A stretch of 24,000 bases of DNA from an uncultured Gammaproteobacteria bacterium (GTDB lineage: Bacteria > Patescibacteriota > Microgenomatia > UBA8517 > UBA10165): NCBI GenBank assembly GCA_964564005.1, contig CAZLZK010000002.1, positions 14,313 through 38,312 of the forward strand, written 5' to 3'. The notes beneath the pieces are model-generated. The model saw only the letters and a list, made by a program, of their open reading frames with translations, did no database searches and was not told where the DNA came from. The position numbers and the translations under genes are program-made. Shown one piece after another: positions 1-24,000 of this stretch. How positions within the stretch are numbered: position 1 is the first letter of the stretch; the number at the start of each line of letters is the position of its first letter.

Positions 1-641
1 GATGAAGAAAGGCCAACAAATAGCGCTCCTAGAAAATAATTTTTTGCTGTTGGCTTTTGCCATAATTTAATTGAAAAAAGAAATGCCATTAAAAACAAAA
101 AATTCTGGGGTATATCTGGGGTGGAATAATGTGCATCCCTAACCCAAAGTGGGGTAACACTCAGAGCAAGGGCGGATAAAAGAGCAATGCTTCGTTTTTT
201 ATATAAAGCTTCTGCGATTTTATATGTTAGGTAAACCGTACCTACTCCAAACAATACGGTTGTGAAACGACTGGCTATCCGAAGAGCATCTTGGAAAAAG
301 TAGATGGTTTTCTCAGTTACAAATTGCTGGAAATTGGTGACATCAAAAAATGCTTCTTTCGCCCCAAAATCAAAACCAGTCAGCCCGTGTACATTGTAGA
401 TAACAAAGAGAGTGATTCCGCGAATTAGTGATTGGAGATATATGATGGAGGAACCATATATAAAGGGGTAAGGTTCAACATTTGGGTCAAGATCGCCTTT
501 TTGAAAAATATTAAGAAGAATACTATTTGCAGGTTTAAATAGGACTGGCTCCTTCTGATGCAAAAGGGTATTAGGAAAAATCCCTAAGGTATTTAAAACA
601 AGAGAGAGTAGGATAACTAAAATTAACAAATACTTATTCAT
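1..641 (-). CDS. GT-C fold membrane glycosyltransferase (GT39/GT83, ArnT/PMT-like), 5' part only; the gene runs off the window start
   Basis: Absent from the supplied ORF track because it has no in-window stop. Reading the minus strand from the ATG at 641-639 gives MNKYLLILVILLSLVLNTLGIFPNTLLHQKEPVLFKPANSILLNIFQKGDLDPNVEPYPFIYGSS...RIASRFTTVLFGVGTVYLTYKIAEALYKKRSIALLSALALSVTPLWVRDAHYSTPDIPQNFLFLMAFLF..., with no stop down to base 3. It has an N-terminal anchor helix, an acidic first loop, then several hydrophobic helices. Its ATG overlaps the upstream TGA (ATGA, 638-641). Confidence 0.7.
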   Translation of the reverse strand, partial: MNKYLLILVILLSLVLNTLGIFPNTLLHQKEPVLFKPANSILLNIFQKGDLDPNVEPYPFIYGSSIIYLQSLIRGITLFVIYNVHGLTGFDFGAKEAFFDVTNFQQFVTEKTIYFFQDALRIASRFTTVLFGVGTVYLTYKIAEALYKKRSIALLSALALSVTPLWVRDAHYSTPDIPQNFLFLMAFLFSIKLWQKPTAKNYFLGALFVGLSS

Positions 642-2332
642 GGTTCTGACTTAGTATGTTCTAAATCATTTTTCCAAATTTTCAATATAGGAACGCCTTC
701 TACTTTCACCTCATAAACAGGTACTAAATATTTTTCAACATACCGCCAGGCTTCACTATCAGGTTTATATGTGTCATCGAAGGTTAGCTCCATTAAATAC
801 TCTCCTTCTTTTGCATCCCCACTAAAATAAGATTTATCGCTGGTATCTGAGTAAATATAGTTAATATCCTTTCTTAAAAGAATTACTGGGGCATTAGCAG
901 GGGTACCTTGAATAAGAGCCAATTTTGCATCTTTCGGGGCATTGGTATTTATCCACTTTATCCCTTGAAAGTAGGCGTTTCCAAAACTATTTCCCCATGA
1001 AGGAAAATTCCTCTCTTTAGCCCCCGGGAGCCCTCCAATTAGAGAATTAAAATATACATTCTCGTTGGGGTGCAACTTTACCAAGACAATAACTGGCCAG
1101 AGAAATGCTAACATCAGTCCAATTTTGACCATCAGATTGTTTCTTAACCAAATCGAAAGCTGCCAAGCTCCAAGTCCAGCAAGAAGTGCAAGTGCTGGCA
1201 AGAATTCTAAAATCTGTCTTATACCGCCATAAATAACAGTTCCGGGAAAGGAAACTCGGGCAATCGGGATAATAAACCACAATAGCCACAAGAGAGTTAC
1301 TCCTTTATATGAATTGCGATTTCGAAATGCAGAAAAAATACCGATCCCTGAAAGGGCAAGTACCAGAGGGGGTGTAGTAAATAAAATCCACTGCATCGGA
1401 TATGTATTAAAGCCAAAGAGGAAAAATCTATCCGGTTGATACTGAGTGCCTATCCCGCTTTCTCTATAGAAATTAAAGATTTTTAAGAGACTCTGCGGCC
1501 ACCCTTGCTGTAAAGAAGGCCACAGCAGAGTCAAAATTCCTAGAATAATAAAGGGTGTAGCCAAAAGGATGACAATATATAATTTCGGGATGGAGGAAGC
1601 AATTTTGTTCGGTGAAGAAATTTTGCCACGATAGCGATAAAGAAGATATGAAACAAGAATTATGGGGAGAAAGAGAATATTTAACTTTGTACCAAGACCG
1701 AGTGCAAAGAATACAATTGATATAACCAACCAACGAAGGCTTCCATTTTTGAGTGAGTTATAAAAGCTCCAGACTGTCGCAGCAAAAAATGCAGCTTGAG
1801 GAGGATCTTTAACATTAAAGTGCGCCTCCGACCAAAAAAGTGGATAGGTTGCTAGGGCCAGGAATGCTATGCTCGCGGCAAATGGCCCGAACGTACTCGA
1901 AGCAAAAGCAACAACTACAAACACTAAAACACTTGAAGCAAGGATATTAAATAAATGATGGGCTGAAATGTCATCGAGTATTCCAAGTTTCTGAAAGAAA
2001 ATATAATTCGAAAGTGCAGCTAGTTCATCACTTAGGGGCGGGTGACCAAGATCCTTATATTTCAACCAGAATTCGCCATTGTGATAGTCGTTTTGATAAA
2101 AACTTCTTCGTGGAATAGGAATCTCATTTGGGTCCCCATTGGTACCCTGTAAATCTATATCAGACAAGTCCTGGTAACTTTTATTACCAGTCAAAAAATA
2201 ATATAGATAAGCTTGACCACGTCTAAGGTGAATTGCATCATCCCAGGAAACGCCATAATGCGAAAGAGTTAAAAACCCAAGGATAAAAAAACCAAGTGGT
2301 AATAGAAAAAGGGGTGAAAATTTTTTTAACAT
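638..2332 (-). CDS. GT-C fold membrane glycosyltransferase (GT39/ArnT-like); acceptor unknown
   Basis: 564-aa track ORF. It is strongly hydrophobic with many TM helices. The first loop carries the acidic motif HYGVSWDDAIHLRRGQ typical of GT-C enzymes. A soluble C-terminal domain follows. Gap of 32 nt to the upstream gene and a 4-nt ATGA overlap with the downstream gene. Confidence 0.8.
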   Translation of the reverse strand: MLKKFSPLFLLPLGFFILGFLTLSHYGVSWDDAIHLRRGQAYLYYFLTGNKSYQDLSDIDLQGTNGDPNEIPIPRRSFYQNDYHNGEFWLKYKDLGHPPLSDELAALSNYIFFQKLGILDDISAHHLFNILASSVLVFVVVAFASSTFGPFAASIAFLALATYPLFWSEAHFNVKDPPQAAFFAATVWSFYNSLKNGSLRWLVISIVFFALGLGTKLNILFLPIILVSYLLYRYRGKISSPNKIASSIPKLYIVILLATPFIILGILTLLWPSLQQGWPQSLLKIFNFYRESGIGTQYQPDRFFLFGFNTYPMQWILFTTPPLVLALSGIGIFSAFRNRNSYKGVTLLWLLWFIIPIARVSFPGTVIYGGIRQILEFLPALALLAGLGAWQLSIWLRNNLMVKIGLMLAFLWPVIVLVKLHPNENVYFNSLIGGLPGAKERNFPSWGNSFGNAYFQGIKWINTNAPKDAKLALIQGTPANAPVILLRKDINYIYSDTSDKSYFSGDAKEGEYLMELTFDDTYKPDSEAWRYVEKYLVPVYEVKVEGVPILKIWKNDLEHTKSEP

Positions 2333-2364
2333 GAAGGTATCTCTTAGTTCTTGTGAAACTTTTT

Positions 2365-5046
2365 TCAGTTCTTATGAAATTCTTTAATTATTCCTCTGTC
2401 TTTTGCCTCTCGAATACCGATATTACGTAGCTTAGCCGATTCTACTTCAAGTTCCAACGGATCATAAGGGAGGTTTATACTCACATTCTTTAAAAGTGTC
2501 CCCCCTGGGGAAAATGTTAAAGAATAGTCTGTCGTTTGATTGATTCTATCAACTGGTACTCTTCTAATAAGCTCGCCTTTATCAGTAACTATTTCAACGT
2601 CGAGAAAGAGTAGGGGTGCTGCTTGAGAAAGTATTTCATTCATCTCTATTTGTCTTTGAATGTTAATAAAAGGGTTATTAATAAAATTTTCGGCTTTGCT
2701 TGGATCAATTTCTGAAAAAATTGAGTCTACTACCTCAATTTCTGACATTGTAGGGGCGTCATTAGAGAGAGTTTCAGTAATGTCCATTCTTACATACCTT
2801 GCCCAAGTTGCACTAAATTCTTCAATAACTTTTTTACCGTCCTGTATCTCTCCACCCTTGCTTACCTCTTTAACCGTTCTCCAGTCTTTCCCGTCCAACG
2901 AAGTCAATAATGTATAAGAAGTTGGAGTTAGGGTATGCTGCCAGTTTGTCCAAACAACCTTGTTAACATTCCTAACTTGACCCAAATCCATTGTGATCTG
3001 TTCGTGCTTATTATCGTGCCAATAAATTCGGTGTCCTCTCCAACTTGTTTCGACATCATTATCAATTAAATTGACCCTTTCTTGATACATCCACTCTGAC
3101 AGGGTAGAAATTTTGACGCGGGAATAATAATCCAATTTTGACAAAAGGTATGCAATCATTTTTCTCTTTTCTCCATGGGAGTATTGTTTAATACCATTTT
3201 GAGAATAGGGATATTTAATATCGCGCTTGGCAGACGTTTTTGCTTTAAATTCCAAAACCACAGGTGAAAGCGGAGACACATCGTCAACCAAGAGATTCCA
3301 GGATCGGGGCGTATTTTCTTCTGACGCTATATCTTGCCAATCTGACCCATCTTTCAAAAGCTCTCTTGACTCATTTGTCGTATTAACTAGCTCTAGAGAG
3401 GAGTCATAATAGAAGGTATGGAGTTTGTTTATAGACTCTATATTTTTTGATAATGCTGATAGAAGTTCATCATAATTTGTGATTAGTGAGAAATCATATC
3501 TATCAACTCCATAGTAGATAGCAATGGCTGTTGTATTAGGCATTGAACCAACAGAGAAAAAATCACTAAATTGTGCTCGAGACCTTGAGTCACTTGCTAC
3601 GTCGAAATAAAATATAGAACCCTTCTCTAAAACAGGGACATCCCTCTTTAATGTTCGATAAAACTGTTGTGTGGGTCTACTAGTTTCTACCACAAAAGTC
3701 CTTTGGTATTTAAAACTTAGTAAAGAATTTACCGCCACAACAAAAACTAACGGTATTAAAGGAATAAATATATATTTTCTTGACAATTTTTGTCTCTTCA
3801 GTAAAGAATAAGCTAGGAAGGTTAAGGAACCCAAAATTAAACTGTAGCCAACGGAAGCATAATATAAATACCGGTGTACGGTAGCAAAAGTTGCTTCAGG
3901 GTATTTGATAAAATAGCTAAAAATCTGTGAGATAGTAAAAAACAGTCCAAAAAGTATCCCCAGCACAAGAAGCTTATACTTCGGCCATAAGGCAAATGAC
4001 GAAGCTAATAGAAATGTAAAAGCATACATGCCTAAGGCTCCAGATAGGCGAACATCGGTGTTTCTATACCAATATAAGTTCTGACTGGAAAAATATTGAT
4101 TCACTATAAAAGAAACGCATAATATAACCAAGGTTACGATTTTAACACCTCTTTTGGTTCCAAAGAAGGATAAAATAACCCAAGTAGATAAAGAAAAGGA
4201 CAATAAAGTCAAAAGCTGTAAATTTGCCGAAAACAAGTTTATTAACCTGTTTTGAATAACATTAGGAAAAAAAACACTACCAGAGGTAGCAAACAAAGTA
4301 GTCAGAATTTCAACTTTCCCATGCATTAAATCCTCGAATATCCCCGCAAGTGCAAAAGTTCCAGGAGTCTCATTCTTTAGGTAAAACAGATAAAAAATTA
4401 CCCAAAATGGAGCTTGTCTTATAAACATCTTTAAAAGTTTTATAGGGTTAAAAGGGAAAATTCCTAAAATAACATCCAAGACTAACACCGAGAAAATTAA
4501 ACTATGGGAACGAATAAAAATAAATTGTACTGATGCCAGAAATAATCCTAAGCTTAATAAGTAAAATTTGAGCTGGTTTTTTCTAAAAAATATAACCAGA
4601 CTCCAGAGTAGTAAAAGTAAGACTATTAAACCAACATTATTTTGCCAAGAATTGGAGATCTTTAGCATAGAATTAGATCCAACATAACCTGCCGCAAAAA
4701 TTAAAGTAGAAAAGTATGCGGTTTTCTTATTCCCGAACAATTCTTTTGCTAAAAGAGAAAAGGAATAAGCTGCTAAAAGAAAAAGCAAAAAGCCTACGAA
4801 AAAATAACCAAAAGGGTTTAACCCAAAAAATTTATAGAAAGGGATAAATGGTGTAATTGTATATTTATAAGGACCTTCCCCAAATGGCCCCGCTCCATAA
4901 CTCCCTGCAGGTCCATCAATGTGTTGCAATTTAAAAATTACAGCTGCATCATCTTGATAAAAATTCATTAAAAGGGTTTGGCCATAAGAAATAAGAGCTA
5001 TAATCAATACTAAAAGCAAGAGGAGTATTTTTTTAGAAATTTTCAT
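2365..5046 (-). CDS. Polytopic GT-C-like membrane protein fused to a C-terminal F5/8 type C (discoidin) carbohydrate-binding domain
   Basis: 893-aa ORF. The N-terminal half is multi-TM with the acidic first-loop motif NFYQDDAAVIF. The region encoded at about 2730-3070 matches the discoidin pattern: DVETSWRG..ITMDLGQVRNVNKVVWTNW..YTLLTSLDGKDWRTV..ARYVRMDITE..MSEIEVVD. The start overlaps the upstream GT2 stop by 14 nt. Confidence 0.75.
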   Translation of the reverse strand: MKISKKILLLLLVLIIALISYGQTLLMNFYQDDAAVIFKLQHIDGPAGSYGAGPFGEGPYKYTITPFIPFYKFFGLNPFGYFFVGFLLFLLAAYSFSLLAKELFGNKKTAYFSTLIFAAGYVGSNSMLKISNSWQNNVGLIVLLLLLWSLVIFFRKNQLKFYLLSLGLFLASVQFIFIRSHSLIFSVLVLDVILGIFPFNPIKLLKMFIRQAPFWVIFYLFYLKNETPGTFALAGIFEDLMHGKVEILTTLFATSGSVFFPNVIQNRLINLFSANLQLLTLLSFSLSTWVILSFFGTKRGVKIVTLVILCVSFIVNQYFSSQNLYWYRNTDVRLSGALGMYAFTFLLASSFALWPKYKLLVLGILFGLFFTISQIFSYFIKYPEATFATVHRYLYYASVGYSLILGSLTFLAYSLLKRQKLSRKYIFIPLIPLVFVVAVNSLLSFKYQRTFVVETSRPTQQFYRTLKRDVPVLEKGSIFYFDVASDSRSRAQFSDFFSVGSMPNTTAIAIYYGVDRYDFSLITNYDELLSALSKNIESINKLHTFYYDSSLELVNTTNESRELLKDGSDWQDIASEENTPRSWNLLVDDVSPLSPVVLEFKAKTSAKRDIKYPYSQNGIKQYSHGEKRKMIAYLLSKLDYYSRVKISTLSEWMYQERVNLIDNDVETSWRGHRIYWHDNKHEQITMDLGQVRNVNKVVWTNWQHTLTPTSYTLLTSLDGKDWRTVKEVSKGGEIQDGKKVIEEFSATWARYVRMDITETLSNDAPTMSEIEVVDSIFSEIDPSKAENFINNPFINIQRQIEMNEILSQAAPLLFLDVEIVTDKGELIRRVPVDRINQTTDYSLTFSPGGTLLKNVSINLPYDPLELEVESAKLRNIGIREAKDRGIIKEFHKN

Positions 5047-5839
5047 AAAACTTATCTAATTTTTTTATTCTATCGTCTAAGCTTTTTGGGGATTGAAACA
5101 AGTCATCTCTAAACCCAATCCTCGCTAATATATAGCGGTATAATATCTTAAAAGTATCTAAAGAATAATTAAAACTATGTTTTAGAGTTGCTCCTCTTTT
5201 TCCTCCCTCGTATCTAGTTTCAACAGGAACTTGGGTTATCTTGATTCCATGGAATATTGCCTGCGCTATAAGTTCAAAACTAAAAATAAAGCTATTTGAA
5301 TTGTTTTCATAGTTTACTTTCGAGAGAAGTTCTTTTGTATAGACTCGAAAACCCTGATGAAAATCGTTAATTCTTGTTCCAAAAATAATATTATCAATAA
5401 AGTTTAATATTCTAAGTGGAATAATCTTCCAAAAAAACATTCCACTCACTAACGCTTTATTTATATTACTGAAACGATCTCCCACAATAAACTTTGCTCC
5501 TTTTTCTACTTCTTTAATAGCAAGTGGAATAGCTGATGGTTTATATTCTCCGTCTGGATGAATATCAATAATTACGTCAGCACCTTTTTTTAATGCTATA
5601 TACAATGCTCTCTTAAGATTCCCACCGTAACCCTGATTTACTTTGTTGTAATAAGACTCAATTCCAAGTTTTTTAGCTAAGTTATAAGTATTATCTCTGG
5701 ACTTATCATCAACTAAAACAACTTCTCCTGAATAATATTTTTTAAACTCTTTATAAAAACCAGCCAAAGTTTTTTCTGCGTTATAGGAAATCAGAACAAC
5801 GACTATTTTTATGCCGGTCTTTGTCATCGTAAAGCCCAT
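5033..5839 (-). CDS. Family 2 glycosyltransferase, polyprenyl-phosphate sugar synthase type (DPM1/ArnC/GtrB-like)
   Basis: GT2 signatures: IKIVVVLISYNAEKTL, VVLVDDKSRDNT, and DIHPDGEY as the DXD-like motif. I place the start at the ATG at 5839 (MGFTMTKTG...), or possibly 5827. The 336-aa track ORF would extend to 6043, but that N-terminal extension is non-homologous and overlaps the divergent plus-strand gene. AAGAG lies 8 nt upstream of 5839. Confidence 0.8.
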   Translation of the reverse strand: MGFTMTKTGIKIVVVLISYNAEKTLAGFYKEFKKYYSGEVVLVDDKSRDNTYNLAKKLGIESYYNKVNQGYGGNLKRALYIALKKGADVIIDIHPDGEYKPSAIPLAIKEVEKGAKFIVGDRFSNINKALVSGMFFWKIIPLRILNFIDNIIFGTRINDFHQGFRVYTKELLSKVNYENNSNSFIFSFELIAQAIFHGIKITQVPVETRYEGGKRGATLKHSFNYSLDTFKILYRYILARIGFRDDLFQSPKSLDDRIKKLDKFYENF

Positions 5840-5949
5840 TTTATACTCTTTTCTTTTAGTTCGCCAGACTACTTGTTTAATAAACTCACGATAATGTGTT
5901 AATATTTGCTTTAAGAAAAATTCTCCCCCACACAAGACGAGAGAGTGAA
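5840..5949. promoter_or_regulatory. Divergent intergenic region, presumed to carry promoters for 5839(-) and 5950(+)
   Basis: A 110-bp AT-rich gap between two divergent starts. On the plus strand there is an extended -10 candidate: TGT at 5897-5899 followed by TAATAT at 5900-5905, about 45 nt upstream of the ATG at 5950. No convincing -35 was found on either strand. Confidence 0.35.
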
Positions 5950-6837
5950 ATGGCACAAGCAGAAATAATAGTTTTTGGAGGTTCAGGCCTTGTTGGAGAG
6001 GCATTCCAACGATATTCCCGCAACGAAGAACTCTTAGCTCCACCGTATAATGAAATTGACGTAAGAAACTCTGAACAACTAAAAAGATTTTTAGGTGAAA
6101 ATAAAGCTTCTACGGTTATTAACTTTGTTGGTCATACAAACCTGGTAGAAGCAGAGAAAGAGCGCGGCAATAAGGAGGGGGAAGCGTGGCAACTTAATGT
6201 TAATGCTGTTGAAAATGTCGCAGAAGCTTGCGCAAGAGAAAACAAATTTTTAATTCATATCTCTACCGATGTAGTGTTCCCTGGGACTGAAGATTTTCCG
6301 GGACCTTATCCTGAAGACAGGGAGCCAGTAGATGACCCTACTAATCTTAGCTGGTACGGGTATACAAAATTAAGGGGCGAAAAATCTGTAAAAGAAAGAG
6401 CCAAGAAATGGGCCATACTTAGAATATCTCACCCTTTTGGGAATGCATCTTCCCAAAAAGATTTCGCAAGAAAGGTTATTGGTTATATACAGGCAGGATA
6501 TGTTTTATTTAATGACCAACACTTTACTCCCACTTACTTAAAAGATCTAACCGAAGTTTTATTAAAAATAGTATCTTCTGGACAAACTGGTGTCTTCCAC
6601 GTTGTTTGCAGCGGGTTAACTACACCTTTCAAATTTGCACAGCACATAGCAAGAAACAAAAAATTGAAAGAGGAAGTAAAGATGGGGGAAATTGATGAAT
6701 GGGCTAGGCAAAATCCCAACCATTATCCAAGAGCAAAGCATGGAGGTCTAAAAACCCTCTCTACACGAACCAAACTTGGGATCAAGTTTCATACCTGGCA
6801 AGAAGCCCTCGACGAATTTTTACCAGAAATCACTTAG
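5950..6837 (+). CDS. RmlD-like NAD(P)H-dependent nucleotide-sugar 4-ketoreductase (dTDP-4-dehydrorhamnose reductase family)
   Basis: Begins MAQAEIIVFGGSGLVGEAF, a Rossmann GxxGxxG close to the N-terminus. Also has ISTDVVFPG...YPED...P.NLSWYGYTKLRGE (S...YxxxK). The length and overall pattern fit the RmlD substrate-binding family. Start chosen at the ATG at 5950, preceded by GAGAGAG; the track start at 5896 adds 18 non-homologous residues. One of only two plus-strand genes. Confidence 0.7.
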   Translation: MAQAEIIVFGGSGLVGEAFQRYSRNEELLAPPYNEIDVRNSEQLKRFLGENKASTVINFVGHTNLVEAEKERGNKEGEAWQLNVNAVENVAEACARENKFLIHISTDVVFPGTEDFPGPYPEDREPVDDPTNLSWYGYTKLRGEKSVKERAKKWAILRISHPFGNASSQKDFARKVIGYIQAGYVLFNDQHFTPTYLKDLTEVLLKIVSSGQTGVFHVVCSGLTTPFKFAQHIARNKKLKEEVKMGEIDEWARQNPNHYPRAKHGGLKTLSTRTKLGIKFHTWQEALDEFLPEIT

Positions 6838-7546
6838 ATAGGAAATTAGAAATCCAAGTATTTATTATCAAGAAGAAGACTTTTACACCCCAATACGCCT
6901 GTTTTAGAAAATTACCAGTATATCTATGAACACCCACTCTTGCTCTATAATGAATAGGAATTTCAATGAATCTTATCCCCCTTTTGACAGTACTTAATAG
7001 AAGTTCTGTGGTAAACAAATGACCATCTGTTTTAACCTTATCAACTTGCTTTTTTAAACTTTTGTTACTATAAAGACTAAGTGTACAAATTACATCACTT
7101 AATGGATTCGTCAGGAAAAGTAATGTAATTAATTTACCACAAAATACATCTAAAACTCTTCGAGAGAAAGTCATATCAGACTTCTTACCAATCAATGGAA
7201 CATGCGTTCTTGATCCAAAAACAGCATCAAAATCATCACTATACGCTAAAAGTTTCACCACATCTTTTCCGTCGTAAGTACCATCAGGATCAGCAAAAAT
7301 AACAAGATCAGCTTTAGTATTCTTAACACCGGTTTTAATCGCCCTGCCGTAACCTTCTCTGGGTTCTTTGATAAATCGTGCTCTAGTCCTCTTAACTTCA
7401 CTTTCTGTTCCTTCCTCGGCATTGTTATCCACCACAATAATTTCATCAACATATCCAGTTGAATCAAATTCTTGTATTACACTAAACAAAGTTTTCTTTT
7501 CTCTGTAAGTTGGGAAAATAACTGCTACTGTCTTTCTGCTCCACAT
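6830..7546 (-). CDS. Family 2 glycosyltransferase, polyprenyl-phosphate sugar synthase type
   Basis: 238 aa. Motifs VAVIFPTYREKKTL, IIVVDNNAEEGT and FADPDGTY (DXD). No obvious TM helices. Its stop overlaps the stop of the convergent RmlD-like gene by 8 nt (6830-6837). Confidence 0.8.
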   Translation of the reverse strand: MWSRKTVAVIFPTYREKKTLFSVIQEFDSTGYVDEIIVVDNNAEEGTESEVKRTRARFIKEPREGYGRAIKTGVKNTKADLVIFADPDGTYDGKDVVKLLAYSDDFDAVFGSRTHVPLIGKKSDMTFSRRVLDVFCGKLITLLFLTNPLSDVICTLSLYSNKSLKKQVDKVKTDGHLFTTELLLSTVKRGIRFIEIPIHYRARVGVHRYTGNFLKQAYWGVKVFFLIINTWISNFLSK

Positions 7547-7549
7547 AAT

Positions 7550-8797
7550 CTATACTATCCTTACCTCAGGTATCGGTATTATAAACTTGCCGCCTCTTTT
7601 TTTAAACACCTTATGCTTTTCCATGATTTCGTCCGCAAAATTCCATGCTAGGATTAAAGCATAATCCGGCATGTCTTCTAAAACTTTCTCTTCTTTGACA
7701 ACCGGAATATGTTTACCTGGAGTAAAAAGACCATGTTTGTAAGGAGTAGAGTCCGCAATATAGTCCAACGTTTCAGTACCAATATCAAAGAAATGAGTTA
7801 GAACATTACCTTTAGCAGCCGCTCCCAGACCAACAATCTTCTTATCAGCAGCCTTTAAATCTTTCAAGAGTTTGTTCAAGACAGTCCTAAGATTTAGGAT
7901 TCTCTTGGTAAATTGATCATAAACTTTTTTTTCGTAGAGTCCTGCCTCCTCTTCCAATGAAATTAGATAGCCGACAGTTCTATTCCTGATCTTTCCTCTT
8001 TTAGCCCTGTGGGTTAATCTTATTGATCCACCATGTACCAAAACCCTCTGTACCTCAATTATTTCGAAACCATATCTGTCTAATAAATTAATCCAAGGTT
8101 TTAGCGAAAAATAAGACAGATGTTCATGGTAAATTGTATCGAACTGGTTTTTAGTAAGAAGATCTAGAAGGTATGGAAATTCTGTAATGAATATTCCATT
8201 TTTGTCAAGCAATACCTCAACCCCCTGCATTAGCTCATGTAAATCGTCTATATGTGCCACTACGTTGGTTGCGGTGATTACTTTGGCCCTACCATATTTT
8301 TTAAATATAAAGCTAGCAGAATTTTTATTAAATAAGCGGGTCTCCGTAGGTATTCCAGACTGAATGGCTATTTTAGCAAGATTCTCAGCAGGATCGATAC
8401 CTAAAACTTTTGCGCCGAAATTTTTAAAAAACCTAAGCAAACTTCCATCATTAGAACCAATATCTACTACTAGATCATTACCTTTAAGATTAACTTTCTG
8501 ATTGGCTAAATATGCAAGGTTGCTGAAGTTGTTCATCATTACTTTGGCGGTAGATGGAATATAAACATAGTTTTTAAACATTAATTCAGGATCCACGACA
8601 CAGGTTAGCTGAACAAGGTAACAATCCATGCATACAAAGCACTCTAATGGAAAATGCTCTTCCTTTTTAGAAAGCTGGTCTTTTTTTAAAAAACCATTGG
8701 GGATAGGCATCGAGCCTAAAGACAAAAATTTATACAAATTTCTAGAAAGACAGATTCTACACCTAGTTAAATCTTTTACTAAAGTTTTCTTTCTCAT
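7550..8797 (-). CDS. NDP-hexose C-methyltransferase (TylCIII/TcaB9/EvaC-like; Zn-ribbon + class I SAM MTase + C-terminal C-methyltransferase domain)
   Basis: 415 aa. The N-terminal four-Cys zinc motif is CRIC...(31 aa)...CMDC, followed by LVQL..VDPELMFKNYVYIPS, which is characteristic of this family. SAM motif I is LVVDIGSNDGSLL. The C-terminal domain with IVGLGAAAKGN also fits. Confidence 0.7.
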   Translation of the reverse strand: MRKKTLVKDLTRCRICLSRNLYKFLSLGSMPIPNGFLKKDQLSKKEEHFPLECFVCMDCYLVQLTCVVDPELMFKNYVYIPSTAKVMMNNFSNLAYLANQKVNLKGNDLVVDIGSNDGSLLRFFKNFGAKVLGIDPAENLAKIAIQSGIPTETRLFNKNSASFIFKKYGRAKVITATNVVAHIDDLHELMQGVEVLLDKNGIFITEFPYLLDLLTKNQFDTIYHEHLSYFSLKPWINLLDRYGFEIIEVQRVLVHGGSIRLTHRAKRGKIRNRTVGYLISLEEEAGLYEKKVYDQFTKRILNLRTVLNKLLKDLKAADKKIVGLGAAAKGNVLTHFFDIGTETLDYIADSTPYKHGLFTPGKHIPVVKEEKVLEDMPDYALILAWNFADEIMEKHKVFKKRGGKFIIPIPEVRIV

Positions 8798-8831
8798 TGA
8801 CTCAAAAATCTAGCAAGCTCCTTTCCTATCT

Positions 8832-9557
8832 TTATTTCCAGGAACGTGCTTCAAACCAAAACTGAATCATCCTTTTTATGGTCTTCAAAATCATCCTCAA
8901 ACCAGAACCCTTAGGGATCCCACCCATCCTGGGCCGCCAGTTAATTGGGACCTCAACAAACTTGTATTTTTTCTTTAAAGCCTTATGGATAACTTCTGGC
9001 AAAAACATTGCGCTTCTGTCGTGGGACTTAACTTTAATCGATTGAATAACGTTGCGCCTCCATAAAGAGACACTCGAGATCTCCTTAAACTTGATGCCGA
9101 GGAGAAAGCGGCATAAGAGGTGGAAAACGCGTGAGTTAAGCTTCCGAACTAATCCCTCCTCATTTCGAATTCTATATCCAATGGCAACATCGTACTGTGG
9201 TATTGCTACAACAAACTTCTTTAACTCACTAAAGTCAAACTGTCCATCTGCGGGAGCTAAAAAAACTAAATCTTTTCTTGCGCTTTTAAAGCTAGTTTTT
9301 ATTGCTCCGGTAAATCCCCTATTCTCTTTGTGGTGCACTGCTCTAATGTGTTTATCGCGCTTAGCGAGTCTATCAATAATCTCCCCAGTCCCATCTCGCG
9401 AGCCGTCATCAACTAAGACAAGCTCATAATCCTTGGCGATGTCCTTAAGTTCCCTTTGGGCTTCTTTCGCAACACTCTCGATTGTTACCGATTCATTAAA
9501 TGCAGGAATTACAACAGAGATACTCTCTTTTACAGCGTTTCTTTTCATCGCAGACAC
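8832..9557 (-). CDS. Family 2 glycosyltransferase (ArnC/DPM1/Ppm1-like polyprenyl-phosphate sugar synthase)
   Basis: 241 aa. Motifs ISVVIPAFNES, LVLVDDGSRDGT, HKENRGFTGAIKT and LAPADGQFD. No C-terminal TM helices. Confidence 0.8.
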   Translation of the reverse strand: MSAMKRNAVKESISVVIPAFNESVTIESVAKEAQRELKDIAKDYELVLVDDGSRDGTGEIIDRLAKRDKHIRAVHHKENRGFTGAIKTSFKSARKDLVFLAPADGQFDFSELKKFVVAIPQYDVAIGYRIRNEEGLVRKLNSRVFHLLCRFLLGIKFKEISSVSLWRRNVIQSIKVKSHDRSAMFLPEVIHKALKKKYKFVEVPINWRPRMGGIPKGSGLRMILKTIKRMIQFWFEARSWK

Positions 9558-9579
9558 CTATTCCTCCAAGGGTAGTATA

Positions 9580-10227
9580 TCAAATGTGGCGAAGAAGCCT
9601 TGCGGGGTTGCCGACCACAACACTTTTTTCTGGAACGTCCTTGAGAACAACGCTCCCCATCCCGATTAAACACAAATCACCAATCTTTACCCCCTCCCGG
9701 ATAGCAGAATTTGTACCCAGATAGCATGAGTGTCCGATTTTAACCCGACTCGATATGCATACACCCCCCGTAATACATGTATAATCGCCTATTTGCGCAT
9801 CATGGCTTACTATGGAATTTGGCAATATCACTACATGGTCCCCTATTTTAGCGTTTGCCGTAACAGTAACGTTTTGAAAAATCGCGACCCCTCTTCCTAT
9901 CCGAGCCATTTTTGAAACAGCCGCCGTAGGGTGAACGACTGTCAAGAAACGCTCAGCAGGGATACCTAATCCCGTTATAATTTTTTCTTTTTTTAGGAAA
10001 TTTGATGGGCTTCCAATCCCGTTTATAAAATAGATATCTCTTAACGAGGACGCTTTTTTAAGAGGTCCTAAAACTTGAACACCGTGAATCTTCTTCCCCC
10101 AAATCTTTTCGTTATCATCAAGAAATCCCACGCACTTTAACTTCTCGCCGCGGTCCGCCAAATCTGCAATCGTGTCAAGGATGTCTAGAGATGTACCGCC
10201 AGTACCTAAAATCACTATTTTCTTCAT
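9580..10227 (-). CDS. NeuD/PglD/PerB-family left-handed beta-helix N-acetyltransferase
   Basis: 215 aa. The N-terminal Rossmann-like lobe is KKIVILGTGGTSLDILDTI...GFLDDN. Hexapeptide repeats follow, with SHD as the position of the catalytic His in PglD, and a terminal VVVGNPARLL. ATGA overlap with the upstream aminotransferase. Confidence 0.8.
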   Translation of the reverse strand: MKKIVILGTGGTSLDILDTIADLADRGEKLKCVGFLDDNEKIWGKKIHGVQVLGPLKKASSLRDIYFINGIGSPSNFLKKEKIITGLGIPAERFLTVVHPTAAVSKMARIGRGVAIFQNVTVTANAKIGDHVVILPNSIVSHDAQIGDYTCITGGVCISSRVKIGHSCYLGTNSAIREGVKIGDLCLIGMGSVVLKDVPEKSVVVGNPARLLRHI

Positions 10228-11369
10228 CCTAGTTTGGTTGCCTTCAAGACGCCTTCGATTATATAATCTTGCTCCTCTATTGTCATTTGGGGATATAGAG
10301 GTAACAAAAGAGTTTCCTTGGCAGCTCTCTCTGTCTCGGGCAAAGAAACTTTCCCAACCAACTTTCGGTAGGGAACTTCAAGGTGTGCTGCCATAACCCC
10401 ACGCCTTGTTGCAATTCCCTCGTCCAGGAGCTTCTGCATTAAATAATCTCTTGTTATCTTATCGTTCTTTCTTAATCGCACAACGTAAGTCTGCCAGTTG
10501 TGAGTATACCCCTGCGGCACATAAGGTGGGACAATGAGTGCGCTTTTTGCAAAGGCTTTGTTATAACGCTCGGCAAGTTCCTTTCTGGCTGCTAAAATCT
10601 TGGGTAGCTTTTTCATTTGCTCAACCCCAACTGCTGCCTCGAGATCGCTCATTCGGAAATTAAAGCCTATTTCAGGATATTTTTCATGAATAACCTTCGT
10701 TGTCTTGTGTCGCGCGACATCTGAAATTCCCATCCCTTGGTGGCGAAGAAGCCTTGCCTGCTCGGCAAGTTTTTTATTATTGGTTGTAATCATTCCCCCA
10801 TCTCCTGTTGTAATAAGTTTTCTTGGATGAAAACTAAAACAGGTAAGCTCGGTTATTGAACCAATTCTCTTTCCTTTATATTCACTCCCCAGGGCACACG
10901 CGGCATCTTCAACAACGAGCAGTCTATGTCTTTTGGCAATCTTGTGAATCTCGTCAAGGTCGCAGGGAAGGCCAACTTGGTCAACTGCCATTATTGCCTT
11001 TGTATTCTTAGTAACTGCTTTCTCGACCTCTTCTGGATCAAGGTTGTATGTTCTCGGGTCTATATCAACAAAGACCGGCTTTGCGCCGGTGTGGACAATA
11101 ACATTTGCGGTTGCAATAAAAGAAAAAGATGGCACAATTACTTCATCCCCTGGACCAATGTCATACATATATAAACTTAAAAAAAGTGCGGTGGTTCCAG
11201 AAGTTGTTGCAACAGCGTACTTTACGCCTACATAGTCTGCGACCAAGCTCTCAAACTCTGCAACTTTCGGCCCTTGGGTAACCCAACCAGAACGAATAAC
11301 CGTGGTAAGCGCTTCCTCCTCCGAAGTGTCAAAATATGGTTTGGTAATGGGGATCTTAACTTTTCTCAT
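10224..11369 (-). CDS. DegT/DnrJ/EryC1-family PLP-dependent sugar aminotransferase (4-aminotransferase-like, ArnB/PglE/Per type)
   Basis: 381 aa. Motifs GW.TQGPKV.EFE and GDEVIVPSFSFIATAN. The Schiff-base lysine context is FSFHPRKLITTGDGG. An HQGMGISDVARH insertion resembles the ArnB HGLGVDAYDR segment. Overlaps the upstream SDR stop by 14 nt. Confidence 0.85.
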   Translation of the reverse strand: MRKVKIPITKPYFDTSEEEALTTVIRSGWVTQGPKVAEFESLVADYVGVKYAVATTSGTTALFLSLYMYDIGPGDEVIVPSFSFIATANVIVHTGAKPVFVDIDPRTYNLDPEEVEKAVTKNTKAIMAVDQVGLPCDLDEIHKIAKRHRLLVVEDAACALGSEYKGKRIGSITELTCFSFHPRKLITTGDGGMITTNNKKLAEQARLLRHQGMGISDVARHKTTKVIHEKYPEIGFNFRMSDLEAAVGVEQMKKLPKILAARKELAERYNKAFAKSALIVPPYVPQGYTHNWQTYVVRLRKNDKITRDYLMQKLLDEGIATRRGVMAAHLEVPYRKLVGKVSLPETERAAKETLLLPLYPQMTIEEQDYIIEGVLKATKLG

Positions 11370-12339
11370 CCTCTATCGGGTTTTCTCTATACCACTTAAT
11401 GGACCTCGTAATACCTTCCTCGAGTTCGACCTTGGGTCTATAGTCTAGCAATTTACCTGCCTTTTGAATACTCGGTACTCTAAGTTCAATATCTACTTCT
11501 ATATGGGGAATAAATTTCATTTTAGAGCGAGACTTTGCCAAAGCAATAATTACCTTAGCAAGATTATAAGTGGTTATGGTCCCAGACGGATTCCCAATAT
11601 TAAATATTTCCCCTACAGCTTCTTTTCTCTCTAAGATAGCCATCATCGCGTCAATAAAATCATCAATATAGCACCAGGCTCTAATTTGATTCCCGTCACC
11701 GGTTATTCGTATTTCTTGATTTTCGATTGCCCGTCTTGCAAAGATCTGGATTGCTCCTTCCCCTACCTGCCCAGGTCCATAAATATTGAACGGCCGGATC
11801 GAAGTTACCGGAATGCCATACTGGACAGCATAGGCAAAAGTAAGGCCTTCTCCAGCCAGTTTACTGATACCATATGTCCATCTTCTCTGTTTCAATTGAC
11901 CTTGGGCTGTCACCCCATCCTCCTTTGCCCCAAAAGCCATGGGCCCATACACTTCGCTGGTAGAAAAATAAACCAACCTCTCTAGTCTAAGGTCTTTTAT
12001 TGCCTCAAGAACGGAGTATGTCCCGACTGCATTAACTTCCATGGTTTTAACGGGCTGATGATAATAGTCGCTTACTCCCGCCATAGCTGCTAAATGAAGT
12101 ACTATATTAGGCTTGAAATCGCTGACCGTTTTTTTAAGAAAATTTCTGTCTAGAATATCGCCAACCACATTTCGGGTGTTTTTCTTATTTATATCTTTTT
12201 GGAAGTATTGAAATGCGTTCCTCCGCAAGTTATCAAAAGTCATTATCTTGTTACTTTTAGATAACGCCTTACAGAGGCTAGTGCCAATAAATCCCTGTCC
12301 GCCGGTTATAAAAATCCTTTTACCCTTAATCATAAGCAT
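11356..12339 (-). CDS. Extended SDR producing an NDP-4-keto sugar; best fit is a UXS/ArnA-C-terminal-like UDP-uronate decarboxylase, alternatively a 4,6-dehydratase
   Basis: Motifs KRIFITGGQGFIGTSL, FSTSEVYGP (TSE triad as in UXS, ArnA and GMD, unlike SSATVYG of GalE), YGISKLAGE (YxxxK) and RPFNIYGPG. Start placed at the ATG at 12339 (MLMIKGKR), or 12333. The track TTG start at 12390 lies inside the 21-bp tandem repeat and would add a non-homologous leader. Confidence 0.75.
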   Translation of the reverse strand: MLMIKGKRIFITGGQGFIGTSLCKALSKSNKIMTFDNLRRNAFQYFQKDINKKNTRNVVGDILDRNFLKKTVSDFKPNIVLHLAAMAGVSDYYHQPVKTMEVNAVGTYSVLEAIKDLRLERLVYFSTSEVYGPMAFGAKEDGVTAQGQLKQRRWTYGISKLAGEGLTFAYAVQYGIPVTSIRPFNIYGPGQVGEGAIQIFARRAIENQEIRITGDGNQIRAWCYIDDFIDAMMAILERKEAVGEIFNIGNPSGTITTYNLAKVIIALAKSRSKMKFIPHIEVDIELRVPSIQKAGKLLDYRPKVELEEGITRSIKWYRENPIEDEKS

Positions 12340-12360
12340 AGCTTGTTCTCGCAGACTCGA

Positions 12361-12402
12361 ATTAAGCAAAGCTTGTCTTCGATTAAGCAAAGCTTGTCTT
12401 CG
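12361..12402 (-). repeat. Two perfect tandem copies of a 21-bp unit (gene-sense CGAAGACAAGCTTTGCTTAAT); a degenerate third copy lies at 12331-12351
   Basis: Direct reading: 12361-12381 equals 12382-12402 (plus strand ATTAAGCAAAGCTTGTCTTCG). 12331-12351 (CATAAGCATAGCTTGTTCTCG) matches 16/21 and covers both candidate start codons of the SDR gene. The repeat sits in the 93-nt gap between the aminotransferase stop (12433) and the SDR start. Confidence 0.9.
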
Positions 12403-12432
12403 AATGAAAAGCCATCAGATTCTAACAATTTT

Positions 12433-13551
12433 CTAGACCTTCTTCAAATTTTTCTTCAACGAAGATGCTACTTCCTGAATATCACTATTGGTGATCTCGG
12501 GAAAAATAGGAAGAGATAATGTGTGTCTCGCTAGTTCCTCCGCATGGGGAAAGTCTCCTTCCTTGTGTCCCAAAGATTTAAAAACAGGTTGAAGATGAAG
12601 AGGAATGGGATAGTGGATTCCAACCTCAATCCCCTTTTTCCTCATCTCGTCATACACACTATCTCTGTCCTCAACTTGTATGGCGTAAAGGTGATAGACG
12701 GATTTTACGCCCTCTGGCTCGAAAGGCGTGACAACGGGTAAATCTTTAAGTAGATTGTTATAGAGTTGGGCAACTTCACGCCTTCTCTCATTCCACTTTT
12801 TGAGGTATTTTAATTTTACTAAAAGGACTGCCGCTTGAAGCGTATCCATTCTTGATGAATAGCCTAAAATATCATGTGTATATTTCTCTTTCCTTCCATG
12901 GTTTCTCAATAATCTGAGTGTCTGCGTAATGCTTTCATTATTAGTAATAACTGCGCCAGCATCTCCATAAGCTCCTAAGTTCTTACCGGGATAAAAGGAG
13001 AAAACGGCCGCGTCCCCAATAGTGCCTACACACCTTCCTTTATACAAAGCACCGTGAGCTTGTGCAGCATCTTCTAGGATAAAGAGTTTATGCTTTTTTG
13101 CGATTTCGATTATAGGGTCCATATCGGCCGGTTGCCCATAAATGTGGACAGGAATTATCCCCTTAGTCTTTTTTGTTATCTTATTTTCAATCTTTTCCGG
13201 ATCTATGTTATATGTTTTAGGATCTATATCTACAAACACAGGGGTGGCCCCGCACATGGAAATTGCTGAAGCTGTTGCTACAAAGCTATGGGGAGTCGTA
13301 ACAACTTCATCTCCAGAATTTACTCCCAAAGCTAGTAACGACAAAAATAAAGCATCTGTTCCAGATGCTACCCCTATTGTATACTTCGCGCCTATAAATC
13401 GAGAAAAGGCCTCCTCAAAAATTTTTACCTCTTCTCCCATAATGAAATTGGTGTTTTTGATAACACCGTTTATCGTCTCATCAATATCTTTTTTAATGCT
13501 TTTGTACTGAAGCTTGAGATTTACCAGGGGAATTTTATATTTGGGTCTCAT
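12433..13551 (-). CDS. DegT-family sugar 3-aminotransferase, WbpE/WlbC-like
   Basis: 372 aa. Motifs NLKLQYKSIKKDID..., GAKYTIGVASGTDAL, PVFVDIDPKTYNIDP, FSFYPGKNLGAYGDAGA (lysine present) and HGRKEKYTHDILGYSSRMDTLQAAVL. The pattern matches my recollection of P. aeruginosa WbpE and QdtB/DesV-type C3 aminotransferases. Confidence 0.8.
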   Translation of the reverse strand: MRPKYKIPLVNLKLQYKSIKKDIDETINGVIKNTNFIMGEEVKIFEEAFSRFIGAKYTIGVASGTDALFLSLLALGVNSGDEVVTTPHSFVATASAISMCGATPVFVDIDPKTYNIDPEKIENKITKKTKGIIPVHIYGQPADMDPIIEIAKKHKLFILEDAAQAHGALYKGRCVGTIGDAAVFSFYPGKNLGAYGDAGAVITNNESITQTLRLLRNHGRKEKYTHDILGYSSRMDTLQAAVLLVKLKYLKKWNERRREVAQLYNNLLKDLPVVTPFEPEGVKSVYHLYAIQVEDRDSVYDEMRKKGIEVGIHYPIPLHLQPVFKSLGHKEGDFPHAEELARHTLSLPIFPEITNSDIQEVASSLKKNLKKV

Positions 13552-13578
13552 GAAAAGAACTCTGTTTACAAAAAAGGG

Positions 13579-14175
13579 CTATGGATATATTTTCTCCCCG
13601 CTATCATATTTTAAATCGGGTAAGCGCGCGACAACCTTTGCTGGGTTGCCCACCACAACTGAATTCTCAGGAACATCTTTAGTTACCACGCTACCCGCGC
13701 CTATTAGGGCATTTCTTCCAATAATTACCCCAGGCAAGAGAACTGCTCCTGCCCCAATTTTAGCTCTACTTTTAACAGTAACTCCACTTAAACCTTCTTT
13801 TGCTCTTGGAGACGCAGGATACTTAGCGTTGGTAAAAGTCACTGTAGGACCAACCCAAACATCATCCTCCAAAACTGTATACTCTGGTATAAAGACATTT
13901 GAATGGATTCTAACATTATTGCCAATCGTTACGTGGTGCTCTATATCCGTGTGGGAACCAACGCTAACATTGTCACCTATGACATTTAATTCTCTAATTA
14001 AAACTCCGTGTCCTGTCTGAAAATTATTTCCTATAATATTGCCTGCATAAATAACCGTGTGGGAGCGAATGTTGGCTTTATTCCCAATTACAGTAGGCTT
14101 CGTTTTTTGTTTTGGTTGGCATCCAATAATCACAAACTTATCAATCCGGGGGTCTTTGCCTGCTTTAAAGTTCAT
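13579..14175 (-). CDS. Left-handed beta-helix N-acetyltransferase, WbpD/WlbB-like
   Basis: 198 aa of hexapeptide repeats. The segment GPTVTFTNAKYPASPRAKEG...IGAGAVLLPGVIIGRNALIGAGSVVTKDVPENSVVVGNPAK parallels the WbpD segment GPSMVFTNVYNPRS...VGAGAVINKDVP..MVGVPAR. Confidence 0.75.
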   Translation of the reverse strand: MNFKAGKDPRIDKFVIIGCQPKQKTKPTVIGNKANIRSHTVIYAGNIIGNNFQTGHGVLIRELNVIGDNVSVGSHTDIEHHVTIGNNVRIHSNVFIPEYTVLEDDVWVGPTVTFTNAKYPASPRAKEGLSGVTVKSRAKIGAGAVLLPGVIIGRNALIGAGSVVTKDVPENSVVVGNPAKVVARLPDLKYDSGEKIYP

Positions 14176-14185
14176 ATTTTTTAAT

Positions 14186-15199
14186 TTATAAATTGACCTT
14201 TTTACCGATTTCTGCAGATTTATAAAGAGCTTCTACAATCTGCAAAGACCTTATTCCTTCTAATCCTGAGGTCGCGGGGTCCCGATCTTGTTCTATTGCC
14301 GAGATCATCTCTTCAATTACTTGGGTATGAGAATTTCCGTAGACAGAAGCAGGGTCAGAATCTGCAAGAGTTAATATTTCATGTTCCCTATCCTCTTCAC
14401 CTTTCACCTTCCAAATAACGAGTCTGTTCAGAGCCGTTCCTCCGATCTTAACAGACCCAGTCTCGCCAAACAGCGAGACTGATCCTTCTAAGTTTTGAGG
14501 CCAACAGATAGTCGACGCCTCAAGAGAAGCAAGTGCACCTCCTGGAAATTCCAAAAAAGCTAACGCCGTATCTTCCGTCTCCATTTCGTGGGCAAGAGTG
14601 GCTTTTTTGCAAAACACTGCTCTGGGCATTCCCATCAACCACTGTAATGCATCGATGTGATGAATTGCTTGATTCATTAATACTCCCCCATCCATATCTT
14701 TCGTACCATGCCACCCATCGTTATAATATTCTTGAGGTCTATACCATCTAACTGTGATGTTGCCTAGATAAATTTTTCCCAACCCTTTTTGCAGAACCAG
14801 CTTTTTTACATCTTGCATCGGACTGTTGTATCTATTTTGCAGAACTACACAAAGTTTCCTCTTATATCTGTCTGCCGTTTTAATAACTTCTTCCGCATCT
14901 TTCACTGTCAAAGCCATCGGTTTTTCGACTAACACGTGTTTACCTTTTCGCAAAGCTTTTATAGCCATCTGGGCATGTAAACCAGAAGGTGTACAGATAT
15001 TTATAACGTCGACGTCGCGCCTTGAAAGCACTTCTTCAAAACTGAAAACAGGGTGGGAGTGGTATTGTTTTGCAAGAGTGTTTGCCTTTTCTCCAACAAC
15101 GTCGCAAACGGCCGTTAGCTTGGCGTTACTGCAACCTACGATGGACTGTGCATGCCTTGGGGCAATTCTACCGCAACCAACAATCGCAAATTTAATCAT
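14186..15199 (-). CDS. Gfo/Idh/MocA-family NAD-dependent sugar-nucleotide dehydrogenase, WbpB/WlbA-like
   Basis: 337 aa. Motifs MIKFAIVGCGRIAPRH (Rossmann), EKPMALT and NRYNSP. The C-terminal alpha/beta domain fits. It sits directly upstream of the WbpD-like and WbpE-like genes, with gaps of 10 and 27 nt, in the classical wbpB-wbpD-wbpE order. Confidence 0.75.
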   Translation of the reverse strand: MIKFAIVGCGRIAPRHAQSIVGCSNAKLTAVCDVVGEKANTLAKQYHSHPVFSFEEVLSRRDVDVINICTPSGLHAQMAIKALRKGKHVLVEKPMALTVKDAEEVIKTADRYKRKLCVVLQNRYNSPMQDVKKLVLQKGLGKIYLGNITVRWYRPQEYYNDGWHGTKDMDGGVLMNQAIHHIDALQWLMGMPRAVFCKKATLAHEMETEDTALAFLEFPGGALASLEASTICWPQNLEGSVSLFGETGSVKIGGTALNRLVIWKVKGEEDREHEILTLADSDPASVYGNSHTQVIEEMISAIEQDRDPATSGLEGIRSLQIVEALYKSAEIGKKVNL

Positions 15200-15225
15200 A
15201 GATAGATGAATAAATTAGTACCTAC

Positions 15226-15234
15226 TTTATATCA
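15226..15234 (-). promoter_or_regulatory. Candidate extended -10 promoter element (TGATATAAA) for the wbpB-like operon
   Basis: The minus strand reads TGATATAAA: TGn followed by TATAAA, which is 5/6 to TATAAT. It lies 27-35 nt upstream of the ATG at 15199. There is no good -35 at 17 nt. Confidence 0.3.
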
Positions 15235-15277
15235 CACCTAGCCGATATCTGATAGTCTTATAAGCAAGTCAAGAATA

Positions 15278-15391
15278 CTGTGGTCTTCAAACCGCAGATG
15301 AATTGACTCACGAGTCCGCCGACTAGCGGACGAGTAATTCACAAGCAAATCTTGCTTGTGAAGCTTAGAAGATACCCCGCCAATGGCGGGG
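15278..15391. other. Cluster of four stem-loops in a locally GC-rich intergenic segment (possible structured RNA, terminators or operator)
   Basis: Read directly. A: 15278-15297, CTGTGGT/ACCGCAG, 7 bp with one G-U on the plus-strand RNA and a C-A mismatch on the minus strand. B: 15314-15331, GTCCGC-cgacta-GCGGAC, 6 bp. C: 15338-15362, TTCACAAGCAA-atc-TTGCTTGTGAA, a perfect 11 bp. D: 15375-15391, CCCCGCC-aat-GGCGGGG, 7 bp. Confidence 0.6.
15375..15391 (-). terminator. Candidate intrinsic terminator after the GT-C/CBM gene
   Basis: On the minus strand the 7-bp all-GC-rich hairpin CCCCGCC-ATT-GGCGGGG starts 4 nt after the TGA at 15396-15398. It is followed by TATCTTCT, which is a U-rich but interrupted tract. 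Confidence 0.4.
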
Positions 15392-15395
15392 AGCT

Positions 15396-17774
15396 TCATA
15401 GTATACCTCTGTTATTAGGCAAGAACAAGTCATCGTCCAAAATGGTAGTTGGTTGTAAATCAGAAGCTGGCTGGCGTATTCTCGTTTCCATTACTTCTAC
15501 GCTATCCAGATAAAAACCCACCTGAGGATTGTCTCCCTGAAAACCTATCGCTCCCAACCGTGTGCCTTCCGGTGCAGTGCCATAAACTTCAACCTTATGC
15601 CACTCACTTTTACCATATATTCTCTCTGATACAAAACTGACAATGGGCCTCGCGGTAATGCTAGCCGGTACTTCTTCTGAATAAAAGTCCAGCCTTAAAA
15701 ATCCGTCTCTTGATTCCTTGGCTAACTCACTGACATTTTTGATCCAACCCACCAACTTATATCCATAACCTGACTTTACTTCAAAATAAGGAGATTGCCA
15801 CCTCACCGATCCCGGGAAAGAACCACGACTTTTAATTACTAGCGCCTCATTGCCATCTCTCCCATCCTTGTCTACCTTTAGGTCCTCTTTATCCTTAGGT
15901 AAATAATAGAGGGGGGTCCATTTATTATCTTCGAAAGTATATTTAGCAATTGATAAGAATTCCTGGTTTTTGTCTTTTTCTAGTCTAAATACCACATAAT
16001 TATCTCCAGCCGCCTGCCAACGAGTAAGGAAGGCTTTGAGTGTATGTGACCATAAAGTTTCCCTTAACGCCAGGGCTATGTAGTTTTGTGAAAGGAGGTC
16101 ATTCGGTTTATTCCAAAATTTAATGCCAATTTCTGGCGACTGCCTCATCCACCACATAAACGCTCCCTGGATATCATTCATGTCTAAAATCGCATAGTCA
16201 TAACCTTCTTGTTTTAGTTCTTTATATGAAAATACCTTGCTAAGATATGATAAGGATTTTACCTGAACTTGCTTGTCTTTACTTGAGGGGTTATGTTCAT
16301 ATGTGGCAAGAGTCACGTCTCCCTTAATATTTTTTTCTGTCCACTCTCTTGCCTCAATAAAAGTTGATTTTTGAGAGTATCCCTGAATCATTATTTTATC
16401 GTTGATAACGTGGTCCTTAAGTCCAAAAAACAAAGCTCCTACAAAAAAAATGGCCCCAACCATCTTAATAAACAGCCCCTTTCTTTTGAAAAGTAAGTTA
16501 AATATATATTCAATACATAGAGCCGAGAAAATAAGAAGCATGGGGATTAAGACTATGGTATTCCTTGTGAAGAAACCCCCTCCTGTATAATACATATATA
16601 AGTAAATGTTTATTGGAAATATTGAGAGCAATAAAAGTGTGGTAAGCCTTAAATCTTTTTTTAAAAACCCTATTAAAATACCAAATATCGCAAACCAAGT
16701 GAGTTGCGCACCTACCCCAAAATGATACATGTAAGAAGCAGGGAAAATGCTGATCGTGTTTAACCCAAAAGCATATTTTGCAGCTTCATATCTATGTAAC
16801 TCCAAAACCCTTTCCCAGTGCTGGAAATAGTGTATGTGAGAAATCAAGACTATTCCTAAAGACACGAGCCCTCCAATGATCACTTTCGGGCTCAAGAATT
16901 CTGCCCAAAATTTTTTAAGGTTCTTCTTTGAGTACTTCCAGCTGATCACTAGGTGAGCAAGGAAAAAAGGGAAAAATGCATAGATTTGATATTTTGTCAA
17001 GAAGGATAGGCTTACTAAAACCCCGCAAATTAAATATCTTTTCAAGGTTGGCTCCTTTAATAACGCGCCAACTGCCAAAAGAACAGCTAAAAGGAAAAAG
17101 ACATTGTACATGTCTATAAAGCCAATATGGCTACTCAGAATAAGCCTGTAATTAACTGCTACCAAAAATGCTGCAAGAAGCGCAGTGCTCTTTTTCCCCA
17201 AGAGGGTATGGGCGACTTGATATGTAAGGTAAATTGCTCCGCTACCAAAGATAGCTGTCAGATAACGTCCCCAATATAAAGCGTTGGCCCAATTTCTGCC
17301 AAAGACCTCTTTGTGAAAAAGATTTGTTTGAGAAATTGCTATGGTTCCCGAGATAATAAGAACAACCCAGAGGAACAGAAGAGAAACAACTAAAGTTTTC
17401 CTGTTGTCCCAATGTATTAACTTGCGAAGTAAGAACACAACACCCAAAAGTCCGGCAAAAGCAGGCAAAAGGAACATCCAAATATCATTGAAATGGCGGA
17501 CTAGTGTTAAAAACCATGCCGCCGGAATAAACACACCGGCAAATGCAACCAGCATAATCCACCCAACCAATGGAGGGTAACCTAGCCATTGTAGTTGCAT
17601 ACTCAATGTTTTGTGGGTAATCATATATACAGCCTGGGCATACATTAGTTCATCGCCATGAGAGTAATAGCCGGGGTAGACGATAACAAAGCGAAGAATC
17701 AGCCCGAGTAAAAGAATTGTGGGCAGGGTGAACTTATGTCTTACCCACTTTGGCACGAATGATAAAAACACCAT
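15396..17774 (-). CDS. GT-C fold membrane glycosyltransferase with a C-terminal jelly-roll (CBM4_9 / galactose-binding-like) domain
   Basis: The N-terminal part has many TM helices and the acidic first-loop motif YYSHGDELMYAQ. The C-terminal roughly 130 aa (GNEALVIKSRG..VRWQSPYFEVKSGYGYKLVGWIKN...SEWHKVEVYGTAPEGT..GFYLDSVEV) fits a carbohydrate-binding beta-sandwich pattern. Start placed at the ATG at 17774, with AAGGGGGA 10 nt upstream. The track start at 17813 would give an 80-nt overlap with the upstream gene, and even 17774 gives 41 nt. Confidence 0.7.
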   Translation of the reverse strand: MVFLSFVPKWVRHKFTLPTILLLGLILRFVIVYPGYYSHGDELMYAQAVYMITHKTLSMQLQWLGYPPLVGWIMLVAFAGVFIPAAWFLTLVRHFNDIWMFLLPAFAGLLGVVFLLRKLIHWDNRKTLVVSLLFLWVVLIISGTIAISQTNLFHKEVFGRNWANALYWGRYLTAIFGSGAIYLTYQVAHTLLGKKSTALLAAFLVAVNYRLILSSHIGFIDMYNVFFLLAVLLAVGALLKEPTLKRYLICGVLVSLSFLTKYQIYAFFPFFLAHLVISWKYSKKNLKKFWAEFLSPKVIIGGLVSLGIVLISHIHYFQHWERVLELHRYEAAKYAFGLNTISIFPASYMYHFGVGAQLTWFAIFGILIGFLKKDLRLTTLLLLSIFPINIYLYMYYTGGGFFTRNTIVLIPMLLIFSALCIEYIFNLLFKRKGLFIKMVGAIFFVGALFFGLKDHVINDKIMIQGYSQKSTFIEAREWTEKNIKGDVTLATYEHNPSSKDKQVQVKSLSYLSKVFSYKELKQEGYDYAILDMNDIQGAFMWWMRQSPEIGIKFWNKPNDLLSQNYIALALRETLWSHTLKAFLTRWQAAGDNYVVFRLEKDKNQEFLSIAKYTFEDNKWTPLYYLPKDKEDLKVDKDGRDGNEALVIKSRGSFPGSVRWQSPYFEVKSGYGYKLVGWIKNVSELAKESRDGFLRLDFYSEEVPASITARPIVSFVSERIYGKSEWHKVEVYGTAPEGTRLGAIGFQGDNPQVGFYLDSVEVMETRIRQPASDLQPTTILDDDLFLPNNRGIL

Positions 17775-18330
17775 AATCAAAAGTTCCCCCTTTCTTCCTA
17801 AATTGCCTTTCAATTTCTAAGCCGCCACTTATCAGTGATCTATAACTTTCTACATCTCTCACATAATGCCCTTTATCCAAACTTCTCAAAATGTGGCTAA
17901 GAATATTCCACTTATAAATTGGAGGTATAGCTTCTATCATAATAATTTTTCCATTTGACATAAGCAACGATTTCATGACTCCTAAACTAGCTTGCAGTTC
18001 TCTATCGTTCAGGTGGTGTAACACCCCCACAACCACAATCAAGTCAAATCCTTTGTGCAACCTTAACTTTGTCACGTCACCAACCCGAAATGTGTACTCT
18101 TGATATTTTCTCTTGGCATAAGTGATGGCCCTTGGATCAATATCGATACCAAGATATTGTTTTGGAGAAAAGAGTGGCGCTAAGATTCCAATCCCACAAC
18201 CAAAATCTAAGACATTATTGTACTTCTGCCCTTTCAAGACATCACTGATAATCTTTCTAATAACAAAATAATTAAAACTTAGAACCCTAATAAAAAGATA
18301 GGACAAAAAATATTGTAATCTGTCAAGCAT
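17734..18330 (-). CDS. Class I SAM-dependent methyltransferase (Methyltransf_11/25-like), substrate unknown
   Basis: 198 aa. Motif I is VLDFGCGIGILA, post-I is GIDID, and motif II/III is FDLIVVVGVLHHL. Confidence 0.75.
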   Translation of the reverse strand: MLDRLQYFLSYLFIRVLSFNYFVIRKIISDVLKGQKYNNVLDFGCGIGILAPLFSPKQYLGIDIDPRAITYAKRKYQEYTFRVGDVTKLRLHKGFDLIVVVGVLHHLNDRELQASLGVMKSLLMSNGKIIMIEAIPPIYKWNILSHILRSLDKGHYVRDVESYRSLISGGLEIERQFRKKGGTFDYGVFIIRAKVGKT

Positions 18331-18338
18331 TGTTTATT

Positions 18339-18361
18339 CGAAGACAAGCTTCGCTTATTCG
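18339..18361 (+). promoter_or_regulatory. Third full copy of the 21-bp unit (CGAAGACAAGCTTCGCTTATTCG) in the divergent promoter region
   Basis: 21/23 identical to the gene-sense reading of the 12361-12402 repeat (CGAAGACAAGCTTTGCTTAATCG). Flank similarity extends on both sides (TGTTTATT vs TTTTCATT upstream; TTCGA downstream). It lies 32 nt upstream of the candidate -35 for the cupin gene and 8 nt from the ATG of the divergent methyltransferase. Confidence 0.6.
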
Positions 18362-18392
18362 ATTGTAATCTACAACGATTGCTTTCACAATC

Positions 18393-18421
18393 TTTACTAC
18401 AAAATGAAAATCTGTTATATT
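18393..18421 (+). promoter_or_regulatory. Sigma70-like promoter candidate for the cupin gene: TTTACT-N17-TATATT
   Basis: TTTACT at 18393-18398, an exact 17-nt spacer, then TATATT at 18416-18421. The -10 ends 35 nt upstream of the ATG at 18457. Confidence 0.45.
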
Positions 18422-18456
18422 GCGCATTGAAGGCTATTTGGATAAACAAAACAGAG

Positions 18457-18843
18457 ATGGAAAAAATATTCTACAAAAATACATTGATAGGAATCCGCCT
18501 TTCGGTATTTCCAAAAGGCTCTATCGCCCACACAGATGCCAAGGAAGCACTGGGGCTTTTAACCCTTGTGCACCCTAAAGGCACCTCTCTTCGGGCACAC
18601 GTGCACACCCCACAAAAAAGAATCACCAAGACCCTACAGGAATGTTTTATCGTAATTCGGGGAAAGGTCAGAATAGACCTTTATGGACCAGATAAGAAGT
18701 TCTTTAAATACATTATTCTTCAGACGGGTCAAGCTTTTCTGGCACTTGCCGGCGGCCACGGCTTCCACTTTCTTAAAGATTCCGCGCTTATAGAGCTTAA
18801 AAATGGTCCTTTCAAAGAAGACAAGGTGTTTATTAATAACTAA
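18457..18843 (+). CDS. Small cupin-fold protein (possible nucleotide-sugar isomerase/epimerase or WbuC-like); function uncertain
   Basis: Cupin motif 1, G-X5-H-X-H, is present as GTSLRAHVH. This is followed by ECFIVIRGKV and a second His-containing strand, GGHGFHF. Start chosen at the ATG at 18457; the track start at 18379 is a TTG upstream of the candidate promoter. About 128 aa. Confidence 0.5.
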   Translation: MEKIFYKNTLIGIRLSVFPKGSIAHTDAKEALGLLTLVHPKGTSLRAHVHTPQKRITKTLQECFIVIRGKVRIDLYGPDKKFFKYIILQTGQAFLALAGGHGFHFLKDSALIELKNGPFKEDKVFINN

Positions 18844-18904
18844 AAACAGGGAGATTAAGAAGTGTCATTCGCAACCCTTATTTAGACCAGCCTCACTTAT
18901 TCCC

Positions 18905-18934
18905 AGAGGGTAGCCTTTACCCATCCCTCTTTTT
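18905..18934 (+). terminator. Weak candidate intrinsic terminator for the cupin gene
   Basis: AGAGGG (18905-18910) pairs with CCCTCT (18925-18930) and is followed directly by TTTT (18931-18934). An alternative inner stem is GGGTA/TACCC (18908-18912 / 18918-18922). The loop of the outer stem is long (14 nt). The element overlaps the 3' end of the convergent DUF218 gene. Confidence 0.25.
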
Positions 18935-19621
18935 AAGATACTCAAAAAGTTCGTCGAATGTGGCGAGGGCACCTTCCTTTTGATATGTGAAAATTCTTTT
19001 TATTTCGTCTTCTATATGTTCAATCCTTGGTTTAAGCTCGTTCCCTTGGGAACCCATTACTCTTTTATTCCAATCAGTTAGCTGAGGAAACATGCACCAA
19101 ACATTGATTGACAAACCTCTTTCGTTTATAACCCTTACTGTACCAAGCATGGCTCTAACTACCTGATGGGGCTGGGTCAATAATACTGCGCTCTTAAACC
19201 CTCTTTGTCTTGCCGTTTCTAAAAAGGCGTCACTCTCTGTTCGAGTATGAAATCCTTTCTCACCCTCAAGATGAGAGCTATAAATTATTTGCTCTTGTTT
19301 AACTCCTAGTCTAACTAGTCTGTCTGTCCACAAGGACTTCCCGGGATATGCCATTCGAGGGGTTGTTTCACCAACTCTCTCTCCCTCAGAATCGGCTAGA
19401 ACAATGTACCTGGCCCTTTCTTCTCTAATCATATCGGCAGCTACTTTAAATATATCTTGCTTCCCAGCATCAAAATAAGAGCGGGCATGGAAAAAGATTG
19501 CATCAACTGATATTGGAGGAAAATCACTCAGGAGCACAACCGTCGCTCGAGTTAAATCAATTAATTTCTTTCTTTCTACTTCCTGGCTCTCAGGGCCCGG
19601 CGCTTTCGGAACTTCTGCCAT
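18917..19621 (-). CDS. DUF218 (YdcF/ElyC/SanA-like) domain protein
   Basis: 234 aa. The pattern VDAIFFHARS...RYIVLADSEGE...LVRLGVKQEQIIYS...TRTESDAFLETARQRGFKSAVLLTQPHQVVRA parallels the DUF218 consensus (DAIVVLGG...I.SGG...L...GV....I..E..S.NT.ENA......KS..LVTS..H..RA). Confidence 0.6.
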   Translation of the reverse strand: MAEVPKAPGPESQEVERKKLIDLTRATVVLLSDFPPISVDAIFFHARSYFDAGKQDIFKVAADMIREERARYIVLADSEGERVGETTPRMAYPGKSLWTDRLVRLGVKQEQIIYSSHLEGEKGFHTRTESDAFLETARQRGFKSAVLLTQPHQVVRAMLGTVRVINERGLSINVWCMFPQLTDWNKRVMGSQGNELKPRIEHIEDEIKRIFTYQKEGALATFDELFEYLKKRDG

Positions 19622-19652
19622 CGTGTAATAAATTTTACAATTCAGACTTCTA

Positions 19653-20423
19653 TCAATCTTCAGAACTGGGTCCTTTGGACCTTCTGCAACAGAACATAAT
19701 TTTCCAATCGCTCGCTGTGGCTTTCTTATTGGGTTGCAAGAGAGGTGAACATAAGACCTCTTCTAGTCCCGCTTCTTGAAACGCCGAGCGAACTTGCATT
19801 GGCGTCCAAAGGGTCTGGGTGAAAGAGAAATCGCCTTTTTCTGTCCTCTCGTCGTCAGTTGCTTTTATGAAGTAATTAAGCGTTGTTGTCTGATTGAAGA
19901 AATCTGTTTTGGAAGTCAGCTTACAGTTTATTGTCTTCCCTTTATATTTTAGCGAAGTGTTTTTAGAACCCGGCGGATCTTTAATCGCGGCGACGCCGTT
20001 CCACATATCGAAAACAAAAATGCTACCCTTGCCAAGCACACGAGAGACACCTCGCATAAAAGAGTGTAAACCTTCTGTATCCGTAATATAAGTTACAACA
20101 TTAAACATGGCTATTGCTAAATCAAAATTCCTTTCTTTTAAACTTTCAACAGGGGTGTGAAGTATCTTGACATTTGGAGAATCACCCAACTTCTTTTTGG
20201 CAATTTTCACCATCTCAAGGTCAGTGTCTATGGCAACTAAATTTATGCCTTTCTTGGATAAAAGCCTCGTATGATTTCCGGTGCCGCAACCAATTTCTAG
20301 GATTTTTTGAGGAGATTTTATACCGAACTTTCTAGAGAGGTTAAAAACTAAGTTAGTTTCCTTTTTATAGTCTTTGTTCTGATAAATGGCGTCATAATAT
20401 TTATGATACAAGCTACTTGGCAT
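19653..20423 (-). CDS. Class I SAM-dependent methyltransferase with TylM1/DesVI-like architecture (candidate NDP-aminosugar N-methyltransferase)
   Basis: 256 aa. The N-terminal YDAIYQNKDYKKE parallels TylM1/DesVI YD..Y..(G)KDY..E. Motif I is ILEIGCGTGNHT. FDLAIAMFNVVTYI parallels FS.V..MFSS.GYL. The C-terminal beta lid ends in ...VRSAFQEAGLEEV. Overlaps the upstream aminotransferase stop by 11 nt. Confidence 0.6.
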   Translation of the reverse strand: MPSSLYHKYYDAIYQNKDYKKETNLVFNLSRKFGIKSPQKILEIGCGTGNHTRLLSKKGINLVAIDTDLEMVKIAKKKLGDSPNVKILHTPVESLKERNFDLAIAMFNVVTYITDTEGLHSFMRGVSRVLGKGSIFVFDMWNGVAAIKDPPGSKNTSLKYKGKTINCKLTSKTDFFNQTTTLNYFIKATDDERTEKGDFSFTQTLWTPMQVRSAFQEAGLEEVLCSPLLQPNKKATASDWKIMFCCRRSKGPSSED

Positions 20424-21522
20424 TTTGAAAATCCTTTACAACGTTACAAACATACTCCACTTGTTCCCTAGTTAACGTTGGGAAAACCGGTAAACAGATT
20501 CCATGTTCATATCCATATACTGCATTTGGAAAATCACTATCTTTATAATTTTTACCTTTAAATTTTAGGTATGAGAAACCCGGTTGTTTGTGCAATGGGT
20601 AGAAAAATGACCTTGGCTCTATGTCCTTTTGCCTCATATACGCCATTAGCTCGTGGGCCCGCTCAACTAAAATACAAACCCTGAAGGGTATTATCTCTAC
20701 TCCTTTATCCGGCTCAAAGAAGGTGACTCCTCTCACTCCTGCCAGCAACTTCTTATATAAAGCCAGTATTTTAAGTTTTCTTTTTTTAATCTCTCTAAGT
20801 TTTCCTAGCTGAACTAAACCAACCGCTATTTGAAGATCAGTCATTCTGAAGTTATAGCCTATCTTAGGATGTATCCAAGTACCCCTATTTAACCTTCCTT
20901 GCTGCCTGAAGTAAACCATTTTCTCATGCAGTTTTTCATCACTTGTTACCACAAATCCTCCTTCGCCTGTAGTAATAGTTTTATCAGCAAAAAATGAAAA
21001 ACATCCAATTTCACCAAAAGTCCCTGCATGTCTACCTCCACGATGTACTCCAATTGCTTCACAGGCATCTTCAATAATTTTTAACTTATGCTTTTTTGCA
21101 AATTTTAGTACACTTGTCATGTCGGCAACCGTCCCAAAAATATGCACCGGCATAATAGCTCTGGTTCTTTTAGTTACCAGCCTATCAGCATTTGATAGAT
21201 CTATTTGAAAATTTTTGCGATTTACATCTACAAAGACGGGGGTTGCACCAGTCATCTCAACTGAAGTTGCTGAAGCGAGAAAGGTAAAATCAGGAACTAT
21301 AACCTCGTCCCCCGGTCCGATGCCTAAAGCTCTTAACCCTAAATAAAGCGCCAAGGTGCCATTTGGAGCAAAAACACCATATTTTGCGCCCATTAACTTA
21401 AGCAGCTTTTCACTAAATTCCTTAGCTTTTGGCCCTTCAGTTATCCAATTATTGTCAAAGCAGTCTTTAATTGCTCTATACTCTTCCTTCCCAAGCCAAG
21501 GTGATAACTGAGGAACTTTCAT
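20413..21522 (-). CDS. DegT/DnrJ/EryC1-family sugar aminotransferase (third paralogue; 4-aminotransferase-like)
   Basis: 369 aa. Motifs NWITEGPKAKEFSEKL, GDEVIVPDFTFLASA and PVFVDV. The lysine context is FSFFADKTITTGEGG. Confidence 0.85.
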   Translation of the reverse strand: MKVPQLSPWLGKEEYRAIKDCFDNNWITEGPKAKEFSEKLLKLMGAKYGVFAPNGTLALYLGLRALGIGPGDEVIVPDFTFLASATSVEMTGATPVFVDVNRKNFQIDLSNADRLVTKRTRAIMPVHIFGTVADMTSVLKFAKKHKLKIIEDACEAIGVHRGGRHAGTFGEIGCFSFFADKTITTGEGGFVVTSDEKLHEKMVYFRQQGRLNRGTWIHPKIGYNFRMTDLQIAVGLVQLGKLREIKKRKLKILALYKKLLAGVRGVTFFEPDKGVEIIPFRVCILVERAHELMAYMRQKDIEPRSFFYPLHKQPGFSYLKFKGKNYKDSDFPNAVYGYEHGICLPVFPTLTREQVEYVCNVVKDFQNAK

Positions 21523-21537
21523 GATGAGAATAGTAAT

Positions 21538-22791
21538 CTAACTTCTCCTGAAAATCAAGTAGCCCTTTGTTGCCATCCCCAATAGATATAATCCATGTTT
21601 TACTACATGAGCTTTTGACTCACCATAGATTCTTGGGTAATAACGCATCGGCACTTCCCCAAATTTTAGACCCATCCTAGCTGCACCATACAAAAGCTCA
21701 AAATCTCCAAACGGATCTTGTAATCCTAGAAAACCCCACCTCTCAAACAAAAGGTCGTAATCCCTTTTAAAGATTGCCTTAATGCCCGACAGGACATCTG
21801 TTGTTCTCTGGCCTAAGAAAAATGAAAACCATTTTGCAAAAAAGATGTTACCCAACTTATTAGGAATGGGCATAGCTTCTGATGCAAACGGATACACAAA
21901 TCTGCTACCTTCTATAAATTCAAATCGTCCTTGCTTCATTGCTTCATAAAAATATTTTAGATCTCCTGTGTCGGATGTACCATCACCTTCATAAAGAATA
22001 ATTATATCTCCTTTAGCATCTTTAAAACCAACCCTGATTGCATCCCCCTGCCCTTTACCCGGTTGCCCAATAACCCTTATGTTTTTCCCAGGATATTTTT
22101 TAATCATCTTCTCTATTTCCTCTCTTGTCCCATCGTTCGAGTGTCCTTCTACAAATAAAATTTCTTGTTCTTTGCAGACAGCTGGCAGCGCCTTAACTAT
22201 TTTTTCAATATTTTCTTTCTCATTTCTAACAGTTATGCAAACCGTTAGACTCTCTTGCAAAACTCGAGAGAAAAGTTCTGGTAAAGGTCGGGCCAAGATA
22301 AACTGATCAAGTTTTAAAAAATCAAAAAATGGGAGAATTACAGCAACCCAATTTAGTGTAGGTCCAACGCCCGCTGCAAAAATGGGACAGAGCGTTCTTT
22401 TAAATATCCTGGTTACCTCAAAACCGGATCCCGAAAGGTAGACTCTTGTATCATCGATTGATAACCAGTTTTGTACGCCTTCTTGGCGTTTGAGCTTAAA
22501 TCTTTCAGCTAAAGTAAGAATCCACTGCCATAAATAATTATGCTGATAAATTAAAACTCTTGTTGACGGGTGACAAAACTTTGGAAGAGTCTGCAATAAG
22601 TTCATTATATCTTTACTTTTATTTAAAGACCCGTTTAAAAAGATATAATCAAACTTTTCATCTGACTCAATTTTTTTCTTAAAACGCCCTTCTGCATCAA
22701 AGATTAAAACCTTTTTATCCTTCGGAATAATAAACCCCAATGTTTGCTTTATTCTTCGATGGTAATATTTATGACTTATCAGGGGTCTCAT
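21538..22791 (-). CDS. Family 2 glycosyltransferase with an N-terminal degenerate methyltransferase-like domain
   Basis: 417 aa. The C-terminal half is GT2: LTVCITVRNEKENI, FVEGHSNDGT and LYEGDGTS. The N-terminal roughly 150 aa has the back half of a class I MTase fold (FDYIFLNGSL..D...LL..L...C.P.TRVLIYQHNYLWQ..L.LAERFKL......NWLSIDD....L..SGFEV). At the glycine-rich SAM loop position it reads KKVLIFDAEGRF. A hydrophobic linker follows. Confidence 0.7.
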   Translation of the reverse strand: MRPLISHKYYHRRIKQTLGFIIPKDKKVLIFDAEGRFKKKIESDEKFDYIFLNGSLNKSKDIMNLLQTLPKFCHPSTRVLIYQHNYLWQWILTLAERFKLKRQEGVQNWLSIDDTRVYLSGSGFEVTRIFKRTLCPIFAAGVGPTLNWVAVILPFFDFLKLDQFILARPLPELFSRVLQESLTVCITVRNEKENIEKIVKALPAVCKEQEILFVEGHSNDGTREEIEKMIKKYPGKNIRVIGQPGKGQGDAIRVGFKDAKGDIIILYEGDGTSDTGDLKYFYEAMKQGRFEFIEGSRFVYPFASEAMPIPNKLGNIFFAKWFSFFLGQRTTDVLSGIKAIFKRDYDLLFERWGFLGLQDPFGDFELLYGAARMGLKFGEVPMRYYPRIYGESKAHVVKHGLYLLGMATKGYLIFRRS

Positions 22792-24000
22792 CTATTTTCT
22801 GACAATTGTAGGGGCTACTCGACCAAGAGAAAAAACAATTTTATTAGATCCAAGAACATTCCATATATCACAAATAGTACATTTTCTGTTCGTAACTTTT
22901 CTAATATAATCTAATGTCAATTTCTTAAATGGAGAGTGATTCATTGCTATCACGACAACATCTGCTCCACGCAGCGCTTCTTCTAGAGAGAAAGAGTCTA
23001 TGTACGGGTCGTGTGGGTAGACTTCTGCACCTTCTCTAATTAAATATTGCTGCAATTTCAATGACAGAGAGTTTCTAGTATCATCAATATCTCTTTTGAA
23101 TGTAAGCCCTAGTAAGGCCACTTTTTTTTCAGACAAAGAACCTACTTCTCTTTTCAATTTTTCTATTAAAAATCCAGGAATATTTTCGTTAATTCTCCAA
23201 GCGGCCCCCACCAAATCTAGATACGGGCTTCTATCGATTAAGAAGAAACTATCTTTAACTAAACAAGCGCCTGCAGTAAGTCCGGGTGGTTTCACCCTCG
23301 CTCTTTCATAATCTTCATTTACAAATTTTAAAATATCATAAATATTGCGATTGTGGCTTTCAGCAATTAGCAGAAATTCATTGCCAATTGCGAAATCAAT
23401 ATAGCGATAGGCATTATTAAAAAGTTTTGCTAACTCAGCCGACTTTGAATCAGTAAGAAAAATCTTATCGGTGATTTTCTTAAAAATTAAACCTGCCTTT
23501 TCTTGACTTTTTGAATCATCCGCACCAATTATTTGTGGCAGCTTGTAAAGCTCTTGAATGGCATGGCCTTCTCTTATTCTCTCGGGACAGGCTGCCAGAT
23601 AAATATCTTTTCCTACTTCAAAATTCAAACTCTTTTTAATGAACCTTGCAATATATTCTGTTGTACCAACCGAGAGTGTACTCCTTAAGATAAAAAGCTG
23701 TCCCTTCCGTATCGACGATTGAAACTTCTCAAAAAAATCAGTTATCTGCGTAATGTTTGGGTTTAAGCTATCATCAATCGTTGTTCCAAGAGTTAAAATG
23801 ACTGTATCGAAATTCGGTAAAAGATTAAGTAAAGTATTTTCATGAGCAACAGTAAAACCATTGCCATAGACTTCTTTTAAAATCTTCTCTGCGCCTTCTT
23901 CAAGGAAGGGCATTTTACCATCCTTTAGAGATTGCAGACGAGTTTCATCTATGTCAACACCCACAACCTCAAATCCTTCCTTAGCTAGAACTAAAGCAAG
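22792..24000 (-). CDS. UDP-glucose/GDP-mannose dehydrogenase-family nucleotide-sugar 6-dehydrogenase, 5' end beyond the window
   Basis: The frame stays open upstream of the track GTG at 23964 to the window edge (...LALVLAKEGFEVVGVDIDETRLQSLKDGKMPFLEEG...), and the Rossmann GxGxxG is missing, so the gene is N-terminally truncated by the window. The catalytic Cys context is PGLTAGACLVKD. A C-terminal UDP-binding domain is present. Its stop abuts the next gene's ATG. Confidence 0.85.
   Translation of the reverse strand, partial: LALVLAKEGFEVVGVDIDETRLQSLKDGKMPFLEEGAEKILKEVYGNGFTVAHENTLLNLLPNFDTVILTLGTTIDDSLNPNITQITDFFEKFQSSIRKGQLFILRSTLSVGTTEYIARFIKKSLNFEVGKDIYLAACPERIREGHAIQELYKLPQIIGADDSKSQEKAGLIFKKITDKIFLTDSKSAELAKLFNNAYRYIDFAIGNEFLLIAESHNRNIYDILKFVNEDYERARVKPPGLTAGACLVKDSFFLIDRSPYLDLVGAAWRINENIPGFLIEKLKREVGSLSEKKVALLGLTFKRDIDDTRNSLSLKLQQYLIREGAEVYPHDPYIDSFSLEEALRGADVVVIAMNHSPFKKLTLDYIRKVTNRKCTICDIWNVLGSNKIVFSLGRVAPTIVRK

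Follow-up and report, generated by a model that had tools for sequence, protein, structure and literature searches.

The three-component mechanism that uses polyprenyl-phosphate sugars is established, and so are GT-C enzymes that carry CBMs, such as the Emb, AftD and GT136 enzymes (PMC11127046). Emb, Aft and Mpt enzymes build the arabinan and mannan of mycobacteria, and Ppm1/PMT O-glycosylates proteins in actinobacteria. The locus described here belongs to an uncultured, ultra-small CPR bacterium, Candidatus Daviesbacteria (CPR/Microgenomates); the whole stretch that was analysed (the window) is 24 kb long and holds 22 tightly packed genes (Table 1). The gene inventory, assignments to families and folds, synteny and a gene fusion suggest, with a probability of about 0.6, that the window covers part of an island for a surface glycan, which works on the polyprenyl-phosphate-monosaccharide/GT-C principle.

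Table 1. Features of the window, with strand, assignment and supporting matches (E, E-value).
Position	Strand	Assignment	Support
1..641	-	GT-C, 5' part only (N-terminal 213 aa); gene leaves the window at the left edge	PMT_2 E 1.3e-10 (42 bits, cut-off 26); PMT E 9e-7
638..2332	-	GT-C, 564 aa	PMT_2 E 3e-14; about 9 hydrophobic segments
2365..5046	-	Predicted GT-C, unclassified family	Membrane domain of 13 helices (residues 1-470), beta-rich part outside the cell, CBM32
5033..5839	-	GT2, 268 aa, DPM1/AglJ-like, no TM segment	PF00535 E 8e-16
5947..6837	+	RmlD-like NDP-4-keto-sugar reductase	RmlD_sub_bind E 1e-51; convergent with GT2 6830-7546
6830..7546	-	GT2, 238 aa, DPM1/AglJ-like	PF00535 E 4e-17; AglJ model E 4e-23
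7550..8797	-	NDP-hexose C-methyltransferase (zinc-binding, SAM and C-terminal domains)	Methyltransf_14 E 2e-53; Methyltransf_13 E 3e-21
8832..9557	-	ArnC-like GT2, 241 aa	PF00535 E 1e-24
9580..10227	-	PglD/NeuD-type amino-sugar N-acetyltransferase	PglD_N and Hexapep; TIGR03570 188 bits, over the 160.8 cut-off
10224..11369	-	DegT sugar aminotransferase, PseC/ArnB-like, predicted to act at C4	DegT E 3e-123; PseC model 345 bits, ArnB model 307 bits
11356..12390	-	SDR with UDP-uronic-acid 4-oxidase/decarboxylase signature (STSEVYG, YxxxK)	
12433..13551	-	DegT aminotransferase, WbpE-like by context	DegT E 1e-130
13579..14175	-	Hexapeptide N-acetyltransferase, WbpD-like by context	Hexapep E 2e-22
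14186..15199	-	GFO/IDH/MocA oxidoreductase, candidate UDP-GlcNAc(A) 3-dehydrogenase (WbpB-like)	GFO_IDH_MocA domains; archaeal UDP-GlcNAc 3-dehydrogenase model 120 bits, below the 450 cut-off
15375..15391	-	GC-rich hairpin	7 G-C pairs; 4 nt after the stop of GT-C 15396-17774
15396..17774	-	GT-C, 792 aa	PMT_2 E 3e-8, PMT E 4e-7, both over cut-off
17734..18330	-	SAM methyltransferase	Methyltransf_25/11/12; 41-nt overlap, co-transcribed with GT-C 15396-17774
18379..18843	+	WbuC-like cupin	TIGR04366 E 1e-8, 35 bits, below the 42 cut-off
18917..19621	-	Soluble protein, 234 aa, no family	Closes the right-hand operon
19653..20423	-	SAM methyltransferase, candidate amino-sugar N-methyltransferase	Methyltransf_25/11
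20413..21522	-	DegT sugar aminotransferase	DegT E 5e-108; LegC and PseC models 250-260 bits
21538..22791	-	GT2 (residues 183-417, DPM1/AglJ-like) with a degenerate methyltransferase half-domain and a hydrophobic hairpin N-terminal to it	PF00535 at residues 183-312, E 1e-16; AglJ model E 4e-24
22792..24000	-	UDP-N-acetylhexosamine-type 6-dehydrogenase (WbpA/WecC-like); leaves the window at the right edge	Three UDPG_MGDP_dh domains; frame open through base 24000

Gaps between genes measure at most 196 nt, and no membrane ORF or Rfam match was found in the intergenic gaps across the window. The only long gap (196 nt) holds the hairpin, the top-ranked terminator-like site in a window where the overall count of such sites is not above chance; it likely marks the end of the 15396-17774 transcription unit. 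NCBI gene calls match the starts at 17774 and 5839. A long sugar operon runs from 15199 to 6830, with the GFO/IDH gene first and GT2 6830-7546 last. The tailoring genes comprise three DegT aminotransferases, two hexapeptide acetyltransferases, the GFO/IDH oxidoreductase, an SDR, a UDP-sugar 6-dehydrogenase, a two-domain C-methyltransferase, an RmlD-like reductase and two other SAM methyltransferases. In addition, the four GT2 and four GT-C genes named in a preliminary description were all recovered at the positions it gave (PF00535 in four, PMT_2/PMT in three and 2365-5046 by fold).

All four GT2s are closest to polyprenyl/dolichyl-phosphate sugar synthases, the type that had been proposed for them. 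The best solved relative is DPMS of P. furiosus (5mlz) for 5033-5839 (E 9e-7), 6830-7546 and 21538-22791 (E 3e-9), and ArnC (9bhc/8vxh) for 8832-9557 (E 3e-17, spanning ArnC residues 8-218); for 6830-7546, DPMS is followed by GpgS with nearly equal matches. The best NCBIfam models over the four are AglJ, dolichyl-P-hexose transferase, PpgS and ArnC, the first three of which rank top for 5033-5839. None of the matches comes near the curated equivalog cut-offs (with the ArnC model, 8832-9557 scores 76 bits where 529 are required), so that lipid-phosphate transfer is predicted from family membership. Family motifs are common to all four in the alignment, and the R-x-Y-G-E-S-K motif reads R-I-Y-G-E-S-K in 21538-22791. 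The membrane hairpin seen in ArnC and GtrB is missing from all four, and 8832-9557 differs from ArnC in lacking its C-terminal one. The earlier term "small soluble" fits the GT2s except, in part, 21538-22791, where residues 134-167 form a hydrophobic hairpin.

Three of the membrane proteins (1..641, 638-2332 and 15396-17774) pass the Pfam cut-offs for PMT_2 or PMT, and the model of 2365-5046 indicates a GT-C fold by Foldseek, in agreement with the earlier view of these proteins as GT-C and not Wzy- or ligase-like. An acidic pair follows the first helix: DD in 638-2332 (residues 31-32), D32/D33 in 2365-5046 and DE in 15396-17774. The latter carries an extracellular C-terminal domain of about 320 aa without a family assignment, matches the family of the 564-aa GT-C by profile (probability 94.5%), and has paralogues (27-29% identity) in every relative. 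The gene at 1..641 overlaps the stop of its upstream gene by 4 nt.

No GT-C family of Pfam matches 2365-5046, and its sole Pfam match is F5/8 type C (CBM32) at residues 652-764. PMT_2 touches only two of 45 family members, weakly, and hhalign of the family against PMT_2 families likewise gave a weak match (probability 23%). The predicted structure reached a pLDDT of 90.6 at full length and of 91.3 (pTM 0.92) for the membrane domain modelled alone. With Foldseek, the membrane domain matched GT-C enzymes only, namely STT3, PglB, DPY19, AglB, ArnT and EmbC (probability 1.00, TM-score 0.35-0.46), and the full-length model also matched AftD. Among the 45 homologues, D32 and D33 past TM1 are invariant and H391-R392-Y393 is conserved; no WWDYG motif is present in 2365-5046. 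The relatives number only 264 representatives among 1.84 billion proteins. Since the membrane domain is predicted to have 13 helices, the CBM32 would lie outside the cell, and its conservation there makes a glycan, either a wall polymer or the sugar part of a glycoprotein, the most likely acceptor, ahead of bare protein.

The clearest channel would be an analogue of the Arn pathway in the long sugar operon. A WbpB/D/E-like trio and an SDR/DegT/acetyltransferase trio are contiguous, in a run of seven genes that ends in the ArnC-like GT2 8832-9557. Because both trios form one such run and the order is kept in a relative, a single Arn-like pathway is the better reading, and the three separate amino-sugar branches of the preliminary description were an over-count. 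In that relative (L011), the order is gfo, acetyltransferase, DegT, DegT, an acetyltransferase::GT2 fusion and a 12-TM protein. There, the counterpart of 10224-11369, upstream of the fusion, is 67% identical, that of 12433-13551, in the same order, 52%, and the ArnC-like GT2, fused to a hexapeptide acetyltransferase, 58%. In the window, the WbpB/WbpE/WbpD-like trio would introduce a 3-acetamido group, after which a UXS/ArnA-like oxidative decarboxylase, the C4 aminotransferase and the PglD-type acetyltransferase would act ahead of the GT2. The best named PDB relatives of the SDR are human UXS 4lk3/2b69 (E 2e-36; top overall the unnamed entry 8vr2, E 2e-88), and a published table gives the Ser-Glu signature for both UXS and ArnA (PMC12820599). 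Together with the WbpA-like dehydrogenase (268 bits with an NDP-sugar dehydrogenase subfamily, above cut-off; nearest models UDP-ManNAc dehydrogenases), the run could possibly yield UDP-2,3,4-triacetamido-2,3,4-trideoxy-L-arabinose. Triacetamido-arabinose is known to occur in nature (PMC8040287). Counting against this reading, the dehydrogenase and the decarboxylase lie in different transcription units, and the L011 counterpart of the run has no SDR inside. If the trios act separately, UDP-4-acetamido-4-deoxy-arabinose and a diacetamido hexose would be formed.

Other sugar channels may exist as well. The C-methyltransferase 7550-8797, the RmlD-like reductase (154 bits with the rmlD model, below the 224 cut-off) and GT2 6830-7546 may provide a C-methyl-branched deoxy sugar. 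Relative L005 has a C-methyltransferase/GT2/RmlD/GT2/GT-C block that is 45-82% identical, in which the counterparts of RmlD (79%) and of GT2 6830-7546 (82%) are syntenic, the latter with the C-methyltransferase and RmlD genes; the C-methyltransferase stands beside a GT2 in L003, L005 and L016. Another channel may combine aminotransferase 20413-21522, the putative N-methyltransferase 19653-20423 (matched over its whole length by the daptide amine N-methyltransferase model at 44 bits, under the cut-off), the cupin and GT2 21538-22791. The cupin has no Pfam or PDB match, its 154-aa form is absent from the protein collection, and its translation probably begins downstream of 18379. Protein 18917-19621 has no match in Pfam, NCBIfam or PDB. 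A further channel would consist of GT2 5033-5839, coupled translationally to the CBM32 GT-C. Methyltransferase/GT-C pairs like that of 17734-18330 recur in relatives. For the deoxy-sugar channels, neither a nucleotidyltransferase nor a 4,6-dehydratase was found in the window.

From these genes we infer the lipid carrier, the sugar identities, the flipping, the assignment of GT2s to GT-Cs and the acceptor. Nucleotide sugars would be tailored by cytoplasmic enzymes into several unusual amino and methylated forms, and each of the four DPM1/ArnC-like GT2s would load one tailored sugar onto polyprenyl phosphate at the inner membrane face. A flippase would then turn the lipid-linked sugars outward, and the GT-C enzymes would pass them to an extracellular acceptor. 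No flippase candidate, of the GtrA/ArnEF family or otherwise, was found in the window. A strict 4+4 pairing, as suggested before, remains putative; the stop of GT2 5033-5839 and the start of the CBM32 GT-C overlap by 14 nt, and this is the only GT2/GT-C pair that is translationally coupled. A comparison of gene neighbourhoods, which the preliminary description had called for, showed that GT2/GT-C adjacency is conserved in relatives. Homologues of this GT2 are directly upstream of the CBM32 GT-C in L003/L007, L005 and L008, and in L012 and L013 a GT2 stands one gene farther upstream. Homologues of 638-2332 (56-60% identity) are directly downstream of the CBM32 GT-C in L008 and L009. L008 and L014 have complete sets in the form of DUF2304, GT2 and PMT_2 triads. 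The arrangement is not unique to the window and is the normal island architecture among Daviesbacteria relatives.

An unlikely reading that still carries some weight is that the GT-C array assembles the greater part of a heteroglycan on the outer side of the membrane, using polyprenyl-phosphate monosaccharides, with the CBMs holding the growing chain, as in the mycobacterial Emb/Aft/Mpt systems. The CBM32, kept in 45 of 45 family members, may be compatible with polymer building and not just with single-residue decoration, and the structural matches to AftD and EmbC, a Pfam-recognised AftD-type GT-C in L003 and the number of polytopic GT-C-like genes in relatives, which reaches six or more in 22 kb, point the same way, as does the lack of GT1/GT4 chain builders in the window and of PGT or Wzy in the neighbourhoods seen. 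However, there is no sign of processivity, no primer, anchor or initiating step was found, relatives also have larger GT2s (310-343 aa) that may extend chains in the cytoplasm, and the CBM of GT136 sits on an enzyme that decorates side chains, so that a CBM alone does not imply polymerisation. The earlier proposal, transfer to a protein or envelope polymer one residue at a time, keeps its GT-C/lipid-carrier principle, but CBM32 favours a glycan and polymer building may take place.

It is quite improbable that the window is a partial Und-PP repeat-unit locus, in which the GT2s extend an Und-PP oligosaccharide, PGT, Wzx and Wzy lie beyond the window and the GT-Cs are independent, for example protein O-glycosyltransferases with one common donor. 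No ORF in the 24-kb window matches an initiating PGT, Wzx, Wzy, Wzz, an ABC transporter or GT1/GT4, so that the absences listed earlier hold inside it, but the source contig extends 14 kb beyond. No PGT, Wzy or ABC genes occur in the 22-kb neighbourhoods of about ten relatives, where the only Wzx-family match, a Polysacc_synt fragment beside a GT-C array in the distant relative L010, qualifies the earlier claim that this is not a Wzx/Wzy or ABC locus. MOP/MATE proteins are able to flip polyprenyl-phosphate sugars in three-component systems (PMC11127046). The sub-cut-off scores and missing hairpins of the GT2s fit such a locus, but their closest relatives are lipid-phosphate sugar synthases and not chain extenders, and the conserved overlapping GT2/GT-C pair and the L011 fusion followed by a 12-TM protein also argue against it. 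Direct protein O-glycosylation, in which PMT-like GT-Cs attach tailored sugars singly to Ser/Thr residues in pilins or S-layer proteins, in the manner of actinobacterial Ppm1/PMT, is very improbable: PMT (PF02366) is over cut-off in 1..641 and 15396-17774, the latter has its DE pair, and CPR pilin glycosylation is suspected but unexplored (PMC11623550), but MIR domains are absent, PMT_2 also takes in ArnT-like enzymes that act on lipids and glycans, the CBM32 speaks for an acceptor that bears sugar, and none of the genes in the window encodes a candidate acceptor protein.

The preferred reading remains an island in which tailored sugars would travel on polyprenyl phosphate to GT-C enzymes. This principle is known from other bacteria; the arrangement, and 2365-5046 as a membrane enzyme of GT-C type, have not been described before.

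A GT2 domain is present in four proteins of the window (5033-5839, 6830-7546, 8832-9557 and 21538-22791, all on the minus strand). The best solved relative of three of them is the dolichol-P-mannose synthase of Pyrococcus, and that of 8832-9557 is ArnC (E 3e-17), aligned over the entire soluble portion of the ArnC protein. Among NCBIfam models, AglJ, dolichyl-P-hexose transferase, PpgS and ArnC match best, all with scores far under the curated cut-offs, and the membrane hairpin of ArnC or GtrB is absent from all four proteins. The preliminary description had typed these enzymes as polyprenyl-phosphate-sugar synthases; their nearest relatives agree with this, but the low scores carry it to the level of the family only. 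By family, the GT2s would be lipid-phosphate sugar synthases rather than chain extenders, which is an assignment of family and not of activity. Their alignment has shared motifs, including R-I-Y-G-E-S-K in 21538-22791, which we take to resemble the DPM1 motif. In this last protein, the N-terminal region (residues 1-170) begins with a domain that matches only the C-terminal half of a class I methyltransferase and whose SAM-binding motif is degenerate, and a hydrophobic hairpin (residues 134-167) follows ahead of the GT2 domain; the N-terminal part may be a decayed fusion that now serves as a membrane anchor. In L005 (20545-22152), one of the relatives' loci compared with the window, a GT2 and a recognised methyltransferase domain likewise form a fusion, with the GT2 listed first.

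The GT2 gene 5033-5839 shares 14 nt with the gene of the CBM32-bearing GT-C (2365-5046, 893 aa), for which Pfam and NCBIfam contain no GT-C family match and only F5/8 type C (CBM32) was found. PMT_2 was touched weakly by two of its 45 homologues (E of at least 3e-4), and hhalign of its membrane domain against the PMT_2 families of the window gave a probability of 23% at best, which is too weak to claim sequence homology to PMT_2. The full-length model, built from the alignment of 45 homologues, has a pLDDT of 90.6, and since its Foldseek results were dominated by CBM32 matches, residues 1-470 were modelled separately (pLDDT 91.3, pTM 0.92). All probability-1.00 matches of this part are GT-C enzymes (STT3, PglB, AglB, DPY19, ArnT and EmbC; TM-score 0.35-0.46), and transporter folds of the MFS type reach a TM-score of only about 0.15. 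The possibility that the protein is Wzy- or O-antigen-ligase-like, which would have overturned the GT-C assignment, was rejected, as such folds are missing from the Foldseek results. The model contains 13 membrane helices, placing the C-terminal CBM32 outside the cell, and a short helix starts at D32-D33 directly past TM1. This pair is invariant in the 45 homologues, and an acidic pair past TM1 is a hallmark of GT-C enzymes. A WWDYG-like motif was found neither in any GT-C of the window nor in the 45 family members, so 2365-5046 is not an oligosaccharyltransferase, even with STT3, PglB and AglB at the top by fold. Only 264 representative relatives of the membrane domain were found among 1.84 billion proteins, indicating a small GT-C family without an existing model, and the homologues carry the names Candidatus Daviesbacteria or Microgenomates.

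PMT_2 or PMT is found above the Pfam cut-offs in three other membrane proteins, with PF02366 (PMT) in 3-641 and 15396-17774. Together with the fold of 2365-5046, this bears out the four GT-C proteins proposed from the sequence alone. A DD or DE pair past TM1 is present in all three complete GT-Cs (DE in 15396-17774), and a sequence search of the GT-Cs against the PDB gave no useful match. An island of this kind could assemble an extracellular polymer in the manner of mycobacterial arabinan and mannan, which are made from Ppm1 or DPPR synthase donors by Emb, Aft and Mpt enzymes. Both have clustered GT-C paralogues, some with CBMs, the full-length fold of 2365-5046 matches AftD and its membrane domain EmbC, and Pfam identifies an AftD-type GT-C in one relative's island. 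Unlike the mycobacterial systems, however, the window has no PF11847 or Emb match and thus no membership at the sequence level, and its sugars differ. This explanation is considered unlikely, with a chance of around one in five.

Of the 22 genes of the window, which lie close together, 20 are on the minus strand; the GC content over the 24 kb is about 0.38. The gene spacing, a 196-nt gap with a strong hairpin and the two plus-strand genes suggest six transcription units, listed in the table. The starts at 17774 and 5839, both shorter forms, match those called by NCBI on the source contig (38,312 bp). A truncated dehydrogenase at the right end was considered and rejected, as the gene continues past the window edge. 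The only long intergenic gap (15200-15395) also contains a second GC-rich inverted repeat and a TTGACT box. No RNA elements were detected in the window by Rfam, and its promoter and terminator counts do not exceed chance. The GC content is mosaic, with 0.31-0.33 near the GT2/GT-C pair (4000-6000) versus 0.43-0.44 in the amino-sugar operon (9000-12000), and the modules may have been acquired separately. The 3' ends of the convergent RmlD-like gene (plus strand) and GT2 6830-7546 share 8 nt (6830-6837), a layout also seen in L005 and four short Logan contigs (L015-L018).

Suggested transcription units of the window and selected features of the window and of relatives' loci (L008, L011, L014)
Feature	Position	Strand	Remarks
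Transcription unit 1	24000->18917	-	
Transcription unit 2, cupin gene		+	
Transcription unit 3	18330->15396	-	
Transcription unit 4, long sugar operon	15199->6830	-	
Transcription unit 5, RmlD-like gene		+	
Transcription unit 6	5839->1 and beyond	-	
Terminator-like hairpin	15375-15391	-	7 G-C pairs; strongest of the scan; 4 nt past the stop of the 792-aa GT-C
Acetyltransferase::ArnC-like GT2 fusion	L011 18151-19293		380 aa; 58% identical to window 8832-9557
DUF2304 small membrane protein + 225-aa GT2 + divergently encoded 519-525-aa polytopic protein	L008 18934-21624; L014 16810-19470		Weak PMT_2 in L014

The first three genes of the long sugar operon encode a GFO/IDH oxidoreductase, a hexapeptide acetyltransferase and a DegT aminotransferase, a trio that would install a 3-acetamido group in the manner of WbpB/WbpD/WbpE. 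Four more genes follow unbroken, for an SDR, a PseC/ArnB-like aminotransferase, a PglD/NeuD acetyltransferase (the sole protein of this run above its NCBIfam cut-off) and the ArnC-like GT2. The SDR (11356-12390) has the motif STSEVYG and not the STDEVYG of 4,6-dehydratases. Its best named solved relatives are UDP-xylose synthases, and its best relative, PDB 8vr2, may come from a study of the triacetamido-arabinose pathway. UXS and ArnA decarboxylases are listed in PMC12820599 with Ser-Glu here as their signature. The dehydrogenase at the right edge (22792-24000) is closest to the UDP-N-acetylhexosamine type. Read together with the operon, it points to a pathway from UDP-GlcNAc through UDP-GlcNAc3NAcA to UDP-2,3,4-triacetamido-2,3,4-trideoxy-L-arabinose, after which the ArnC-like GT2 would pass the triacetamido pentose to polyprenyl phosphate. 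This sugar occurs in the O-antigen of Psychrobacter cryohalolentis (PMC8040287). Should each trio act on its own, a diacetamido hexose and UDP-Ara4NAc are the predicted products. In both cases the later part of the operon appears to be an analogue of the Arn pathway in which acetyl replaces formyl. Of the three amino-sugar branches previously proposed, the tailoring genes are indeed present, but two of the branches lie in this one unbroken run and, with its second half Arn-like in either case, are probably a single pathway.

Two other sugar channels are predicted. One would combine a C-methyltransferase, the RmlD-like reductase and GT2 6830-7546, and the other a DegT aminotransferase, a methyltransferase that an amine N-methyltransferase model matches over its full length, a WbuC-like cupin and GT2 21538-22791. 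The nucleotidyltransferase and 4,6-dehydratase that these two channels need are absent from the window. The right-hand operon closes with a soluble protein of 234 aa (18917-19621, minus strand) that is unmatched in Pfam, NCBIfam and the PDB even at E = 10, and which by eye we take to be reminiscent of DUF218/YdcF-type proteins.

The preliminary description had also listed machinery missing from the 24 kb, and profile searches agree: none of the 22 genes matches a PGT, Wzx, Wzy, Wzz, ABC exporter, GT1/GT4 or small flippase. No ORF within the window encodes a dedicated flippase (GtrA, SMR ArnE/F or MATE/MOP), and Formyl_trans, polysaccharide deacetylase and SMR are without a match there. As the genes are tightly packed, with intergenic gaps of at most 196 nt throughout, there is no space for hidden genes. 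The annotated 22-kb neighbourhoods of about ten relatives contain no PGT, Wzy or ABC genes either, and ABC_tran and ABC2_membrane (Wzm/Wzt or TagGH type) are found neither there nor in the window. The sole Wzx-family (MOP) match among the relatives is a fragment of a Polysacc_synt gene (L010 22032-22562) that borders the GT-C array of a distant relative and may encode a polyprenyl-P-sugar flippase or hint at a conventional pathway. That the window is a partly seen conventional Und-PP locus is, with these absences, improbable.

The related loci belong to genomes of Daviesbacteria, among them the complete CP066688.1 (820,589 bp), and their linkage of GT2 and GT-C genes and their sugar blocks are conserved, for example in L005, L008 and L011. 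A homologue of GT2 5033-5839 is located directly upstream of the CBM32 GT-C in L003/L007, L005 and L008, a GT2 lies within two genes of it in L012 and L013, and in L008 and L009 a homologue of the 564-aa GT-C follows it, as in the window. L005 keeps the C-methyltransferase (68%), GT2 (82%), RmlD on the opposite strand (79%), a second GT2 (79%) and the CBM32 GT-C (45%). In L011, the order is a gfo-like gene, an acetyltransferase, two DegT genes (52% and 67%), an acetyltransferase::GT2 fusion, which ties amino-sugar N-acetylation directly to the GT2 step, and a 12-TM protein without a Pfam match. The compact DUF2304, GT2 and PMT_2 triads of L008 and L014 look like complete three-component sets, whereas a DUF2304 gene is absent from the window; small proteins with 3-4 TM helices are also present in relatives. 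With about ten 22-kb neighbourhoods rich in GT2s, PMT-type and unclassified polytopic proteins and methyltransferases, the "4+4" arrangement of the window is one instance of an island layout that recurs within the lineage.

Further genes are observed in the relatives' islands. B12-binding radical SAM enzymes flank or sit within several of them (L008 556-3867; L009 648-3944 and 14735-16276; L014 487-4823 and 19509-20936), accompanied by cysteine desulfurase, NifU and ferredoxin-type genes, and could be radical methylases for the sugars. Carbamoyltransferases, a YdjC-family protein and a formyltransferase (L003 21783-22691; L005 14269-15147 and 18815-20542; L012 503-1315) suggest extra sugar modifications (carbamoyl, formyl and de-N-acetylation) that are absent from the window. 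In the MAGs of L009, L010 and L011, the GT-C arrays are of the Daviesbacteria type, at 29-60% identity to genes of the window, and their title 'uncultured Gammaproteobacteria bacterium' looks like a wrong taxonomic label.

The best-supported explanation, with a probability of roughly 0.6, is a four-step model based on polyprenyl-P-monosaccharides and GT-C enzymes. Tailored nucleotide sugars would be made in the cytoplasm, the GT2s would form polyprenyl-P-monosaccharides from them, a flippase that is not among the window genes would turn the lipid-linked sugars outward, and the GT-C enzymes would deliver the sugars to an extracellular acceptor. Given the conserved CBM32, this acceptor is more probably a glycan than a bare protein; direct protein O-glycosylation, the activity to which the PMT-type GT-Cs might point, is very unlikely, and no MIR domain was found.

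CPR cell surfaces mediate attachment to host cells, and to our knowledge nothing has been established experimentally on CPR surface glycans. Glycosylation was called "unexplored" in a recent Saccharibacteria study (PMC11623550), and a literature search for GT2/GT-C islands of CPR bacteria found no paper describing any. The principle is already established; what is new, and can be tested, is the lineage, how densely the channels are packed, which sugars are predicted and the CBM32 GT-C family that lacks a classification. Predicted from the island are four donors linked to lipid, with an acetylated amino pentose from an Arn-like route among them, and a small model-less GT-C family with a lectin-like module. 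It is conceivable, though doubtful, that Daviesbacteria and related Microgenomates (genomes below 1 Mb) make a surface heteroglycan wholly outside the membrane from at least four exotic polyprenyl-P-monosaccharide donors, one a triacetamido pentose from an Arn-like route, that CBM-bearing GT-C arrays assemble the chain without Und-PP/Wzx/Wzy or ABC machinery, and that the family of 2365-5046 founds a new CPR-restricted GT-C family in CAZy. If GT-C arrays do replace Wzx/Wzy in reduced genomes, a mechanism so far known mainly from side-chain decoration and mycobacterial walls would be a general way of envelope building, and would also offer new enzymes for glyco-engineering; if not, the island is just another variable glycan locus.

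Among known systems, the window was compared with the three-component systems GtrA/GtrB/GtrC, CsbB/GtcA/YfhO, PpgS/Rv3632/Rv3779 and the Citrobacter GT136 system (PMC11127046). As in these, a GT2 akin to polyprenyl-P-sugar synthases adjoins a GT-C, and DUF2304, GT2 and GT-C triads are present in the relatives. Emb, AftD and the founding member of GT136 are GT-C enzymes known to carry CBMs (PMC11127046), and like the GT136 founder, one GT-C of the window has a C-terminal carbohydrate-binding module. In contrast to the three-component systems, the window has no flippase gene, four GT2s and four GT-Cs instead of one set, GT2s without membrane anchors, donors predicted to be heavily tailored amino and methyl sugars rather than Glc, Gal or GlcNAc, and a CPR bacterium as host.

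The Arn system (PmrHFIJKLM, which adds L-Ara4N to lipid A) shares with the window an STSE SDR, a C4 aminotransferase, N-acylation, an ArnC-like GT2 and a GT-C of the ArnT/PMT_2 superfamily, in the same chemical order. Unlike Arn, the window acylates by a PglD-type acetyltransferase and not a formyltransferase, lacks the ArnD deformylase, ArnE/F and the ArnC membrane hairpin, and has a WbpB/D/E-like trio directly upstream. The scores remain below the Arn equivalog cut-offs (ArnA 111 versus 777 bits, ArnB 307 versus 631, ArnC 76 versus 529); Arn-like chemistry is plausible, but not membership of the Arn system itself. We know of no CPR bacteria that produce lipid A.

Like the WbpA/B/E/D pathway to UDP-2,3-diacetamido-2,3-dideoxy-glucuronic acid, the window has a dehydrogenase, a GFO/IDH oxidoreductase, a DegT aminotransferase and a hexapeptide acetyltransferase, and with the decarboxylase-like SDR, second DegT and second acetyltransferase, the steps to the triacetamido pentose are complete on paper, although no enzyme of this predicted route reaches an equivalog cut-off. 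The Psychrobacter sugar is part of an O-antigen repeat unit, whereas the run in the window ends in an ArnC-like GT2, implying a lipid-monophosphate carrier. In a comparable combination, a Methanothermobacter cluster has a decarboxylase SDR together with a DPM-synthase-like protein and a GT-C (PMC12820599), so the general theme is not confined to CPR bacteria. Because the flippase is absent from the window, the Arn scores are below the cut-offs and formyltransferase, ArnD and ArnE/F are missing, the island is a member of neither the three-component nor the Arn systems; it works like the GtrB/ArnC, flippase and GT-C systems, with one operon like Arn.

Follow-up and report, generated by a model that had tools for sequence, protein, structure and literature searches.

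A candidate operon for a lipid-linked, N-acetylated triamino-pentose in an ultra-small bacterium

Can an ultra-small (CPR) bacterium build an amino-pentose and load it onto a lipid carrier in the manner of the polymyxin-resistance Arn pathway, with an acetyl group in the role of the formyl group? The question is raised by four tightly packed minus-strand genes (8832-12339) within a 24,000-nucleotide stretch of DNA, here called the window, from a Woesebacteria-related, GT-C-rich genome of 0.8 Mb. They encode an extended SDR, a DegT aminotransferase, a NeuD/PglD-type acetyltransferase and an ArnC/DPMS-like GT2. An initial annotation read them as an Arn-like module; its decarboxylase, C4 enzymes, ArnC-like GT2 and acyl swap are borne out here, but its substrate is not, and it left the neighboring Wlb genes unconnected. 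We tentatively propose, with confidence somewhat short of even, that the gene string is a pathway for a rare triamino-pentose, N-acetylated at all three amines and linked to a lipid, with substrate, product, lipid loading and acceptor all predicted. The triacetamido-arabinose sugar and its route are already known, so the novelty lies in the step predicted to attach it to polyprenyl phosphate.

The gene string

The genes from 15199 to 6830 are all co-directional, and the four-gene module is the downstream half of this string (Table 1). The SDR and DegT genes share 14 nt at the SDR stop and the acetyltransferase gene overlaps the DegT gene by 4 nt, whereas 22-31 nt, depending on the GT2 start, separate the acetyltransferase and GT2 genes. 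All four genes of the initial annotation are in place on the minus strand, and the dehydrogenase it had invoked as a source of uronate is a real gene, though truncated at the contig end.

Table 1. Pathway genes and candidate transferases in the window
Predicted product	Position	Strand	Basis and remarks
GT-C (PMT_2), 564 aa, candidate transferase	638..2332	-	PMT_2 E 3e-14; 9 TM segments
Multi-TM protein, 893 aa, C-terminal F5/8 type C (discoidin) domain, possibly GT-C	2365..5046	-	F5_F8_type_C E 8e-16; ~10 TM segments
TM-less ArnC/DPMS-like GT2, predicted polyprenyl-phosphate glycosyltransferase	8832..9557	-	Pfam Glycos_transf_2 E 1e-24; GTG start or ATG at 9548
NeuD/PglD/VioB-type LbH N-acetyltransferase, predicted 4-amino acetylation	9580..10227	-	TIGR03570, PglD_N + Hexapep
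C4 aminotransferase (ArnB/perosamine-synthase-like DegT)	10224..11369	-	Pfam DegT E 3e-123
Extended SDR, predicted UDP-uronate 4-oxidase/6-decarboxylase (Pcryo_0617-type)	11356..12339	-	Pfam Epimerase E 2e-58; ATG at 12339, alternative TTG at 12390
C3 aminotransferase (WlbC/WbpE/QdtB-like)	12433..13551	-	DegT E 1e-130
LbH 3-N-acetyltransferase (WlbB/WbpD/QdtC-like)	13579..14175	-	Hexapep E 2e-22
WlbA/WbpB-like UDP-GlcNAcA 3-dehydrogenase (Gfo/Idh/MocA family)	14186..15199	-	Pfam GFO_IDH_MocA N + C domains
GT-C (PMT_2) membrane glycosyltransferase, 805 aa, candidate transferase for lipid-linked sugar	15396..17813	-	PMT_2 + PMT matches; ~10 TM segments
NDP-N-acetylhexosamine 6-dehydrogenase (WbpA/WecC/Cap5O-like)	22792..24000	-	Pfam UDPG_MGDP_dh N, central, C domains; 5' end cut by contig end

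The SDR and the C4 enzymes

What reaction does the SDR catalyze? Its top PDB match is Pcryo_0617 of Psychrobacter cryohalolentis (8vr2; E 8e-89, 301 bits, ~45% identity), and the next, the epimerase Mth375, reaches 148 bits. The AF2 model (pLDDT 87) has the same best structural match (‘Pcryo_0617 oxidoreductase/decarboxylase’, Z 39.1). The motifs quoted in the initial annotation (GGQGFIGTSL, FSTSEVYGP and RPFNIYGP) were all found in the alignments; every one of 89 family members carries S-T-S-E, RWxYxxxK and QxRxWC unchanged, and human UXS has the same catalytic T, S, E, Y, K and R. With TSE, YxxxK and Arg retained and Pcryo_0617 the closest characterized relative by both sequence and structure, assignment as a UXS/ArnA-type 4-oxidase/decarboxylase, and not a 4,6-dehydratase, is supported.

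A 4,6-dehydratase, the fallback of the initial annotation, or a simple 4-epimerase would instead have the trio produce an N-acetylated 4-amino-4,6-dideoxyhexose of the bacillosamine, viosamine or perosamine type. The highest-scoring NCBIfam model is indeed dTDP-glucose 4,6-dehydratase (171 bits, under the cut-off of 365), the second PDB match is an epimerase, GDP-mannose dehydratases also carry the TSE motif, and a Woesebacteria relative, G057, lacks any dehydrogenase that forms uronates. However, the SDR is twice as similar to Pcryo_0617 as to any dehydratase or epimerase (301 versus ≤148 bits), Mth375 lacks the TSE motif in the alignment, and the genome elsewhere encodes a complete RmlABCD set, including a bona fide RmlB with the TDE motif in place of TSE. 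This makes a dehydratase or epimerase highly improbable.

The C4 assignments also withstand comparison. The DegT enzyme matches perosamine synthase (E 3e-77), ArnB (E 5e-73) and Pcryo_0618 (8vr3; E 2e-61), and its AF2 model (pLDDT 94) superimposes on perosamine synthase (Z 53), ArnB (Z 52), Pcryo_0618 (Z 51) and a V. vulnificus 4-aminotransferase (9bgp, Z 51). The PLP lysine, annotated at the outset as intact, is K184 in an invariant SxHxRK motif. The acetyltransferase scores 188 bits against TIGR03570, above the cut-off of 160.8, matches VioB (E 9e-31), PerB (E 7e-18) and PglD (E 1e-17), and shares 43% identity with the acetyltransferase that occupies its place in a Gemmatimonadales locus, L067. 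Membership of both in C4-specific groups (ArnB/perosamine synthase and VioB/PerB/PglD) is therefore supported by homology.

Comparison with other genomes backs the Arn-like logic. Homologous SDR-DegT-acyltransferase-GT2 modules occur in several phyla, often next to GT-C genes. Two Gemmatimonadales loci, L067 and L079, are collinear, the sole difference being a formyltransferase in one and a NeuD-type acetyltransferase in the other. This cassette swap is a natural counterpart of the replacement first suspected in the window, and shows, as far as gene content goes, that formyl- and acetyltransferases are interchangeable in the SDR-DegT-GT2 module.

The Wlb genes and the substrate

Directly upstream of the SDR gene, on the same strand, lie WlbA-, WlbB- and WlbC-like genes. 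The WlbC-like protein matches QdtB (E 3e-106), WbpE (E 3e-88) and Pcryo_0616 (8e75; E 8e-85), and the WlbB-like protein matches QdtC (E 1e-48) and 3mqg (E 2e-23), which we take to be WlbB. Full-length matches of the WlbA-like protein are 3q2i (E 9e-77) and 3q2k (E 5e-76), presumably the WlbA structures of Thoden & Holden 2011. That paper is among the references of PMC10622841. For the dehydrogenase, UDP-ManNAc dehydrogenase models score best in NCBIfam (201 and 163 bits, versus 114 bits for the UDP-Glc dehydrogenase TuaD), and PDB matches are 4r16 (E 9e-53) and Cap5O (E 7e-50), ahead of UDP-Glc dehydrogenase (E 3e-27).

The order WlbC-SDR-DegT is that of Pcryo_0616-0617-0618, described in their PDB titles as a 3-aminotransferase for UDP-GlcNAc3NA, a decarboxylase and an aminotransferase. 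WlbA-WlbB-WlbC-SDR-DegT-acetyltransferase blocks are also seen repeatedly in other phyla, with examples that include Clostridiaceae, Omnitrophota and Nevskiales. In one locus, L027, the top WlbB and WlbC matches (55% and 58%) have SDR and DegT genes directly after them. Because of the shared gene order and the recurring blocks, UDP-GlcNAc3NAcA is more likely the SDR substrate than UDP-GlcA or UDP-GlcNAcA, the two originally proposed. A Wlb-derived UDP-GlcNAc3NAcA, together with the Pcryo-like order, points to UDP-2,3,4-triacetamido-2,3,4-trideoxy-arabinose as the likely product, in place of a 4-acetamido or 2,4-diacetamido pentose.

In the pathway we propose, the WbpA-like dehydrogenase would oxidize UDP-GlcNAc to UDP-GlcNAcA, which the WlbA, WlbC and WlbB homologues (12433-15199) would convert to UDP-2,3-diacetamido-2,3-dideoxy-glucuronic acid. 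The SDR, like Pcryo_0617, would oxidize C4 and decarboxylate, giving a UDP-4-keto-pentose; the DegT enzyme would aminate C4, and the NeuD-type enzyme would acetylate the new amine.

Alternatively, the SDR may take UDP-GlcA or UDP-GlcNAcA, leading to polyprenyl-P-4-acetamido-4-deoxy-arabinose or a 2,4-diacetamido pentose, with the Wlb genes making a separate GlcNAc3NAcA of the same glycan. Wlb linkage is spread across the SDR tree and marks no single clade. The window SDR’s closest relatives with known context are G057 (62%) and the Elusimicrobia locus L001 (59%). Neither these two nor L067 and L079 carry Wlb genes within 10-20 kb of the SDR, and G057 has no WlbA or NDP-sugar 6-dehydrogenase at all; given the gene content of G057 and L001, this clade may use another substrate. 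In the Ignavibacteria members a formyltransferase accompanies the SDR, as in a split ArnA, and in the window a 93-nt gap containing a repeat element sets the WlbC-like gene apart from the SDR gene. Since the genome also holds two UDP-Glc-DH-like genes (on C16 and C45) and a canonical UXS, UDP-GlcA may be available in the cell. Yet that UXS is already there for UDP-GlcA, the string is tight, co-directional and ordered exactly as Pcryo_0616-0617-0618, the Wlb-containing blocks recur in other phyla, and the window has no other predicted UDP-GlcNAc3NAcA consumer (PF02350, the 2-epimerase family, was searched for in the genome and not found). On balance, a separate role for the Wlb genes seems unlikely, if worth serious thought.

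Lipid loading and parallels with known systems

Is the triacetamido sugar then loaded onto a lipid? Among solved structures, the GT2 is closest to ArnC (E 3e-17, residues 8-220), Pyrococcus DPMS (E 5e-11) and GtrB (E 3e-6), in keeping with its first description as ArnC/DPM1-like. It scores 76 bits against the NCBIfam ArnC model, far under the cut-off of 529, and E 7e-9 against the PpgS model. GT2 genes abound in glycan loci. We predict that this GT2 would move the sugar to polyprenyl phosphate and that, after flipping (no flippase was identified), one of the contig’s many GT-C enzymes would transfer it to an extracytoplasmic acceptor.

The seven enzymes could instead make soluble UDP-2,3,4-triacetamido-arabinose for a direct Leloir glycosyltransferase, the adjacent GT2 lipid-loading a different sugar or being an ordinary chain-building enzyme. 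None of the fetched loci with WlbABC in canonical order has an ArnC-like GT2, and the Wlb-SDR-DegT-acetyltransferase blocks of other genomes have none beside them; the resemblance to the ArnC model is weak, and three similar TM-less DPM1-like GT2s lie in the window along with several other genes for sugar modification. On the other hand, GT2-SDR fusions exist: P0006 and P0007 share 81% identity, across the SDR half they match the window SDR at 66% identity, and the GT2 half of P0006 is 31% identical to the window GT2. A GT2 adjoins the SDR module in G057, L039, L067, L079 and L073, and the nearest relatives of the window GT2 are the SDR-adjacent GT2s of L039, L067 and L079, not its own paralogues (SH-aLRT 84, modest). 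We regard a soluble end product as rather unlikely.

Links to GT-C enzymes also favor the lipid-loading proposal. In G057 the operon reads YfhO-like GT-C, GT2, SDR, DegT and GNAT, with homologues of the 893-aa multi-TM protein adjoining the module, and GT-C-like genes lie near the SDR-DegT pair in L067, L079, L039 and L073. Other fusions join the SDR to a GT87 (GT-C) enzyme (P0127) or to DegT and LbH domains (P0121).

The UDP-2,3,4-triacetamido-2,3,4-trideoxy-L-arabinose pathway of P. cryohalolentis K5T comprises Pcryo_0616, Pcryo_0617 (8VR2), Pcryo_0618 (8VR3/8VR5) and an acetyltransferase from the same deposition series (8VR6); 9BGP is a related aminotransferase from Vibrio vulnificus. Shared with the window are the enzyme logic, the order of WlbC-type aminotransferase, decarboxylase and 4-aminotransferase, and upstream Wlb enzymes supplying the diacetamido-uronate. 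In contrast, the window’s 4-N-acetyltransferase is NeuD/PglD/VioB-type rather than the 182-aa Pcryo type (partial match, E 2e-12), its 4-aminotransferase resembles ArnB and perosamine synthase more than Pcryo_0618, an ArnC-like GT2 directly follows the module, and the host is a CPR bacterium, not a Gram-negative O-antigen builder. CPR bacteria are not known to have LPS. The P. cryohalolentis sugar sits in the O-antigen (PMC8040287), which presumably receives it from a soluble UDP donor.

In Enterobacteria, the Arn (PmrHFIJKLM) pathway places 4-amino-4-deoxy-L-arabinose on lipid A via ArnA, ArnB, ArnC, ArnD, ArnE/F and ArnT. Uronate 4-oxidation/decarboxylation, C4 transamination, N-acylation, GT2 transfer to polyprenyl phosphate and a final GT-C step are common to both, as predicted here. 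In the window acetyl replaces formyl, hence the N-terminal domain of ArnA is missing; two acetamido groups sit on the likely substrate, no TM helix is predicted in the GT2, unlike ArnC, and lipid A is not expected as acceptor. Neither an ArnD-like deacylase nor an ArnE/F flippase was found, and no orthologous ArnT was identified.

GT2/flippase/GT-C systems load N-acetylated sugars onto polyprenyl phosphate in Francisella (FlmF2/NaxD/FlmK), Bordetella (LgmA/B/C), mycobacteria (PpgS/Rv3779) and Bacillus/Listeria (CsbB-GtcA-YfhO). These use common UDP-HexNAc donors, whereas a dedicated multi-step sugar pathway would share the operon here; nor was any deacylase found, including a NaxD/YdjC- or ArnD-type deacetylase, so the acetyl group probably stays on the sugar. 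As in those systems, GT-C enzymes accompany a small DPM1/ArnC-like GT2, the YfhO-like GT-C beside the GT2 of G057 being a further likeness, and TM-less synthases are known there too (PpgS).

Module genes and the decarboxylase-like SDR

The window is a near-unbroken run of minus-strand genes, and the initial annotation had singled out four of them (8832-12339) as an Arn-like module with an acetyltransferase in the place of the formyltransferase. Gene coordinates and Pfam/TIGR matches confirm that the module is present, and all of the motifs quoted for it were found in the sequence. The PLP lysine of the DegT aminotransferase is indeed intact, and it is invariant. No Formyl_trans domain occurs in the window, and a NeuD-type LbH enzyme occupies that position.

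Genes of the four-gene module and the Wlb-type genes upstream of it (window coordinates)
Feature	Coordinates	Strand	Evidence and remarks
Gfo/Idh/MocA dehydrogenase	14186-15199	minus	E 9e-77 to putative WlbA structures
LbH acetyltransferase, QdtC/WlbB-like	13579-14175	minus	PDB matches
3-aminotransferase	12433-13551	minus	QdtB, WbpE and Pcryo_0616 matches, E about 1e-106 to 1e-85
Extended SDR	11356-12339	minus	ATG at 12339; Pfam Epimerase, E 2e-58
DegT aminotransferase	10224-11369	minus	E 3e-123; 14-nt overlap with the SDR gene
NeuD/PglD-type LbH acetyltransferase	9580-10227	minus	4-nt overlap; TIGR03570, 188 bits
GT2	8832-9557	minus	22-31 nt gap before the gene

Compared with all PDB sequences, the SDR has its top match in 8VR2 (E 8e-89, 301 bits, ~45% identity), an entry titled 'Pcryo_0617 oxidoreductase/decarboxylase from Psychrobacter cryohalolentis K5'. 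The next matches are the archaeal epimerase Mth375 (148 bits), human UXS (129 bits), RmlB-type dehydratases (at most 122 bits) and ArnA (87 bits). 8VR2 is also the best structural match of the AlphaFold model (pLDDT 87; Z 39.1). Residues S126-T127-S128-E129, Y156, K160 and R220 align with STSEVYG, Y..K and SQTR of human UXS, and all 89 family members share these catalytic residues (S-T-S-E, YxxxK and the QxR arginine), with a single T-to-S exception. GGQGFIG corresponds to the GxxGxxG NAD-binding Rossmann motif, the glycines of which are kept in all 74 members that cover these columns; the count leaves out 15 of the 89 members, whose N-termini are cut short.

When reference enzymes are compared by bit score, by structural Z score and by motif, the SDR lies nearer to characterised decarboxylases than to epimerases or 4,6-dehydratases. 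It is probably a UXS/ArnA-type UDP-uronate 4-oxidase/decarboxylase of the Pcryo_0617 subgroup, with decarboxylation predicted from sequence and model. The initial annotation had offered a 4,6-dehydratase as its alternative, and RmlB-type enzymes do appear among the lower-scoring matches. This reading is very unlikely, because the Pcryo_0617 decarboxylase is far ahead by both sequence and structure, the UXS catalytic residues (with the TSE motif) are kept, and the genome has its own RmlB (TIGR01181, 435 bits, TDE motif), which sits together with a canonical UXS-like enzyme on another contig.

Predicted substrate, product and terminal acetylation

The genes directly upstream of the module bear on the substrate. 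The PDB entries that best match the Gfo/Idh/MocA dehydrogenase are, we assume, WlbA structures. The adjacent LbH acetyltransferase is nearer to QdtC than to the PDB entry that we take to be WlbB, and its substrate is therefore inferred. A dehydrogenase of the WecC/Cap5O/WbpA group is encoded at the contig end, and enzymes of the WbpA, WlbA, WlbC and WlbB types, for the supply of UDP-GlcNAc3NAcA, are all four encoded inside the window. WbpA/B/E/D is an established route to this nucleotide sugar (PMC10622841).

The gene order WlbC-SDR-DegT is that of Pcryo_0616, Pcryo_0617 and Pcryo_0618, which according to PDB entry titles are a 3-aminotransferase, the decarboxylase and another aminotransferase, respectively. 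The sugar 2,3,4-triacetamido-2,3,4-trideoxy-L-arabinose is a constituent of the P. cryohalolentis O-antigen (PMC8040287). The title of 9BGP, an aminotransferase of Vibrio vulnificus, gives a 2,3-diacetamido-4-amino sugar as product. The arrangement (DH)-WlbA-WlbB-WlbC-SDR-DegT-acetyltransferase is found again in loci of Clostridiaceae, Sedimentibacter, Acetoanaerobium, Oscillibacter, Omnitrophota and Nevskiales, and in one locus (L027) SDR and DegT come directly after the highest-ranking matches for WlbB (55%) and WlbC (58%). A search of the genome for a 2-epimerase able to divert UDP-GlcNAc3NAcA found none. The DegT protein is nearest to perosamine synthase and ArnB, and the acetyltransferase to VioB, PerB and PglD, all of which are C4-specific enzymes. 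Together, the upstream Wlb genes, the Pcryo gene order, the recurrent blocks, the negative search for a 2-epimerase and the C4-type enzymes suggest that the product is most likely UDP-2,3,4-triacetamido-2,3,4-trideoxy-arabinose. The Arn-like interpretation of the module is supported in outline, but it had missed the most probable substrate, UDP-GlcNAc3NAcA.

The sugar pathway adds a new case to the known P. cryohalolentis-type route, one with a non-orthologous terminal acetyltransferase. The two share the Pcryo_0617-type decarboxylase and, next in the gene order, a C4 aminotransferase. However, the window has no ortholog of the terminal 4-N-acetyltransferase of P. cryohalolentis; 8vr6, the Pcryo acetyltransferase, matches the window enzyme over residues 160-212 only (E 2e-12). 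In its place is an enzyme of the NeuD/PglD/VioB family (TIGR03570, 188.2 bits against a cut-off of 160.8; PglD_N and Hexapep domains), for which the same reaction is predicted. The DegT aminotransferase is similar to ArnB (E 5e-73, Z 52), but it scores 307 bits with the NCBIfam ArnB model, below the equivalog cut-off of 631, and is therefore an ArnB homologue, not an equivalog.

Could the SDR act on UDP-GlcA or UDP-GlcNAcA instead? We regard this as an unlikely but real alternative, because Wlb linkage is scattered over the SDR tree, a close relative lacks an evident uronate supply and the genome encodes two UDP-Glc-DH-like proteins outside the window. The window SDR groups (SH-aLRT 99) with CPR-type sequences that include the Woesebacteria relative G057 (62%) and two GT2-SDR fusions. 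The closest relatives are the proteins P0002 and P0003 (85-87%). G057, a single 0.92-Mb contig, lacks WlbA and any NDP-sugar 6-dehydrogenase. There is no Wlb-specific clade in the tree of the 89-member family, so tree position does not discriminate between the substrates.

PF03721 and WlbA are found nowhere in the G057 genome, which leaves its decarboxylase homologue without an evident source of uronate. The two further UDP-glucose-dehydrogenase-like genes of the window's genome (C45:624-2942 and C16:12040-12906) have profile matches that start only at ~ position 70, which may reflect truncated N-termini or miscalled starts; the C45 gene adjoins a second Gfo/Idh/MocA gene.

The same gene string continues, 34 nt after the ArnC-like GT2, with the gene of a TylCIII/TcaB9-type sugar C-methyltransferase (7550-8797). 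Because enzymes of this type work next to a 4-keto group, it is conceivable that the UDP-4-keto-pentose of the SDR serves as its substrate, which would lead to a branched aminopentose.

Predicted lipid loading and candidate partners

ArnC, an Und-P glycosyltransferase, has two C-terminal transmembrane (TM) helices besides its GT-A domain and interface helices. It is the best PDB match of the window's GT2 (E 3e-17), with an alignment that runs from residue 8 to residue 220 in each protein and takes in the catalytic domain as well as the interface helices, and is followed by Pyrococcus DPMS and GtrB. However, the two C-terminal helices of ArnC are missing (no TM helix is predicted), and the NCBIfam ArnC model gives 76 bits, far under its 529 cut-off.

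Several independent lines of sequence comparison point to a link between the GT2 and the SDR module. In the GT2 tree, the window protein groups with SDR-adjacent GT2s and not with its own paralogues (SH-aLRT 84). In G057, an operon (C1:556680-563590; L090 and L091) encodes, in order, a YfhO-like GT-C, GT2, SDR, DegT, GNAT and radical SAM protein. Gemmatimonadales (L067 and L079), Omnitrophota (L039) and euryarchaeal (L073) loci encode a homologous GT2 next to SDR-DegT, and multi-TM or PMT_2 proteins are encoded in the vicinity. Two proteins that are mutually 81% identical (P0006 and P0007, 566 and 567 aa) are natural ArnC-like GT2-SDR fusions from public assemblies, and their SDR half shares 66% identity with the SDR of the window.

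The window encodes several PMT_2 GT-C proteins, none of them assignable to this sugar. A small contig of the same genome (C67:1-2822) encodes a YfhO-like GT-C, of which the C-terminal 410 aa are present, and then a second PMT_2-like GT-C. The YfhO-like protein is 40% identical to the GT-C beside the GT2-SDR module of G057 and may be the missing partner transferase, split from the window by assembly.

Unlike the Arn pathway, the genome yielded neither an ArnD-type deformylase nor a dedicated flippase in these searches. The genome (84% complete) gave no match to ArnD-type (PF01522) or NaxD-type (PF04794) deacylases, and the flippase search, which covered GtrA, gave no candidate in linkage with the window. 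The sole GtrA-like domain of the genome lies within a 443-aa ORF of another contig. A 134-aa ORF with four TM helices in the left flank has no family match and does not resemble the 4-TM ORF of the Omnitrophota locus. A 234-aa protein (18917-19621) looks weakly DUF218-like and unlike a deacetylase.

The full model, in which UDP-triacetamido-arabinose is made and then loaded on polyprenyl phosphate, has in our estimation a joint probability slightly short of even. The sugar route is already known; new would be the predicted transfer of the sugar to polyprenyl phosphate in a CPR bacterium, a variant of the Arn/three-component glycosylation theme.

Related modules and genomic setting

The loci L067 and L079 are collinear; their DNA is 89% identical across SDR-DegT and 88% identical across the GT2. 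Between these genes there is a clean cassette swap: L067 encodes a NeuD-type LbH acetyltransferase (12069-12800), whereas L079 encodes a formyltransferase with Fmt_N and Fmt_C domains (12069-13040). The pair is a natural example of a formyltransferase-to-acetyltransferase swap. Formyltransferases hold the module position of the acetyltransferase in L079 and in Ignavibacteria.

Further fusions join the components of these modules: SDR-DegT-LbH (P0121, 871 aa), DegT-SDR (P0126, 684 aa) and GT87 (GT-C)-SDR (P0127, 645 aa). The SDR family also includes many forms of 610-630 aa with an N-terminal CoA_binding_3 domain. About 40 Ignavibacteriota/Bacteroidota loci, in addition to L008 (7368-12614), encode a five-gene module of PMT_2 GT-C, GNAT (Acetyltransf_6), Pcryo_0617-type SDR, formyltransferase and amidohydrolase. 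By sequence, the SDR and formyltransferase of this module appear to resemble a split ArnA; no aminotransferase was detected adjoining it.

One relative from the order of the host bears the name Candidatus Woesebacteria, which makes the host a CPR bacterium, ultra-small and not expected to have LPS. A tentative proposal, which we consider possible rather than probable, is that the host makes polyprenyl-P-2,3,4-triacetamido-2,3,4-trideoxy-arabinose as the donor for lectin-tailed GT-C enzymes that decorate the cell surface, and that the module belongs to a widespread, unnamed Arn-like family (Ignavibacteriota, Gemmatimonadota, Omnitrophota, Elusimicrobiota, CPR and archaea) whose acyltransferases, of formyl, acetyl or GNAT type, can replace one another as cassettes. 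Should this be correct, it would be the first case in which Arn-type extracytoplasmic glycosylation uses a fully N-acetylated triamino-pentose, and a rare sugar so far known from the O-antigens of Gram-negatives alone would double as a lipid-linked GT-C donor in a CPR bacterium. The surface chemistry of CPR bacteria is essentially uncharted and probably governs host attachment. The Arn paradigm would also be broader, as decarboxylase-aminotransferase-N-acyltransferase-GT2-GT-C modules appear to be widespread. The cassette swap and the Rosetta-stone fusions demonstrate the modularity of these Arn-like units, which would not be limited to lipid A or polymyxin resistance. The fusions and the compact operon may provide simple constructs for the synthesis of UDP- and polyprenyl-P-triacetamido-pentose and for tests of ArnC-like specificity.

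The SDR family is scarce among kin of the host, occurring in one of 60 relatives and in one of 400 sampled genomes of the phylum, and the module is therefore accessory and probably acquired. In a metagenome scan with the SDR, full-length relatives were all at most 28% identical, and two short partial matches reached 32-34%. GC content is about 38% in the window vs 44% in the genome.

The genome assembly measures 0.78 Mb in 71 contigs (for a genome of roughly 0.9 Mb) and contains a tmRNA, and the relatives searched all have genomes of 0.6-1.2 Mb. The entire 38-kb contig (the window plus L088:1-14312) is devoted to glycan machinery. It encodes at least six large multi-TM GT-C-like proteins, several of them with F5/8 type C (discoidin) or CBM tails, as well as five GT2s (including further DPM1-like ones), about seven methyltransferases, two carbamoyltransferases and one SGNH protein. 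A promoter/terminator scan of the window gave a site count not above chance, and the only intergenic terminator-like hairpin (15375-15391) is upstream of wlbA. The only sizeable gap holds a plus-strand ORF of 154 aa (18379-18843) that has no Pfam match and may not be a gene. A second glycan locus of the host genome (C1:56000-72000, L094) encodes complete RmlABCD, along with a canonical UXS-like SDR, a pair of DPM1/AglJ-like GT2s and one 440-aa protein in which a GT2 is joined to a GtrA-like TM domain.

Follow-up and report, generated by a model that had tools for sequence, protein, structure and literature searches.

The window, that is, the whole stretch of 24,000 nucleotides that was analysed (C2:14313-38312), belongs to an assembly of 783 kb in 71 contigs with a G+C content of 44% (G000). 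At its centre here are the gap between two divergent genes, one for a methyltransferase and one for a cupin-fold protein, and a related site near 12.3 kb, in front of an SDR gene (Table 1). The product of the cupin-fold gene (18457-18843) has 128 residues and matched no Pfam family and no PDB sequence. The top Foldseek matches of its model were 5buv, 4zu7, 4zu4, 5tpu and 3ryk, and the closest folds were those of WbcA, of the 3,4-ketoisomerases QdtA/FdtA/WlaRB and of RmlC. The suggestion of a preliminary description of this DNA, that the cupin could isomerise or epimerise keto-sugars, is a reasonable guess supported at the level of the predicted fold (AF2 pLDDT 83).

Table 1. Features of the methyltransferase-cupin gap and of the related 12.3-kb site, in window coordinates.
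Feature	Coordinates	Strand	Basis or remark
Two identical tandem A-type units, same family	12361..12402	-	33.1 bits each
30-nt B-type unit, TCGAGTCTG + CGAGAACAAGCTATGCTTATG	12331..12360	-	PWM 27.3 bits; hairpin TTCGAG-TCTG-CGAGAA
Class I SAM methyltransferase gene, divergent from cupin gene	17734..18330	-	Pfam Methyltransf_25/11/12/23, E about 1e-15
Left copy of the 10-bp direct repeat ATTGTAATCT, within the methyltransferase coding frame	18312..18321	+	
Degenerate upstream unit in the 21-nt register	18318..18338	+	PWM 2.2 bits, vs 34.1 for the full unit
Mini-hairpin T-C-GAA-G-A, GNA triloop closed by C-G and T-A	18338..18344	+	
Full 21-nt A-type repeat unit CGAAGACAAGCTTCGCTTATT	18339..18359	+	PWM score 34.1 bits
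Point where three other assemblies hold 42 extra bases (two more tandem units, CAAAGACAAACTTTGTTTATT + CAAAGACAAGCTTCGCTTATT)	18340..18341	.	Alignments
Invariant core CAAGCT-NN-GCTTA, here NN = TC	18345..18357	+	
Right copy of ATTGTAATCT; its minus strand gives the -10-like TACAAT of the methyltransferase-facing promoter-like site	18362..18371	+	
Sigma-70-like promoter candidate TTTACT-17-TATATT, cupin-fold gene	18393..18421	+	Consensus scan, 9/12 matches, TG before the -10; function not implied
Cupin-fold gene, sugar 3,4-ketoisomerase or epimerase-like	18457..18843	+	AF2 pLDDT 83.4; Foldseek

Two mismatches apart, the 23-nt sequence CGAAGACAAGCTTCGCTTATTCG (18339-18361) and the reverse complement of 12380-12402 are identical, and a repeat search extended the similarity between the two sites to 30 nt (90%) and to 34 nt (88%), in agreement with the 21 identities in 23 and the match of about 30 nt described previously. 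When up to three mismatches were allowed, a degenerate pattern of this sequence matched the window at 12359-81, 12380-402 and 18339-61 only (shuffle expectation 0.00). The other local features that had been described, namely TTATTCGA at 18334 and 18355 with a spacing of 21 nt, ATTGTAATCT on both sides of 40 nt, the ATG of the methyltransferase gene (18330-18328, minus strand) at 8 nt from the motif and the promoter candidate TTTACT-17-TATATT, were all present. The 21-nt period stands as far as the spacing of TTATTCGA is concerned, but the upstream copy in that register is very degenerate; it holds the ATG of the methyltransferase gene together with an in-frame TAA stop just upstream of this ATG in the codon listing. 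The -35-like hexamer of the cupin gene begins about 31 nt downstream of the motif, which places the array upstream of the candidate -35. A consensus scan also gave a minus-strand promoter-like sequence, TTGTGA-17-TACAAT (18390 to 18362), that faces the methyltransferase gene, and, provided that this candidate is used, the array at 18339 is probably located in the methyltransferase leader.

The preliminary description had preferred a cluster-specific regulon of the 4-keto-sugar SDR and the cupin gene, in which the motif would serve as operator or activator site. Seen locally, several features speak for such a site: the motif is upstream of both genes and in gene-sense orientation at both, its 21-nt period corresponds to two helical turns, its distance to the -35-like hexamer suits an activator, and the downstream gene does appear to encode a cupin of the sugar ketoisomerase or epimerase type. 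The distribution of the motif in the genome argues against it. An iterated position matrix detected about 96 units in the 783-kb assembly, distributed over 78 loci and with a density of one per 8 kb; block-shuffled contigs gave 0-3. The core CAAGCT-NN-GCTTA was found in 81 copies, against none for the reversed control. Tandem units are present at 16 loci, with spacings of 21, 23, 25 or 30 nt. According to a simple ORF map, in which 91% of the genome is coding, 19 loci are inside open frames that run for at least 50 codons on both sides, including acpS and rplE, and the loci at gene boundaries comprise 40 between co-directional genes (24 in the opposite and 16 in the same orientation), 12 between divergent genes and 7 between convergent genes. 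Many units occupy the entire gap from a stop codon to the next start codon, and several 30-nt units of the B type directly adjoin an ATG; at the 12.3-kb site the start codons of the SDR gene are provided by the 3' end of the B-type unit.

Comparison of individual copies showed that the 26-mer around 18339, including the TTATT flank, is identical at C44:2053 on another contig and has three differences from the 12.3-kb copies, and that a copy on C30 is also nearer to it than the 12.3-kb units. About 96 units at 78 loci, in both orientations and also in the interior of genes, are incompatible with a cluster-specific operator, and the loci include ribosomal protein genes and the ends of convergent genes. 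The gene-sense orientation seen at the SDR and cupin loci has no counterpart in the genome as a whole. Enrichment of the motif elsewhere, whose lack was to have spoken against a regulon, is present, but on a scale and at places that go beyond any local regulon. With a closest relative on C44, cupin orthologues that are devoid of the motif and a unit number that changes from one to three in otherwise identical sequence (see below), a regulon is extremely improbable; the shared motif says nothing on co-regulation of the SDR and cupin genes, and the regulatory story for the sugar cluster is removed. We consider it very probable that 18339-18361 belongs to a family of miniature structured repeats, restricted to this lineage, which has spread through the whole genome and of which the 12.3-kb copies are also members.

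The A unit of this family (21 nt) reads CG-N-AG-W-CAAGCT-NN-GCTTA-WW and usually follows TTAWW; of 48 A units, 35 have YTAWW upstream, and TTAWW forms the end of units. A unit of either type is composed of a TTAW flank, a small hairpin and the invariant CAAGCT-NN-GCTTA core, which itself ends in TTAW, and its ends are direct (TTAW ... TTAW) and not inverted. Covariation was evaluated on the 48 A units that have C-GNA-G at positions 1-5. Of these, 47 have complementary bases at -1 and +6 (T-A in 29 and A-T in 18), for a permutation mean of 25 and a maximum of 37, and this pair has the highest mutual information of all (0.84 bits). This covariation gives W-C-GNA-G-W' as the predicted mini-hairpin of the A unit. 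An alternative fold inside the unit, CGAAG/CTTCG, was rejected, as positions 3 and 13 show no covariation. The B units (30 nt) have the form TTYGAG-loop-CGARAA, with a stem that is longer than that of the A units, contains tandem G.A pairs and undergoes C-G to T-A exchanges; the stem of one B copy, TTTCAAG-TCTG-CTTGAAA, is wholly Watson-Crick.

The same architecture was found in the complete genome of a member of another family of the order (G039), which carries 47 single copies. In this genome, a stem of at least 4 bp and of differing sequence abuts ACAAGCT-NN-GCTTAT in 23 of 30 copies, compared with 28% in shuffles (P about 4e-8); the loops are GAA (8 copies), GCA, TAAT and TTTA, and GCGAAGC itself is present in some copies. 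The copies of this genome also show a strand bias of 33:14. DNA folding of units with ViennaRNA was not significantly better than that of shuffles (z of -0.6 to -1.8), so the hairpin claim rests on covariation and not on computed energy. The GNA triloop closed by C-G is known as an ultra-stable DNA mini-hairpin (PMC13037366, PMC3201870), and GNA mini-hairpins occur in primase-recognised single-strand initiation (ssi) signals (PMC13037366). The d(GCGAAGC) mini-hairpins of the phage G4 origin and of RSF1010 ssiA (PMC13037366) share this closed triloop with the A units; however, they are single functional sites at replication origins, whereas the units described here form a dispersed family known from sequence.

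The stable features, GNA loops and tandem G.A pairs, are present on one strand only, and this is often the non-transcribed one. This bears on the possibility that hairpin and core have their role in RNA, whether by terminating or stabilising transcripts or as a module for translation initiation. The many copies that fill a whole gap between stop and start codons, the B-type copies that directly adjoin an ATG and the probable position of the array at the cupin locus in the methyltransferase leader would all suit an element of this kind. It is nevertheless very unlikely, given that orientation with respect to transcription is mixed both in the genome of the window (24 opposite, 16 same) and in G039, of which two regions were sampled, that the units follow no U-tract rule, that no terminator-like site was scored, that Rfam 15 gave no match at an E of 1 or less in window 12000-19000, and that the structural features lie on one strand, often the one that is not transcribed. 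A terminator or a stable palindrome was likewise rejected as the nature of the unit, as the scan gave no terminator-like candidate and the units folded no better than shuffles.

The number of units at the cupin locus was found to vary. Three Logan contigs, from independent assemblies of three runs (SRR12113383, SRR12113384 and SRR12113430) that represent the same population, encode a cupin protein identical to that of the window and show 100% identity with the window over 2.3 kb, apart from 42 bases that bring the array from one unit to three; the three-unit array reads TTATT-CGAAGACAAGCTTCGCTTATT-CAAAGACAAACTTTGTTTATT-CAAAGACAAGCTTCGCTTATT-CG. Units 1 and 3 have 20 bases in common, and a deletion between these would leave exactly the single unit of the window. 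The three-unit form is not a simple recent duplication of the one-unit form, as its middle unit is divergent. Collapse of the array during assembly is an unlikely cause of the difference, since the shared stretch is only 20 nt. If the minus-strand candidate promoter is used, the methyltransferase leader would be 42 nt longer in the three-unit allele. Look-ups with the exact SDR protein found no other length of the 12.3-kb array; one contig reaches this array and ends inside it.

Comparison of proteins showed insertion of units in frame within genes, essential ones among them. In acpS, 14 residues encoded by the element are located in a loop and coincide with gaps in the alignment with the solved AcpS structures of the PDB; the comparison was made with these structures because the acpS orthologues of relatives were too divergent for alignment. 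In rplE, the codons GAC TAT are followed by ACGAACTTAAGCTCCGCTTAT and then by CAA, and the protein begins MALSTDY-TNLSSAY-QKKIVPKL, where the L5 of a relative (G015) reads MSLQTVY-EEQVRSKL. Solved L5 proteins of the PDB begin to align at residue 10. The rplE insert is N-terminal and measures exactly 21 nt (7 codons), with a junction overlap of TAT only, and it is the sole insertion for which the empty state is known.

Comparison with relatives showed that the positions of the units are not orthologous. Within 4.5 kb on either side of rplV there are five units in the genome of the window and two in each of two relatives (G015 and G034), those of G015 being in the C-terminal tail of L24 and in the other orientation; ten other relatives, with 9-47 core copies genome-wide, have none within the same distance of rplV. 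The cupin orthologues (61% identity in G003 and 51-68% at 9 metagenome loci) have no core match and are located directly behind other genes. No empty site for the cupin locus was recovered among the best cupin relatives (61-68% identity, other gene contexts), so that insertion at the 18339 locus itself is deduced from the family and not seen. The best methyltransferase orthologue is 43% identical.

The 10-bp repeat ATTGTAATCT (18312-21 and 18362-71) brackets the array in all four assemblies, that is, the window and the three Logan contigs, and encloses 40 nt in the former and 82 bp in the three-unit allele. A classical miniature transposon would account for this arrangement if a transposase had inserted the 40-bp segment (82 bp in the three-unit allele) with ATTGTAATCT as a 10-bp target-site duplication. 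Besides the exact repeat around the whole array in four assemblies, the rarity of such repeats is in its favour: exact flanking repeats of at least 9 nt were found at 3 of 77 testable loci and of at least 10 nt at 2 of 77, compared with 0.5% and 0.12% of random control positions and with 0.39% and 0.18% of control positions near gene boundaries (P about 0.003 and 0.008, respectively). The remaining 74 of 77 loci, however, have no flanking repeat of at least 9 nt, the rplE insertion shows the TAT overlap only, and terminal inverted repeats are absent from the units. At the other locus with a 10-nt repeat (C1:14937), an insert of 21 nt lies in frame between two copies of a 14-nt periodic repeat that the coding sequence already had, which accounts for its flanks; with an insert of 35 nt the frame would be lost. 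The ATTGTAATCT repeat of the window extends imperfectly to about 24 nt, a score equalled by 20 of 2000 shuffles, and this resembles local similarity more than a clean duplication. ATTGTAATCT occurs six times in the genome and is not a repeat family itself. These comparisons make a classical miniature transposon very improbable, and we treat the ATTGTAATCT repeat as what appears to be a local structure and not as a family-wide target-site duplication. The alternative offered in the preliminary description, a small duplicating element, was right in kind, but the family as a whole does not show the 10-bp target-site repeat that was proposed with it. The three loci with flanking repeats of at least 9 nt are not explained by the repeat-family model.

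The 13-nt core was found in 37 of 41 relatives, with 0-81 copies each and none for the reversed control, and 11 of its positions do not vary among three families of the order. Among 200 other genomes sampled across the phylum, a 15-mer matched 12. Nine of these had a single match, two had 2 copies (G061 and one of the three order members in the sample) and one (G161) had 5 copies with a tandem spacing of 27 nt. The core is widespread within the order but almost missing elsewhere in the phylum. A 20-mer typical of the genome gave no match in viral contigs and 7 single matches, at chance level, in unrelated genomes; a phage origin of the repeat was rejected on these results. The repeat was not found described in our literature searches.

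The strong conservation of the core across the order could equally reflect selection for a host function. Core and hairpin might be kept as a site for a nucleoid protein or global regulator, for single-strand priming or for DNA uptake, and be spread by ordinary mutation and recombination, not by a mobility of their own. Invariance of the 11 core positions across three families, compensatory changes in the variable stems, of the kind that selection for structure would produce, the known presence of GNA mini-hairpins in primase-recognised ssi signals (PMC13037366) and the occurrence of copies in both orientations, like uptake sequences, are consistent with such a site. Related genomes of similar size, however, have anywhere from 0 to 81 copies, which indicates that the site is dispensable, and the positions are not orthologous. 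The copies are exact 21-nt insertions and not substitutions, and tandem arrays are not expected of such signals. DUS and USS arise by substitution at about one copy per kb, far above the one per 8 kb found for these insertions. We regard a site kept for a host function as unlikely.

We thus return to the family of miniature structured repeats, for which the following mode of spread can be proposed. Units are probably added as exact blocks of 21 or 30 nt, singly or head to tail, and land chiefly in the few non-coding gaps, in either orientation, being tolerated within genes when in frame. The copy at the cupin locus is probably there because the divergent methyltransferase-cupin gap is permissive and not because of a shared regulator of sugar genes. 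The element may act at the DNA level, probably as single-stranded DNA, and a new unit may enter at, or re-create, a TTAW sequence, which would account for the head-to-tail arrays; these would then grow and shrink by slippage or unequal recombination. Our best guess is a process at the DNA level, probably on a single strand, that adds a unit beside TTAW and so re-creates its own target. Local effects of the units on expression, such as changes in the length of the methyltransferase leader or in promoter spacing and the donation of the methyltransferase ATG, would be side effects of where the units landed.

A Y1 transposase (RAYT/IS200-like) was considered as the mobiliser and rejected, as neither co-occurrence nor adjacency was found. 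The genome of the window has two ORFs with Y1_Tnp (PF01797), on C6 and C31, and no units are located beside either. Across 41 genomes the number of Y1_Tnp genes does not follow the copy number of the repeat, as shown by G003 (28 copies and no Y1_Tnp gene), G039 (47 and none) and G006 (1 and 8), and this examination of Y1_Tnp genes revealed no mobilising enzyme.

The closest parallels are with repeats of other lineages. The RPEs of Rickettsia are short non-coding repeats found across a reduced genome, between genes and also in frame inside functional, even essential, genes. The units resemble them as dispersed short repeats of a reduced genome that are present in frame in genes (19 embedded loci, among them acpS and rplE) and in different reading frames. 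The RPEs, however, measure about 100-150 bp with long palindromes, whereas the units measure 21-30 nt with a hairpin of 2-8 bp and a non-palindromic core; tandem head-to-tail arrays and variation of unit number are traits of the units that are not known from RPEs, and the lineage is different. MIRU units of mycobacteria measure about 46-101 bp, always have the same orientation relative to the operon and are not known to occur in frame within genes. To our knowledge, no hairpin-plus-core architecture has been described for them. The units share with MIRU-type VNTRs the tandem arrangement in intergenic gaps, the overlap with or supply of stop and start codons, and a varying unit number (here one versus three).

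REP and REPIN sequences are small mobile sequences mobilised by RAYT (Y1 HUH) transposases (reviewed in PMC3184786 and PMC2229807). Like these, the units are short hairpin-bearing repeats present in intergenic gaps in both orientations, in a genome with Y1_Tnp genes, and the structure of single-stranded DNA is probably what matters in both cases. Unlike these extragenic imperfect palindromes of 20-40 nt, the units lack a GTAG-type head, have weak computed stems and occupy 19 intragenic loci, and the Y1_Tnp genes of the genome are not flanked by units and do not track their number. Palindrome-associated elements derived from IS200/IS605 likewise have a hairpin beside short conserved ends, and may insert next to a 4-5-nt word without target duplication; the units have TTAW at both borders and YTAWW upstream in 35 of 48 A units, and rplE is the single insertion with a known empty state. 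The IS200/IS605-derived elements are, however, an order of magnitude larger, and the units have stems that vary between copies and no linked transposase. In contrast to MITEs, the units have no terminal inverted repeats and, at most copies, no target-site duplication of fixed length.

Ultra-small bacteria with genomes that are 91% coding are expected to purge repeats, yet this lineage carries up to about 80-96 copies, even in ribosomal protein genes. A copying mechanism that works on a minimal substrate probably exists. It is possible, although we hold it only tentatively, that the family is a structure-defined, single-strand-active insertion unit of 21 nt (GNA-triloop mini-hairpin plus 13-nt core) that enters at TTAW and would be smaller than any self-propagating DNA element known to date. 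Such a unit, confined to one order of ultra-small bacteria, would be copied by a trans-acting enzyme or a repair route, and its arrays, such as the one in the methyltransferase-cupin gap, would act in promoters and leaders as natural spacers of variable length. The covariation of the hairpin is a practical starting point in the search for the protein by which the element is recognised. Strains could be told apart with the units as VNTR-type markers. The units also break short-read assemblies, the contigs of which end within unit arrays.

Repeat units of the family (21-nt A-type or 30-nt B-type, with a mini-hairpin and a CAAGCT-NN-GCTTA core) were found within ribosomal protein genes of G000, the genome that holds the window, and of its relative G015 (see the table below). 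Contig ends or the starts of N runs coincided with repeat units in the stretch L084 (1722-1798) and in G000 (C15:9219 and C10:11122), and the family appears to fragment the short-read assemblies of these genomes.

In G039 (contig C1), a complete genome of another family, the 47 single copies showed a strand bias of 33:14 over the whole genome, and same-strand runs of copies were long, with 17 minus and 1 plus between 200 and 470 kb, for example. Comparison of copy strand with gene direction showed no correspondence in the two regions of G039 that were checked. The sporadic presence of core copies outside the order, in G161, suggests a possible transfer. No link was found between the repeat family and the Y1_Tnp ORFs, which number up to 8 in relatives and two in G000.

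Features of the window and of related genomes, with their coordinates
Feature	Location	Remarks
Imperfect inverted repeat GATTGTAA-N16-TCACAATC	window 18361-18392	7/8 matching
PMT_2-like ORF, 805 aa	window 15396-17813	longest TTG start used
Element-encoded 7-residue insert in ribosomal protein L5	G000 C8:15989-16009 (L035 2192-2203)	directly after N-terminus
Two repeat units in L24 C-terminal tail	G015, L026 4039-4077	
Five core copies, 3/5 tandem at 27-nt spacing	G161:C11:56713-56846	genome from different family of phylum
Two Y1_Tnp ORFs (IS200/RAYT-like), ~220-230 residues each	G000 C6:2-694, C31:6011-6664	HFHLL motif present

The cupin-fold protein (window 18457-18843) had no match in Pfam; its predicted structure has a fold similar to those of sugar 3,4-ketoisomerases and 3,5-epimerases. 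In relatives (L009, for example), its gene is located immediately downstream of a putative GDP-mannose 4,6-dehydratase gene, the C-terminus of whose product, judged by eye, looks like that of this enzyme.

The inverted repeat in the gap between the cupin-fold gene and the divergent methyltransferase gene could be the true control element of this locus. It overlaps both the right copy of the 10-mer (18362-18371) and a minus-strand promoter-like site, TTGTGA-17-TACAAT, directed towards the methyltransferase. The PMT_2-like ORF overlaps the 3' end of the methyltransferase gene by 80 nt (window 17734-17813) when read from its longest TTG start, and its actual start is probably located downstream.
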